The notes under the pieces are model-generated. The model made no database searches. It had not been told where the DNA came from and saw nothing but the letters and a program-made list of their open reading frames with translations. A stretch of DNA of 63,537 bases, filler included. It is 15 parts of 15 records of this genome, joined end to end, with 100 filler letters (N's around TTAATTAATTAA, not from the genome) between each part and the next. Parts side by side here need not be neighbours in the genome. Positions count along the whole stretch, not along the records: positions 38,657 to 47,446 come from SRR7504441_85566; 14 more parts are not named here. One strand, written 5' to 3'. Both the position numbers and the translations under genes were made by a program. This document shows, piece by piece, positions 1 through 63,537 of this stretch. The stretch's first letter is position 1; each line of letters begins with the position of its first letter.

Positions 1-404
1 GCTCTGCTCCTTGCAGCCGATTGATCTCCTCCTGAAGCTCGGGCCACCAGCGTGCCCATAGCGTACTCTTCGCGCTTATACGCCTCGCCGAGGTACACAG
101 CCTGCCCCCGCCAAATATTTCGTGCCTGCGGGCGGCGCGGTGACCACGGCCAGGTAGCCCAGGATGATCAGCCGGAGCACCAAGAGCAGGATGCCCATCC
201 GCCTGCAGCAAGGTGAGTGGCTGCCACGCGCGACAAGCAGCGCACCGGTCGATTACGCGGACAACCTTGATCGACTTGTAGGACAGAGCGCGGTTGAACA
301 GGCTACAGAACTGCGGCAGAGGGGGTAAACTCGCTGCAGCGGCTCGTGCAGGCCGAGGCGGGCACCTTGTTCACCCGCCGGCCGACCTCCCGGCAGAACC
401 CCAT
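1..404 (-). CDS. P2X purinergic receptor (ATP-gated channel) family, N-terminal part; continues beyond window start
   Basis: Removing 3 short GT-AG introns gives MGFCREVGRRVNKFCSLFNRALSYKSIKVVRVIDRRMGILLLVLRLIILGYLAVAVYLGEAYKREEYAMGT. This matches the P2X N-terminal pattern Yx(T/S)xKxVx(I/V)xxRRxGIL + TM1 + Y...E..G. Confidence 0.75.
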
Positions 405-611
405 TTTGCCTGCTTCCCTCTCTCCCCTAGGTGATATAGACGCCTCCTCCGCACTGAGCTCCGCCCCCTAGGCGATGTAGAGGTCTCCGCAGCCCCTCCG
501 CAGTGACGCCGCCCCACCTTGCAGCCAGGCCGTTGGTGTTCTCAGAAAGCTGCAGCTACTGCGCGACTGCGGGCAGAGCCGAATGCAAAGTCGCGGCCCG
601 ACGCGCGTGGA

Positions 612-2115
612 ATGGAGTCCCACCGAAGACTCGGATCCGGACTTCACTCCTTTATCGGGGCTAGCCTTCGACCGGCGACCCACCACCTTCTCATCGCTAG
701 TCCGCCAGGCTGCCGGGCACGATCTGGTACCATCGAGCTTTGAACTGTGCTGAGCGGTCGCCAGGCTGGTGCCGAGCGACAAGCTAAACCGGTCCCACCT
801 GATTCTGACGAGACGACCTGCCACCCTGTGCCAGACCTGAGCAGCAAACGCCCGAACAGCAACGATCTGACCAGAAGCTTCAACGATTCTGATGAGACCA
901 CGCTGGACATCACGCCGAAGAGGCCACGCTCCAGCAGCTCGAGCAACTTTTCGATCAACTGGAGCTCTTCGTGCGCATAATAATAAGCATTGTTCCATGA
1001 ACCCTTTTGTTGACAGTGGGGCGCCGGCAGGAACTCGGGCAATCCTGCCGACGCCCCTAGCAGAGCGATCGACAAGGGCTCATCAAGCGATGCCAGCGAT
1101 GGAGAGGGATCCGAATCTGACGAGGACCTGCTTCGAGAGATTGACCAGGCGTGGCTTCAGTTGCAGTCCGAGTGCCACGCGCCCGCAGTCCAGCCAATGA
1201 GTGATGCCCCTGGTTCTCGTGAGCATGCAGGATCGTCACACTATAAAGACAGAAACTACTCAGTCCTCCGCGAGGTCACCCTCTCCAAGAATCTGTGAGC
1301 CTCCTCGGCAACCCTGCCCTCTCGTTGCTGATAACTTTCTATCAGATATATGTTGAGTTCCTTAGCACGGGATCCTAGCTCATTCAGTGTGTGCAACACG
1401 GAGAAGAAGGGAATCGAGACTTCTCTTGCCTCTACGCTAGATACAGTTGCAAAGTCGTGGGAGCAACAAGTGAAGCATTGCCATCAAGAGCAAATCTCAC
1501 GAGAACTCCTGAATACCACGCAACAGGCACTGCATGATGCCTGCGTCATTGCAACTCTGCCACAATTCTCTCATGCAGCAGACTTGCGCTCAGCAATCAA
1601 GAGAATGGTACAAGGTGTCGCATCGTCGGTCAGATCCCACTCGCGACATGTGCCCGCTGACCTAGGGTATGTCCTTTGCAGATCCTGCTCTTTGGGCACG
1701 GGTTTGGGCACGCCAACAATGTTTGGCTTTGTGGTCTCTGCACGCAACTCACCTCTGATAAGACCTGCCAGATTTGGGGTATGTGGTCACGATTCCGCTA
1801 TATGACCATGTGTGTGGTATACAAGGTCACGGAGTCCTATGTTCAGTGAGGGATTGGCTGTATACCCTGCTGGGCCACCAACGAGGGAATCTGTGGCACC
1901 AGCAAGGGAATCTTGGACTCTTGCTGACTTCTTTGGACCGTAGCCTAGATGCTGCACTGTCACTTGGCGACGGCTTTGTCATGTATCGAATGTGGCGTGA
2001 TGTGCTTATGGAAATCTCAGCACTTTTGAAGGCAAAGTTTACTTCGAGCGTATATGCCGCCTTGCGCGTGTTTCTCTGGAAGCTGAGCCACAAGCTTGGG
2101 AGGTATGTGATTTGA
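612..2115 (+). CDS. Hypothetical multi-exon protein, head-to-head with P2X
   Basis: Chain of + strand ORFs (612-, 747-980, 1350-1805, 1774-2115) with short GT..AG gaps, ending before an AT-rich intergenic tract. No recognised domain and exon boundaries are uncertain. Confidence 0.45.
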
Positions 2116-2448
2116 TATCAGCATCGTCTGCACCCTACTGTAATCAATTAGTTGCAGCACAACTCAGCAACACTTTGACTTAAGCTTCCGATCACTGGTC
2201 ATCGGATTGCAATGCGCGAATTGATATCACGATCGATCTCTCTGGTGCAATTGCGCATGCATAATTATGCCACGGCTGTACATAGCACTCGCTACCATCA
2301 ATTTTAAATACATGTAAGGAATAATTACTCAATCAGGATTGAATTCCGAAAGAAATTAAGATTTCAAACAACAATTACTGAGAAAACAACAACTAGGATT
2401 CTGATAAGCATTAATCAACACGTTTAACTTGATCGATATCATTACTAA

Positions 2449-4056
2449 TCACGCGCTTCTTGACGTTCTTGCTTTTACGGAAGTAGCATGACCATTTGAA
2501 CTCACATGCATCTCGTTTGCCAACTCTTCAAGCGTCAAGAGCGCGCCTTCCCGTTCACCTTCTAGTGACCAGTCAGTCCCGACGTCAGAATCCACTAGAG
2601 CATCTTCGGATGATAAGGATTCGGCTAAACTAAATTTACTCAGTTGATTTCGCGACGTCCCGGGGGACGGAGTAGAGCAAACTTGCAGCTGCATCTCATC
2701 CTCTGAGAAACTTGATCGGACCCAGCCATCCTTACACGATGTCCACATGTGCCCAGATCCTGTATCATGGGTGGGTTTGATATGGATGCTGGCTGGAATC
2801 TCTGCAAGGTTCACCAACGCCTCACCATGCAGGCTGAGCAGTTGTTTTTTCCTTGCAGATCGCCTCTTCACTGCACCGTCCATGTGACGCAAAGTCCGCA
2901 CAGCCTTGGTTGGTGTCCTGTTTATACTAAAAAGGGAGTGCTGCTGTGGCCTTCCCCTCGGACCGAGCACTCTCATTTGTGCGATGAGTTCGCTAGCCTC
3001 TTGGTGCAGTTGGCTGCCTGCGCATCCATCCCGTTTGACCGGCTCAGGTGTGTTCGCAGGTGGCACGGCAAGCAGACGCTCCAGCTGTTCAAGCAGCCAT
3101 TGTACCACTAACTTGAGCATCCGGCCAGTCCGTCCCGACCTGCTCCACATCTGGTTCACTATGCTGACAGCTGTCCTGCAGTATCTGACACTCTCGGTGG
3201 GATCAGAGTGCAGCCAACCACATAGCAGCTCGGCCATCGCAGCAGATACCACGACGTTACCCATGAATTCAACGTTCTGGACCGCTGCTTTAGTAGCCTC
3301 CTGGGCCTGTTGACCTACCCTCGTGGCAAGCGTCTGTGCGTATTGCAGTGCCACCACATCTACATGACTCTGTTGCAATTTGTGCTCTAATGCTGTGATC
3401 AGCTCCAGGGTACCCTTCCCTCCCTCTGCTGTGCAGCTCATTCTGATGTGTGCCAGTGCAGTGACTGGGACATCTGCGCTAACCAACACGTTCACAGCCA
3501 TCCTGCAGGCCGCGGCACAGATCTTGACCTCCCTCTCGAGCTCTGGGTCCAGACCCGCTGTGCTTCGCTCCAGCACCAGGACTTGAGCCAGCGTGGCGTC
3601 AGCTTCGAGCCGGATCCGTGCCACCTTCCCAGCTGCCTGTAGCAGCTTGCAAACGCGAGACTCGGCGCGCTGCATGGCGCTCAGAGCCCGAAGCCGACCC
3701 GGCTGAATCACGCACGGCGCCGCTGTACCAGGCCGCAGCTCTCTCCACCCTCGGCTGGTACATCGGCCAGTACCATGGCAGCCGTCCCTGGCGTACTGCA
3801 TGACCTCGCCCCCCACATAGTGCGGCATCGGTTCAGTACCGACTATTCTGGCGTGATTTGCCGTTTGACGATTTTTGCGCGGTGTTGTGTGTGGCCAGAG
3901 CCAGCAGCACTGCGTGAGGCGGCTCGTTCGCAGCTGAGCGCTCGGGCGCAAGTGCGCCTGGCCCTGCCTGAGCCTGACGGCGGGGTGCGCGGGGGAGGCC
4001 GGTCGGCGATGGTGACAGGCGGTTATCAGCCCCCTGCAGCGGGGCACCGGCCGCAC
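2449..4056 (-). CDS. Hypothetical helical protein (true start uncertain, probably downstream of 4056)
   Basis: 535-codon open frame ending at an AT-rich convergent intergenic region. No family recognised. Confidence 0.55.
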   Translation of the reverse strand: MRPVPRCRGLITACHHRRPASPAHPAVRLRQGQAHLRPSAQLRTSRLTQCCWLWPHTTPRKNRQTANHARIVGTEPMPHYVGGEVMQYARDGCHGTGRCTSRGWRELRPGTAAPCVIQPGRLRALSAMQRAESRVCKLLQAAGKVARIRLEADATLAQVLVLERSTAGLDPELEREVKICAAACRMAVNVLVSADVPVTALAHIRMSCTAEGGKGTLELITALEHKLQQSHVDVVALQYAQTLATRVGQQAQEATKAAVQNVEFMGNVVVSAAMAELLCGWLHSDPTESVRYCRTAVSIVNQMWSRSGRTGRMLKLVVQWLLEQLERLLAVPPANTPEPVKRDGCAGSQLHQEASELIAQMRVLGPRGRPQQHSLFSINRTPTKAVRTLRHMDGAVKRRSARKKQLLSLHGEALVNLAEIPASIHIKPTHDTGSGHMWTSCKDGWVRSSFSEDEMQLQVCSTPSPGTSRNQLSKFSLAESLSSEDALVDSDVGTDWSLEGEREGALLTLEELANEMHVSSNGHATSVKARTSRSA

Positions 4057-4100
4057 AGCGCGGCGGGGCAGGCCATGTCGCGCGAAGAGAAGCTGGAGGC

Positions 4101-4200
4101 NNNNNNNNNNNNNNNNNNNNNNNNNNNNNNNNNNNNNNNNNNNNTTAATTAATTAANNNNNNNNNNNNNNNNNNNNNNNNNNNNNNNNNNNNNNNNNNNN
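4101..4200. other. Artificial contig linker (N-run + TTAATTAATTAA six-frame stop + N-run)
   Basis: The same 100-nt spacer recurs at 8386-8485, 11670-11769, 15163-15262, 18474-18573, 21832-21931, 25287-25386, 29952-30051, 34140-34239, 38557-38656, 47447-47546, 50924-51023, 54142-54241 and 57428-57527. Confidence 0.99.
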
Positions 4201-4550
4201 GAGGCGGTATATGGTGATTGATCAACATCGTATTGTGCTTTCTGGTCGAGCCATCGCGCTCAACGGAATTCCTTAGCTTGAAGTTCACTCATGATCATAT
4301 TCATCATAATTATCATGATCATGCATGGTTGCGCATGATCCTGAAATCACTGACTCATAGGATGCTAATAGGATGCAATACTAATGCAATACAGACCTTG
4401 ATTGATTGAATCGCCTAATTATGACATTGTACAGTCTAATTATAGAGCATAGAGCATTCATTAGTAATTCATGAGGGGCATTTAATCAATTCGGACTCAA
4501 CCATGCATATTCATGCAAGTGATCACCTATCCATAGCACTTGATCACTAT

Positions 4551-7500
4551 CTAAAACTGATCGCCTTCTGACCTCGGCCCCCACGCTCGCTCGGCGCGCT
4601 GCTCCCGGCCCGCCCGCTTGGCCTTGAGGTCCATCAGCCGCTTGGCCGCACTCGCTGAGGCCTCGCGGAAGTCCTGTCGTTTCGAGACGTCCGGCTCCAA
4701 CCGCTTGGGTGCCTCTTCGCGCGGCTTACAGGAGTTGGTATCAGGATGGCTGCTCTTCCATCGATCCAAAGCGTTGTCTGCCCACCTCTCAGAGCCCGGC
4801 ATCCGAGCAGCTGCTCGAGCGGCCCGCTGCCGGGTTGACTCCCCTTCCACAGGCCGCGGCCGGCTGCTCTCGATTGGTGTGGCTGGCGTGCTCGGATGAC
4901 TGTCATCCAGAGTGTTCCTCTGCTTGGCCGGCTCAACCGGCGCGCTCTTTCCCGCAGCCCGACCCTCCCAGGACCTATGAGCGTCGTGGCACGCATCGTG
5001 CACGTCAAACTTGCCAGAGGCACTCGTCTCACGGCCGCGTCCCGCTGGTGCAGTGTTATTGCTGGGCAGCTGAGCTGGTGGCACAGCCGGAGCATCATGC
5101 TCGGCCTCTGCCGCCGCAGGCTCCGTTGGTTTCGGATCCTCCAGGCCCACCGCCTCGCCTGCTCGCTGCGCCCCGATCCCACTGCGATTCTTCAACGACC
5201 GGAACTGCTCGGCCTGTTTGCACGATTAGCCCATTTCCTGCGCGGGGGACGCACCTTCTCGGCCTGTTTGCGCTTGTCCTCGTTCTGTTTCTTAACGTGA
5301 GTGAAAGCCTTGAAAAAAGTGGAGAGAATCACAAAGATCTCGTGCACATGCAGCTCGTACTCAGAGAGATAATCCTTGAGCGTGTTTGTCTTGTTGATCA
5401 TCTCGACCGTCTTGTCCTCCAGCAGGGCCAACGCCGCATTCGCGCTGATGTAAAGCTCGGAGGCGAATTTCTCGGCCGCGCCGGCCTGCTCCACCTTGCC
5501 TCGCATGCTGTTAGGGGATATCTCAGCATTGGTCATTGCGGAGAGCACTTCGGGAACCACCAGCCCGGAGGCAACGGTGGCGTCGTGCACAAGGCCCTGC
5601 AGGTGTCCGAAATTGCTGGTGACCTGCTCGATGTTGACTGCAGCCGCACCAGTGACGGCAGGCATCTCGAGGTGGAAGCCTTCGAGGTGTTTCATCCTGG
5701 TCTCAATCACCGAAGCAAGGTAGTGCAGCATGGTGACCTCATGCTTGTTGCTCTTTGTCTCAACCAACTTGAGCAGGCCCTGTATCCTGAATGCGTTGGC
5801 CTTGGCCTGGTTGAGCGTGTTGCCGAGTGCGAGCACCAGCTCAAACACGCCTCCCAGCTTGTTACATCCAAGCACTTCTATGCACGCCTGGTCCACTAGC
5901 TGCACGTTCTTTGACAGCAATTCCAGCTCGAGGTCAAACAGCCGCGCAACTCGCAGCGTCTTTAGCCGGCCTTCGAGCTTGGGAATCTGCATCGTCGCCA
6001 GAAAGAAATGCTCGACCTCGCTCAGCTTGCTCTTGTCGCCGTCGTACTTGCTCACAAGCGACTGCTCCTCGACCGTTGGGATCGATCGGATCAGCGCCTC
6101 AATCTGCTCAACAGAGAGCTTCTGCTGGGGGTCCATTGTCTCGAGCAGCTTGGTGAGAGGACCCATCCCCATCGACTTGAACTGCGCAATCCGGATTGCC
6201 ACGTTCTTAGCTCTGTCCGGATTGACAAGCGTCACTTTCTCGTTCTTCTTGGTGCTGTTGGAAGCGGCGCTCTGGGTCTGCTTGCGCTTCACCTCAAACA
6301 GGTCGCCCATCTCACTAGAAAGAGAGGACAAGTCCACGTCTTGAAGCTCAGCAAAGATGCTATGATCCGAGATCTTCTGATCGTCAACTGTATCCCAGTA
6401 GATCTTGCGCAGCTTCGGCCCAGACCCCGAACTGGCCGCCTGGGCCGAGGCCTTGGCGTCGTCTTTAAACATTTCCCAATTTATCTTAGGCACCGACCCC
6501 CGCGATGGTGGCCCCTTGCCCTTGCCCTTGCCCTTGCCTCCTTTGGCGTTTGCCAGAGCCCCAGCGATTTTGAACGCCCCTTTCCCCAGCAGCCCCTTGG
6601 GTGCCCTCGGGAGGGCGTCAGAGCACGAGTGGTCGAACGCTGACGGCGGTCGATTCATAGGGATCGCCAGAGGGTCTTGTTCCGGGTCTATGGCAGCACC
6701 TGTGTCGTCCGTGGTAGCAAGCGTGGGCGACAACAGCCGGCCCGCCGGGGTCATCCCATCGCGCGCAATCCCTTTGCGCTGCATCCGTTCCATCGCCTTC
6801 TCCCTAGCCTGCTCTGCAAGCCCCTTTTGCTCCATCCGCCTAGACATCCTCGCCTTGTCATTCGCCCTGTTTGCCTCTTTGCGTTCAAGCTCCTCAAGCT
6901 CCCGTAGGGTAACATGCCCGCCACGCCGACCGATCAGTCGGAACGCCTGTCCGCAGGCTCACGCCTGCACCCACAGCCAACCAACCTGCAGTGGGCTCCC
7001 GTCTAAGCAATCGTCCATGTCATCATCGTTGGCTCCAGGTGCGTCAAACACCAAATCCTGGCAGGCCGAATCAGGCCAGCCAGCCGGGTCGGAGACCATG
7101 AAGAAATCCTCTTCGAGCATCGAATCGGGCGGCATGTCCAGCTTAGTTGAAGTGATACGGACCGGCGCCGGTGAGGTGAAACCGGCATGGAAGGCGTATC
7201 TGAACAGCAACCGGGCGGCGGTACCGGCCGGCTTGGTCTTGCACGCAAACACCACGTCGCCCGAGAGGCTGTGGTTAACCATAACCACCTGTCCGCCGCT
7301 CGGCCGAAGCTAACGGCCAGAGCGCTTACCTTGAATGCCCCGAGCTCCTCCCCATCGGCGTTCAGTTCGGGGCTTTCCCACACAACTTGCCCATCCTTCA
7401 CGATTTCAAAAACGGCCGGGGCATCCTCGGTGTCGGGAAAAGGATACATGATCACACGGACTAGCCGGAGCGGGCGCGCGTTGGGGATTTTCATCATTTG

Positions 7501-8256
7501 ATGCAGCAGCATGTCGGAGAAATAGTTGATGTATCGAAAGTGGGACGGCATCATCTCCAGCCCGTGCTGGGTGCGGCCCCGGATACCAAGTACCCGCTCC
7601 GATGCCTCCTTGGCGTTGTCCAGGTACCCTGCTGCCGCCATCAGCGCTGGGTTGCGCCGGGGCTGCCCACCGAGGTAGGTAAGTACACATGAGACTACCA
7701 TGTTTAGCCTGCCCTCGTGCCTGGTATTGGCGTGGAACACCACCACGTGCTTCTCCTCCTGCGTCCGGATCCTGTTCGCCCCCCGGCCGGCAAGGCACCT
7801 CCAGGCCTGCCTTAAGCCAGCCGTCGACGTGATGGCAAACCATAAAAAGCATGTCCAGCGTGGCGTGCGAGTAGGGCGGGCGCCACACTTCGATGACTGC
7901 CGGCGGGTCAGCCGGGGGCGCGGGAGCAGCACCTTGGTCGTTGAATGCCTGGTAGTTGTACTTTGCTTTGGTCAGATTCAGGATCAAGAAGCTCCCGGCG
8001 TGGTGGGTAGACAGGAACTGGGCGTATTTCGAGACCTGCTCCTGGGTCTGAGGGAACCCTATCACTGCCCCAGACGTCCGTTAGAGTTGGCCCAGCCGGC
8101 ACCGAGCAGCTGGGGGGTGATGTAGGTGATCTCCCCGTCGCGGGGGACCTCGTGCCGGTTGACCGCGAACGGCGAGTTGCCCTGGTCGTGCGAGGTGAGC
8201 TCGCGCCAAGCGCCCTTGATCCGTTCGATCAGGGTCGGTGCGCTCCCAGCTTCCAT
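4551..8256 (-). CDS. Formin with N-terminal PTEN-like (phosphatase + C2) domain and FH2 domain
   Basis: Spliced ORFs give ITYITPQLLVIGFP...FLILNL...VVVFHANTRHEGRL...PSHFRYINYF (PTEN phosphatase fold), SGDVVF...LLFRYAFHAGF (C2), and KLRKIYWD...RAKNVAIRI...LVLALGNTLN...AFRIQGLLKLVETKS...TMLHYL (FH2). Several short GT-AG introns keep the frame continuous. Confidence 0.9.
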
Positions 8257-8485
8257 TGCGCACCCAGCCACCACACCGCGCTGCCCTCGGCGCTACTATT
8301 ACCGGCCCCTTACCCTACCAGTTGCAGCCACCGACTGCATGGCACCACTGTTTTTATTGCTAAAAACTGTGGGATTTTATTTGCANNNNNNNNNNNNNNN
8401 NNNNNNNNNNNNNNNNNNNNNNNNNNNNNTTAATTAATTAANNNNNNNNNNNNNNNNNNNNNNNNNNNNNNNNNNNNNNNNNNNN

Positions 8486-10366
8486 GGGCTCGTGAGGGCG
8501 GCCGACCTTGCGAGGAAGCAGTACAGTCCTCTCAAGGAAATGCAACCAGAGCTGCGCAAGATGACCGACCAAATAGTGGTCGAGCTGGCGCACTACGCCA
8601 AATATATGGTGCCCCGGCCGGCTGTGCCAGGTGCTGAGTGCGTGTGGGGCAGTTGGCTGTTTATGGGCAACTGCTCTACTTGTATTCCGAGTTGATGCCA
8701 CCGATTGGCCAGTGCTGCTGTGGGATCTGCGGCTGCATGAAACTGTGCTGCGCATGCGGCCCGCTCGACCGCACCCACGGCGACAACTGCTGTGGTACCG
8801 GCAGTGAGGCATTCAGCAAGCGCTGCCTGCAAGACGGAGCTGACGTAGAGCTCGTGTATGCAGATTTTGAGTGAGAGATGCCACGGCCGCGGGGCTGAGC
8901 GAACCGGCAGGAACGATGTATGCTGCTGCCCGTATGCGGTGCTGGCGGACCACGACAAGGCATCCGGCACCGGCTGCGGTTGCTGAGCCGAGCGCAGGGC
9001 GCGCTTGTGGTCACGATTCGAGGCACGATCTCGCTGCAGGACTGCCTAACAGACGGGCTGGCCAAATCAGTGCCGTTTAAATTCCCGTCCCAGCCGGAGG
9101 AGCACGCGCCGGTGTATGTGCACCAGGTGCTCGCACGGTGCTGCGCGGCTGCTGAGTGCTGATGGTGCAGGGATTTCTGGAGGCTGCGCACCATATTCGA
9201 ACTCAGTTAGAACACAGTCAGCTGATCGAGGAACTCCTGCTGGGGCACACCCCCAAGCTCTCCAGCGCGGACAAGGCATGGCTCAAGGCGAACGCCCCGG
9301 GGCTGCACGAGCTAGTATCCAAGAAGCGACGCTTTCTGTCAAAGCTCGCGACTAGGACCTCAGGCTACACGCTGACAGTTGTGGGTCACTCGCTCGGCTC
9401 TGGGGTGGCCTCCGTTCTCACGATGCTCCTGTCGGGCCCAAAGTACCCGGATCTGCACTGTTTCGCGTACTCGTGCCCAGGTGAGCCTCAATCATAGTGC
9501 TGCTCTGTCGACTGACTAGCCCGACAGGTGCTGTGTTCTCTATCGATTTCGCGAAGAGCGAAGACGTGGCGCGGCAGATTACGTCGGTGGTGCTAGGCGA
9601 CGATCTTGTGTCCCGGACCTCGCTCAAGACCCTGGAACGACTGAGGAACCAGCTCGTGCATGCGCTGTCGGAGAGCAATCAGCGGAAGATAGATGTGATC
9701 GAGACAGCGATCGCAGCACATCAGGATCCGGACTACCAGCAGCGGCTAACTGACCCGCTCGGGGACATGACTGACGAGATGGGCGTCTCGATGCAGCCGG
9801 AGATGGCGCCGGCTGGCCAGATCCTGCAGCTTGCACGTCATTACGACGGGATTGAGGAGGAGATCAAAGGCAAGCGCGAGGCTTTGCTGATCACTTCGTG
9901 CAGGGCAATGTGCTGCGGTGAGCCCGAGCGCGCGCAGGGCTGAGTCGCGCATAGGTGTGGACCAACAAACGTTTGCGGAAGGGTTTATACCGACGTGGAT
10001 CCCTGCAGAACAGCTGCTCGAGATCAAAGTGTCACCAACGATGGCACTCGATCACTTCCCTGATCGGATATTTGTGGCTCTGGATAGCCTTGCACAAGAC
10101 ATCCTGCAGAAGACGCCGTCAGTGGTATTTCGAGATGACTAGTGCCGCTGAAGTGGTGCTGACCTAGGGGTTTGCAGATGCAGCACTATGATAGGACTAC
10201 TGCTTATGAAGAGACAAACCCTAACTTGCCTGCAGGGACACCTTTCATGAGCCAACTGCCATCTAGAGACCAGTCCGTTATTTCCGAAGGCGAGTTTTTA
10301 GAAGATGCACGCACAGAACCTGAAGTTGAAGTCGAGGACATATTAACAATAATCAGTCAGCGGTGA
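8486..10366 (+). CDS. Class 3 lipase, diacylglycerol-lipase-like (5' truncated)
   Basis: PYAVLADHDK-GALVVTIRGT, VVGHSLGSGVAS nucleophile elbow, DDLVSR, MALDHFP; many ~40-nt introns. The 3' end is 10142 or, via a 53-nt intron, 10366. Confidence 0.85.
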
Positions 10367-10717
10367 TCACGAGTACAGTACATGTACTCGTACTAGTCTT
10401 GAAGCCGGCGCTAAATAATTCTCACTACAATCATGATAAAACATACAGTACATTAACTAGCTACTAGTTAGCGTTCGAGGTTACGATTTAGCTACGATTA
10501 CATGTAATAATTACGCGTTATGACGTGTGTGGACGTGACCAATAATTATTATTGTGCACACGTTGTGCACAAGATTCACAAGACTCAATTATGTCCAACG
10601 ACGCGATTCATCTTTAATCCGGCACACATATTATGCACACCAACAATCCTGTCAATGAATGGCTGTGGGCGCAAGCTATGAATAGTAAGTGCCAAATGAA
10701 CTGCAAGGCTTTGCCGC

Positions 10718-11669
10718 TCATAAGCCAGCCAAGTCCAGACTGGTCAATGTGCACAGATTCAGTGGGTTGGCTGCGGGTACTGAGGCCTGTTGCCGTATGC
10801 ACCCGGTGGCGGCGGCGCCTGCCCTGGCCGAGGCTGCGGGGCATGTCCAGGGCCTGCAAACCGAGCAGTTAGCCGAGCATTCGGGCGAGTAGAAGGGACC
10901 TTGGGCCATGCCCATCTGCCCTTGCATCGGATACTGCATTTGCTGTCCGTACATCTGCTGAGGGAGCATCTGGGGCGGGTATTGCATCATTGCGGGATTG
11001 TACCCCGGCTGCCCGTTGTACACCTGCATCCGAGTGAGTCCCATTACACTGCCTGCACAAGCCACCGGGCCGGTCTGCGGATTGAACCCAGCCTGCGGAT
11101 TCGGCGGAAACCCCTGCGGCCCTGAGGCGAACCCCTGTGGCCGCCATCCCGGGTCTGTCATGTTGCTCGGTGTAAGGCCGGACTTGACCTGCTCGGTGAG
11201 AGAATTCGAGTAGAGGTCACGAGTGCCCATCTGTGGGGTGTAGTCTGGCTCAGCGGCCTGTGGCGGCATCGGGACTGCTCCTGGCATTGTCGGAACAAAT
11301 CCTGGCTGCGCTCCGTACCCCTGCTGCTGTCCCATGTACATCTGCTGCGCTGCATACCCCTGCGGCCGAGCCTGCTGCGGCTGCGGTGGTGGCGGGACAG
11401 CCGGTGCGGGTGCAGCCGGCTTGAAGCTGGGCACAAAGCTTGTTGCGTTCACATTCAATTTAAACTCTTTCGCAAAAGGGTTCAGACCAGGCTTCTTGCC
11501 ACCAGCCAGTGAAGGCACGTCGCCGGCATTGGACGGCTTCGGGTCCAGGCTGGGTGAGCTGGAGGGCGAGCCCTTCTTGCCGCTCGTGGCAGCAAAGTCC
11601 TTCAGCCGCCGCGTGATCTGGCCACATATCATAACCCCAGGCCCCGGGCAAGCACCTCGTCCCGGCCTT
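10718..11669 (-). CDS. PAM2-motif, Pro/Gln-rich protein (Ataxin-2/Pbp1-like C-terminus), 5' truncated
   Basis: Tandem PAM2-like motifs LNPFAKEFK-LNVNATSFVP followed by a P/Q/M/Y-rich low-complexity region. Confidence 0.7.
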
Positions 11670-11769
11670 NNNNNNNNNNNNNNNNNNNNNNNNNNNNNNN
11701 NNNNNNNNNNNNNTTAATTAATTAANNNNNNNNNNNNNNNNNNNNNNNNNNNNNNNNNNNNNNNNNNNN

Positions 11770-12524
11770 GGTGGTGTTCATAGTTCTAGGAACGGACCAC
11801 CGCATGCGTCCGACCTTTGTGTCGTTGCGTGACTGGCAGACCCCACTCGGCACCGTGCGGAATGAGCGGAGCCTAACCCTGGCCATTGCAGAGGCTGCCG
11901 GCCTGCCGGTGCAGGAGGAGCAGGCCTGCCAGGAGCACAGCCTCGAGAACCAGCTTCCACTGCTCCAGTATATGGCGACTGCAATGCGGGAACCGGGCTT
12001 GGCAGCGTTAGAATGGTCGATGGTGCCAATCACAGTCAGTGCCCTGAACTGCTGCTCGTGACGGCAAGCTGGCAGGTGGGAAGCAGTAAAGATCGTGGCT
12101 GCAGGCTGGCAGAGGTCCTGGCAGAGGTTTGGCATCCCGGTCTCATCTTGATCGCTACATCGGACTATTCGCACGCTGGCCCGTACTACCGAGACCTTCC
12201 GCCCGAAGGTCTCTCAGTCGTCGAGTATGCGCATCAGCAGGATGCAAGGGTACTCGAGAGCATGTGTAGCGATGGCTCTCACGAAGGGCTATTGGCGGCG
12301 GCATCTGGGAACTCGGCTGGGCAGAAGCGGTGCCTGAGTCTGGGCTGACAATACTGACCCTTGGTGCCAGTGTGAGTATGTGTGGACTCAATCCTTTGCT
12401 AGTCGTGATGAAGCTAAGGGAACTGCTCAAATGGCCTTTGCCTCGGTTGCTAAAGTATGCAACATCAACCGAGGTATTAAATCGTGGCGAAAATACTTGT
12501 GGATTTGCATCACTCTACTTATAA
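11770..12524 (+). CDS. MEMO1: MEMO1 family protein (5' truncated)
   Basis: LGTDH, WQTPLG, EHSLENQLPLLQ, VPITVG, IATSDYSH and SMCG motifs of the Memo family. Confidence 0.88.
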
Positions 12525-12677
12525 TATGAGAAAAATGTAAAAATCATAAACATATTACAAATTATGCGTTTAAACAAGCACGTCTTCACGTGCACTCTTT
12601 GGCTGCATGCATGACTAAGCAATCTCAGAATTGTTAAACAAGCTCAAAGACTAGCTCCAATGATAGTTGAATCGAGC

Positions 12678-14827
12678 TCAGCTCTCTTTGATTTTGAAGT
12701 GTTGCTTGCACAGTTCCCAGGTCTCAGTAAATGCATTGAGGGACTCGAAATACGATTGTGGCACAAACTCACGCGGATCTTTGTCTATCATTTCAAAATG
12801 GCTAAGCTGCGCGACCGTCAGGCGATTCGAGTTTTCGTACATGACCTCCAGAGCTGGTGCTCCTGGCAAAGAACCATGAAGAGTGCTAAACCGAGTGAAC
12901 GTCTCTTTGATCCCTTGGAAACACATTGAGTTCCCTTCAGCAAACTCGTAGCCGGACCCATCTAGGAACATGATCTTGTAGGATGCGTCAATGCCTGGCT
13001 CATTGCGGTAGACCACCTCAATCCCAGCTGCCACCAACTTGTCGTGCAGCACTTGCAAAGCAGGCGCTCTCTGGAACAAGTGTGCCGCGCCGTCCTCTTC
13101 GTCCACCAAAGCCATTGGCGTGAACTCCTCCGAGCCCGGGCGCTGCCTCATCACCGGGCCCACCTTGACCACACAACGGGGCCGCTCTTCTGCGTGCCCG
13201 ACAAACTTAAGCGCTGTCCAAAGTGGCGACGGATGCTTGAACATGATGGCTTGCTCTGCAGACGCTAAATCTTGGCTATTGAACTCGACGGCCTTGCCTG
13301 CCGAAGGCTCCTCTTTGAGCGGAGAGCCACCGTCGATCGCGAGGGCGGCAGTTGGGAATGAGGGGATGTCGGGTACAATCAGCTCATACTCCTCTTGGAG
13401 CAGCATGTTGTCATCGAGCGAGAATGCGTCGACCGCAGATGGGCCATACTCCTGGTAGGAGCTCCTAGTGATGCCGGTTACTGACGAGAGCGCCATGAAG
13501 ATCGAGGATCCAATCCACTCTTGCGCCTGCCTGTCCTGCCCGGCTGCTATCTTGATATCAAGCCCTGGCGGTGCATTTGAGCGCATCTGTTGAATCGACC
13601 TCTCGACGAACCCATGCGCAGTGGTTGCACTTCCGAATAGGCACAGGTTGCGGCAGAGCTCTCGCAGGACCTGTGCTTCACCCATCTGGCCACGATGCTG
13701 GTACTTGAGCGCCACGCAATTCGACATTTGCACCCTCCAGTCGCCACAGACGTATTCACCGACGTGGTACGCCGGGACCTGCCCCACGCACGATGCCACG
13801 AAATCCGTCACGCCACCAGTGGCGCAGATCCTCTGCCACGCCATGTCTGGTCGGAGCGAGCCGGCTATGCTCGGGTCGAACAACAGCTCGTAGCCCTGCC
13901 AGGCCGCCGGCCCGACTTCGACCAGCGACCCGTCCGGCAGCTCCACGTCCTTGTGCTGCCTCGAGTCCAAGTAGAGGCTCCGCTTGTCTGTGTACTCGGG
14001 CACTGTGCACAGCTCAGCCTTCATCCGATCGAGCTCGAAACGGTCCAACTGGGCCAACTCCGGGTGCCGGGCGAGCAGGAAGCCGTCCACGTCGGCCGCA
14101 CCGAGCGACATCTGCTGGGCCTGCCCTACACTCAGCCAGGCAGCTCCAAAGGCGCTACTCACACAACCCTTGAAGTGCTTGCACAGGGGGATGCCGTTGA
14201 ATATCGGGAGGACTTGGGTGAGACCTTGCCCGACACAGACCCCCACCCCAGTGGTCCGCCCGCTAGCGTACAGCCCCGCCATCGGCTGAGATTCGAAACG
14301 CACTTGTCCCACCTGCACGCGAGGCTCATCGGCGCTCCCGGTGCGCCGGACCTCAAACGTCTCGAACAGCAGCTCAGCCATGTTGGCGAGCTCAGATTTC
14401 TGACCGCGGAAGTTCTCCATGGCCGTGACGATGCCCACCTGCGGTCGGGCTGAAAAGGCCGCCTGAGTGGCCGGGCTGCCGGGATGTGCTGGCCGTAACC
14501 GTTGAACCCGGAGCGGACAAAGCCGTAGCTCCACACCTTCTCCAGCGCCTCCCAGTCGGTCACTGCACCGCGCTCCACTGGCCACTCGGGCAGCAATGGG
14601 GCCGCCCCCATGTCGGCGCTGTCGTTCTGCAGCTGCTGCATCAGCAGCGGGCGGCGGGGCCGGGCACCTTGGGAAAGAAGCCCATTGGGTAATCTGCGCC
14701 GGTCACCCTGCCTCCCAGCCATCAGCTGACCATCGGCGCCCATGCTGCACCCGTATTTGATCCCATCGTCCTGGGTGTCTAGCACTACGCCCAGCTCGCT
14801 GTTGCCGAGCTTCTCCATCACTGCCAT
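12678..14827 (-). CDS. Divergent actin-related protein with a ~240-aa C-terminal extension
   Basis: WPVERGAVTDWEALEKVW, MAELLFETFEV, GLYASGRTTG, LTQVLPIFNG, MKAELC, ELPDG, WIGSSI and EYGPSAV actin-fold motifs; several in-frame mini-introns. Confidence 0.85.
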
Positions 14828-15601
14828 AACTGCTCAACGGGCATCCGGATCACACCGGCCGGCAGGGGAAATAAATGGTCCCCAAGCATGATTCTTTTTT
14901 TATATGACGACTAGTTACACAGTTACGGTACGCCAAGTCGCGACAAATATAATACAAATGTTAGAACAGCCCCCGGCGGAGGCGCATCGATCTCAATTGG
15001 ATGTTCACGATGATATAATTATTAATTCGTATTAATTTGTTTCGGCCCGTATTGATTAAGTCTAGAGTTGGTCATGGAGTTCGTGGAGTTGGTGTCGAGC
15101 ATTACAGCAATGCCCAACTAGATGCACTGTAGAAGGCACTGACGAGCAGCATCAGCGATTCANNNNNNNNNNNNNNNNNNNNNNNNNNNNNNNNNNNNNN
15201 NNNNNNTTAATTAATTAANNNNNNNNNNNNNNNNNNNNNNNNNNNNNNNNNNNNNNNNNNNNATAATCCGGCTTACACTGAATAAATCTACTTGTAATAA
15301 TGTATCCGGGCCGGATGTGTTAGCTTTATGGCTGAGTAGGTACCGGTACAGTCACTGGTACTACAGCGGAGTTCGGAGTTCGTGGTACAGCCTGCCCCGG
15401 CCCCGCACCATGATCATCACAGCCCCGCACCATGATCACTGATGATGCATGATGAGCTGACAGACAACCTGAAGCTCATGAGCTGCGCTCTGATGATTGG
15501 CAACAGAGAGGTATGCGGCGCCCTGGCCTCCAGCCTAGTAGTGGCCGCGTTGGAGGAGCCGGCGCTGAGGCGAGGCGGGGGCAGGGGCAGCTTTGAGCGA
15601 A

Positions 15602-16394
15602 ATGGCGTTCCTGGGCCGGCTGTTCGGGTCGTCGGACACCCCGGCGGCGCCGGCCGCGCCCACGGTGAACCAAGCCATCCAGAAGCAGAAGCTGGCGCTG
15701 GAGCAAATCGACAAGAAGCTGGTGCTGCTCCACCACAAGTACACCCAGGAGGAGGGCAACGCGCGCAAGCTGAATGCGGCGCGCCGCGGGAAGGAGCCAT
15801 CGCCCAAGCTGAAGGCTACGCTGAAGCGAATGAAGCAGTACTCAACGCAGATCGATACGCTCGAGAAGCAGCGGTCGAACCTGGAGACGCAGATGCTCAA
15901 TCTGGACAACCTTGAGATGAGCAAGATCACCATCGACGCGATCCGGACCGGGAACGAGGCCACCAAGGCCCAGATGCGCACCCTGTGCCCCGGGGCCCGG
16001 TCAGGCCTGAGCGGGGGGCAGGGATCCGGACCAGGTGGCGGACGTGGTGGATACCTCGGCCGAGCTGCACGAGGACGTGGAGGAGATCTCGACCATCCTG
16101 GCCGAGCCATTCGGCGCCAACGCCACCATGGATGTGCGCGCCTGTGTGGCCGGGCTGAGCAATGGCTGACAGGAGGACGAACTGTTTGACGAATTCCTCG
16201 CGAACGAGGCGGAGGCCCAGGCGTACGAGGATGGCGAGCAGGCCGTGGAGGTTAATCTGCCGGACACCAGTGTTGTGGATCCAATGCCGAGCACAAACCC
16301 GGTGCACACAACAGACCCAGTGCCTGCGATGCCGGCGGTGGACGAGGAGGAGGATGAATTCGCCCGGCTGGAGCGCGAGATGTTGATGCAATAG
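15602..16394 (+). CDS. ESCRT-III Snf7/Vps32 family protein
   Basis: MAFLGRLFG N-terminal amphipathic helix, basic coiled coil (LKRMKQY..QID...NLETQ) and acidic C-terminus (DEDELFDEF...EFARLEREM); two ~38-nt GT-AG introns. Confidence 0.88.
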
Positions 16395-16575
16395 TCCACA
16401 GCCAGACCAGGGGGCACGCTGTGGCAGCTACGGGACGGGTGACGCTTAGACCCTTGTCTGCGTGGTGTAAGCACGTATAAAATTATATCGGTTTTTGTTG
16501 CTGCACGTCTCGAATCGAGGGGGGGTCTTACTATAGTCTTACTATAGGGCCAAGCTACATGACCTAACTGTTCTT

Positions 16576-18372
16576 CTAATAACCTTCATTTGAAACCTCT
16601 ACAGCCACCTTAGGGTAAGCCACCGCGCACAAATCAGCCGCCAAGTCATGCCGAGCCTCGCCATTGTCCCAAGGGAAACCGTAAGAAAACCCATAGAGAA
16701 GCAGCCGCTCACCGTCAAACTCAATCCGCCCGCCGCCCAGTACCGAGTAGCCCACCCCTGCCGCCGCCAGCGCCCGAGTGGTGGGCTTCGCCGCGTCTTT
16801 ATGATACTCGGCCGCCACCCGGCCGCGGACCAGCAGCCGCTCTGGCGTTGTGTGGAGCTGGATCAGCACATACTTCTGTCTGCCACGCTCTATGTCCACC
16901 GGAGGGAACCTCTCTTCATCCGGGCCGCTCGCCCGAATCAGCACTGCGATCCTCTCCCCAGCCTGCGAGACGGCCTTACCAAACTGATTGCATCCGGCCG
17001 CGAGCGAGAGACAACCGTGCGGCATTCTTCGGAAAACATCTAGGTGCACGGGGATCCCGAGCCGGCCCAGCCTTGCGGCAAAGGCCAGCGAGTCGTCCAA
17101 CAACGGGTCCAGCTCGGCCGCAAACAGGTGCACCGGAGGCAGCCGGCGTAGGGCCTGGTCGGTGGCGTGCCATGGCGAGGCGCGTTCAAGCTGAGCTGGC
17201 GAAAGCTGCACGTCTCCGAGGTATGCTGGCAGGAGGCTTAGTAGTACAGAGAGAGGCAGGAGGACGTCCATCACAGCGAGCAGCCGCGAGGGCGAGATCA
17301 CTGGCTCGAGGCACAGCACCGGGTAGAATCCCAGCACCGCGTCTGGAGGATGAGGGGCTTCCATGGCCGCCGCCACCGCCAGATTGCCCCCTGCCGAGTC
17401 CCCCGCCAGACCGAGCCACTGTAACGGACCAGTCGAGCCCACTGCAGCTGGCTGGGCTCGCACGGCGGTCAAGACGGCGACGAGCTGCTCGAGCTGCACC
17501 GGGAACTTGTGCGCCGGAGCTAGCGAGTAGTCGACGCACAGGATGGCCGAGCCTGCGGGGAGAGAACGGCACCAGCGGGTGAGGTATGAGAGGTGCGACT
17601 TACTCGACTGTGCCACAAACCCGCCGCCGTGCGCATAAACCAACACCGAACTGGCCGGCCGGCTGTCCGCTTGCAGCAGCCGGACCGGCACGCCCTCGAG
17701 CTCGAAGCACCGATTGACACCGACCTTGACTGCCGACATAGCAGGCAGGCTCTCCGGAAGGCTCCAAAACTGCGCCACGTCTTGCACACGCGGCCGGGCC
17801 AGCAGGCTGGCGATCCGGCGCCCCCGGTCTGCAGGAGACGCCAGGTTCCCCAGTGTGCGGAAGGCGGTGCCAAACAGTCCGCTCGACTTGCTTTGGCCTA
17901 TTGTAGCCATCGCCGAGAGCAACAGCCGCATCAGACCGGCGGCGGCCGGCCCGTACTGCGCGCCTGCGAACTCGGCATAGAACAGGACCGGGTCCATCGC
18001 CATTGCCGCCTGCTTGATATCCTCAAACTCGTCGGAGAGTTTGGTCGACTCCCCACCCGCCCTGCGCAGCCGCTCGGCCAGCTCGAGCAGCCCCTCGCAG
18101 CGCTCAAGCACCCGCTCGGCCGCAGTGGCCAGTGCCCCTGGTCTGGCCGGCGGCCGCTCTAGCTTTGTCAGCACCGCCTCCAGGCACGCATCGAGGGCCG
18201 CACACAGCGCAGTGAACCCGTCTAGGGCCGCGGCGGGCTGCTCGAGCAACCGGCGCTGGAGCCGATCGGCCAGGCAGTGTAACGGGGCCAGCGCCGCGAG
18301 CCTGGCCGGGGGGACTGCCAGCCGCAGCCGCACCGACACCCCCCAGTCGGCCGGCTCAACCCTGGCGTGCAT
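16576..18372 (-). CDS. Hormone-sensitive-lipase family alpha/beta hydrolase fused to a C-terminal Janus/Ocnus (PHPT1-like phosphohistidine phosphatase) domain
   Basis: Single open frame. Lipase motifs: HGGGFVAQSSKSH, VDYSLAP..FP, AGDSAGGNL, SPSRLL...D.LLP, LDPLLDDS, PHG. Then PVDI..G..KYVLI...VRG...AEYH.D...LGGGRI...YGFS.GF...H......YP......NEGY. Confidence 0.9.
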   Translation of the reverse strand: MHARVEPADWGVSVRLRLAVPPARLAALAPLHCLADRLQRRLLEQPAAALDGFTALCAALDACLEAVLTKLERPPARPGALATAAERVLERCEGLLELAERLRRAGGESTKLSDEFEDIKQAAMAMDPVLFYAEFAGAQYGPAAAGLMRLLLSAMATIGQSKSSGLFGTAFRTLGNLASPADRGRRIASLLARPRVQDVAQFWSLPESLPAMSAVKVGVNRCFELEGVPVRLLQADSRPASSVLVYAHGGGFVAQSSKSHLSYLTRWCRSLPAGSAILCVDYSLAPAHKFPVQLEQLVAVLTAVRAQPAAVGSTGPLQWLGLAGDSAGGNLAVAAAMEAPHPPDAVLGFYPVLCLEPVISPSRLLAVMDVLLPLSVLLSLLPAYLGDVQLSPAQLERASPWHATDQALRRLPPVHLFAAELDPLLDDSLAFAARLGRLGIPVHLDVFRRMPHGCLSLAAGCNQFGKAVSQAGERIAVLIRASGPDEERFPPVDIERGRQKYVLIQLHTTPERLLVRGRVAAEYHKDAAKPTTRALAAAGVGYSVLGGGRIEFDGERLLLYGFSYGFPWDNGEARHDLAADLCAVAYPKVAVEVSNEGY

Positions 18373-18812
18373 CAGCCAGTGTCAGTCAGGTGAGTGTGGA
18401 CTTCTCAGGTATGGCGCGGTGAAGTGACAAATCACCGTACCTGGTAGGTTGTCTGCTACGGTGTCTGCTACGGNNNNNNNNNNNNNNNNNNNNNNNNNNN
18501 NNNNNNNNNNNNNNNNNTTAATTAATTAANNNNNNNNNNNNNNNNNNNNNNNNNNNNNNNNNNNNNNNNNNNNCAGATTCTATTCGTGAATGGCGACACA
18601 GGCATGATTGTACGTACAGAAAATTAATGTGCTCCACATTTAAGCGCATAATTAAGAACAGTGTTAGTTAGAAGTAGCCAAATGATAAGCCAAATGAACC
18701 GTGCATTTGTAAGTTCGGGCATTAATTTTGTAAGCCCTCTTCTAGCCCTCTTCGGGTACGGTGCAATACAGAATAATAATTGATTGGTTGATTCTCGACT
18801 CATCATGTCGAC

Positions 18813-21443
18813 TCATTTCTTGCCCCCCAGAATTGCCTCCAACGCCATCAATGACGCTTCTTGTTCATTCCGCATCGTGACCTCCAATACATTCATACGA
18901 TCTGTCATTTGCACGACTTGCACCTCAAGCGCTTCGTAGTCTTGTGCCCCCTTTGATTCCAAAGCTCTAAGCGAGGCCTGGTGCGCGGCCTTCAGTTCCT
19001 GCTCTAGTGCTCGAATTCTATTGTTGCTCTGGCCTGAGGTATGGCCTGTGGCCTCTAGCTTGTCCAGCTGGTGCTGGACCTGAACTATCTGCTCAGACAG
19101 TGTGGAGTGGAGCTGATTGAGCTGAGCTTGCTGTCGAGATTCTTCTTCTACTCGGGCCTGGATGGCTTCCTCCTGGGCCCACATGCTTTCCTGCCTCACC
19201 CTCTCCACAGCTTGCATCACCTCAGTGGACGAGCCAGTGCCTGTGCTGTGCTGTTCAAGTGTTGCCACTCGAGCTTCAAGCTGCTGCAACTGCCGCTGCA
19301 TTGCTGACCGCATGGCTGCTTGCTCAGCTTCCATCTGAGCTGTCAGCCTCGCTTCGAGCGCCTGAAGCTGTTGTTCCAGTTGGCCCTGTACTGCTTCAGT
19401 GATGCCGTCAACTAACTCAGTTGGGCGCGCCAACTCAGTCTTGAGCATCTCAAACCGCTGCTCCACCATCTGCAGCAACTTGTGCTCAAGCTGACTCTGG
19501 TCTGCTGGGATCGCACCCATCTCGTGAACCACAGACTCCAAAGCTACCTCAGCATCATCTGCCTTGGAGTTTGCAGTCGCCACAGCGGCTGACAATTGAT
19601 CGAGTTTGGCAGCTTGCTCCTTGAGCTCATGATTGAGCCGCTTGACTTCTCTGGTTTCAACGTCCTGTACTGGAGAATCAGGCAGGCGAGATGCTAGCGA
19701 ATTCGGATGGAAGTCGTCTCTTTGATCCACAGTACAGGGAGCTCTCACGACCGTGCTTGATATTGAGGCGGCCATTCCAACAGGAGCCCGATCTAGCGAG
19801 CAGTCGTGGTTGCTCTGTGAAGGTGCTGCAGAGCTGTGCGAGCGGGTTGCCTGCTGCGAATTAAGTTGCTGCTGCATTCCCTTGAGACGCTGATTCATCG
19901 CAAGCACAACTGCATCCACCGAGGGCTGTGGTCCAGCTCCGACCAACTGGTCGCCTGGCTGTTTGCTTGAGACACCAGCTATAAATTTGTTGATCCTGAG
20001 GGTGTTGGCAAACGATTCTGCTATCTCCGGATCCATTACATTGTTATCACCAAGAAAGATTTCAGTGATCGTGGTGTTGGATCGTAATGCATTTGCTATC
20101 TCCAGTGCAGAACTCCGGTCCCCATCTTCAATTTCAAGAATCAGTTCACGGATCGAGGCATTCGTTCGCACGGCGTCAGCAATTGCAGCAGCCCCACTCC
20201 GGCCCATGACTGCCCCCTGTAGATCCACGGTTCTAAGGCTGGCGTTCTGCTTCCAGCTTCCCGCAACCACTGCAACTCCTTCCGGACCAATATCGTTGCT
20301 CCCTAGGTACAGAGCTTGAAGGCTCGAGTTCCGGATCAGCGCTTGTCCAATTGATACAGCGCCACGGTCACCAATGCTATTGGAGCGCAGATTGAGCTTG
20401 ATCAGCGTCTGAGAGGCTTCGAGTCCAGCTGCCAGCGATTCACAGCCTCGAGTTCCGATAGAGTTGCCCCCAAGGTCCAGCTCTTGTAAGCTCTGGTTGA
20501 AGCGTAGCGCATCGCCAATGGCAGAAGCTCCAGGATCCCCAATGCCATTGAACCTGAAGTTGATCACGCGCAGAGTACGATTTCTCTGCACCACCAGCAA
20601 CAGATTCACATCAGTTGCCGACCCGACTCACCTCTGCAGAGCGCGCAAATGCAGCGGCTGCATCGTCAGCAGCAAGGTTACGTTGGAGGTCCAGGACTTC
20701 CAGGCTGAACACAGCTTAGCCCAGCCAGTACATGTGCACACCAGCTGTTACTCACAAGAGCATCAGCCACAGCGGTCACTCCAGCATCCCCAATTCTGTT
20801 CTCAGCGAGATCAACCTGTTTGAGGGTAGCTGCCACACCGATCGTCTCACTGCGTCTCGAGCATGGGGTCACCATTTTGCTCGATTAGTCGGGCCACGTG
20901 CAACGCTCCCTCGTCATGCAGCGCATTCCGCGCTGCAGTCAGCCAATGATCAAACTCAGGAGGCAGCTGGTCGCACCCAAACTTAGGTTTGTGAGAGTCC
21001 TGTTCAGCGCCAAGCCAGACTCGAGCTCCTGAGCCCCCCCCAGCGAGTCAGTGTCCGGCGTCACAGCTGTATGGCCAGTCACCTTCACCAGCATTGTTCC
21101 AAGGTTGCACTGCGAAAGGTCCAGCGAGCTGAGCCCTGGGTTGTCCCGAAGGCTGCAGCACCAGCAGTCAGCTCCCGCTTGGCGCACTGCCAGGCCTGTT
21201 CATCAGGCAGACGAGCTCATGTTGGCCCAGAGGCTTGCCCCGTTCTCGCAGATCGCACGTCTGCGACCGATGACCAGCAGCCAGCTCGCCCAGCACCTGC
21301 CCAGAGGCGTCGGAGATCGCCATCACCCACCTGCGCCCGCCGGATCGAACTCAGGACCGGTCGGCGGGTCACTCGAGGATCGGCTCCACCCCAAGTAGCG
21401 TGCAGTTGTTGACGTACGCCGCCACCGCGTCCCCCGGCTGCAT
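18813..21443 (-). CDS. RI-like leucine-rich-repeat protein with C-terminal coiled coil
   Basis: Repeated N.SL..L.L..N.IG..GA..IA.AL units followed by a long heptad-rich Q/E region; 5' exons split by mini-introns. Confidence 0.85.
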
Positions 21444-21979
21444 CTACCATCGCCCCCGGATGCACCAGCGACTGGCACCTGAGAGGCGCTGCTGGTACGG
21501 CTTGCAGAGCCCGGAGCGGTGCGAGGCCTGGATGCACGGTCGCATCAACCAGCCCCTGGACAGCCATGGACCTCGTTCCGTCCCCGGTGCGATCGGCCTT
21601 GCGGGCCGGAGTTCCGCTTTTACCTGCAGCTCGGGCTCGGGGCCGCGCCCGGCCAGAGATAAGCTCACGGCGCTGCGGGCCTTTTAACCGGCCACCGGCT
21701 GGGGTTCCGAACGTGGTCATTAACAGTCTCACCACAATCGCCCAATCATCGCCCCATTGTGCCGCTTGTCGTCTTCGAGTAAATTTCGGCCTTGCAATTC
21801 TCGATAATCATCAGTTTTTAACCAGCAGGTCNNNNNNNNNNNNNNNNNNNNNNNNNNNNNNNNNNNNNNNNNNNNTTAATTAATTAANNNNNNNNNNNNN
21901 NNNNNNNNNNNNNNNNNNNNNNNNNNNNNNNTTTACATGGCGTATTTACAGTATGTATGTAGTATTCAGGCATAGAGCT

Positions 21980-23709
21980 CTATGGCGCGTCCAGTTGCAC
22001 GGGATCGAATCTGTTAGGGTGCGGAGCAGTAGAACTATCGCCTGGGATAGTGTGATATTCCTCTATGCATCCTATTACGTCATCGACTATCCTCTCCACA
22101 GCCTGCTGGAAAGCAGGTGACACCGAGTCGGGGATCTTCAGCTTTGGACGGAGGTTCACCTTGGTGTCAAGAAATGACAGGGCTCGCAAGGGCTGGCACA
22201 CCTCGAGCAAGAACGGTTCCGGTAGCTCGTTAGCTGGCTCCGTGATTCCGTTAGGATGGGCTAGCATCAGATCGATACCAAGCAGCTGGAAGCCCGGGCG
22301 CGTCAGCTGACCTGAGCAAGGTTCATTGGGACTATTTGCGACGGGTTAGGGGCACCAGAGGCTAGGTGAGAGGCGAGAGGGGCACAGACTTGCCGCTTCA
22401 CTGCTGGATAGAAGTGCGTATCAAGACTCCAGCTCGAAGGCATCAGCCTTTCCAGATCTTGGAGAGATTGCAGGTTAGTGCGTGCATCGTACCCATCGTC
22501 GTTCTTGTTGATAGCATTGTTAGTCAGGTGGGCCCTTCGATTCTCCTGGATCTGATCGGCTCAGCCGTCGTCTAGCTAGCACCTCGCTGAGGTCATCCAC
22601 ATTGTATTCTGCTGTCGAGAACCTGCACACGCCATCCCGGTGCAGCCAAGCTTGGAGCGGCCCGTTTCCGTACGCCACTAGCAGGAAGAGTCTGCAGCAC
22701 CACTCAATCCCGCCTCTTGCGCTATGAAATGACCGAATATCAAACTTTTTGGACCGCAGGCCTGGGAGCATTGAAGCGTGGTATTCTGAAACAAAAGGGG
22801 CGAGTCGGTACAGCTGTATGATAGAGTCCGCACCAGGATCGTTTGCGTCGGCACCAGCCGCTTCGATCAGCCAAGGTCGATCCAAGTACTCTTGAATCAC
22901 ATAGCGCTGGCGGCTGGGCTCTGCGAGGAATCTGCTCAGGCTTTGATATCCATCAAACATCTTGATCCCAGCGGCTTTGTTCCCGTCCGACGGTTTGACG
23001 ATCCACGTGGCTCTGGCCGCAGCACCGCCCGGTCGGCCAGCCCCGACCATCTCAGTGTCCAGCCAGTCCAGAATTTGTGGCCCTGCATCGCCAGCTGGCA
23101 GCACTTGTGGCTCAGACTCGCCGAGGCCGCAGAGCAGTGGCCCAGAATCGCCGGGCTCGCGGACCACAGTGAATGGCAGCCATGGCCGCTGGCCCATCGC
23201 TCTGCAGCTCCCTTCAGGCCGTGCGGGTGGCCAACAGGCACCGGGCCAGGCGAGCTTTGTCCCACAAGTTGCGGTCTTCGATATTCGGGCTGATGAACCA
23301 GCCTGAGCTCCCTAACCGAGCCCATGGCGCACCGCAGGTTGGTCACCGCCGACTGCCGCACCCGCACCTCGGTCCGGAACTTGCCTGCGCCCCGCCGCTC
23401 CGAGCAGCCCGCACCAGCCCGCACCACCCACCGACACCGTCACCACGTCGTCAATTCCAGGGCTCTCAGCCTGCAGCTTTTGGGTCTTCCAGCCCGGCAG
23501 CCAGCAGACGTCCGCCTCGACGGCGTCGATCACCGCCTTGGGCCCGTCATCGTCCTGCATCACCTCCGCCGCGCCCTCCACCTGCCAGCGAATCAGCAGC
23601 AGCACCGGCAAATACTTGCCCGGGTGTAGCCACGCCGTTCGAACCCGGCAGCGCTGGTCGAGGAGTGGGACTCCGGGCAAAAGAACCGAGGCCGCCCGGC
23701 AGCTTCCAT
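21980..23709 (-). CDS. Tubulin-tyrosine ligase (TTL/TTLL) family ATP-grasp enzyme
   Basis: WIVKP..G....GI, YVIQEYLDRPWLI, KKFDIR, GVCRFS..Y, FQLLGIDLML, PFLLEV-N. Confidence 0.88.
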
Positions 23710-24045
23710 TGTTTGCACCAACGGAAATTCGAATGGCAGTTTTTTTTACAGGAGAAGTCGCGCAGCAAGACGTCGACCGACAGTCGACTACGCGTCGTCG
23801 CACGGTGCGGAGACGTTTGGTTCAACTCGCCGACGCCCAATGGATTAGACACCGATATATAAATAGATGTTTGGGAAAAATATACAGCGAAACTTCACAT
23901 CAAAATTTTCAGTGGAGGTGGCGGACAGGGTGCACGTGGCGGATGTCATTGGCGGTCGGCGCTGTGTCGCCAACGAAGTGTCTGTTGACAATCGTTCGGT
24001 CAAACCCGAATCCAGTCTAAATATAAAATGTAGATCGGGATCGAT

Positions 24046-25286
24046 TCACGCGGATGGCGTGAATTGCTCGATCATCTCGAAAATGAACCTCTCTTCGTCG
24101 GTTCCGCTGTTGGTATTCACAATGTTGACCACCTGTGCAATCATATCTGCCTCGATTGTTAATGCAGCGGTCTTGGGCAGCAGCAACGTCTCGATTTTCT
24201 TGGGTTGGGTCTTGTTCGCCATTCTCGCGAACAGTTGAGGCGCACCCTCATTCTCCATCTGGGGCGGCATGCTCAGATACATCACCTTGCGCTTGGTGTC
24301 ACGCTTGTGGTCGCCACACGCAATCAGATGGTACGAGTATAGCTTGTTGAAAGATCTGCCTGTCGCTGTGACTTGCTTGTGAAATGAATCTTCCGGCGAA
24401 AGGTCACAGCTCCTGTTGCGATCGATGTCGCAATGGGCCCACACACACTTCTCCAAATACAGCAGGCAGCGTGTCTCCGGATTCTGAGTGATCGATAGCG
24501 CAAGCTCGTGCTTGAATCGCTTACGGTGACCAAGATCGGCCATCAGTCCGTTGTCCTCCCCAGGCCTGCTCTCTTTGGCAGCCGTGCAGGTCTCCTGAGC
24601 TTTGAAATAACTCCCGTGGTTGTCCAGCTGAAACTGGCCGAGAGAAGCCAGCACACATTCCACCTCTTCGTCCAGGTTAGCTGAAAGCCCGTCAGCCAGC
24701 GCCAACCAGGCTCGCACCAAAATTGGGCACGGTAGTGGTGGGCAGCACCACCTGAGGCGAGTTTCCAGCCACGCAGATCGCCATCGGCCGCACCTGACGC
24801 CCTGGCCTTAGTGTGTGCATCTACAGCGGTTGCACCTGGTCCATCACTCTTCCACGGACCTGTGCGTAGAACAACCCAGTGGGTAACAGCTCCTGCCCCT
24901 GCCCATGAGGCTTGTTTTTCCTTGCACCCATCAATGTCAGCTGCACGTGATCTGTTTTATATTGCAGGTGGTCCCAGACCCCTGGGTTGTGGTAAACGGT
25001 GACTTCCGTCGCGTCTTTCCATTCCTGCTCAGCTTTGCGGATCCGACCAGGAACTCGCGCCCTCTTTGCCTCGTCAAGCTCTCGCTTGGCCAAAACCGCC
25101 CTCTTCTGGTTGTTAGCTAAGTCGACAGCCTTCTTGGCAGCAGATATCTCGGATCGGATCCCTGTGGCCTCAGCCGCCTCCATCTGTTGCTTGGCTTCTG
25201 CCATCGCCGAGTCAGCTTCTGTCTCGCTGTTGATGATCAGCTCTTTTAGCGCAAACTCGAACACTGTCGGCTTGGTCGGGTGCACG
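24046..25286 (-). CDS. Hypothetical protein (5' truncated) with coiled coil and possible SAM-like segment
   Basis: Consecutive minus-strand ORFs 24821-25285 and 24046-24720; L.QFQL..H.SYF..QE...LGHRKRFKHEL resembles a SAM domain. Confidence 0.5.
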
Positions 25287-25776
25287 NNNNNNNNNNNNNN
25301 NNNNNNNNNNNNNNNNNNNNNNNNNNNNNNTTAATTAATTAANNNNNNNNNNNNNNNNNNNNNNNNNNNNNNNNNNNNNNNNNNNNAGCTAAGCCGGACC
25401 TGAAGCCTGTTTTATGGCTTTTACGGTATCGGTGTCAGCCTCAAAGAGGCTAGGAAGACTGCGCAGAATCAGATTTAAAGTTTAGGTCCAAGGCACGCAC
25501 CCATCGTTGAGGATAAAAGCGGGCAGGCACCCGTTGGGACCGGGGGCTCATCTTGGGCTTCCACGGCCACGAGTCGGCGGGCGCCCCGGGTGCCGTCATT
25601 GTATTTCCCGCCTTGACTCAACTCTGTACGCAAATAGAATTCTCGGGAGTCGACCTGCTTGGTGAGCGCGACGCCGATAGTGCTGGGTCAAGGTGGGCCC
25701 ATGTAGTACCGCCGGTCTAAGTTAGTACAAAGTCGAATTACGGCCCAAGTTGACTCAGATGAATTTTAAATTTTAA

Positions 25777-28406
25777 TCAATCGAAAGAGTCGCTTACATG
25801 CAACGGCTCTGTCTTGCTATCACATGTCGACCTATACGTATCGGTGGACCGAGCGCGTTTCGTCCAACAATGGCATGCAATCAAGATGCCCAGCATCAGC
25901 GCCGCCATCGCCACGAACCCAGCCCCGGCCGCCACTAGCCATGAGCACAATTTGCTCTGGCAGTGGATCCACGAGATCCACTGGTAATGCCAGAAAAGCA
26001 ATGTCCCGCCGGCACACAACACTGCAGCGAGGCACAGCGTAGCCGCCACAGCTCCGGCCGAGATGGCCTGCTCCTCCTCCTCTGCCCGAGTCAGCCCTCG
26101 CAGCGCCCGGATCCGTCTAAGCGCCGATGGCGGACCCGACATAGGACTGGCTATCATGTCAGATCTGCAGCAGTACAGGTCAGCCAGCAGTCAGCGCGCG
26201 AGAGGGCCCGCACATCACTGTGTCGACAGTGTGGCCCGACGAGGAAGAGCCACCGTCAGGGCACTGCAGCGCTTGGCTCGGTCCACCTGGCGAGGCGGCG
26301 CCCGCAATGGCCGCCCTCCAGTCTGAGAGCGAAGTGCGGGGCTGGCCGGCAAACGACCCGTATGCCAGGAACTCACAGAGCTCGTGCTGACTGCTGGCTG
26401 CCTCGAAAAATTGGGCAAACGTGACCACTTTGCTTCCTTGGGCTGGTTGTAGCATATTCACCTGTGGTCGGCAGCTCAGCATACGCCAGCAAGCTAGTGG
26501 CTGCCTTGGCCAGCAGCGACTCACGAACGTCGGCTCGATCCGGACTCACAAACTCGGCCTCGTCCGAGAGGATAGACAGGAACGAGGCGTCCGGGTGCTG
26601 CCCTAGGCTCTCGGCGTTGTCCGCAGAGCCCTCCGAGCGAGGCGACGCGTCAGGCGTGCCGAAGCACTCGGTCATGGAGCCGAGCCCATCTGCTATCGCC
26701 TGTTCTGGGGGCTCAGACGGCCGGCAGCGCCGGATTTGACCTCTAGGTCGCGCTGCGTGAGCACGCCAATCCCTTGAGAGTCGTACACGTCAAAGCACAG
26801 CTGGAGCCGCTCCTCTACGGAGCCGTCGCAAAGCACAGAGATCAAGCAGCAAAGCGCCCTGCTCAAGCTGGCGCCAGCCGAGCAAGCAGAGCACCTGAAG
26901 TCGATCATCCCACGGCTCTCTTTGTCCACTGCTGTGAACAGCGCCTCTGCATCTGCTGCCCCAATCCCAAGCGTGCTGTGCGCTGCTGTGAGCTCGCTGC
27001 GCGCCCACGATCAGCTGAGCGTCGAGCGGACGCACCGGAACAGTGCGCGAGACATTAGGCAGGACGGCTGGCCATCCTGGCGGGCGCATGCCTGCAGGCA
27101 CTGTCAGGTTGCGCTAGGCGAGCTTGACCTTCTTGAACAATCGGCGGAGCTGCATCAAGGTCTCAGTCGAGTAGTGGGTGTGCTTGGCCAGCAGATCCAG
27201 CTGGGCTGCATCCCTCGCCCAGCTGCCCCGCACCATCAGCCCCCGGCCCAGGCCGGCCACCGACCGTCGGCTCATCCTGAGCCGGCTGGCCTCCCGAAGC
27301 TTCTCGAGCTGCAGAGGCTGACCTGTGACCTGTCGGGGCTCAGCTGGCCAGATCTGCAACGGCACCAGCTCGATCGCCTGGTGCAAGTCGCCCCCCCGGA
27401 CCAACCGGCACTGCTGGACCATCCAGGCGTACACCGGTAGCTCGTCCTGGTGAACATGGTCAGCCAGGTCAGTACGTCAACGGGCACCCATGTATCTGGA
27501 GGCTCGTTCTCGGCGTGCTGCTCGAGCACAGACAGGATGGCCAGCATCCCCACCACCAGGCAGTCCGACCCGGCCCCGCCCAGCTGGTCGCTCCGGCACA
27601 TGAAATCCCACAACACCTGCGCTCCGCGTCGCCCCGCCCGTGCCCTCACCATCACCTGGGTCGCGCCGAATTCAAGGCTGTCCACGAACAGAGGCAGCAT
27701 CAACTGCTGGCAGAGCAGTTCCACCGCGTGCCGCAGCTCCTCGGGCTCGCCCCGGCCGGCCAGCCCGGGCACCATCTGCGGCAGCAGCCAGTCCACTACC
27801 CTGCAGTCTGCGTGGAACCCGTTGATTGCCGCGGGCGGCCTGCCCGGCCGGCTCGGCCCGGTCAGCCGAGCCAGCGGGCGCCGTGAGTAGAAGTCGGCCG
27901 GCAGCACTCGCTCTACTATGCAGCAGAGCAGCCAGAACGCCTCTTCCTCTGACTCTAGCAGTGTGAACCCAAAAAGAGCCACCTGCCGCCCGCGCTGGCC
28001 GGCCGGCCGGCCCACGCCCCCGCCTTGTGCAACCCGAGCGCGTACGAGTGCCCGCGCCGGACGAACGCGCGGAGCAGCCTGTTGAGCCCGGCCTGCAGCA
28101 TCGGGTCCTGCCGGTCGGTGTTGCGGATGACGCGCGAGAGGCTCGGCTGGTCCCCGGGCTCTGGGCCGGGCGGCTGGGGGGTGCACCTGGGACAGGTGGT
28201 CGGCGTGCAGCCGCGCCACGTCGTCCGAGAGCTCCCGCACGAACTGGCGCTGGGCGCTGGTGAAGCCGGCCTCGCCTGGACCAGCTCCGGGCGCCAGACG
28301 ACCCGGGCGCACCCAGGTGGCAGTACTCGGCGTAGCTGACGGGCGAGTGCCGGTGCAGCTCGTGCGCCCCGAGGGCCTCAGCCCAGCTGCGCACTCGGCC
28401 GCCCAT
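25777..28406 (-). CDS. Rab-GAP TBC-domain protein with EF-hands and two C-terminal transmembrane helices
   Basis: LSDDVARL, EEEAFWLL..IVE..LP.DFYS and VLWD (TBC); SVLCDGSVEERLQLCFDVYDSQGIGVL (EF-hand). A 49-nt GT-AG intron (~26165-26213) joins in frame to the hydrophobic ORF 25777-26157. Confidence 0.75.
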
Positions 28407-28578
28407 CGTTGGGTCTCTGAAAGCCTAGTATTAAGCTGCCATCGGCGCTCAATCAGGACCGGCAGCACTGCCCGAGGGGGTCAAGCGTTTGAGGTGCCGC
28501 GTCTCGAAGTCGAAAAAGCCGTTGATCTCAGCGCTCGGTCCACGCTCAGCGTGTCGGCGCCCCGAGGAGAATCGCGAG

Positions 28579-29818
28579 ATGAACAGCGCGGAGGCGATCC
28601 GGACGCACTGCACGCCTGTGCTAAAGGCGCTGATGAACAACAAGAACGCCCCCCCGTTCAACCAGCCGGTGGACTACATCAAGCTGGGCATCCCAGACTA
28701 CGGGAAGATCATCACTCATCCGATGGATTTCGGAACCGTCGAGGGCAAGCTGAACTCGGCGGCGTACGAGACGGTCGATGAGTGGGTCGACGACGTCCGC
28801 CTGGTGTTCGGGAACGCCAAAACCTTCAACCCGCCCGACCACGTTGTGCACAAAATGGCCAAGGCGCTCGAGACGGCCTTTGACAAAAAGCTGGCGGCTT
28901 TGCTCGAGAAGGTGGAGAACAAGAACCAGGGCGGCGCTGTCGGCGGGCGGAAGAGCGAGGTGGTGGAGGCCGACTGGTTGCGCAAGGCCAAGACCATTCT
29001 CAAGTCTGTCCAGGAACATCCGGAAGCGTGAGGCTCCCCCCTGGCTGCTGGCGGCTGAGCCCGCTGGCAGTTACCCTTTCCTCCAGCCGGTGGACTGGAA
29101 GAAGCTCAAGATCCCGGACTATCCGACGATCGTGAAGGACCCCTGTGACCTGTCCAAGGTCGGGCCTGCTCCTGGAACCACTGGGCTCAGCAGGCCACAG
29201 GTCGAAAAGCGAGTGAAAACCGGGCACTACCAGGGCGCCGAGGACTTCATTGACGACATGCATCTCATCTGGAAGAACGCGATGATCTACAACGCCGACA
29301 ATTCGACCATCCACATGATGGCCGCCAAACTTGCGGTTCGCTGCTGACTTCGCTCCCCTCTGATCCGATTGTCTGCAGACCTTTTTCGAGGAGAGCTGTT
29401 CGCAAGCTTTTGGGGTAGCAGAAGAGCGCGACACGTGTGCTGACTCCTGTCGCTGCAGGGGACACTCGGGAAGCGGAAGCGCTCGCATGATGAGCCAAAT
29501 TGTGATGTGAAGATGCCGCCGGAGCCTTCAGAGGAGGAGAAGACTCGTCCGGTGACTGTCGAAGAGAAGAGGGACCTTAATGACAAGATCAACCTGCTGG
29601 AGTCAGAGGATCTGGGTCAGATGGTGGAAATAATTAAGGTGCCAGGCTGCGCGCTCGCATGATTGCTGACGCTAGGCTTGCAGAGACGATGCCCACGGTG
29701 TATTGACCAGCAGGGGGATGATGGGATTGAGATTGATATCGACTTGCTGGAGCCGGGGAATCTGCGCTACGTAACCAAGTTTGTGACGGCATGCTGCGAC
29801 AGATACGTCGTGTCTTAG
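28579..29818 (+). CDS. BET-type protein: two bromodomains plus ET domain
   Basis: PFNQPVD..KLGIPDY..II.HPMDFGT...NAKTFN, a second YPFLQPVDW...IPDY...NAMIYN, and ET motif VTVEEKRDL..KIN.L...IEIDID.L. Confidence 0.93.
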
Positions 29819-30098
29819 ACACGTAGCCCCTCCAACACGTAGTTGAAGTGAGTTAGACCAAGCATGATATGATCGCATTTTAGTTATTAGAGTACCTGAG
29901 AGAGTAAAACTTTCCTTTTCGTAGACCATGAGCTCTAGCTGTCATCAGTATNNNNNNNNNNNNNNNNNNNNNNNNNNNNNNNNNNNNNNNNNNNNTTAAT
30001 TAATTAANNNNNNNNNNNNNNNNNNNNNNNNNNNNNNNNNNNNNNNNNNNNAGTTATCTGGTCTCAAGATTATGGCATGGAAGAGATCTATCACGAGT

Positions 30099-33003
30099 TC
30101 AGAATAATTGGGAGAGGTCATCGAGTAGAGAGTTTGGCGAGATTGTTGTTGAAGGCTGCGTTGCAGAGGTGCTGTTGGTCGAATTAGATGCAGCAGTCAG
30201 TAAATTCGCTTCTGGGGATGTAGGGGACATGAACGGATTTTCGCGTTGCTTTTTGTGCTGGTTGTTGCCTCCTTGTTGTTCTAGTCCGGAGCTGTCAACC
30301 CAGCGAACATCAACCTCAAGATCAGCTGACACTGGCCTATGGTCTGATTGCAACAGCTCATATCTCTCATACCTGTCGAGGCGGATCAGAGACATATCAG
30401 AGACAAGAAAATTAACAGTAACTAGTAAGTCAAGACGGGCACGTCAAAGCACGGATGTGTCTGCTGTCCTTCCAAAGCACACGATCGCAGTATGCAGGGA
30501 CCCTTTTCTTTTTGGAAGTATCATAGACTGTAGTCCCATGATCATATTTGTATGTGGGGGCAAAGCTGATTGGAGCTTCACGGTACCTGCAAAAGTACCA
30601 CTTCAGGTCTCCGCATAGCTCAGTTGTTGCGTACTGGTTGAATGCCTGCTTGTTATGCTGGGTTTTAAACAGCTGGTCCTCCTTGTAAAGAGCTTCCCAA
30701 TCTGAAGCTTGAACTAGAGTGCGCACCTGGTTGCCACACTCCTTAGAAAGGGCAACACAGAAACGGGTACATTTTCGTTGGACAGATCAATGCGGTAATT
30801 CAAGTCTCCAAGCCAGACAACGTGATCATGGTCATCCAGCCCAGTCCGGGATTTCTCAAAATGCAGCTGATCTGTTGCCAATTGATCAGGCATAACTTGG
30901 CTGCGTTGCATCACCAGTTATTGCAAAGAAGTGTTCATTGCGTCCTTTTACGTCACTTTGGCCAGCCGCCAGGTGGGTGCACCTGAGATCAGCACCTGGT
31001 GAGTGGTTGATAGTGGCAGAGAATCTTACACAAACAGAAGTGTGTCTTCGAATAATTGAAAACGGATACATGCAGCTCCCTTGTTCCCCAGGAAGCCTTT
31101 GAAACCAACCTGAAGCCGAATTTGAGAGACTTATGCATTGTCCAGCTATTCACCTTTACGATGGCTGATTCCACGCCGCTAATTGCATGCGCAAACTTGG
31201 ATCGCACATAGACACACAGAACCACTCCAACCTACAGCAATAAAATGGTTCAAGAAATGGCCGGGAGAAGCAGTCTGCGCGCGGACCAGCTGAACAGTCG
31301 TCAGGAGCAGATAACTGTCGTGGCGTTCTAAGCAGAGCTTGAGGTAGTCCTCCCACTGCTCACACACACTTGTGTCCGTTGAAACCGCCTACGTGATCAT
31401 TCAGATTCCAACCATGGTGCAAGGTAACCTGCTGCGCATTTAATGGTACTGCTTCTTGAAGCCCAAGGACCACAATATCACTATCACCAGCACCCACCTG
31501 AGAAGGCCAGAGTGTCAGTGCCCCATGAGATAAGATCGTCACCATCCATTTAGGCAGGCCGGTGCGCTTCTTGTTTGGCCCAAATGGTGTCCATTCAGCT
31601 ACATTCCATGTCAACACCCTCACCTTGAGGGTGCAGGTGCTTATTTCTGATAGTGCATGCTCCAGCATGTCATTTGCTTCGATGATTCCAGCTGAAAAAC
31701 AGCGGAGTCAGGTCAGGCTCTAAGGAGCACTGCACCTGTGTTGACTTTCCAAAGCCGTACTGAGCCGTACTTCGATAAGGTAACAACTACAACCTGAGAT
31801 CGATCTTTTGAGGGAGATTGATTCGGATGGCCCACCCGGCCATGAAGTTCCGTGGCAAACACTGTGTTTACAGTCGAGCTGTGGGCTCCCCATGTAATCA
31901 AAACCTTTTCGTGAGCTGGAGAAACCAGGGAAACCTCCCCAGTAGCACTACCGCACCACAACAATCCTGACACACCCACGCGTAACGGCCGGTGGCGTGC
32001 GAGTAGCCCAGGCACCATCTTGTGTGCGTGCCATTGTGACAATCTCTGAATTCAGCGAACCACTGGATTCGAGCTCAATCTCTCCAACCAATTCGTCGGA
32101 CGACCAGGCCGTCACTTTGCCACTGGCATTGGCGCACCAACTGCCACAGCAACCATGCCTGAGCCAGCCAGACCCACCCATCGGCGCACCGTGCATCTCC
32201 AACGCGGGTCATTGATGTGACGGGATCCTCGCCTTTGGCATCACTCCGCGGTAGCTTCTTTGCGAGAGTGACCGCACTGCTCGCCACATCCACCACAAAG
32301 ACGGAGCCCAACCAGAGTACCCAGATCTGGCCCTCGTCCGAGGGCTCAATCAACGGCTGGCACCTCACCTGATCAGCGGTCAGCCACAAAGCTCCAGCCA
32401 GCGCACCTCCGCATTCAGGGCACGCTTGGTGGCATACGTCCCCAGGCTCACCCGGCACACGATTCGGTGCCCCCGCAGATCATGGCCCATAAGCGTCCCC
32501 TCCTCGGAGAGAGACCACACCGACTGGTCGGCAATGCATGCAATCGCCACCACCGGCCCGTCCGTCCCGGCCAGCGAGCGCTCGCTGCTCGTAACGGTGT
32601 CCAGGCCTTCGACGGATCCGTTCCGCCTTCCCCACCAGAGGCAGCCAGCTCTGCTGCAGGCCATACAAAGCACGTTCTTCCCGTCCTTGATCTTGAACTG
32701 GCTGGCGCAGCGGCCGGTGTCGAGGTTCCACTTGCGCAGATTGGAGTCACCGCAGGTGAAGTAGTTTTTGAGCCCCAGGCAGCTGGCGTTGATGTTCCCA
32801 CGATGGTCCAGCTCCACCGGTTTGCTCACGTGCTTTTTGCTTTGGAGCCCCCCGAGTGCCTGAGTATACTTTGGCAGCAGCGGCTCGCCCTCAGTCTGCT
32901 GCCCAGCCACGCTCTCCTGGACCGGCGACGACCAGGCCGGGGCCGCTGCCTCAGCAGGCGCCCCTGCGTCAGCGAATGGCGCCTCGAACGGATTATCCAT
33001 CAT
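30099..33003 (-). CDS. Inositol polyphosphate 5-phosphatase with N-terminal WD40-like propeller
   Basis: VLTWNV, DIVVLGLQE, HLAAG, VVWLGDLNYRI, PTYKY, PAYCDRVLW and SDHRPV; beta-propeller-like repeats upstream; NPF motifs at both termini. Confidence 0.92.
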
Positions 33004-33125
33004 CCCTGGGCCCTACTCGACCGACCGCTCGGGCTTGCAGTGCGCCACCCCGGCCAGCAACGGAATCGTCGGGTCGCCGCACCGACTCACCGAGTTCGAG
33101 CCCGACCCGGCTGCTCCCGCGCCCT

Positions 33126-33836
<711 letters not shown>

Positions 33837-34239
33837 AAAAGATGGCAGTTGACGAATTAAAAGGGCGTCCCCCAATCGATTCAATACTATTGCACTGGCG
33901 TGCTACTCGTACGTAATCGTACATGACTGAACGAGTACTTTCTACGAGTGTATACTCTACAAACGTCGTGCAGCACGCTAGACCTTGCGACCAAAGGCAT
34001 CCGTTTCATCGCATTTGTAGTTCTTATTGTGCCTGATGTGATAGCTCTTGGCTTTGGGTGGCGCGTTCCCATGTGGATAGTAGGTGAATTCCTTTGACTC
34101 CTGCAACAGCGCAAATGTCAGCGCCAATCACATGCGCAGNNNNNNNNNNNNNNNNNNNNNNNNNNNNNNNNNNNNNNNNNNNNTTAATTAATTAANNNNN
34201 NNNNNNNNNNNNNNNNNNNNNNNNNNNNNNNNNNNNNNN

Positions 34240-34645
34240 ACTGGTGCGCGGCTGTTGCGGCCGACCGAGAGATGAGAAATCCCTGAGTACACTCTGCCTC
34301 AACTCGAGCGGCGTGCTCTTCTCTTGGGGCGATGGCGACTACGGGCAGCTTGGGCATGGGGATTCACAGGCTCGGTTGATTCCAACAGCTATAACTGAGG
34401 CACTAGAGCATCGACCAGTAGCAGACATGGCTGCTGGAGGCTATCATAGCCTTTGCGTGTCTAGTAGCGGCTGGCTTTATTCGTGGGGACACGGTCACTA
34501 TGGGCAGTTAGGCATGGTGGATATCGAATCACGGCTCCAGCCATCACTAGTAGTTGCACAACCGGCGGGATACAACCGTCAAATGGCTATGGGGACGCCA
34601 CGCGATTCGTTTACAAGTGCAAGTATTGTATTAGTAAACAATTAA
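34240..34645 (+). CDS. RCC1-repeat protein, C-terminal fragment
   Basis: LFSWGDGDYGQLGHG and AAGGYHSL...LYSWGHGHYGQLG repeats. Confidence 0.85.
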
Positions 34646-34796
34646 TTCACAGCCCCATGTTTCTTTGTGCAACGCATCAGTTTATCATCATTTTATTCAT
34701 ACATTATTCATACTCGTACTCGTACTGGTACGCACCTAAACAATTGATATATAAACAATAGGTGGAGCTCGGTCAATTCTGTCCATCAGACGAGTC

Positions 34797-35788
34797 TCAC
34801 TCTTGCATCGACATGGTCATCGAGTCGCGAGCACTCATTAGGCCTTGCGGTCCCTTGAGCAGCTTCTTGACCGTGGCCTGGCGCGACTCCTCTTCGATCG
34901 CGTCAGTCTTGCGCTCCATTTCCTGATCCATTTTCCGCTGATAGTCGCTGTCTTGCATTCGATCTCCAGTCGCCTTCATGAGGCAGCAGCAAGGGATCCA
35001 AGAGAGGCACAGCGTGCACAGCGAGCAGCCAACGCCAAAGTACTGCAACCCGGTGAGCCAGCCCCGGCCGACCGCGCACCATGGCTGTTTTGGCGCCGCA
35101 CACGCCACCAGCAATGACTGTATCCAGCAGAGCATACATGGTCTCATCCTTGATCTTCTCGGCAGCAAAGATTCTTTCCTCTTTGAGCACCGCAGAGAAG
35201 CACACAAACTCCTGCAACCGGCCCAGTCAGCCCCCCGGCGCCCCCGAGGAGCGCACGTAGGGCCCGATCGACTTGCCGTTGTCAAGATCCCAACGCTTGA
35301 AGGCTTTCTCGCACTCCCGGTCTGCAGGCCGGATCTCAACGGCTGGCTGTAGCGCTCGGGCGCACCGGACATCTTGAGCTCGGATCTGTAGTGCTCGCGC
35401 ATCTCGGCGTACTCCAGGAAGCCGTTGTTGTTGGTGTCCAGCGCTTTGTAAGTCCTCATGTCCTGCGGCATCCTCTCGGCGGGACCCAGCCAGGACGGAC
35501 GCATACCTCGTCGTACCAATCTCCAAAGATCTCGTTCCCGCCTTGCTGCACCCGTCGTATGGTGGCTGCCCGGGATCGCAGGGTGCTCATGAAGGCCGGG
35601 TCTCCGTTCCCTGCCCTGTGCTGCTCGTCGGCCATCTCCTCGAGCTTGCGGGCCATCCGTTCATAGTCCTCGTACCGGTCGTTGTGCGCCTTGCGGTACA
35701 GACTCAGACACTTGGACTTGTCGATGTCCCATTGTTCACCCCCACCGACAGCTCCTGGTGGTAGCAGCGGCACTCCCTCACCCGACAT
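34797..35788 (-). CDS. EF-hand protein with Cys-rich hydrophobic C-terminal segment
   Basis: YKALDTNNNGFLEYAEM and FKRWDLDNGK EF-hands; CSLCTLCLSWIPCCCL; multiple mini-introns. Confidence 0.7.
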
Positions 35789-35849
35789 CCCCCAACAACT
35801 GCCTTTCGGTTACAGTGCCGTTGACACAGCTCTGCGGGAGGGGAGAGGT

Positions 35850-38556
35850 ATGCCACCTCCGACCCAGCAGCGCACCGAATGGGTGCCGGACGACGCCGCG
35901 AGCGAGTGCTCCGGATGCGGCGACAGCTTCGGCTTCCTCACCCGCAAGCACCACTGGTCCGTCCCCGGCCGCCGGTCGGCTCACCGGGGCCCGGCAGCCG
36001 ATGGTGTGGACACATCTTTTGCAGCAACTGCACTGTCAAGGGCTCTGTGGCGGCCAACTTTGCCGAGCGGCTCTGCCGGCCGTGTGAAGGATATCTGGCC
36101 CAGAGCCGCAAGGGGGCCAACTTATCGTTGATGGGTCCAGGGGCGGCCCCCCCTCTGGTCTCGGGCGCCCCTGCCGAATCTTCTGCAATGGCAGTCTACA
36201 CCGGCGGCCAGCCTGAGGACGCCCCGGTGTTTGCTGCCGGCCGAGGCGCCTCCCTTCCCCGCGGGGCACCGGGCGAGCTCCGGCAGGTGGGGCGGGTACC
36301 GGCTCCTCGACCAGCCTGTGGACGGACCCGGCCGGGGTGCGGGTCTGCGGGGCTTGCCAGACCGAATTCGGAATGTCCACCTGGAAGCACAACTGCCGCG
36401 GGTGCGGAGAAGTCTTCTGTGACAGCTGCACTAAGACCGAGCGACGGCTCCCGCCCGAGTTTGGGTACAAGGACGCGCCGCAGCGGATGTGCCCTACCTG
36501 TGTGTCGGACTGTGACGCCGGCAAGCTGCTCTCGCCCAAGCAACGCCTGCGCGACCGGTGCCAGCCGCGGCCGGACCGGCTGAGCGGTGCGCAGACGGGC
36601 AGCGGCGGAGGGCAGGCCCAAGAGCGGAGCCGACCAGATTCTGCTCGCAGCATACAAGTTGCTCCGAGTCGACCCAAACTGCCCCGATGACGATCTCAAG
36701 CCGGCCTTGCGCAAGCTGCAGCGCGAATATCACCCGGACCGGTAACCGCCGCCTGGCCAGGGGCTGAGCCGGGGCAGCCGGGGCGTTACGGCCGAGGAAG
36801 GGGCCAAGAAATTTGATGAAGCGATGCGAGCCTATCGTGTAATTCTTGCTGCCCGGCGGGGCGAGTCTATTGCGGTGGCGAACGAGGCGAGCGACGAGGC
36901 CGGCGGGATGACGATCGCCCAAGTGGTGGCCGGTTGCAACGCGCCGGACTGCCAGGTTGCCAGCCGTGCCAGCTGCAACGGTCTGAAGCTGGGCAGATTT
37001 GCCATCGGCCATTCTCAACCTTCACTAGGCAGCATCACTGCCGGTGCCGAGGCCGTTGGCGAGCTGGCCGACCGGGGGCAGCTCGTGTGGACGGTCGGTG
37101 TGCGACAATTGCTCGCCAGATCGCGCTAAAATGGTCCACTTCAATCACTTTTCTCCTGTTCGTATATGCACTGACTGCACCAAAGCCGGCGCCGAGCGCA
37201 AGTGCCCACCCCGCACCCCGAGGGCCGGTCCGACGGCCTGGCAGGAAGGAGGCCCCCAAGCTCGCGATGCTCCAGGGCACACCAGTGCTAGCGGGCCACG
37301 AGTATCTCGGAGAGCTGAGCACAATGATCAGGATCGTTCATGAGGAAACCGTGATGTGAGGCCGCCAAACTGGCTCGGGTCACCCGGTCACAGGAGCCCG
37401 ACCAAAGGCAACCCGTTCGTGAGCTACTCGATTGTTGTTCGGTTCGAAAAGGCTCGCGAATCGCATCACGACCCGAGCTCGCTGCACGCTCACTACATGT
37501 CGATCCATCGTCGGTACAGCGATTTTGTGTGGTTGAACAATGAGCTGACCAGAACCTTCTCCGACAAGGCAGCTCCCAGTCAGCATTGCCACTGAGCTGT
37601 ACGAGGTAGGTGCTTCCTGCTATGCCGAGCAAGATTCAGTTCAGCATCACCGATTCTGGTAAGCAAGCAGACGCACGTGACCGGCGCAACCAGCTCGAGA
37701 GCTACTTGCGGTCGCTGCAGGGCCACAGGATGTTCCAGGTAGCCGGCCGGCTGGCTCGGGTGCCAGTCGAGACAGGCTTCGTACGCATACAAGATGTTCT
37801 TTGTCGACGACGTGGACTTTGCGACTAAGGATGCTATGCTGTATGAGCAGCTGCAGCCGGCGATGGACCAGCTTGGATCAACGGAGCACTGGCTAAGGTT
37901 TAGGACCGAGGACGTGGTGCTTGGCCGGATCGAGAGGGAAGTGCAGCGCCGGATCACGGCCCAGACCAAACGGGCTGAGCTGCAGGCATGCTGCAGGGCT
38001 GGAATAGCTGAGTTGGGGCCAGGTTAAGGCCGGCAAAGATCTAGCCGAGAGGCAGCACGATTATGAGCTGCGGCATAAGAAGCAGGTGGCCAGATGGGCG
38101 GGGCTGGGTGACGGAGAGAGCAGATCCAACGGCAAGCTGACTTGGATGCCCGGAGCAAGCTTCAGAAAGAGCGATTTGGACGGGAGGAAGACCGCAAAAA
38201 GCAGCAGATCGACTCGACCGGGCTTGTGTGGGTGGATAGAGAGCAGGGTGAGAGGATGGCCTGCAGGGGTGAACTGAGGCGGGCCACAGATGACACGAGC
38301 AGGACTGCTGAGGCAGCCGAGAGACAGGTCCAGAAGGAGACCTTTCAGGTCGAGTGCGAGAGTCATGAGCAAGCTGTGCAGCTGCTAGCGGAGGACACGC
38401 GTGTGCACTTGCAAGGCAGGGCAGCCTGGGAGGCAGAGGTACCCAAGTGGCGGAACGATGTGATCGACTGGCTGCTTGAAAACGCTGGAGCGATGCTGCC
38501 TACTCAGCCTTCAGGCGTCCTAGCCAGGTGCCCGGCTGCTGCTTGTGGTGAACTGA
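35850..38556 (+). CDS. FYVE-FYVE-DnaJ-FYVE-PX multidomain protein (3' truncated)
   Basis: WVPD...C..C...RKHHCRWCG..FC; KHNCRGCG.VFC; YKLL.V......LK.ALRKLQREYHPD; RQHHCR.CGRSVC; RRYSDFVWL...L......LP.MPSK....RR..LE.YL. Confidence 0.85.
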
Positions 38557-38656
38557 NNNNNNNNNNNNNNNNNNNNNNNNNNNNNNNNNNNNNNNNNNNN
38601 TTAATTAATTAANNNNNNNNNNNNNNNNNNNNNNNNNNNNNNNNNNNNNNNNNNNN

Positions 38657-38755
38657 GCCGATCGCCAGGCCCCGGGGGAGCGGTCCGGGCGCACCCTCCG
38701 GGTCGCCCAAGGCCAGGCACGCCGAGGCAACCATGGCCAGAATCACCGCAGCCAT
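38657..38755 (-). CDS. N-terminus of a secreted protein (truncated by contig end)
   Basis: MAAVILAMVASACLALG signal-peptide-like start, divergent from the gene at 38827. Confidence 0.4.
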
Positions 38756-38826
38756 TTTATCAGAATCCCAACGGCAAAGTCGGGCGGGATAGAGGCGCGT
38801 GCAGCTCCCCTCACGGTAATGCCGTA

Positions 38827-39906
38827 ATGGGTTGCTGCGCGGGCGCGCCGCTCGAGGCGTCCGAGGTCCAGTTCGACTCGGACTCGGAGCAGTCGGCCGA
38901 CCTCCCGCCGGTCGACTCGTCCGAGACCGACCACCGGCCCAGCGACTTCCACGCCAGGGCGGCCGCCGCCTTGGGCCAGGCCCGGCGGCAGCGGGGTGCG
39001 ACCGGGCCGGGGGGCGGCTGAGCCCGGGGGCAGCCGCGCGGTGGGCGGTGGGCCCGATGGGCGAGACGGCGCGGCACGAGATCAGCCAGGAGTTCCCTAG
39101 CCACCTGAGCTGGCGGTTTGTGCTCTGCCTGGAGATGCTCAGGGACCGGGAGTACGATACCCGCACCGATAACAAGGCCATACTGCACTCGCGGCTGCCG
39201 ACCAAGCGCCCCCGCGAGGTCAGCCCGGGCCGGCCGGGCGCCAGCGGGGGGCAGTACCGGTACGCCTTCCGGATGAGGCTGCCGTGGGCGGTGCGGGTGG
39301 CCACGGGGCTGGAGTGAGTCTCGCCCGGGGTTGAGCTGAGTCGGGGCGCAGCGTGGCGCACGGGAAGGGGCGGGCGTGGTTGGCTCCCGGTCGGCGGGTG
39401 CTGGCCGTGCTCGAGCAGAAGTGTGCCCCGAGCCGGCTGCGGGTGAGCTGTGGCCAGTGTGGCGCCTGGGGCGGATAGCTGGACATACTTAAGCTACACC
39501 GAGTACTCGGAGGAGGAGGGCCGGTGCCGCAAGCAGATCGCGATCGAGCTGGACCCTCCGCGCTGGATGCCCAGATGGGTGGTGAGCTTGGCGAAACGGG
39601 TGTACGACAGGTACTCTCGTGTGCGGTCTGGCCTGGCGCTGATCATTGGACAGTGGCCAGGCGGGGCAACACGCGAATCTAGTCGGGCGATATAGCAGCC
39701 TTGAGGCCTGCCTGGCCGCTTGTGCTGAGCTGCGTGAGCTCGAGGCGGGCGGCGGGGGCGTTGTGGAGGCGATGGGTCTGCTCGGAGTGGCCATGCCTGA
39801 CGCTAGCGATCGGCCCCCGGAGGAGCTGGGCGCAAATGCCGAGGAAGAACTTGGGTTCTGTGAGACTTCGGGCTACTTTACGCCTCCTAGAAGTCCGATA
39901 TTATAA
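38827..39906 (+). CDS. Putative START-like protein with MGCC dual-acylation N-terminus
   Basis: MGCC start; spliced exons include YAFRMRLPW and SYTEY.....C......ELDP..WMPRWVV, typical of START C-terminal elements. Confidence 0.5.
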
Positions 39907-40011
39907 TGCACACTTCAACTAAAAGAATATCAATCTTGAAACACGCATCATGGGTATAAAATCGGCCCACGTAATTGGATACACTAGCCGCCCGCACAAA
40001 TAAGCAGCTAC

Positions 40012-41743
40012 CTAGTCTTCAAACAACAGATCCGGCCTTTGCTCAGCCAGCTGGAGCACCGCCTCGCCCAAGTAGCTGTTAGCCATCGCAAACCAAAACC
40101 TCGTGTACTCGGAGGCGTTCTGGTACCAGTAAGACTCGTGCATCAGCCCAGTCCCGCCACTCGACTCCACAAGCGCCCGCAGGATCGCACGCCGCTCCTG
40201 GTCCGCACTTGCCCCGGAGCCGGCCACAGTCAGCAGCCGGATGCTCAGTGATAGCGGCCAAATCCTGCCAAGTCCCGGATTCCCCGAGGCGTCCTCCGAG
40301 CCTATCCCGCCGAGCACCGGACAGGCGGCGGGGTGGTCGCATCCGTAAAAGTACGGGTTGGTCCTGTTGCTCAGCAAGAGCCTTCGAGTGCTCTGATACA
40401 CGGCGTGCTCGGCGGGGAGGTACCCCAGGAAGGGCAAGCTGAGCAGCGAGGGCGGGTTGGCGTCGTCCCCAAAGAAAAAGTTGCCAAACCCGTCCACCTC
40501 CATCGCGAACACCTCCGCCCCCGAGCTGTGCCGCACCACCCCCCACTGCGAGATCGCCCTGTCCACCTGGTCCGCCAGCCGCTCCGCCGCCGCTGCGAGA
40601 TCCGGCGCGAGTCCCAGCTGCCCGAGCAGCTTGGCGAGCCCTCGCAGCTCGACAACCAGGAACGCGTTCCCCGGGATGTGGTACGGCAGCCGGGGCGAGT
40701 CGTCGCTGGGCAGGAACGAGGTCCGGACCAGCCCGGTGTACCGGTGGTTGCGTCCTATCCCGTGGGCCGAGGTGTCTTTGGGCTCGTCGCTCAGAGTCTG
40801 GAATGTATAGTTTGTCTCGGAATAGTTGCGCGGCCCCAGCGGCGCCTGCATCACTCGATAAGCCACCGCCACTAATACTGTACTGACCTGCATGGTCCGG
40901 TAGGTCGTCACCACCGTGCGAGCAGCCTCCAGCCACTCCGCATCAAACGGCCGCCTGTCCTCAGTTGCCTGCCCCAGCCATCCCCTCCCCCCCCGCCGGG
41001 CTGGGCGCCTCCCAGTACTGGCGCGATAGCTTTAAGAACGAGCTTAGCGAGTCCATTTCCCACCTGGATCACACAGTCTCAGCAGAGTCTCAACACACAC
41101 AGTGCTTGCGCTGGTGGATCCCAACTCGCATCCCGTTCACCCGAGTGCCGTTGGCGGTCAGCTTGGTCGTCTTGTCCTTGGTCCACGCCCCCGGGTTGCA
41201 CTCCAGCGCCGCCTGCCCCCCGTCGCCCCCGGCGCCCCCCCCCCGCACAACCTGCTTAGTCTCGAAATAATCAAAAGCGTTCGCGTAAGGGTCGAGCAGC
41301 ACGCTGCCGGCGTGCCGCTTGATCAGCCCCCGGAGCAGCCGGCCCATGCCCTCAGGCTCCTGCTTGGCGTATCGGATGTACGGCAGCACCTGGTTTTGGG
41401 AGTCGCGCAGGTACAGGCTCGGCTGATCCCCGGTGGAGATGAAGCTTCGCGGATCCTTGGGGCCGGGCGCCTGCCAGACGGTGGTGTCCAGCGTGTTGGG
41501 CAGGCAGTTCCACAGCAGCGTGCTCAGCTCCGGCAGGCGCCACCGGCGGGCCCTCAGCGCGGCCAGCGAGGCCTCCAGCGCAGGCGAGACGAAGCTCCTG
41601 TTGGCCGGGGCCGGACGGGCGTCTGGGAGCGGGCGGGTCGGCGGGACGGCGGGCGGGCCCTGGTGCCCGTCCTTGCAGTCGAGCTTGCCGGCGGCCGCCC
41701 CCAGAGCAGCGCAGAGCAGCGCGAGGCGAACAGCTGGTACCAT
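40012..41743 (-). CDS. Secreted glycoside hydrolase family 125 (exo-alpha-mannosidase-like)
   Basis: Signal peptide; RP....R.F.S, NCLPNTLDTTV, TGD....LRDS, DPYANAF, TGL....F.PSDD, EVDGFG.....DDANPPSLLSLP.LGY, GTGLMHES, FAMANS. Confidence 0.92.
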
Positions 41744-41859
41744 GAGCTGAGTGTTGCACAGAGTTGCACAGCCTCCCACCGGAGTGCAAAATAAACGAAA
41801 AGATGGAGAAATGTGGCATTTCCTGGAATTTCTTTTTCTGTGACTGGAGCTCAACCGAG

Positions 41860-43626
41860 ATGGCCATGCTCAGGAGGGTGCTGGTGGCCCTCGCGCTGGT
41901 GGCCGGGCTGGGGCGGGGGGAGGAGCAAGGGGCGGGGGAGCTCGGGCTGCTGGCCGCCAAGATCAGCGCCGCATCCCCGGCCGTCCGCCAGCCCATGCTC
42001 AAACGCATCTGCGACGAGGCGTTCGGGGCCGACGGGAAGCAGCCCAAGAAAGGCTTCTTCGGAGCTCTCAGCACCCAATCGCAGCCGAGCCAGCAGCCAA
42101 CTACCCCGGCGGCCAAGCCCTCTAGCTCGCGCCGGGCCACCTCGGGAGACAACGCCAAGGCCGCCAAGGAGCTGACGCGCTGCGCCAATAAGCCCAAGGG
42201 CTGCGGCTATCAGGACCTGTTACGGTTCGCCAAGGAACAGTCGCCCCGGTGCGGGAAGCTGCTTGGCGCCAAAACTGTGATCCACTTGCCGGGTCGCCCG
42301 ACGCCCCAAACTGTGGAGACAGAGACTTGGCTAAAGGTGGCGTCGCAGGCCAAAATCCTAGTCAAAGGTTCGATGGAGCGGGTAAAAGACCAATACAAGG
42401 GTCTGAAGTTGGAACCCCCCAAGGTTAGCTGGAACCTTGGCAAAATCGGAAAGTCAATCAAAAAACTCAAGGACTATTTTGGGAAAATTACTTCCATCAA
42501 TGAGGATGTGCAGAAAGCAAAGATTAACTTCAGGGAAGTTCGGGACGTCACGGCCACGACCTCCCGCGTGCGCGGAACAGTGCTGATTACCGGAAAAGCT
42601 GCTGTTACCTTCCCTGCATCGTGCTCGGGAGTCTGTAACGGCAGGATGCAGGGAAACTCTAAAAAGCTCAAAGAGTGGCCAAGTTCAGAAGTGCACAAGT
42701 TGGCAGCAGAACACATGGCGACAAAACAGAATGAGGCCGCGAAGAAGGCTGCCAAGAATGAAAAGAAGACTACAGAGGAGAGCAGGCGGCGCCGCAGGAA
42801 GAAGGGCGGAGAGAAGAAATCAAAGGGGAGTGGGCGGCGTAGGAAGAAAGGCGGAGCGAAGCCGGCAGCAAAGAAGAGCAGCGGCAGGCGGCGCCGCAGG
42901 AAGAAGGAGCTTGTGTTGGCTGAAACTGCGTCTATTGGCGGCCGCCGAAGAAGGAAAAGCAAAAAGGCCACAAAGAAGGCCGCGAAGGCTATGAATGTTG
43001 ACCTGAACGAGCTGTGTGCAACTAGCAGTAAGCTTCCAGACAAGACACGGGAAAAACTGCTAAATGAATACTGGTGTGTTGAGGACCCTAAGTATGGCCC
43101 TGGCAGTCGTGAATGCGTCAATTGCCAGCACCAGAAATGTGTAAAGACCCACGGGGCTGGGAACTGTTGGAAATGTAGTGCAATGGTCCAACTTGGTAGC
43201 ATTGGCTACGTGTGCAGTGCCAATGATGGTCAAGTGTCCACAGTATGTAAAGCTCTTATCACAGACGAGGCCACACAGCCTTGGGTGGGTGCCTTTGTGA
43301 AGCAAGCCTCCGATGTCCCTCTAAAAAGCCTGCCGGGCGCAATAACAAGGTTAGGAGAAAGCACCCAAGGGGGGCGTCGACGAAGGAAAAGCAAAAAGGC
43401 CGCAAAGAAGGCACGAGCTCCTGCACCAGCTGCAGTAAAAAAGGTTGGAAAGGAGGATCTGCCACTAAGCATACTCACATTCCCGATGCTGAAGGAGGTG
43501 CACTGTGAGAATGCGGAGAGCTGTACCACAAGCAAGGCTACTCCGTGCATGAAGGACACGGCTGATGCTCCCTCGAATAATTGTAAGCCTAATGATGAGC
43601 TAACGAGTCTCATTAAAGCGTTTTAA
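41860..43626 (+). CDS. Intronless secreted Cys-rich, Lys/Arg-rich protein of unknown family
   Basis: Signal peptide MAMLRRVLVALALVAGLGRG, long open frame, about 19 Cys and repeated (G)RRRR(R)KK/KSKK blocks. Confidence 0.8.
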   Translation: MAMLRRVLVALALVAGLGRGEEQGAGELGLLAAKISAASPAVRQPMLKRICDEAFGADGKQPKKGFFGALSTQSQPSQQPTTPAAKPSSSRRATSGDNAKAAKELTRCANKPKGCGYQDLLRFAKEQSPRCGKLLGAKTVIHLPGRPTPQTVETETWLKVASQAKILVKGSMERVKDQYKGLKLEPPKVSWNLGKIGKSIKKLKDYFGKITSINEDVQKAKINFREVRDVTATTSRVRGTVLITGKAAVTFPASCSGVCNGRMQGNSKKLKEWPSSEVHKLAAEHMATKQNEAAKKAAKNEKKTTEESRRRRRKKGGEKKSKGSGRRRKKGGAKPAAKKSSGRRRRRKKELVLAETASIGGRRRRKSKKATKKAAKAMNVDLNELCATSSKLPDKTREKLLNEYWCVEDPKYGPGSRECVNCQHQKCVKTHGAGNCWKCSAMVQLGSIGYVCSANDGQVSTVCKALITDEATQPWVGAFVKQASDVPLKSLPGAITRLGESTQGGRRRRKSKKAAKKARAPAPAAVKKVGKEDLPLSILTFPMLKEVHCENAESCTTSKATPCMKDTADAPSNNCKPNDELTSLIKAF

Positions 43627-43744
43627 TTAACTAAACAGCTCATCTCCATGTTATCTAGAATTCTAGATCTCGTCTTTATGCGCCGCTTGGCGTCGACTTG
43701 CGTCTCACGCGTGCTCATTCATGCAGCCGATTCTCCATAGATTC

Positions 43745-46485
43745 TCAAGGTGCATCGATGACGGTATACGCCATATCGTAGCCGCCACCTTCAACGTGTG
43801 GCAAGTTATGCCCGAGCTGGAAAGCCACCCCGAGCCGCCTCCCGGCCCCGAGCACCACCATGTCCGAGTAGCCCGACGGGCCAGGGTACACCCCGGCGCT
43901 CCAGCTCCATTGCTTGCCGCCGTCCAAGCTCGAGTAGATTGTGTAGTTGGTTCTGTCGCCGGTGGTCGTGTTCATCGGGAAGCCCATGTACAATCGGGTG
44001 GCCCCGTCGACTTGGGTCGACACCATCGCTGCTTCCACTTGATGCACCGGCAGTCCGGCCAGCCCCAAGTGCCACGTCTCGGCCCAGCTTGTGCCGCCAT
44101 CATCAGACCGGCCAAACAGGCGACAGTGATAGCTCCCGTTGCAAGCGTTCAGATTGGGCGGTGTGCCCGGGCTGTGGCGTGTGCTGATCAGCAGAGACCC
44201 GTTCTGCAGCTCTGCGACTGCCGACTCGCCATCGGTTCTGAGGCCGGACGGATGCGGCAGCTGCGCGCCAGCCTGCCAAGATTCGCCGTCGTCATCTGAG
44301 TAAATCGCGTTGGTCACGCTGGTTGGATGGCTCTGAAAGATCTCGCTAGTGACCACCAGCCGGCCTTTGTGTGGACCCCGCTTGATCTGTAACCCGTGCG
44401 CCACAAACCCGCTCGACATGAACCGGGCGCTCCCTGGGAGCTCCGCCGGTTGGCTCCAGGTCAGCCCGGTGTCACGGCTCTTGATCATCATCACGGTCCC
44501 CGGGGGCGCGCCATTCCCAGGCTGAGCGTACACGAAAAAGCTGGTATCGCTGGTGGCGCTGTGCACCAACTGGCCGCCGCTGAATACGGTGGACGTGCAC
44601 CCATCATACAGCAGCTTGGCTGGAGGCTGCCACGATCCGCCACCGTCAAGGCTCCGCCTGAGCTCGTACCATGTCGGTGTCTGGTGCGGCGCGTCGGGCG
44701 GGTCGCATTTGCCGAGCGCCGCGAGCAAGACAGTGCCGTTATTTGTGCTGCAGAAGCTCGCCCCCCACCAGTTGCCCGCACCGCCGCTCCCGTGCTTGGA
44801 TGGCTTAAACGTCCACAGAGTCTGCACAGGACGCGGATCAGCCCGCGCCGCCTTCTTGGACACGACCACTGTCACCACCGCCCCAGGCTGCAGCCCAGCC
44901 GCCGGATAAAGCCGGACCACTGGGTCCGACTGGTTGTACTCGATACGGACGCTGCCCGTGCTCGCGGTGGCTGTTATGTCCGCACCGTCCGGGTACCGGG
45001 CCGGCCACACAAATAGCTCTGACGCGACTGCGAGCGACTGGAGGCGGTACTGGAGCCGAAAGAGCCCGCTGGTCTGGTTGAAGGACATGGCGATGTGCTC
45101 GCCCGCCACTCGAGGGGCGTAGGTCCGAGTGAGGTCTGTCGAGTAGTACGCAGGCGGGCTGCCCAGCGCAGGCCAATCGACCCCATGCCCGGTCTTGGGC
45201 GCCCCCCAGCTGTAGTACTGGCTAACGGAATGGGCGTCGGCCGGGCCCTCGCGCACGAACGATTTCCAGCCCCAGTCGGCCCAGCCCTGCAGCCGGGCGT
45301 CGCAGGCATCGGTCAGGTTGCCCTTGGTGTCGTACTTCCCGGGGGCCCAGATCGCCTCGGTCTCGGTCATCATGGCCCCCGTCCCCAGCCGCACAGCCGA
45401 CTGCACATGGCTGTCCACCTGTTCCGTTGCTGTCCGTTGAGGCGGCTCGTAGAAGTGATAAGTCAGCACCGTTCTGTTGGCATACTCGGGGCCTCCGGGC
45501 GGTGCGGAGAACCCCGAGCCCAGGTCACCCCAGGTGACCCCCGCGATGAAGAGCAGGGTCTGTTGGTCGACGGCCCGGACGGCAGCGTTCACCTTGTCGT
45601 ACACCGGTTGCAGGTTGACTCTGTCTGCGTTGGTCGGGCTCGGCCACGGCACCTGCGCCCCGTCCCCCCCCCCCCGGCATAGCCACACACCATGATGGCC
45701 GGGTGGTGGTAGAAGTCTCCAGCGAACGGCTCGTTGAACAGATTCAGGCCGACCACCTCCGTCCGGCCCGCGAACCGCTCAGCAACTTTCCCCCAGAACA
45801 TCGCATAAGCGTCGGCGGTTCCATTCCAGTTAGACCAGAGCGCCTGGTAGGCCTGGCTGGCCTCGTAGGTGCTCTCCCCGAAGGAGGGGCCGTGCTTGTG
45901 GCTGTCGCAGGCCTGTCGGGTCGGGATGCTCGCCCCGGCCAGCTTCGGCTCGCTGTAGTAGCTGGTTCCGTTGAATCGGCTGAACGGCGCCGGGAACGGC
46001 TTTCGGAGCGGCTGGTCCCAACGGTCAACATTCCGCTTGACCGCCCAGCTCGGGAGGCCCTCCCCGCAGAAGTGCTCGGACAGCCCGTCCTGATGCATGT
46101 CGAGCATCACGTAAACCCCGTGCCGCCCGGCGTTCTGGACGATTTGGTCGATATGGTCGAGGTAACTCTCGTTGTACTGGCCGCGGACGGGCTCCAGCCC
46201 GGGCCACATCACCCCGAGACGCAAAAAGTTCAGCCCGAGCCGGCGCATCCAGCCGAAATCCTCAACGGTCATCGAGATATCTGTAGAGAAGGTGGTTGTG
46301 TCCGGGTGCCAGGGCGGGCCCTTCACCACAGCGCTCGAGCCGTGGAAGAGCAGCTCGCGGCCCTCGGCGTCCACAAACCCGGCCGCCCGCCCGGCCCGCG
46401 GCTCCAGGTGCACCCGGCTCAGCCCGGCCGCCACCGCCGTCAGCAGCGCCAGCGCCAGGAGCATGCGACCCAGTTGTCCCGGCAT
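43745..46485 (-). CDS. Secreted GH5 endoglycoceramidase-like enzyme fused to a C-terminal BNR/sialidase (GH33-like) propeller
   Basis: Signal peptide; FVD..GR....HG...V.KGPPW, RLGVMWPGLEP..G.YN..YL, LDMHQD, NEP, YH.Y, TE; EGCase C-terminal beta domain (RTYA..VAG). Then five Asp-boxes S.D.G.(S/T)W and GYSD. One 36-nt intron near 45655-45690. Confidence 0.9.
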
Positions 46486-46552
46486 GAACTCCAAAATTAA
46501 TGCTCAGAAGTCCGTTAACGTTGGAGGTCGTTGCTCCGGGGAATCGGCGGGG

Positions 46553-47446
46553 ATGGGAGCCTGCTGCTCGTCGGACGACACCTCGGCGCGGCCCGGCCGG
46601 CCGGGCGGGCGACGGCTGGGCAGGTGAGCGAGGGGATCGTGCCCCGTCCGCTCCGGTTTGACCAGTACGCCCGCGAGGCCCTCAACTCGGGCGGTGGCCC
46701 AGGCCCGCCCGCCCGGCCAGCGGCGGCCAGAGTGGGCCCCGGCCTCCGAGCGGACCCTGCGGAACGTGCTCGTACTCCCGGGAGCGCTGCGCCCGGACGG
46801 CTCGCCCGACCCCAACCAGTGGGTCCTCTCCTGCCGGTGGGTTGTCCGTTGGGATCGGCGAGCGGCGGCAGGTTCCACCCGTCGGACCCGGCCCGGATAG
46901 TGAGCTCCACCCACGACTCCCGGATCGTCGAGTGGAGGCTAACCGACGGATCCCACCGGCCGGTGATGGCCCACCACCCGACAGGCGCGATCTTCAGCTG
47001 CGACTTTCACCCGAACGGCCAGCTGCTCGCCTCAGGCGGCGGGTGCCCGGTAGCTCCAGGGCCGGGCCGAGCGGCCGGCACAGCGGGGCGCATGCCCGGG
47101 GAGGGGACGGTGTGGTGCGGATCACGGAGCTCGGCACGCGGCTTGAGCTCAAGAAGCTGGGCGGCCGGGCGCCCGGCGCCATCGCCCAGTCCGGACACAC
47201 GGACGCTGTCCGGTGCGCCTGCCGGCCGACCGGTGGCTGCAAGGAGCGGGCAGCTACCTTCGGTTCTCGCCTTGCGGCCGGTGGCTGGGCTCGGCTAGCC
47301 TGGACTCGACGGTCAAACTGTGGGATATGGAGCTGCCGGCGGAGACCGCGCAAGTGGCTTCTATGAGGCACCAGCACGCCACCGGGCGCAAGGCCAACGT
47401 CCGGTGCCCCCTTGGGCTGTGCCCCCCCCCCCCCCCCCCCCCCCCC
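46553..47446 (+). CDS. WD40-repeat protein with MGACC dual-acylation N-terminus (3' truncated)
   Basis: IFSCDFHPNGQLLASGG and FSPCGRWLGSASLDSTVKLWD repeats. Confidence 0.8.
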
Positions 47447-47701
47447 NNNNNNNNNNNNNNNNNNNNNNNNNNNNNNNNNNNNNNNNNNNNTTAATTAATT
47501 AANNNNNNNNNNNNNNNNNNNNNNNNNNNNNNNNNNNNNNNNNNNNAGAGACTAGAGGAACTCAGTCCCTACTACACTACCACCGCTGCCATGGACCTCT
47601 AGCGGCACTGAACTGCCACTCAATTCGCCATCAATTCGCTACCACTTCATTGGCATGATTGTGGTTGCGATAAAGAATACAATTATGACGTCTAACGAAG
47701 A

Positions 47702-50444
47702 CTACAAATGTGACGACTCCTCGCGTTGTGGTCTTGAAGGTCTTAAGATTGTCGAGAGTACCCCATGATCAGAGGGAAACGCAAAAGTTGGGAAGAACTT
47801 GCCTGCACACAGAACATACACGAAGTGAGTCCATGTGCACCAGCCTTAAATCTGCTACCCTCTTCATAAAGATGGTTGCCAGTGTTATCCCTGAATGTCC
47901 TGATTTGCACTCTCAAGTCACAGTGCTTGCAAAACCATGGCCACTACAGTGTTAACAGGCAGGGGACTGACTCTGCACATGCGAACTGGGAGTCATAGAA
48001 GATGATGTAATCCTTTAGGTTGACATCCGCATTTTTGTGAAACTTACCTGTCACAAATAAAATGAGTGCAATATACCAGAATAGCCCATGAAGATATCTC
48101 ATCAGGCATTGATACTCACGAATAACACCATCAGAGTCCTTTTGTGGTAGTGGGCATGCCTGCAGTCAAAGTGAAGGACATCAGATCATAATACGCACCT
48201 TATTGAGCTGAGGCTGCATGAACGTGCGAGCATTGCATGTGGTGTACCGAGTCGGGTCTGGGGTTTGACCCCAGCAGCTATTCATACCTGCAACTCTCTC
48301 GTTGGTTTACGAGGCTGGGCGGTGAGACCTTTTGAGGCAAAGTTTGCTCCAAATTCCACAACCCCGCACTTCTCGCCTTTATCTGCCCCTGCAAATGCAC
48401 AATCGGCAGTCGGTGGCACGGACCTCCAGGATACTCGTAAGTATTGGCATCCAACCCAAATATTAGTTTTGAGCTTGGATAGGAGGCCTGGATTGTCTTG
48501 TGCAGCGCCGTGAGAACAGGGATCTGAGAGCACGGCTGTGGGAGCGTCTCCACGGCCAGGTGGGGTACCGACGCGAGTCCATTTGTATCACCATGAAACG
48601 ACGCTAAGATGTACGAATGGCCTCCGACTGACATGATAGCAAGGTAAGGGACCACAAAATCAACCAGAGTACCATCCTCTGCGACAATGGTTAGCAAATC
48701 GCCATTTGCCAGCGGGCTCCTTGCCCCAGCTGGAAGGGCGCTCTGCCGCCAGCCTTAATCTGAAACCAGGTCGAGATCATACCTTTAGCTCAGCCTCTAC
48801 ATGTGGTGTGACCTGCGCAAAATCAGTGGACAAGGCCAATTAGAAGAACACACCTCAGTTCCCGCCCCTGATGGGAAGCGCTCCTTGTGCAAAAGGATAA
48901 CTGAGTTCTGGTCGCGCTTTGTGTCAAGCTTTGCCGGCAGAGCGCTGCATACGTGCAATTACTCGACCGCAGGCCAGCCATTGAGGCTCACATGTGATAT
49001 CTTGAAGACAGCGGGCTCCTTTGCAGGTGGTTAATGAAGTCGCTGCTCACCTGACAGCATGTTCTCTATTGGCATGCACAGGGCAAAGACCTCCTGCAAC
49101 AGGATCAGATCATCTCGACTGTACGCTTTATCCAGAATTTCTATTGTGCGTGGAACTTTCTGTAGATTGAGATTGTGGCACATCTCCTGCGTGGGTCACT
49201 CGGCATGTGGAGAGGGCCAGATAGCACACCTGCTTCATAGGCTGCCACTCACCAGGCGCCAGTGTGTTCATCAAGTGCACTAGGATAGCATCAAATATCC
49301 CCTGCCAGGTCTTAAGAGCTACAGGCACTAAGCCCATGCCTGACACATTATTTGAAGTGGCAACGAAATTGCCTCTTCCTCTACAGCCCCCCCGCAGGCG
49401 GTCAGATCGAGCGGCCACCGGTCTGCCCACCAGGCGAAATAGCAGGATACTTTGAGTGCAGAATCGGCGAGAGGATGGAATACACATTTGAAGGCTCCTG
49501 CCAACAGATCTGCTGTATGAGCCGCAGCTCGGGACCTTGTCTCCATCCAGCACGAGGGCTTGGTCGAAGAAGAAATCCATCCATTTATCAAACCAAATCT
49601 CCTGAAGCAGCAGCCGGTTCCTGAATCAGATTCAGCTCGCGGGATGCCTGTGATGACAGGTCGCCTTCAAAGCAATTGATCACTGTCGGCCGGTACGCCA
49701 GCCCACCGCCTGCGGCCCCACAGTGGCCCACAGGTCGACGCTGTGACTGCCTGAGAGGGCGATTGTATTTGTTATTCTATCAGGCATTGAGGCCAGCCTC
49801 TTCTTACCTACCGGCCGGAGCCCTCACGCCAACTATCCAGCAATGTGCACACCGAGCATTGGGTCACGCAGAAAGCCCTGGATGATGCTCCGCTGCCTGA
49901 AATTGGCGTTCCAGAGAGTGTCAACCTGGCTCAGTGCTGGTCTAGCTTGGGCCGGCCAGCACCTGGTCCAGCGATTCCCAGCCTACCTCGCCCATCCGCT
50001 TCATCAGCATATCGAACATCTTGGGGGTGAACACGCGCTCCACCTGCTCCCACCAATCGCCCCGGGTTCTCCGATCGGGGGAGCCGGCAGATCTCGATCC
50101 CCGGGGCTCTGCATCACTTGCTCAAGGTCAACCTGGCTCCAGCTTACAGGCCGCGGCTCCGGCGGGGACACCATCAGGCGCTGGTACACTGGGCTCTCGT
50201 CGTAGGTGATCCAATACTCAAATGGGTTGTTGTTAATGGCGGCAATGTTCCATGTGGAGATCTTGAGCTCGCGTCCCGCTGGGAGCCAGCCAGATTTCGG
50301 CTGGGAGACGGCGGTGGGCAACATATTGTACACAGCCACGACACAAAAGACACAGCTAGCGCAGCACCCAGCTAAGAGGACGGGTCTACTGGCACCCAGA
50401 TCGGTCGAGAAGCTCCGCGCCAGCTGCTGGACTGACCGCAGCAT
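47702..50444 (-). CDS. Endonuclease/exonuclease/phosphatase (EEP) superfamily protein with N-terminal hydrophobic anchor
   Basis: KISTWNIAAINNNPFEYW, D.ILLQE, SFHGDTNGL, LIFGLDAN and terminal FPSDHG, distributed over many small exons. Confidence 0.75.
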
Positions 50445-51023
50445 ACGATCAGTGCCGGGTCGAGCCTCAGCTCTGTAATAAGAGTGTAGACTACAAGTTA
50501 TAAGGTACTTTAGTAGTACAGGTGGGGCTGGGTGTGTCAGCACCGAAATGTGATTTGGGCCTAGCGGGCGCGATATTTGCTCAAACTTAGTGTTTAATGG
50601 TTCGAATGTTGGCTACACCTCACGGCACGAATTGCCTGACCACCTAGCCGGTTTGGGAGTCGTCGTTTTCAACCTTAAATTTATCTCGAAAGTTCAGTGA
50701 TTTTCTGCAGGCTAGGTGTACCAGCACCCGAACATATCGAGCTATAAAAGTGTGTAATTGCTATCAAACTTCGTTCTACTATAGTTAAGGGACTGTCGGT
50801 ACTTGCTATGGCCCCTCTAGAGCTAATACATTGCTCCTCTCCTTACGTGCAGTTACGCACGCTCTAACTTTACATGCGCCTTTCTTAATCGCGACACGCA
50901 TTCCAATTTAGCTCTATAGTGACNNNNNNNNNNNNNNNNNNNNNNNNNNNNNNNNNNNNNNNNNNNNTTAATTAATTAANNNNNNNNNNNNNNNNNNNNN
51001 NNNNNNNNNNNNNNNNNNNNNNN

Positions 51024-52403
51024 CTGGTCAGGTCTCTCGCTGTTTGGCCTGTGTTGTCTTTGATGTCGCGGCGGGCTCCTGCAAACAGACGCGTTCAGAT
51101 GACTGAGGCAATGAGACCCACCCGCACTGAGCAGCTCGGCCACCAGCTCTTTGTTGTTCGTGTTAGCAGCACAGTGCAGCGCGGTCCGGCCTTGGATATC
51201 AACGTCGTCGACCAGCGTATCGTTCTGTATTAGAAGCCTCACTGTGTCACCTTGCTTCTGTGGGAATTCCTTCTCCGTACACAAGGCGATCAGCGGTGTC
51301 AATGCAGTACTTGTGCGAGCATGAACGGACGCCCCTCGGCCGAGCAGGGCCTCTACAATCAGTGGCAACCCTCGCACTGCTGCGAAATGCATCGGAGTCC
51401 AGCCTCTGATATTGGCCCGTCGTGAGTCAGCCCCTGCCCCGACCATCAAGCTTGCCGCTGATTTGCTGCAAACACCGGCATCGAGGAGCAACTGGACTAC
51501 ACGTACATCCGCCGTGTTAATGATCCCCTGCAGCAGGATGGTGGGCATCATGTCGATGAGCTGATCGTCTATGTCTATTCCGCGGCTGGGGTCTAGTTTG
51601 GACTGGACATCATCGTAAGACAGGTTGAGGTCGGCCTTTGCTGCGATCATCAGCTGAGTGATTTCTACAACGTGAGTCAGGTTGCTTTGTCCGCAATTAT
51701 AAAGATAAGATAGAGGTGTTTCTCCGTGGTTGGCCCGAGCGTTGACCTCAGCCCTTGACCTTAGGAGCAGACTGTAGACCTCCAGGTCGCCCCGCTTAGC
51801 CGTTGTGTGGAGGGGAGTTGCTGCCCTCAATGTGAGGCACGTGTTCACGTCAGCACCTAACACAAGAACCCATCAACCTACCACTAATAGCCAGCTCAGT
51901 ATACCGTGGTCAATCAGCGCCTGGATGCCTGCTACCGGGATGATGGTCGCAGAGCACGCCGCGTGCAGGGCAGTACACGCAACCCCCGCATCCAGTGACC
52001 AATCCCCCCTTGCATTGATATCGGATTTGCTTGCTACCAGCTGTTGGACGATGCGAATAAACCCTTGCTCGTGGCAAGGAATATCATTACACCAAAGGGC
52101 ACCGATCAAGTTCACCAGATTCAGCTGCGTCCCCTCGTGCTCCGTGGCCAGCATCTCGCCGAACCACACCGCAACCTGGGTCAGCTCGCCCGAGGCTACA
52201 GCCTGCCCCAGTAGCTCGAACTTGGTCTTATCCCTCCCCGTCACGACATCACTTGTATTCTCCTCCTCCTCCTCCACGTCGCCAACGTAGTCCAGGATCT
52301 CGATGCCGTCCATTTGCTGGAGCTCGATAGGCCGGCCGTGACTCGGGCCGAAGCGTGCCTCTATATCTTCCAGCTCGATACGCAGCTTGTTCAGCCAGTC
52401 CAT
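51024..52403 (-). CDS. Ankyrin-repeat protein (3' truncated)
   Basis: TALHAAC, TPLHTTA..G, GWTPMHFAA..G...IVEALL..GA and GRTALHCAA repeats. Confidence 0.9.
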
Positions 52404-52506
52404 CCGAGGATTGCTCTGTCCTCCCGGCAACCCACCTATACGATACAGCCCGGCTCAACAAGGAGCGTCGTCTGTTCGAGCCGAGGCCCCAAATCCGTTA
52501 CCTCCA

Positions 52507-53919
52507 ATGTCCTTTGGTTGGCTCCTGGGGCTTCTTACCGCTGCCGCCCTGGATGTCGACCTCGAAGCGTTCGGCGGCAAGCCCGATGGCCGAGACTGCA
52601 CGGGCCCGTTCGCCGCCGCCATCGCGCACCTGGCCGCCAGCCCGGGCGGCGGGACACTGCACTGCCGCGGCCCTGGCGCTTACATCACTGGCGCCATTCA
52701 GATGCGCTCGCACGTGAACCTGCAGGTGCACCGCGGGGCCTCGATCAACGCCAGCCACGACATCAAGCACTGGGCCGCCCGCCAGCTCGACCGGCCGGAC
52801 TGTGCTCAGGGGGGCGCGATGCCACCCGAACTGGATATCGGGGTGCTCGGTGGGCTATTCTTCGGCAGCCAGGCGGCCAACTTCAGCATCCGGGGGCCTG
52901 GCGCTGTGAACGGGGCCGCCCGCAGCTGGAACGTGCCGCCAGCCAAGGGCCCGGCCAACCCGCTCGGGCTGCTCCGTAGCAACATGTTTGTGTTCAGCAT
53001 GTGCTCCGACGTCGTGGTAGAGGGACTGCAGATACAAGATTCTAGCGCCTGGACACTCAACCCGCAATACTCCCAGCGGCTGGTCTTCCGGCAGCTGGAG
53101 ATCACCGCACCGGCTCTCGGGGCACGCGGGCACAACACCGGTAGCTGGGGGGGGCGGTGTGAGTAGTGAGAGGTGGCCAGATGGATTCGACCCGTGGGCG
53201 TGCAGCGACGTGCAATTTGTGGACTCTTATTACTCGGGCGGGGACGGTAGCGCTCGGGCTTGCTGCTGGGGCGTATTGAGAGAATATCGGTGCAGATTGC
53301 GTTGCAATTAAGAGTGGGAAGAATACCGACGCTTCACATCCTTGGCCCTGCGGCACACAGTACCCTGCCCAAAACATCCTGATCAAGAACGTCACGTGCG
53401 ACGGTTCGCACGGGCTCACAATCGGGAGCGAGATGTCGGGCGGCGTGCGGAATGTCACTTTTGACGACATTAGGATAAGCAACTCTGGACCGAGCGTGAG
53501 AATCAAGTCGCAATGCGGCCGGGGCGCCTGGGTATTGCCCTCCTAGCAGCCGATTGCCCTGACGGCGGGGGCAGGTGCGAGACGTGCTGTACCGGAATAT
53601 TGAGGCTCATGATGTGCAGAATGCGGTTTGGATCGACATGCAATACTTTTCGACCGCCACCGAATGCGCGGCTTCCAATGTCTCGTTGTTTGAGAACATC
53701 ACCGTGCGCAACTTGCATGTCTCAAAGCTCTCGGGTGGGGGATCGGCGTACGAGATAATCGGACTCAAAGTGGAGGGAGCCCCGGTGCCAATCCGCGGGG
53801 TGGTGCTCGAGAACGTCACGGTCGAGAACGCGGCCAAATATCCTGGCAAGTGCACTTACGCTTCTGTTAGCACTCGTGGCATAGATCCACCGCTGCCTCG
53901 CGGCGAGGCATGCCTTTGA
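52507..53919 (+). CDS. Secreted glycoside hydrolase family 28 (polygalacturonase-like)
   Basis: After splicing, all four GH28 motifs appear: NTDG, GDD, GSHG and RIKS; signal-like start. Confidence 0.92.
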
Positions 53920-54241
53920 TTAATAGCTCATGTATAGCTCATGGACGTTAGTATACTCGTATAGCACATAATATACGTCGAGTACTCGTGGGCCGCGTCA
54001 GACGCCGCATGGTAATAAATCATACGCAATCGGCACGGTGACCATCAACGGCGCCGGCGTGAGCGGCGCCGGCGCTCGCGCTCGCGTTCGGCTAGCAGCA
54101 GCAGCAGCAGCAAGGTGCCGGCCACACCGGCGAGCAGCAGCNNNNNNNNNNNNNNNNNNNNNNNNNNNNNNNNNNNNNNNNNNNNTTAATTAATTAANNN
54201 NNNNNNNNNNNNNNNNNNNNNNNNNNNNNNNNNNNNNNNNN

Positions 54242-54971
54242 GCTCTGTATAGATCGAAAGGTTCTTGAGCTGGGCGACTGCACGGCGGCGAAGTGCCGTT
54301 AGTGCTATTCCTGGAGCAGTGATCTCCCGAGTGCTTCAGTTTGGGCGCCGGTGAACGAGCAGCACACGGTAGTCGCGTGCCATGCGGCCTCCGGTATTCT
54401 TCTTCGGTGTTGCCTGCTGCTTCGTGTATGGTGGGATGACATTCCATATCCAGCGCTCCGGTGCCGCCCCCCTCCGGCAGCCGAGCTGAGCGGCTGCCAG
54501 AACTGGCTGGGCGCAAGCTGCTCGATGTCACCCTGCCGTATTGGACCGCCGACCAGGCCCGGGAACTGCTCCGGTGCGGCCGCCGGCCCGCTGCTCGGCT
54601 GAGCCCTCTGCAGAGAGCTCGGCGAATCTGGGCGGGCAGACTATCTCAGGCTGATCCTGAAGCCGCTCGGGGACAACCTTCTGCCGCTTTGCTACGGGCC
54701 GCTTTTCGCCCTCGTGCTTCCCACCAAACTAGCACCGCTGCCGATCCTGGCCGCGGTGGCCGACCTCGTCGAAAATCTGATGCTCACCCGGCTGATTGCT
54801 GGGTTTGACCCCATAGCTGGTGGTTGGAAGCCGGAGGCTCAGACACCACTGGTCGTAGGCCCGTGGGCCACAGCGTTCAAATGGTTTTTCCTCATCGCAA
54901 GTCTGGGCTCTCTCTTTGCGCGCAGTACATTCCGTACGAAGCCGGAACCTGTCGCTGTCAAGGAAGATTAA
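54242..54971 (+). CDS. Hypothetical small multi-pass membrane protein (5' end unclear)
   Basis: Exons give LLDVTLPYW...LGESGRADY...DNLLPLCY...AAVADLVEN...ATAFKWFFL with hydrophobic helices. Confidence 0.55.
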
Positions 54972-55193
54972 GCGCTACACGGGTACTCGTACGCAGTAAG
55001 AATGCCTTGGAATGGGTTGAACAATCTGATTCAAACAATCATTGGAAGCTTTTATCCGAAGCATCATTGGAGCGAATGACAGTTTACGATATTCAAAATT
55101 ATAGTAGTATAGTGCAGGGCCTAAGAGTAAGTGAACCAATTTAATCGTTGTTATTCTCAAAAGATGACCTCCAAAAACACATGTGAAGCAGCT

Positions 55194-57306
55194 CTAGAAC
55201 CCATTGTTTGGCACCACGCCTTTGGGAACCCTATTGGCGATCTTCTGGAGCTCGTCCCTGAGTTCTGCCGCCTGCTTCTTGTCGTCTGTGCGCGACAGCT
55301 GATCCAAGATGCCCTGGAATTTGGCGCCAAGGCGGAACAGGCTCCGACGGAATGCTAAATCTTTCTTCTCTTTTGCCTTGTAGCCCCTCTCTACTTTAAA
55401 GTTTGCCTTTTCACTGGCAGGGATAGGGTCTGCAATCAAGCCTGGTCAGTAAGGCACGCCTGCCACCGGCAGCAAACGCGCGCAACACTGCTAGGGAAGT
55501 ATTGATCCCTAAAGCGAGCGCTTCAAGCTTCAGATTTTCCTGCTGCTCTGGTCTGCCAAAATCGGCCTTGATGATCATCAGGCTGCTGGACCGACGCAGT
55601 GCCTGCAAGATCGGCTCACTGGACGCCAAGATTGCTGATACCTGGGACCAGATTCGATATGTTGCTGGGTCAAGCTTGCCGTTATGATTTAGACTGGCTA
55701 AATGAAGAACCTCTCGTGGCTCTGTGAGCCCGACGGCACCTGGTTGTACTCCCGTAGGCAAGTAACTCCAGGGCATCAGGACAGGGTGCTCTTGGTACCA
55801 AGGCACTGCATGCCCAGGCAGGGTTGCCTTATCCGTCAATATGTAATCGATTGCCGCCGACGCCATGGTCAGCTCGAAACCAATTGCCGACAGCTGCACT
55901 GGGGCTGCAGTCAAGTGGATGAGTAGGCGGCATTGGCCGCCATTGCACCAGGAGACAGGTTGAATATGTCAGAACGCTGATGCTTGGTATATCCGTTCAG
56001 GTCGACCAAAATGTGTATCTGGGAAGCGGAGATCGTCTCAGCAGCAGGACGAGTCGCTAAATCTGTCAGCTGTACGTGCCTGCCTAGCCCTGGCGATGGT
56101 AGTACTAAGGTGCCGAAGAGCGTTGGTCTCATGGTGTGATGTGGCAAGACTGCAGCGAGACACCGACCAACAGGATGGTCCAAATGCAGATCCGAGCTCA
56201 CATACCCCACGCTGAGCTTACCCGTTATGCGAGGCGCCGCCCGCTCCAGCCAGTGGTTCCTATCCAGAGATCAAACGCCTAGGCGAAAAAATACTTATAC
56301 CTTCGTCCACTTAATGCATCAACCTCACTGGACATCCGTGCTGCAAACTTCCGCAGCAGTAACGGGTGCAGGCGAAGCAACTGCGCGACTGATACAGCAG
56401 TGCCAGTACTGTACCCTGACAATCGCCGCTGATGGCGAACTACGTATGCGCTTCACCTTTATCGGGGGCTGGTTGCTCCAGCTGACGCATGAATCGTAAA
56501 GTGCGAGCTCGGTCACGCTGCCACAAGCAGAGCTCTCGGGCTGCAAAGCTGGCGCAGGTAGCAAGCCTGCATCAGGCCGTATGAATGCATGACCGAGCGC
56601 AGCCGCTTACCTGGCATCTGTTGGGAAGTGCTGGAGACCCCTCTCAGCAAAAGCCAAAGCCTGCGGCATCTGCTGCTCCTGCTCGCGCAGCACAGCCATG
56701 TTGTACCAGACCTGCGTACCCTGAGTCACATACCCGCCAGTCCAATCCACCCACCCGCGCGGCCACCGGGTGCTGTGCTGGGAGTAGCTTGATCGCAGCC
56801 TCCAGATGACGCTGCCCCTGGGTCGGCTTCTGCTGCCTGACCAGCTGAATCCCGAGGTTGGTCTCAGTAACTGGGTGGCCCGGCTGCAGCTCCCAGGCCC
56901 GCTGGAACGAGCGCAGGGCCTCGGCAAACTTGAGCTCACGCACGTCGAGCTCCCCCAGCTGTGTCCACCCCTTCCAGTGCCCAGGGTCGGTGGCGATAGC
57001 AGCCCCGAACACTGCCCTCGCCTGGGCAAGCTCGCCGCGTCTAAATAGAAGCTCGTTCCCCGCGCGGTAAAGCTGCGCCCAGCCGCAACGCAGCACCGCC
57101 CCGGGGTGCACAGCCTGAGGAGGCTCCTCCAGCCCGTACGCTGCCACATCGACCCGCGGCCTAGCCTGTGCCAGCGCGGCAGCCACCGGCTGGTCGCGGT
57201 GCCATCGGATCCTGTGCCGGTACGAGCCGCACTGCACCTTCAAGTACTCACAGCTCCCCAGCCTGGCCACCAGCACTACCAGCACCAGCGCCCGGCTCTG
57301 CTGCAT
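55194..57306 (-). CDS. TPR + glycosyltransferase family 41 (OGT/SPINDLY-like) protein with signal peptide, C-terminus atypical
   Basis: TPR helices; VGYVSSDL...HPVG, IHILVDLNGYT, IDYILTD and SLNH..KLDP GT41 motifs. Confidence 0.8.
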
Positions 57307-57599
57307 GGGCTACATGCAGCTGCCCAGTAGGGACTGGCTCAGCTGCCGTTGCGCAGATCTCACGACCGGCCGTGCGTTGCCGGCTCAATCCTGCTGGCGT
57401 CGTGAGCGGCTACCAACCCAAGCCCCCNNNNNNNNNNNNNNNNNNNNNNNNNNNNNNNNNNNNNNNNNNNNTTAATTAATTAANNNNNNNNNNNNNNNNN
57501 NNNNNNNNNNNNNNNNNNNNNNNNNNNGCCTCGTACCCCCCCCCGGAACTTGGATAAATAGATGTCAACACAAGGCTAGGGACAACTAACGGTCACGCG

Positions 57600-59654
57600 A
57601 TGAGCGTGCCCGCCCGGGTGGAGGGGCTGGCCGGGCTGGCCGGGCGGGCGCGGCTGTCGATCGAGCCGCACCCGGAGCACACGCCACCAGTGGCGCTGCT
57701 GGTGCAGGCGGGCGGGCGCCGGCGGGCGCTCCGAATCCAGGACGTGCACCGAATCCAGGACGGTGGTGCCAGCGTGGGCCAGGCCATTCTCTGGCTGGAG
57801 GCCGGTCCGGTCCGACTGACCGCGGGACTGGAGCACGCGACCGGCCTGGTCCGACTCTGCGCCCGGCTGCGCGACCTGCAGCGGCACCCGTCCAAGGCCA
57901 GGATGCTTGGGCGGGCCCTCCCGCCGCTGGCTAGCCTGCCCGAGCCTAGCCCGGCGCCCAGGGTGGAGCCTATCCCGCCCGAGAGCTTCTATGGGGCCCC
58001 GGCGGAGGGCCGTACGACGACTGTGCCGAGCAGCTGGCGCCAGTTCTTCCGTCAGGCGGAGGCTTTCGCTTGGGTGGACAGGGCTGGGCGAGACGAACGG
58101 GTTTTCGCGATGGAGACCGGGGCCGGCGGGAAGCGGGTGTACATTGTGGCCAGCTATGAGGCCATGTGGCGACACATCAAGGCGGCCCGGGACGTACGGG
58201 GGCATGGGAGCTTCTATGAGGTCATCCGGGAGGGCTGCGCATGCCAGCTCTACCTGGATCTCGAGTTTTCCCGGCTAAGCAACCCGACTCTGGACGGGCC
58301 CGCGCTCACCCGGGAGGCTCCAGCCGGTCAAAATGCCCGGCCAACCCGGGAGCAGGTGGTGGACGCGGTACTCGGGCGGCTGGCGGAGGCCTACAAGCTT
58401 GAGTGTGGATGGCCGGATGTAAGGATGGTAATCCGCCAGCCACTGGCCCGGTTGAGCCAGAGCAGCTCGACTCGACCACAGACAAGAAGTTCTCGAGGCA
58501 TGTGATCATCCGGCGCGCCACCTTTCACGTATGTGCGCCGCACTGGCTGCCCTCCCAAGCCTCCGGGCAGAGTAACGCAGATGTTGGAGGGTTCATCGGC
58601 CAGCTGGTGGCCCAGAACCAGCAGCGCTGGGAAGTCTTGCCGGAACCTGGTGCGCCTACTCGGGCCCTCTAAGCAACCTGGGGGCAGGTCGGGCCATGTC
58701 GAACCCTGTGAGCTTTGTGGACTGCTCAGTCTATTCACGTAACCGCTGCTTCCGGCTGGTCGGCTCGCGCAAGTTTGGGAAGCAAGCTGTGCTCACACCG
58801 GTCAACAGTACCGACGCTGAGCTGGCCACTGCCCGCCAGTTCTGGATGGACTCACTTGTGTGCAATGTCGAGTACTCGTCAGGGCTCAAGCTGCTCTCTT
58901 ACGGCCGAACAGTGGACGAGCCCGTGTCGAGTGATGGACGCAGGCTTCGGAAGAGCCAGCCATCGAGCCAGTTGGCGGGATCGATCTTTCCAGAATTGGA
59001 CGCGTACATGCAGCAGGTGGTGGCTAGCCACTGGGGGGCGGGGGGCGGGTGCGACATAGCAAGGCTGCGTGAAAAACGGGGGGCAGCTGGCTGCGCAAGT
59101 GGACCTGGCTGCCGGTCAGCAAGACACTCGTGTACCAGGCAGTCGAAGGGTGGGTTGGCGCTGATTGGTGGAGCAGGTGGGTGGGAACCGGTGGTGCAAG
59201 CGTGTTGGGCGGGAGCATCGGAGCAACCATATTAGCCTGGTGGTTCAGCTGCAGGAGTGGGCATTTCACCAGGTAAGACCCGGCTGCCTGACGCAATGGG
59301 TAAGTGTTGGATTGGAAGGCTTGTCAGGATCCCGAGTGCCGGGGCTACAAGTCGCCACTGCAACCCTTGCCAGAGTCGCTGCGAATCTCAGTTTACTCGT
59401 TGCTCGGGCTGGATTTGGAACCAGACCCAGAGCTGCTTGCAATCATGGAGTCAGTCGATGAAGCAACACTCAGACCGGCCAGTGGCATGGAACCCGATGC
59501 AGAGTTGCTACAGATCATGGCTGATATCCATGAGGAGAGCTCCCTACTTAATAAGACCTCTACGGATTTATCACGAGGCCATGAGGTAGATGAATCTAGC
59601 GGCATCAATGGCATCGTACAGCCGGCAAAACGACCAAGACTTGATAATGGATAG
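57600..59654 (+). CDS. PRIMPOL: PrimPol (AEP primase-polymerase with UL52-like Zn finger)
   Basis: FYEVIREG..C.LYLDLEF (motif I DxE), KFSRH (motif II), FVD.SVYSRNRCFRL (motif III), RWC..VGREH.SN...C.DPEC zinc finger. Confidence 0.93.
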
Positions 59655-59853
59655 TTCATAGTTTAACATGATTTGATAATAATTTTAATTATTATCATGA
59701 TGTGTACACAATCATTTACAATTTACTATTTTAAATCAATGTTTGCTAGCTAGGCCTATGCACGTTAGTATACTTAGTACTACAACGTGTAGCACGCTCA
59801 TAGCACGCTACGTGTAGGCAGTTCAAAATTCAAATGATTGTATAAATATTCAC

Positions 59854-62800
59854 TTAATTGAGGTAGAAGTCGCGCATCTTACCCAAGATACTGTCAAGCA
59901 TGTGGTCACCCACGGATGCCGGTGAGTTTTTCAATGCTTCCATGAACTCTTCATTCTTGGTTGGAGGTAGGCCAGTGAAGCTGGATGAAGTGTGAGGGGA
60001 GCACCGCATGTGCGGCATGTAGGGAGAATCTGAACGCTGGTTCTGTGCCCTGGCTCCCTTCTTGGTGTTTTCCCTCTTCCTGGCAACAGCATCAGATGCA
60101 TAGCCACCTCTTTGCTTGAAGTCAACAAAGTTGGACACAACTAACTTTTGATTGTCCACCATGTCTTCAACACAGAATAGTTCAACCCCATTCAGTGTAA
60201 ACACTCTTGTCATGGCGTATGGAGTGCCCATTGCCACTGTTGCATCATGCAGTAACGACTCGAAGCTGTAAACCAATAGCTCGGTTCCTCGCCTCTTCAC
60301 CCCACCGTCGTTCATAAACACGATGACAGACGGCCGCGCCCGGCGGGGGCCTTTCCACTGAGCTGCAGCTAACTCTCCCACTGTTCTTGAGTGACGCCAC
60401 TTTGCTGGTCGCATGCCACGGCCAGTCCGCTGCTTGTTGTATATATTTTCAGGACTGAGGTGGCCCGGCTCAGGACTAGCTTGCCTCTCGGGGTTTGGCT
60501 GTACATCCAGTGCTTCTGCCTTCCTGCGCCAGCCTTCGAGCTGCATGTCATCACGGATGTTGCGCGGCAGGTAATTGACCCACGGCGTCTCACACATGAT
60601 AGCCATGAACTGCGTTTTCTCCACAAGCGAGTTGGTCAGGCAATCAATTGTGCCAAATACTCGCTGGGCGGCCCGCTCGTGCAGGTGTTCAATGTTAGGT
60701 GGGTTAACATCCAGCTCCTCCCAGATCGCGTGCATCAGCACCTCAAATTGCTCGTAATTAAGTAAACCATCCGCATCGGTGTCAATGTCTTCGAACAACG
60801 CATTCATCCTTTTGAGTGCGCTCTTGAGCGGTGCTGACTCGGTCTTCTTGTTAGCTAGCCGCATCACCTGGAACTGGGCGCCCTCGAGCACGTGGGAAGG
60901 TAGTAGGTTGCGCCAGGGCTCTGACATGAGCACCCGCAAGAAGGTCGTGAACTTGATGTGACTGCCAAATTTTTCGACAATCTTGGCGGCTTCCTGATAG
61001 CAGCGTTGTGGAGTGGCGAGCAGCGATGACACACCAAGTTCCGCCCAGATGTGTTGCAACCCCAGACTCAGCTCGCCTTTCTCAATTGTGCCATTTTTGT
61101 CAGCATCAAGTGTCTGGAACATTTCCATCGCGATCTTGATGAATCCATCCATCGAGCTCACCAACTCGGGAACATCTTGGTCGGTGCCTCGGTTGTCTGA
61201 GAAAGCGTGATTGATAAGTGTCTTGTATGTGTCAGGCTTCCTGCGATCAGGCTTGCGCTGCCCGAAAGCGTTGACTGTTGACGAGGGCGGTGGGCGGAAC
61301 TGCACACCGGTACGCACTGGACCAAATTGAGTCTGAATTTGGTACTTTGACTTCCCAGTGGCGTATTTAAACTCGGTAGTGCTTGGTTTCTTGTATTTGG
61401 GTCCGACCGGGTATTGCTGCTCTTGCACAGTGTGATGCATTGCTTCTACCATGCTTCTTGTGGCCGATTTGATCACCCCAGGGTCCTGCGTGTACCCATT
61501 TCGCACTATTTTCTCCGGGATCTCGCCGCGACGGACTTCCTGGAATGAGAGCGCAGACCGATTCAGTTCGCGGACCTTGGGTGGGCCGTAGCAGTCATAG
61601 TAATCACGCTGCCTCGCAGGGCTCTGCCGGCTGCGCTCCACCGGCATCTTTGGGAGTGGTTGCCTTGGGGGTACGGTGCTAAGACTCTCCTGCACTGTCT
61701 CAGGCAGCAGCTGTTTCCACTCCGTGCTCGAGAGCAACCTGCTGAACTGCTCGAGGCTCATTTGGCCATGCTTGTCAGCGTACTGCCTCATGATCTGCTG
61801 CAGCTCGGCCTGCGGGTCAGCTGGCACATATTCAAGCAGCTCCCACAGCTGCCAGGCAAGCAGCTCAACGTCGGCCTCGTTTAGCCGCCCATCCTCATCC
61901 GCGTCTGCCGTCACAAACACCTCGCGGATTGCGTGCACGGCCTCAGTCTGTTTCTGATGGCTTCGGGGCACAGTCCGCCTCACATCAGCAGCCCGGCGCT
62001 CGGACGGCTTGAACCCGACCCACGAGCTCTGCTGGATTGCCTTCTTCCGCCGTGGATGCCGCTCTCTGCTCTCCTGGCCGCTCCTTATCGACCGAGCCTC
62101 GTCTGACATTTGCGACCGGAGCTCTTCCCCCTCGTTCGATTTCATCAGGCTGTCAGGGGGTCAGGGAGCGTGGGATAATAGCGGGGCACCGCATCAGCGC
62201 CTTCGGGATGGCCGCCTTGATCTCGTCTGGGAGCAGCTCACGCCAAGGCGGCTTATTGAGCAGCCGGATGAACTCTGGGAAGAAGATCCCGTCAGGGTGA
62301 TCCGCAACCGCTTGGTCGACCGCCAGATCAAAGCGATCAATCATCTCTGGGCTCACGCGCACATTCAGTCGGCTGCAGAGCGAGGAGACCAGGTGGCTGA
62401 GCTCCTCGGCGTCAATGTACCCAGAGCTGTCTTCATCCGCATCCTCAAACAGTTCGCGCGCCATACGGAAGGCTTGTTGCCCAGGCGTTTCGTTCGGAAG
62501 CCGCTTGGTGCTGTGCCCCATCGGCTTGCTCTCCGGAGCTCTGGGCGGCATCATCCTCAGCCGCGAGTGTGGGTGTGCATTTGCCTTCAACTGCACCGAC
62601 AGTCAGCGTGAGCAGCCGAATAGACCAGGCACCTGTGCAGCGTGCAGCAGCAGCTCGTCGCGCACTGGCCGGGGCACCAGCGACCGCCAAGGGTCGTGGC
62701 TGAGCAGCACCGCAAACTGTTCAAAGTCTACCCATCCATCCCCATCCCGCCCGAACACCTCGGCCAGCTTCTGGTCCAGCTCCTCCGGGTTTAGCGGGCA

Positions 62801-63340
62801 CTGGCCGTCCAGATCGTACTCGTCCTCCTCCTCATCCTCCAGCTCGGGCTCGTGCAACTGCTCAAGCCATCGCTCGACCGCCTCGCGCAGCTCTTCCATG
62901 CTCAGGCTGCCATCCATGTCCGTGTCGGCCTCCTGGAACAGCTCGTGCAGCAACGGCAGCACTCCGTCCTCTTTGGGCTTCTCTGGGGCTGCCTCTGCCT
63001 CCCGGGCCTCCCGCAGGAGCAGCATCGGGAGCACTTCCTGGGTGGCGTCCGGCAGCAGGCTGCGCCATGGTGGCTTGGTGAGCATCCGTATAAACTGGGT
63101 GAAGTTGACCCCTTCGATCTCCGCCCCAAAGTGAGTCATCGCCTGGGCCACCTCTTCGTCCAGCCGGCCCTGGTCCTGGTACGCCTCGGCCACCCCGAGC
63201 TCGCCCCACAAGGCCTGCACCAGCCCGACCAGCTCGTACCGGTCCAGAACTCCATCCTGGTTGACATCCGACCGGTCGAACAGCTCGCGCGCCCGCTCAA
63301 ACGTGGCCACCGCCTCCCGTCGCTCGCTGGCCGCCACCAT
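59854..63340 (-). CDS. Large protein with six EF-hand-pair modules and a C-terminal doublecortin (DCX)-like domain
   Basis: Three ORFs joined in frame by two ~40-nt GT-AG introns; repeated F...D.D.DG.L...EL...F..F...L...PWR.LLP units; VF.N.....G.......FE.LL..AT........RVFT..G.....V.D..D...LVVS. Confidence 0.8.
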
Positions 63341-63537
63341 CGTACGCCACCTGCTGTCTGGCGCCGCGGAGCAAGCTGCGTAACGCCAACTGATCAGACT
63401 TGCGTACCAGGTAGTCTACCAGTTATTAGTCTATACCTTGTACGTACTCTGTACTTGTAATACTAGTATACTTGATACCGGTACCAATCCTACAGACTGA
63501 GTTTTCAAGAAAACTTGCAGGCGTCTACCTCGAAGTG

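Follow-up and report, generated by a model that had tools for sequence, protein, structure and literature searches.

Introns in 15 contigs of an uncultured marine protist were found to be very short, and their start site is set both by distance and by the bases lying just upstream in the exon; about 13% of them, and at least 7%, begin with GC. We consider, with a probability of roughly 70%, that they are true spliceosomal introns of the major (U2-type) class, from a compact organism rich in introns, and that they are recognized by intron definition, compensated GC donors included; removal from mature RNA was seen for GT introns only (five joints). The contigs, joined end to end with filler, form the window analyzed here (63,537 nucleotides, 59% GC), in which 148 introns were curated in 25 genes, genes without homologs or without clear frames being left out of the annotation.

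Curation assumed GY-AG ends; where homology was tight, donor-blind alignments always came out with GT or GC. The placement of 109 of the 148 introns was made by eye, from frame and stop codons. Possible GC introns at 36283-36314, 41623-41658 and 57911-57961, together with the GC/GT-ambiguous intron at 57073-57111/57114, were dropped before counting. A self-trained gene finder over-called introns and skipped exons, and its GC share of 18-21% was not used; introns that it proposed at, for example, 7663-7698, 23013-23047 and 58801-58839 were judged to be coding and discarded, and its GC donors at 29646 and 33633 were replaced by upstream GT donors. The nearest homologs were P0030 (66% identical) and P0137, while named matches were distant (diatoms, Aplanochytrium, fungi). 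A metagenome scan with the Siw14 exon returned two distant loci (47-50%), an Atlas search only generic bromodomain clusters, and a viral scan and homolog search with the PrimPol exon no match. All Fisher p values given below are uncorrected for multiple testing.

Intron length in the curated set had a median of 41 nt and a mean of 42 nt, with 140 of the 148 introns at 36-50 nt, the range that the initial annotation had given for most of the introns it reconstructed, and 126 of 147 at 36-45 nt. Introns ended in (G)CAG without a pyrimidine tract; the last three bases were CAG or TAG in 146 of 147 and AAG in one, a GAG acceptor occurring in none of the 147. Of 147 introns, 53 carried a CTRA(C/G) motif and 97 a relaxed branch motif, where shuffled sequences gave a mean of 8.2 (maximum of 18 in 500 shuffles) and 36, respectively, which bears out the CTGAC/CTGAG/CTAAC-like motif noticed earlier near the AG. 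The A of the branch-like motif (CTRAY/CTGAG), a putative branch point, usually sat 12-17 nt before the end of the intron, and the first AG found 6 nt or more past the motif served as the acceptor in 48 of 52 introns. Since the two intron arms about the motif varied independently (SD of 3.4 and 3.0 nt, rho 0.02), they point to a length window and not to a ruler. U12-type introns have an invariant RTATCCTT donor; the donors of the set do not follow it, their logos being degenerate and ATCC at +3 to +6 occurring only in single cases. Rfam gave no match within the window, to a snRNA or otherwise.

Fourteen marine metatranscriptome runs contained 5-17% of the words of 28560-38550, and RNA joints were sought in contigs of four of these runs for one of the 15 window contigs. 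As shown in Table 1, five introns of 36-45 nt were joined in metatranscriptome contigs, all of them GT-AG and all in agreement with the curated calls; at a GC rate of 13%, the chance that five joints are all GT is about 0.5. The two GC candidates in the RNA-examined contig, at 37569 and 37986, had zero cover, and the PX gene had no RNA cover in the four runs, which is evidence neither way.

Table 1. GC-AG introns, and GT-AG introns with RNA joints, in the window. New, found beyond the initial annotation; loss, alignment score lost when nearby GC donors are forbidden.
Position	Strand	Type	Length (nt)	Gene	Evidence
8960..8997	+	GC-AG	38	diacylglycerol-lipase-like (Lipase_3); phase 0	any-donor spliced alignment picks it exactly; 24.6-bit loss
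14439..14479	-	GC-AG, new	41	actin-related	frame change required; one 50-nt GT alternative, different acceptor
21153..21195	-	GC-AG, new	43	LRR	frame change required; one 52-nt GT alternative
23582..23619	-	GC-AG	38	TTL family, first intron; donor GCAAGT	retention breaks ORF; no GT-AG alternative
26462..26504	-	GC-AG, new	43	TBC/EF-hand	frame change required; 7 GT alternatives, all outside 35-50 nt or with non-YAG acceptors
27840..27881	-	probable GC-AG, new	42	TBC	in frame, no stop (retention possible); CTGAC motif; no GT alternative
27983..28023	-	GC-AG	41	TBC	retention breaks ORF; no GT-AG alternative; next exon has weak RabGAP-TBC match, E 0.075
33444..33484	+	GC-AG	41	Siw14-type phosphatase	any-donor alignment picks it exactly; 17.0-bit loss; homologs read NK-EPF over the joint
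35043..35079	-	GT-AG	37	EF-hand/TM	RNA joint in 4/4 runs
35212..35256	-	GT-AG	45		RNA joint in 4/4 runs
35322..35365	-	GT-AG	44		RNA joint in 2/4 runs
35463..35506	-	GT-AG	44		RNA joint in 3/4 runs
36742..36777	+	GT-AG	36	FYVE-DnaJ-FYVE-PX, DnaJ part	RNA joint in 1/4 runs, one contig, depth 2
37569..37609	+	GC-AG	41	PX domain	retention breaks ORF; no GT alternative; exons at adjacent PX profile positions 32|33 (last matched residue 56 = position 30; two residues extrapolated)
37986..38022	+	GC-AG	37	PX gene, coiled-coil part	retention breaks ORF; sole GT alternative needs GAG acceptor
40969..41008	-	GC-AG, new	40	GH125	any-donor alignment to 3 bacterial GH125; modest 6-8 bit loss
41064..41105	-	GC-AG, new	42	GH125; splits RK-WEMD motif	any-donor alignment; 2.5-7 bit loss, small because of an in-frame 33-nt GT alternative
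46586..46623	+	GC-AG, new	38	WD40, first intron	frame change required; sole alternative 59 nt with GAG acceptor
49302..49339	-	GC-AG, new	38	PF26695 (EEP-like)	any-donor alignment; 22-bit loss; donor chosen with family profile and with homolog P0030
49602..49647	-	GC-AG, new	46	PF26695	any-donor alignment; 10-12 bit loss
49710..49750	-	GC-AG, new	41	PF26695	P0030 gapless only with GC donor, 5 bits; in-frame GT 3 nt inside; distant-family profile favoured GT
50044..50084	-	GC-AG	41	PF26695	11-23 bit loss (22.8 with homolog profile); any-donor run gives equal-length intron slid 3 nt; closest homolog keeps GC donor, favours acceptor 3 nt earlier
58317..58355	+	probable GC-AG	39	PrimPol	in frame, no stop; no GT alternative
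59139..59176	+	probable GC-AG, new	38	PrimPol, zinc-finger part	frame change required; GT alternatives in frame at 35 and 47 nt; GC tentatively preferred on PrimPol-family spacing

By curation, GC donors were counted in 19 of the 148 introns (13%, CI 7.9-19.3%), none of them RNA-confirmed, and in 8 of the 39 introns fixed by RNA or homology. Eight of the 19 had homology-fixed donors and three more had no GT alternative; a conservative count gave 11 of 148 (CI 3.8-12.9%; p = 4e-6 against 1.3%). These introns are spread over 10 of the 15 contigs, occur at least once in 12 of the 25 curated genes and make up 4 of the 22 introns of one gene; 15 of the 19 are in phase 0 and two are in frame without a stop. 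Donor-blind alignment landed exactly on the GC donor in seven of eight homology-tested cases, and GT-only splicing cost 91 bits in the PF26695 gene and 15-46 bits in three other tested genes. The eight GC...AG segments of the initial annotation all lie where it had placed them, begin with GC and end with AG, and GC-AG splicing, which it had held necessary at seven and possible at 58317, stands at those seven on homology, frame or lack of a usable GT: at 8960, 33444 and 50044 by the alignment losses, at 23582, 27983 and 37569 by frame-breaking retention with no frame-compatible GT-AG intron of 30-90 nt, and at 37986 by the acceptor of its alternative. At 58317 it is unproven and retention is possible; the alignment with human PrimPol from the PDB breaks off shortly before this site, and PDB searches with the exons downstream of it were uninformative. 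Another 11 GC introns were added to these eight.

The intronic part of the donor was as weak as had been claimed: G[TC]RAG was found in 15 of 129 GT donors and 1 of 19 GC donors, and positions +4 to +6 carried only 0.1-0.3 bits each. GTGCGC and GTGCCC were the commonest donors, and +4 of the GT donors was C in 47% and A in 26%. As a rule, GC-AG introns offset +2C by a stronger match elsewhere in the donor (AG|GCAAG), and enrichment of -2A, -1G, +3R and +5G reflects canonical U1/U5/U6 pairing. No such compensation was observed at +4 (A in 1/19) or +5 (match in 6/19) of the GC donors. GC donors, previously described as mostly lacking a consensus, do have one, located on the exon side and at +3: -1G was present in 84-94% of donors, exon AG preceded 13 of 19 GC donors vs 49 of 129 GT donors (p = 0.023), and +3A followed in 12 of 19 vs 25 of 129 (p = 0.0002). 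The next exon opened with G after 18 of 19 GC introns vs 70 of 129 GT introns (p = 0.0007, Fisher as for the other two), and the eight homology-fixed GC introns had exon AG in six, +3A in six and next-exon G in all eight. Among GT donors, +5G occurred in 15 of 20 without -1G vs 44 of 109 with -1G (p = 0.006), and the persistence of this seesaw suggests that U1/U6-type pairing is still used; the proposed relaxation of U1/U6 recognition thus agrees with the weak +3 to +6 positions but not with this compensation. An anticorrelation between AG and GTRAG was not seen (p = 1.0).

When GT and GC candidates within 33-57 nt of the acceptor were compared (146 introns, 4.5 candidates per intron), the true donor was found in 36 introns by chance, 81 by length, 109 by three exon bases, 129 by the whole donor and 133 by donor plus length, the sequence-only score being inflated because placement by eye prefers good-looking donors. 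For 37 held-out introns fixed by RNA or homology, the values were 19 (length), 28 (exon bases) and 34 (whole donor). Over a range of 20-120 nt, length recovered 81 of 146 true donors, donor sequence 88 and both together 133. Between 30 and 50 nt from the acceptor, G|GT was missing from every GC intron, an absence of in-frame decoys that is inflated by the same by-eye preference; G|GT was present at 19-29 or 51-78 nt in several, whose GC donors at 38-41 nt were used despite it. The earlier suggestion that donors are picked mainly by distance therefore holds in so far as length is needed over the wide range, but fails within 33-57 nt, where sequence outperforms length alone.

We propose that the intron would be defined as one unit, its 3' end being fixed by the branch point together with the AG that follows it first, and that the donor would be confined to a window some 20-35 nt ahead of the branch A. 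Within this window, the G-Y with the best exon-side context (-2A and -1G, pairing with U1 and U5 loop 1) would win, +2C would be tolerated when offset by an upstream exon ending in AG, by +3A and by a downstream exon starting with G, and +3 to +6 (GTGCGC-like) would add little, but not nothing. The spliceosome would then be an ordinary U2-type one that accepts donors within a length window and chooses among them on the exon side (U1/U5). By analogy with published cases, the T-to-C changes probably stem from the GC-rich composition of the introns (about 66%), with weak support in this set. Local GC as the cause of GC donors was rejected, intron-body GC being alike in GC and GT introns (68% vs 66%, p = 0.67); GC donors were distributed 6/6/6 over intron-GC terciles, and flanking GC was slightly higher around GC introns (63 vs 60%, p = 0.04). 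A bias of GC donors to the 5' part of the gene was not significant (p = 0.08).

A donor set mainly by its distance from the branch point or acceptor, with U1/U6 recognition largely relaxed, would agree with the narrow lengths, the low information at +4 to +6, the failure of sequence alone over 20-120 nt and the GC donors at 38-41 nt that in three genes prevail over G|GT at 51-61 nt. However, length alone was inferior to donor sequence, also among held-out introns, the arms are independent (SD of about 3 nt), and both -1G and its seesaw with +5G persist, so that this reading is unlikely and already disfavoured as the main selector. It is just as unlikely that a divergent spliceosome, with a changed U1 5' end, U6 ACAGA box or METTL16/SNRNP27K status, would favour GUGCGC-like donors and accept +2C: the commonest donors and the +4 usage of GT and GC donors speak for it, but C and G at +4 to +6 are near the intron base composition, and the -2A, -1G, +3R and +5G enrichments fit canonical pairing. 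In other species, +4 changes follow METTL16/SNRNP27K status (PMC11732430). Only slightly less unlikely is a spliceosome re-tuned through a change in the U1 5' end or the U6 ACAGA region, or through loss of U6 m6A/SNRNP27K, for which the 5' splice site would be little more than AG|G on the exon side, 20-35 nt away from the branch point; the +2 pyrimidine and positions +4 to +6 would then be nearly unconstrained, giving a natural, almost pure 'U5-class' splicing system on 41-nt introns. A new splicing machine is not demonstrated by these data.

Descent of the GC introns from introners, a transposon-like family of the kind known in Micromonas pusilla, could explain their predominant phase 0 and the 2-4 nt shared by the two boundaries in 17 of 18, and has a precedent in the D-IE1 introns that hold 79% of GC donors in that alga (PMC4815162). 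It is very improbable here: the best intron-to-intron alignment scored 16 and the next 14, vs 13-14.5 for shuffled sequences (about 145 introns of the window, among which old or rare families could escape), and the next exon usually opens with GT (11/19), not with the GC expected from a duplicated target site. No more credit is due to the view that the GC calls are artefacts of a fragmented environmental assembly, through indels, through segments that are retained or through GT introns of greater length. Such artefacts would be in keeping with the short joined contigs, the lack of an RNA joint at any GC site, the two in-frame introns without stop and the GT alternatives of several others, but donor-blind alignments fell exactly on GC in seven of eight cases, and the GC segments match GT introns in length, acceptor and branch motif.

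Under the preferred reading of ordinary U2-type splicing with compensated GC donors, a gene finder restricted to GT donors would disrupt many gene models in this genome, and its introns are a clean data set on length vs exon-side pairing in intron definition. Among the papers listed by literature searches, subscription papers aside, none was seen to describe nuclear introns of telonemids or picozoans, and none dealt with GC-AG introns in Telonema. The high GC-donor share is real, but a known habit of some GC-rich plankton (Emiliania, Aureococcus, Micromonas pusilla). GC donors amount to 22-26% in M. pusilla CCMP1545 and to 9.7% in its regular, non-repetitive introns (PMC4815162; PMC3033335). 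This marine pico-eukaryote thus shares a high GC-donor share with our organism, its regular introns being close to our 13%, but its mean intron is 170-190 nt vs 42 nt here, its genome has 66% GC vs 59% for the window, and most of its GC donors lie in repetitive introner elements, of which none was detected in the window. In Emiliania huxleyi, GC donors are likewise common with an unchanged AG acceptor, are ascribed to high GC content and cause GT-only gene finders to mispredict; they reach 56-65%, RT-PCR-verified, at 65% genomic GC (PMC4028052), whereas ours are about 13%. Aureococcus anophagefferens (39.6%) and Chlorella NC64A (7.7%) also lie far above the average GC-AG share of 1.3% in the 61-species table, unlike here with genomes of 67-70% GC and GC-AG introns averaging 127-175 nt (PMC3033335). 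Seven species of that table at 54-60% GC have 1.0-2.4% GC-AG, and its shortest mean intron is 56 nt (PMC3033335); by comparison, the window has a larger GC-AG share than its GC content would predict and a smaller mean intron than any in the table; the high share at just 59% GC weakens genomic GC as a sufficient explanation. With respect to the 5' splice site classes of PMC11732430, our donors resemble the U5 type (AG//GUNNN), being overwhelmingly exon-sided with the -1G/+5G seesaw described there for the two classes, while the U6 type (NN//GURAG) is rare (GTRAG in about 1 in 9, +4 mostly C). What sets our protist apart from these systems is that its high GC-donor share occurs in introns that are non-repetitive and far smaller, and at a lower genomic GC.

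Introns were listed by reading three-frame displays, aided by a rough gene finder and by spliced alignments, which yielded 152 introns; after removal of three possible GC introns (starting GC and ending AG) and one GC/GT-ambiguous intron, the counted set comprised 148 introns in 25 genes, leaving out regions near 400-4100, 10200-11669, 43700-45600 and 54242-55150. Five of these introns were confirmed by RNA, 34 come from genes for which an alignment to homolog profiles was made, 90 are demanded by a frame change or a stop, and 19 are in frame without a stop. Median length was 41 nt (range 35-72, n=148), and 140 of the 148 fell between 36 and 50 nt, as the initial annotation had described. In four metatranscriptome runs, five joints of 36-45 nt were found on the contig at 34240-38556, all GT-AG and all in agreement with the curated calls; two GC candidates on this contig had zero cover in those runs. 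Intron GC content fell along genes (rho -0.36 in the window), and AT-richer introns were longer (rho -0.38), as in the PF26695 (EEP-like) gene, whose 3' end has introns of 72, 72 and 56 nt.

The reality of the GC donors was assessed by spliced alignment of genomic DNA against homolog profiles in three modes: GT only, GT plus GC, and any donor before AG. The profiles were built from 53 PF26695 proteins among 120 matches listed, 45 lipases among 150 matches listed, 16 Siw14 proteins and three bacterial GH125 proteins, and the closest single homologs, P0030 (for PF26695) and P0287/P0137, were also used. With any donor allowed, GC was chosen at 8960 (lipase_3 gene; single numbers are window start coordinates), 33444 (Siw14-type phosphatase gene), 40969-41008 and 41064-41105 (both GH125), 49602-49647 and 49302-49339, and, against P0030, at 49710-49750; the intron at 50044-50084 was shifted by 3 nt. 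Since variable loops gave arbitrary dinucleotides in this mode (9/24 with the PF26695 profile, 3/22 with the close homolog), only tightly aligned regions are informative. When nearby GC donors were barred, the score fell by 17-25 bits at 8960, 33444, 50044 and 49302; the loss was 10 bits at 49602 and just 2.5-6 bits in GH125. At 23582, 27983 and 37569 (the last in the PX gene), retention would break the frame, and there were zero GT-AG alternatives of 30-90 nt. That the GC introns beyond these homology-fixed and no-alternative sites are real has weaker support.

The unusual frequency of GC-AG donors held up, with 19 among 148 introns (12.8%, CI 7.9-19.3), spread over 10 of the 15 contigs; the RNA/homology tier contained 8/39, and a strict count gave 11/148 (7.4%, p=4e-6 vs 1.3%). 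GC and GT introns were equal in length and intron GC content. By nominal tests of context, GC introns more often had exon AG before the donor (13/19 vs 49/129), +3A (12/19 vs 25/129), a G opening the next exon (18/19 vs 70/129) and phase 0 (15/19 vs 62/129). The earlier view that GC donors do not have a strong consensus thus overlooked a compensation in exon AG, +3A and next-exon G, because the intron side alone had been inspected.

GT donors followed approximately (c/a)AG|GTGcgc (-1G 84%, +3G 63%, +4C 47%, +5G 46%). +5G was present in 15/20 GT donors without -1G and in 44/109 of the rest (p=0.006), a type of compensation ascribed to U5 versus U6 pairing in PMC11732430. Acceptors were CAG in 138/147 introns and GCAG in 88/147, and there was no pyrimidine tract, because positions -18 to -4 contained just 45% pyrimidines. 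The branch-like motif previously noticed near the AG was recovered in its strict form, CTRA(C/G), in 53/147 introns vs 8.2 in shuffles; its A lay 14.9 +/- 3.0 nt before the intron end and 27.5 +/- 3.4 nt (at least 20) past the start, without correlation between these distances, and the acceptor was the first AG past the motif in 48/52.

The initial annotation had proposed that donors are set mainly by distance, with relaxed U1/U6 recognition. In a decoy test the acceptor was fixed and 4.5 GT/GC candidates per intron competed 33-57 nt upstream (chance 36/146). Leave-one-out matches among 146 introns numbered 81 for length, 109 for exon bases, 82 for +3 to +6, 129 for the whole donor and 133 for donor plus length. 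The 37 held-out RNA/homology introns, which matter because manual curation favours good-looking donors, gave the same outcome (19, 28, 21, 34 and 33, respectively). Over 20-120 nt, sequence alone matched 88, length 81 and both 133 of 146. G|GT was absent at 30-50 nt in all GC introns, several of which carry one just outside. Together with the decoy counts, this argues that length sets a window, inside which sequence, mainly exonic, selects the donor. The observation behind the proposal was real and its interpretation right in part only. Splicing would probably proceed by an ordinary U2-type spliceosome through intron definition.

In the window (58.9% GC, N left out), 15 contigs, each 3-9 kb long, are separated by N-padded linkers (4101-4200 and 13 more) of structure N44-12 nt-N44 with stops in six frames, so gene order across linkers is without meaning. 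Fourteen marine metatranscriptome runs from five studies contain part of the window in a low proportion, and the source organism is a marine protist. Pfam searches revealed eukaryotic genes: formin, lipase 3, Memo, actin-related, Snf7, LRR, TTL, bromodomain/BET, inositol phosphatase, Siw14-type phosphatase, FYVE, DnaJ, PX, GH125, GH5 and GH28, as well as ankyrin, TPR and EF-hand proteins. P0030, 66% identical to the PF26695 product, marks a sampled relative, and P0021 seems to run on into an intron located at the same first position.

Gene features of the window
Position (strand)	Feature	Remark
1-402 (-)	5' gene fragment, three GT introns	presumably P2X receptor-like, by motif
4551-8256 (-)	formin FH2 (Pfam)	preceded by what we take, by eye, to be a PTEN phosphatase/C2-like module; cf. 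plant class II formins
16576-18372 (-)	intron-free ORF, hormone-sensitive-lipase-like hydrolase (HSL_N, Abhydrolase_3)	C-terminal Janus/Ocnus domain; unusual fusion
28406-28579	TBC/BET head-to-head pair	start codons just ~120-170 bp apart
33002-33126	WD40-inositol phosphatase/Siw14 head-to-head pair	start codons just ~120-170 bp apart
35850-38556 (+)	probably one gene, FYVE-FYVE-DnaJ-FYVE-PX-coiled coil	truncated by contig end; FYVE-to-PX connection depends on predicted intron 37202-37244
43748-46464 (-)	single ORF, GH5 cellulase-family and GH5_C fused to BNR (sialidase-like) domain	GH125 and GH28 genes sit elsewhere in the window
47600-50324 (-)	PF26695 (EEP-like) gene	22 introns in ~2.7 kb
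57600-59660 (+)	PrimPol ortholog, recognised via PDB match	~120 aa N-terminal extension, which may contain a 51-nt GC intron (57911-57961)

No introner family was seen among ~145 introns of the window, and GC content, which published work has linked to GC donors, shows a weak connection with them here. Telonemid introns find no mention in the available part of PMC12388492, and within the literature covered by our search no case was found in which a high GC-donor share goes together with non-repetitive introns of 41 nt and a GC content of 59%. High GC-donor use is already known, with shares of 56-65% in Emiliania huxleyi (PMC4028052) and of 39.6% in Aureococcus, 22.2% in Micromonas pusilla and 7.7% in Chlorella, against 1.3% overall (PMC3033335); in M. 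pusilla the share is 43.5% in introner introns and 9.7% in regular ones (PMC4815162). According to the same sources, the genomes of Emiliania, Aureococcus, Micromonas and Chlorella have 65-70% GC, whereas the window has 59%, and the seven species tabulated at 54-60% genomic GC use only 1.0-2.4% GC donors (PMC3033335). Mean introns in Aureococcus, Micromonas and Chlorella exceed 100 nt (PMC3033335), in contrast to the median of 41 nt in the window.

Follow-up and report, generated by a model that had tools for sequence, protein, structure and literature searches.

A single-chain fusion of an endoglycoceramidase-like GH5 module to a GH33-like propeller with replaced active-site residues

Endoglycoceramidases, sialidases, and the present protein

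The solved GH5 endoglycoceramidases (EGCases; EC 3.2.1.123), namely, Rhodococcus EGCase II (2osw/2osx), EGCase I (5ccu/5j14), and 6jyz, consist of a GH5 barrel followed by a C-terminal β-sandwich, with a NEP acid/base and a TE nucleophile. According to PMC3526467, EGCases are extracellular and belong to CAZy subfamilies GH5_27, which is eukaryotic, and GH5_28 and GH5_29, which are bacterial. The GH33 exo-α-sialidases, for instance those of Micromonospora viridifaciens (1eur), mouse (NEU1, 8du5), P. gingivalis (PG_0352, 8feb), and C. perfringens (NanI), are six-bladed propellers with Asp boxes, a Tyr-Glu pair, and three arginines. GH33 also lists members that act on sugars other than Neu5Ac, i.e., the Kdnases of Aspergillus fumigatus and Sphingobacterium and a Kdo hydrolase; to our knowledge, the arginine triad is complete in the known Kdnases. 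Orthogroups of sialidases ranked as the top indicator of phagotrophy across 30 stramenopile genomes (PMC8163842, Table 1). The authors of PMC13213038 and PMC3491373 tied expanded algal GH33 families to Kdo-rich scales, and E. huxleyi has been described as having sialic-acid glycosphingolipids (PMC5371807). The links to phagotrophy and to Kdo scales were drawn there from gene counts alone (PMC8163842, PMC13213038, PMC3491373).

The protein described here resembles both groups of enzymes. It shares the barrel, the β-sandwich, and the NEP and TE motifs with the EGCases, which are its best solved relatives by a wide margin, and like the subfamilies covered in PMC3526467, it is predicted to be extracellular, in this case from a leader judged by eye. 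However, it carries a sialidase-like domain, which none of the known EGCases that were found has. It resembles the GH33 exo-α-sialidases in its six-bladed propeller with Asp boxes, its Tyr-Glu pair, and two of the three arginines, the second and the third (20 to 24% identity; TM of about 0.75), whereas Trp stands in place of the first arginine, Gln in place of the Glu partner of that arginine, His in place of the acid/base Asp, and Lys in place of the conserved Arg after the second strand. As in the Kdnases and the Kdo hydrolase, the scaffold may have shifted to another 2-keto-3-deoxy acid sugar. In the literature searched, with most subscription journals and CAZy outside its coverage, neither a GH5-GH33 fusion nor a sialidase-like family with Trp replacing the RIP arginine was described, and a characterized enzyme with the Trp/His/Gln (W/H/Q) pattern was not found in it.

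Gene structure and the domain junction

The window analyzed was a DNA stretch of 63,537 nt, to which all coordinates refer, and the gene is within the part from 38,657 to 47,446 (SRR7504441_85566). It runs on the minus strand, as do all of its features given below, from 46485 to 43745 (46485..43745), with an ATG at 46485 and a TGA stop codon at 43745..43747, and encodes a 900-residue protein. The source is a GC-rich microbial eukaryote, and the gene is nuclear. It has two exons and one 38-nt intron (45653..45690), which has GT..AG ends, is G rich with a run of 12 G's, and sits inside the GH5 barrel. The open reading frames 46494..45589 and 45688..43745 are in different frames and are joined on removing 45690..45653. 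This removal restores the frame, HHPAIM being followed by VPWPSPTNAD, and makes the protein collinear with the intron-free relatives P0004, P0006, P0009, and P0011. A regular expression for short G-rich introns matched only this gene's intron (shuffled mean, 0.46), and no intron class is claimed. A G-rich GT..AG stretch of 39 nt is also present in the neighboring GH125 gene of the same contig (41251..41213), which is noted only as similar. An Rfam search over the whole stretch gave zero matches.

Exon 1 (45691..46485; residues 1 to 265) opens with the start codon and the leader and continues through the N-terminal half of the barrel, which includes the NEP motif. The leader (46485..46417; about residues 1 to 23) is hydrophobic and was assigned by eye only. 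The acid/base Glu252 (45732..45730) belongs to the NEP motif at residues 251 to 253. The first part of exon 2 (44861..45652; residues 266 to 529) encodes the C-terminal half of the barrel, where motif and alignment place the nucleophile at Glu362 (45364..45362), the first E of TETE (residues 361 to 364), and the GH5_C β-sandwich delimited by Pfam (45127..44861; residues 441 to 529). An 11-residue linker, SKKAARADPRP (44828..44860; residues 530 to 540), connects the end of the sandwich to the start of the GH33-like six-bladed propeller (43748..44827; residues 541 to 900).

By its sequence, the GH5 module is of the endoglycoceramidase type, with both catalytic glutamates intact. The Pfam Cellulase/GH5 profile (PF00150; cutoff, 23.5) scored 56 bits on the first open reading frame and 30.3 bits on the second, and Glyco_hydro_5_C (PF18564; cutoff, 22) scored 31.4 bits over profile positions 1 to 87 of 87. 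The exon 1 half matched Rhodococcus EGCase I (5j14) by phmmer at 1.7e-24. When the profile of the GH5 family (alignment A2) was searched against the PDB, the matches were EGCase I 5ccu (1.9e-59), 6jyz (3.3e-46), and EGCase II 2osw (2.5e-39), and the best match outside the EGCases was 9ku5, a glycoside hydrolase/putative β-xylosidase (4.4e-23). The columns of E252 and E362 are nearly invariant in alignment A2; in the profile search, E362 paired with a position that is E in 5ccu and S in 5j14. The NCBIfam model for endoglycoceramidase I (NF051847), which is bacterial, gave 113 and 23 bits for exons 1 and 2, respectively, below its cutoff of 700. Among named relatives, the GH5 part is 54% identical to that of Triparma, 44% to that of Prorocentrum, about 40% to those of chytrids, and 33 to 34% to those of Marchantia and Cafeteria. 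A further GH5 relative, P0009 (65 to 70% identical), is fused to a GH45/expansin-like domain.

The propeller, as judged from sequence and a predicted model, is a descendant of the GH33 sialidases. Pfam BNR_2 scored 55.2 bits on it (cutoff, 31.4). All 44 PDB sequence matches bore the name of a sialidase, neuraminidase, exo-α-sialidase, or BNR/Asp-box protein or were engineered or metagenomic enzymes built on that fold, and mouse NEU1 (8du5) was among them at 2.9e-14. The AlphaFold2 model of the propeller (pLDDT, 90.2; pTM, 0.92) gave GH33 sialidases as the best Foldseek matches (TMq, 0.71 to 0.77), and every Foldseek match listed was a sialidase or an engineered protein containing one. A search of the ESM Atlas with the propeller returned generic bacterial exo-α-sialidase clusters only (scores, 0.95 to 0.96). 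As expected of a GH33 sialidase, the six blades carry Asp-box repeats; five boxes of the form S-x-D-x-G-x-x-W begin at residues 599, 657, 717, 781, and 840 (44653..44630, 44479..44456, 44299..44276, 44107..44084, and 43930..43907, respectively).

The junction from sandwich to propeller is in frame and within one uninterrupted exon; therefore, the fusion is independent of the intron call. Stand-alone GH5 relatives end within a few residues of the linker. Proteins combining the two domains were not seen in several sets of relatives: none of the 24 matches in one homologue search had both, nor did any of 174 proteins (150 listed of 2665 matches, plus the 24), GH5 was absent from the 120 listed of 528 matches to the propeller, and BNR was absent from 55 longer GH5 relatives. 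P0171 had been flagged as a second fusion by a single long alignment, and it was rejected since it contains BNR families only.

A sequence-only reading of this DNA had proposed a leader, an EGCase-like GH5 barrel, a sandwich, and a five-Asp-box propeller, and this architecture was recovered, the leader by eye and the domains by Pfam, the PDB searches, and the model. Its further claim that the protein continues in frame into the propeller was right for the step from sandwich to propeller but wrong within the GH5 module, where the frame is broken by the 38-nt intron that it had missed. The sialidase affinity that it proposed also stood, as the propeller did not group with non-sialidase BNR families among the 44 PDB matches or the Foldseek matches listed.

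The propeller active site and the W/H/Q clade

In spliced numbering, the propeller motifs start at residues 559 (NWWGASF), 740 (GESAV), 754 (ISTR), 830 (GDRTN), and 859 (GYSD). Four canonical residues are kept. The Tyr nucleophile and its Glu partner are Tyr860 (43870..43868) and Glu741 (44227..44225), which alignment places in invariant columns, and the second and third arginines of the triad are Arg757 (44179..44177) and Arg832 (43954..43952). Replacements were found at three of the seven canonical catalytic-site residues. First, the RIP arginine is Trp561 (44767..44765), so that the triad lacks its first member; the second Trp of the motif lies opposite this arginine in the phmmer alignment to the P. 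gingivalis sialidase 8feb, and profile-profile alignment gave the same result. Second, the acid/base Asp position, in the loop that follows the second strand, is occupied by His588 (44686..44684) in the profile-profile and multiple alignments. The phmmer alignment to 8feb instead pairs D585 with this Asp, but that candidate was discounted, since D585 is in a two-residue insert and is His in P0001; the alignment of this loop is not certain. Third, the last-blade Glu that holds the first arginine is Gln877 (43819..43817). In addition, Lys580 (44710..44708) takes the place of the conserved Arg that follows the second strand. The placement of W561, H588, and Q877 rests on alignment together with the secondary-structure positions of the predicted model. 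By alignment, the Glu, two Arg, and Tyr that the sequence-only reading had listed as retained are in place, and the RIP position reads WWGASF, as it had noted; the alteration is wider than it had described, extending beyond the Trp to His588 and Gln877.

These replacements occur together in other proteins. Trp was found at the RIP arginine column in 22 of 181 aligned rows; 20 of these extend to the last blade, and every one of the 20 has Gln in that blade. The same Gln was seen in another 21 fragments, in which the N-terminal column is missing. Arg was found at the same column in 127 rows, with a last-blade residue of Glu in 124, Ala in 2, Thr in 1, and Gln in none. When the clade was aligned to the canonical profile (probability, 100; E value, 4.5e-66), W561 and K580 were each paired with an Arg, H588 with Asp, and Q877 with Glu. 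In 12 to 14 clade rows, W560, W561, K580, Q877, E741, R757, R832, and Y860 were 100% conserved and H588 was 93% conserved. In a tree of 72 rows, from which 76 canonical rows were excluded and in which the trait columns were kept, the W/Q rows formed a single clade (20 of 72 rows; SH-aLRT, 95), sister to a canonical RIP/D/E clade (support, 99). The substitutions are not signs of decay; within the rows sampled, they mark one clade. As far as the alignments tell, the three coordinated substitutions are the mark of an uncharacterized branch of the sialidase family.

The pattern, again from the aligned relatives, is not peculiar to this gene but is that of a whole clade made up mostly of stand-alone propellers. 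The nearest relative, P0001 (73% identity), with which this propeller pairs in the tree (support, 99), is stand-alone, with its own leader and an EGF-like tail; its mature part begins at VQTLW directly after the leader, which is the same start as in the fused propeller. Other stand-alone W/H/Q relatives from environmental or protist data (P0175-P0182, P0028, and P0035) are 40 to 46% identical and share a clade-specific Cys pair and the TGDRTNYT motif with this propeller, and none carries GH5. In the subclade of this gene, 10 of 12 rows have no other catalytic domain, and some open with a hydrophobic leader, as judged by eye. Clade members with additional domains are P0185, with a GH28 partner (213 bits); P0198, with a GHL15 partner; P0193, with a weak ricin-B match; and P0035, with a weak esterase-like N terminus (3wyd, 1e-3). 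In bacterial and archaeal genomes, a first scan for clade-specific patterns hit 16 stretches, none of them a relative, and a second pattern scan hit 72 stretches, which gave six loci; the W/Q pair was absent from all six.

Possible functions and their significance

We take the protein to be a putative hydrolase, digestive or secreted, with two enzymes on one chain that would act on acidic glycoconjugates. What we infer about leader function, catalysis by either module, substrate, and cellular role is as follows. The N-terminal leader would send the protein into the secretory or endolysosomal route. The GH5 module should be active because both of its catalytic glutamates are intact, and it is predicted to be a retaining β-glycosidase whose endo cut would free the glycan from its aglycone or chain. 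The propeller would be a putative exo-glycosidase with a pocket rebuilt around an acidic 2-keto sugar other than Neu5Ac, such as a Kdn-, Kdo-, or Dha-like sugar; with a Tyr nucleophile and two arginines, the only sensible substrate is a sugar whose anomeric carbon bears a carboxylate. It is taken to be a working enzyme since the replacements vary little or not at all among proteins that are only 40 to 45% identical and since most clade members are stand-alone with a leader, some having a lectin-like or second hydrolase domain. The fusion may be recent: a free-standing GH5 gene would have been linked at its end to a free-standing propeller gene, at the point where the mature propeller starts, and both activities would thereby have been put onto the same acidic glycoconjugate. 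A characterized clade member was not found in the literature searched. For this explanation as a whole, a secretory or endolysosomal protein with two glycosidases, the chances appear about even. The glycolipid substrate, the action on prey or viral membranes, and the KDN specificity or binding-only propeller that the sequence-only reading had suggested are candidates.

The catalytic reading of the propeller is weakened by two considerations: a canonical sialidase would be crippled without one triad arginine and the acid/base Asp, and a lectin would equally show strict conservation of its pocket residues. Thus, the propeller might be a non-cutting sugar-binding module that anchors the GH5 enzyme on acidic glycans, a possible but doubtful alternative. 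Inactive lectins of the trans-sialidase type exist, the loss of three of seven canonical catalytic-site residues fits such a role, the position C-terminal to an enzyme is a common one for binding modules, and the kept pocket residues suit binding as well as catalysis. However, it is unusual for a pure binding module that 10 of 12 subclade rows lack any other catalytic domain and that some appear, by eye, to have a leader; P0193 already shows a weak match to a ricin-B lectin, and the Tyr-Glu pair, invariant in the clade rows, is required for chemistry more than for binding. If both modules are enzymes, their target could still be an acidic polysaccharide from the cell walls or scales of algae, the GH5 module being EGCase-like in sequence only. 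The fusions of P0009 to GH45/expansin and of P0185 to GH28, a polygalacturonase-type family, leave room for such a target in place of a glycolipid, and the GHL15 partner of P0198, the missed NCBIfam EGCase cutoff, the secreted-looking GH125 mannosidase-like gene on the same contig, and the association of algal GH33 expansions with Kdo-rich scales, which is made by the authors of PMC13213038 and PMC3491373, point the same way. Yet the GH5 profile is far nearer to three EGCase types (1.9e-59 to 2.5e-39) than to other solved GH5 enzymes (4.4e-23 or weaker), and the GH5_C sandwich that is typical of EGCases is present, which makes a polysaccharide target unlikely.

It is also conceivable that the fusion is a misassembly of two adjacent genes or that the gene is dead, broken at the poly(G) run. 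The assembly is fragmentary, with contigs of 3 to 9 kb joined by spacers, the frame shifts at a 12-G run of the kind that is error prone in sequencing, and a second fusion was not found among the matches listed. Against this, the in-frame junction inside one exon lies exactly between the end of GH5_C and the point where the mature propeller starts, and no remnant of a leader is left there. Codon use is uniform across it; GC3 was 0.86, 0.82, and 0.77 in the three parts of the gene, and the RSCU correlation between the GH5 part and the propeller part was 0.89. The 38 nt are bounded by GT and AG, and once they are removed, the protein is collinear with its homologues down to the single residue; the gene also keeps every catalytic and clade-signature residue. 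An artifact is therefore very improbable.

The reading of the protein as a two-glycosidase hydrolase can be carried further, though only tentatively and with the odds against it. The W/H/Q propellers might be a new enzyme subfamily born from GH33, so far only in eukaryote-looking sequences, in which the Tyr-Glu pair, two arginines, the His, and a Trp platform would remove a nonsialic acidic keto-sugar of the Kdo, Dha, or modified Kdn type. If so, the present gene would be the first to unite on one chain the stripping of such a sugar and the release of the glycan from the lipid or polymer that anchors it, serving a protist in grazing on algae or in remodeling virus-receptor glycolipids. Acidic keto-sugars of these types are present in algal scales and algal glycosphingolipids.

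Marine protists and algae have an abundance of sialidase-like genes, and we know of none among these with a known substrate. A clade with a coherently rebuilt active site is a concrete and testable entry point to such genes, as it offers three revertible residues and many stand-alone members, and its fusion partners, an EGCase-like GH5, GH28, and GHL15, hint at substrates. Were the propeller a lectin domain and nothing more, this would be a modest case of domain shuffling. If it is active on an acid sugar other than Neu5Ac, the specificity of GH33 would widen, and a reagent for algal acidic glycans would be at hand. If the fused enzyme degrades acidic glycosphingolipids, it would bear on how grazers digest algal membranes and on the lipids that mark virus susceptibility in coccolithophores.

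Gene structure and surroundings

The fusion gene lies on the minus strand in two ORFs, one of 301 aa (46494..45589) and one of 647 aa (45688..43745), which overlap in different frames. The DNA at their junction reads ...ATC ATG | GTGTGTGG...(12 G)...GCGCAG | GTG CCG TGG..., and removal of a 38-nt intron with a GT start and an AG end (45690..45653, minus strand) restores the frame. The spliced product has 900 residues, and its joint, HHPAIM-VPWPSPTNADRVNLQP, lines up residue by residue with the homologous proteins P0004, P0006, P0009, and P0011. Pfam detects GH5 before and after the intron (56 and 30.3 bits), followed by Glyco_hydro_5_C (31.4 bits) and BNR_2 (55.2 bits). NEP occupies residues 251 to 253, TETE occupies residues 361 to 364, and the five Asp boxes are at 599, 657, 717, 781, and 840. 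All of the motifs quoted in an earlier sequence-only reading were found where it had placed them, and its chain of GH5, sandwich, and propeller was borne out by the domains, motifs, and splice; the intron, which it did not mention, is the sole addition. Because the passage from sandwich to propeller lies inside one exon, the fusion is independent of the intron.

The window is a pseudo-molecule of 63,537 bases, about 15 contigs of 3 to 9 kb and not one chromosome piece. The contigs are artificially joined by 14 spacers (4101-4200, 8386-8485, and so on to 57428-57527), each consisting of 44 N, TTAATTAATTAA, and 44 N, with stops in all six frames; therefore, gene order across spacers is without meaning. 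The genes on the contigs are of eukaryotic types (a formin FH2 domain, an actin-family protein, and EF-hand, ankyrin, and LRR proteins), and Rfam found no RNA genes in the window. The contig bearing the fusion gene (38657..47446) also carries an adjoining second secreted-looking glycosidase gene, for GH125, a metal-independent alpha-mannosidase (40012-41854, minus strand; Pfam, 230.9 and 78.3 bits), which is split over two or more ORF pieces and has a hydrophobic leader-like N-terminal stretch. Within it, a 39-nt segment that is in frame, rich in G, and bounded by GT..AG (41213-41251, minus strand) sits at the end of the Pfam match of the N-terminal piece and resembles the 38-nt intron of the fusion gene. 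This organism may characteristically have very short G-rich introns, although no other clear ones emerged from a pattern search. Between the two glycosidase genes is a 620-aa ORF (41764-43626, plus strand) with no Pfam family; it begins like a leader, carries repeats rich in Lys/Arg (GGRRRRKSKKAxKKA), and is rich in Cys towards the C-terminus. A WD40-like ORF (46531-47366, plus strand) is directly followed by a run of 26 C at the contig end (47421-47446), probably an assembly end artefact. Elsewhere in the window, one ORF (16579-18372, minus strand) shows an unusual pairing of a hormone-sensitive-lipase-like alpha/beta hydrolase (Abhydrolase_3, 129 bits, and HSL_N) with a C-terminal Janus/Ocnus domain (64.9 bits).

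The GH5 module and the join

Pfam, profile, and fold evidence showed that the structural reading, an endoglycoceramidase (EGCase)-like GH5 with a sandwich and a sialidase-like propeller, was right. Exon 1 alone matched Rhodococcus EGCase I (5j14) at 1.7e-24 and EGCase II (2osw) at 6.6e-14. A profile of the GH5 family alignment A2 (the two window pieces and 16 relatives) matched EGCase I at 1.9e-59, 6jyz at 3.3e-46, and EGCase II at 2.5e-39; the next matches were 9ku5, named glycoside hydrolase/putative beta-xylosidase, at 4.4e-23 and a sterylglucosidase at 7e-17. NEP and the first Glu of TETE stand in nearly invariant A2 columns, the latter aligned to a position that is E in 5ccu and S in 5j14. 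The scores against a bacterial NCBIfam equivalog model, 113 and 23 bits, fell far short of its cut-off of 700. PMC3526467 gives GH5_27, GH5_28, and GH5_29 as the extracellular EGCase subfamilies. Identity to named GH5 relatives is low: Triparma (51-54%), Prorocentrum (44%), chytrids (~40%), Marchantia (33-34%), and Cafeteria (34%). The closest relatives (60-73% identity, 514-708 aa) end a few residues past the sandwich, and one close relative, P0009, has a GH45/expansin-like domain beyond it.

GH5 and a BNR propeller occurred together in none of 24 matches, none of 174 stored proteins (BLAST check), none of the 120 matches listed of 528, and none of 55 proteins of 465-2000 aa. The nearest propeller among the matches listed, P0001 (73-74% identity), has its own leader, and its mature part starts with VQTLW, as does the propeller behind the 11-residue linker of the fusion protein. 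Since the GH5 relatives end where this linker begins, the join swaps the propeller leader for a whole GH5 enzyme. Codon preferences are alike on both sides (GC3, 0.86, 0.82, and 0.77; RSCU r = 0.89). We take the fusion, as read from the assembly, to be real and recent in origin; that it is an artefact is very improbable.

A sialidase-like propeller with a rebuilt site

The propeller matched 44 PDB sequences at E <= 0.01, the best being mouse NEU1 (8du5, 2.9e-14), and all 44 carry sialidase, neuraminidase, exo-alpha-sialidase, or BNR/Asp-box names or are engineered proteins or metagenomic enzymes on that fold. An AlphaFold2 model of residues 538-900 from a 54-row alignment (mean pLDDT, 90.2; pTM, 0.92) gave GH33 sialidases throughout among the Foldseek PDB matches listed (query-normalised TM, 0.71-0.77). 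Since all of these matches are sialidase-type, the propeller does not group with non-sialidase BNR families, one of the cases that the earlier reading had named as counting against it.

The change proposed at the RIP position was confirmed by phmmer, which set N-W-W-G-A opposite N-Y-R-I-P of the P. gingivalis sialidase, but its extent had been understated, since further substitutions widen it. In an alignment of the propeller parts of all stored matches (181 rows), Trp occupied the RIP Arg column in 22 rows, and all 20 of these that reached the last blade had Gln where the canonical residue is the Glu of the (L/F)(Y/F)E motif. The 127 Arg rows had Glu 124 times, Ala twice, Thr once, and Gln never; Gln also occurred in 21 fragments lacking the N-terminal column. 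The acid/base position was Asp in 94% of 123 canonical rows compared to His in 13 of 14 window-subclade rows, and the Arg that is conserved shortly before it (97% of canonical rows) was Lys in 14 of 14. His also occupied the acid/base position in a second subclade (local-pair alignment). A profile-profile comparison of 12 subclade and 16 canonical rows (probability, 100; E, 4.5e-66) paired W561 with Arg, K580 with Arg, H588 with Asp, and Q877 with Glu, and placed E741, R757, R832, and Y860 opposite their canonical counterparts. D585, which phmmer had paired with the acid/base Asp, was dropped because it falls within an insert of two residues and P0001 has His there. By homology and their place on inner strands and loops of the confident model, W561, K580, H588, and Q877 would line the pocket.

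A quick IQ-TREE tree was built from 72 rows, namely, all 32 without the plain canonical Arg/Asp/Glu (R/D/E) states and, of the 116 R/D/E rows, the 40 with the highest similarity; for speed, the remaining 76 were excluded, and the columns that define the traits stayed in the alignment. The 20 rows with Trp and Gln (W/Q) fell on one side of a branch (SH-aLRT, 95), with canonical P0063, P0085, P0109, P0141, P0183, and P0188 as sister (support, 99). The propeller of the fusion protein paired with P0001 (99) within a subclade of 12 rows (100) whose members are 40-46% identical to it and share a Cys pair (769/775), FxRSDDGG, PMNTTTGDRTNYT, and VEGGGYDM invariantly. On this tree, the W/Q change is a clade trait and not a one-off. 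When genomes of 185,579 bacterial and archaeal species were scanned with two sets of patterns, 0 and 6 loci were found, none of the 6 being W/Q; the clade looks eukaryotic. Ten of the 12 subclade members have no other catalytic domain, some with a hydrophobic leader (by eye). Among clade members, P0193 has a weak ricin-B match and P0001 has an EGF-like tail. W/Q propellers are joined to GH28 in P0185 (213 bits) and to GHL15 in P0198, and P0035 has a Trp/His/Gln (W/H/Q) propeller with a weak esterase-like N-terminal region (3wyd, 1.1e-3; 3doh, 1.5e-3). Thus, both halves are fused elsewhere in relatives, GH5 in P0009 and the propeller in P0185, P0198, and P0035.

Proposed working of the fusion protein

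The sequence shows a protein of two modules behind a leader: a GH5 enzyme whose catalytic pair is intact and a propeller, derived from GH33, whose rebuilt site is conserved. The GH5 module would be catalytically active, as an EGCase-type retaining endo-beta-glycosidase. The propeller would still use Tyr860 and Glu741, with Arg757 and Arg832 holding the anomeric carboxylate of the sugar, and Trp561, Gln877, His588, and Lys580 would adapt the shape of the pocket to some acidic keto-sugar that is not Neu5Ac. We give about an even chance that the propeller is an enzyme rather than a lectin, a reading favoured because the majority of members are stand-alone proteins with a leader, some clade members bear a lectin-like domain of their own, and the nucleophile pair is invariant; a propeller that only binds is rather unlikely.

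The target might instead be a polysaccharide, such as algal scale or wall material, although this is unlikely. In the literature, sialidase orthogroups ranked first as indicators of phagotrophy across 30 stramenopile genomes (PMC8163842), scaly prasinophytes have enlarged GH33 and GT29 families that the authors tie to Kdo-rich scales (PMC13213038, PMC3491373), and susceptible E. huxleyi strains have sialic-acid glycosphingolipids (PMC5371807); these papers and PMC3526467 describe neither the W/H/Q clade nor a GH5-GH33 fusion. Within the searches made, the gene is a so far unique EGCase-like/GH33-like fusion, and its second module belongs to a W/H/Q branch within the sialidase family that is so far uncharacterised.
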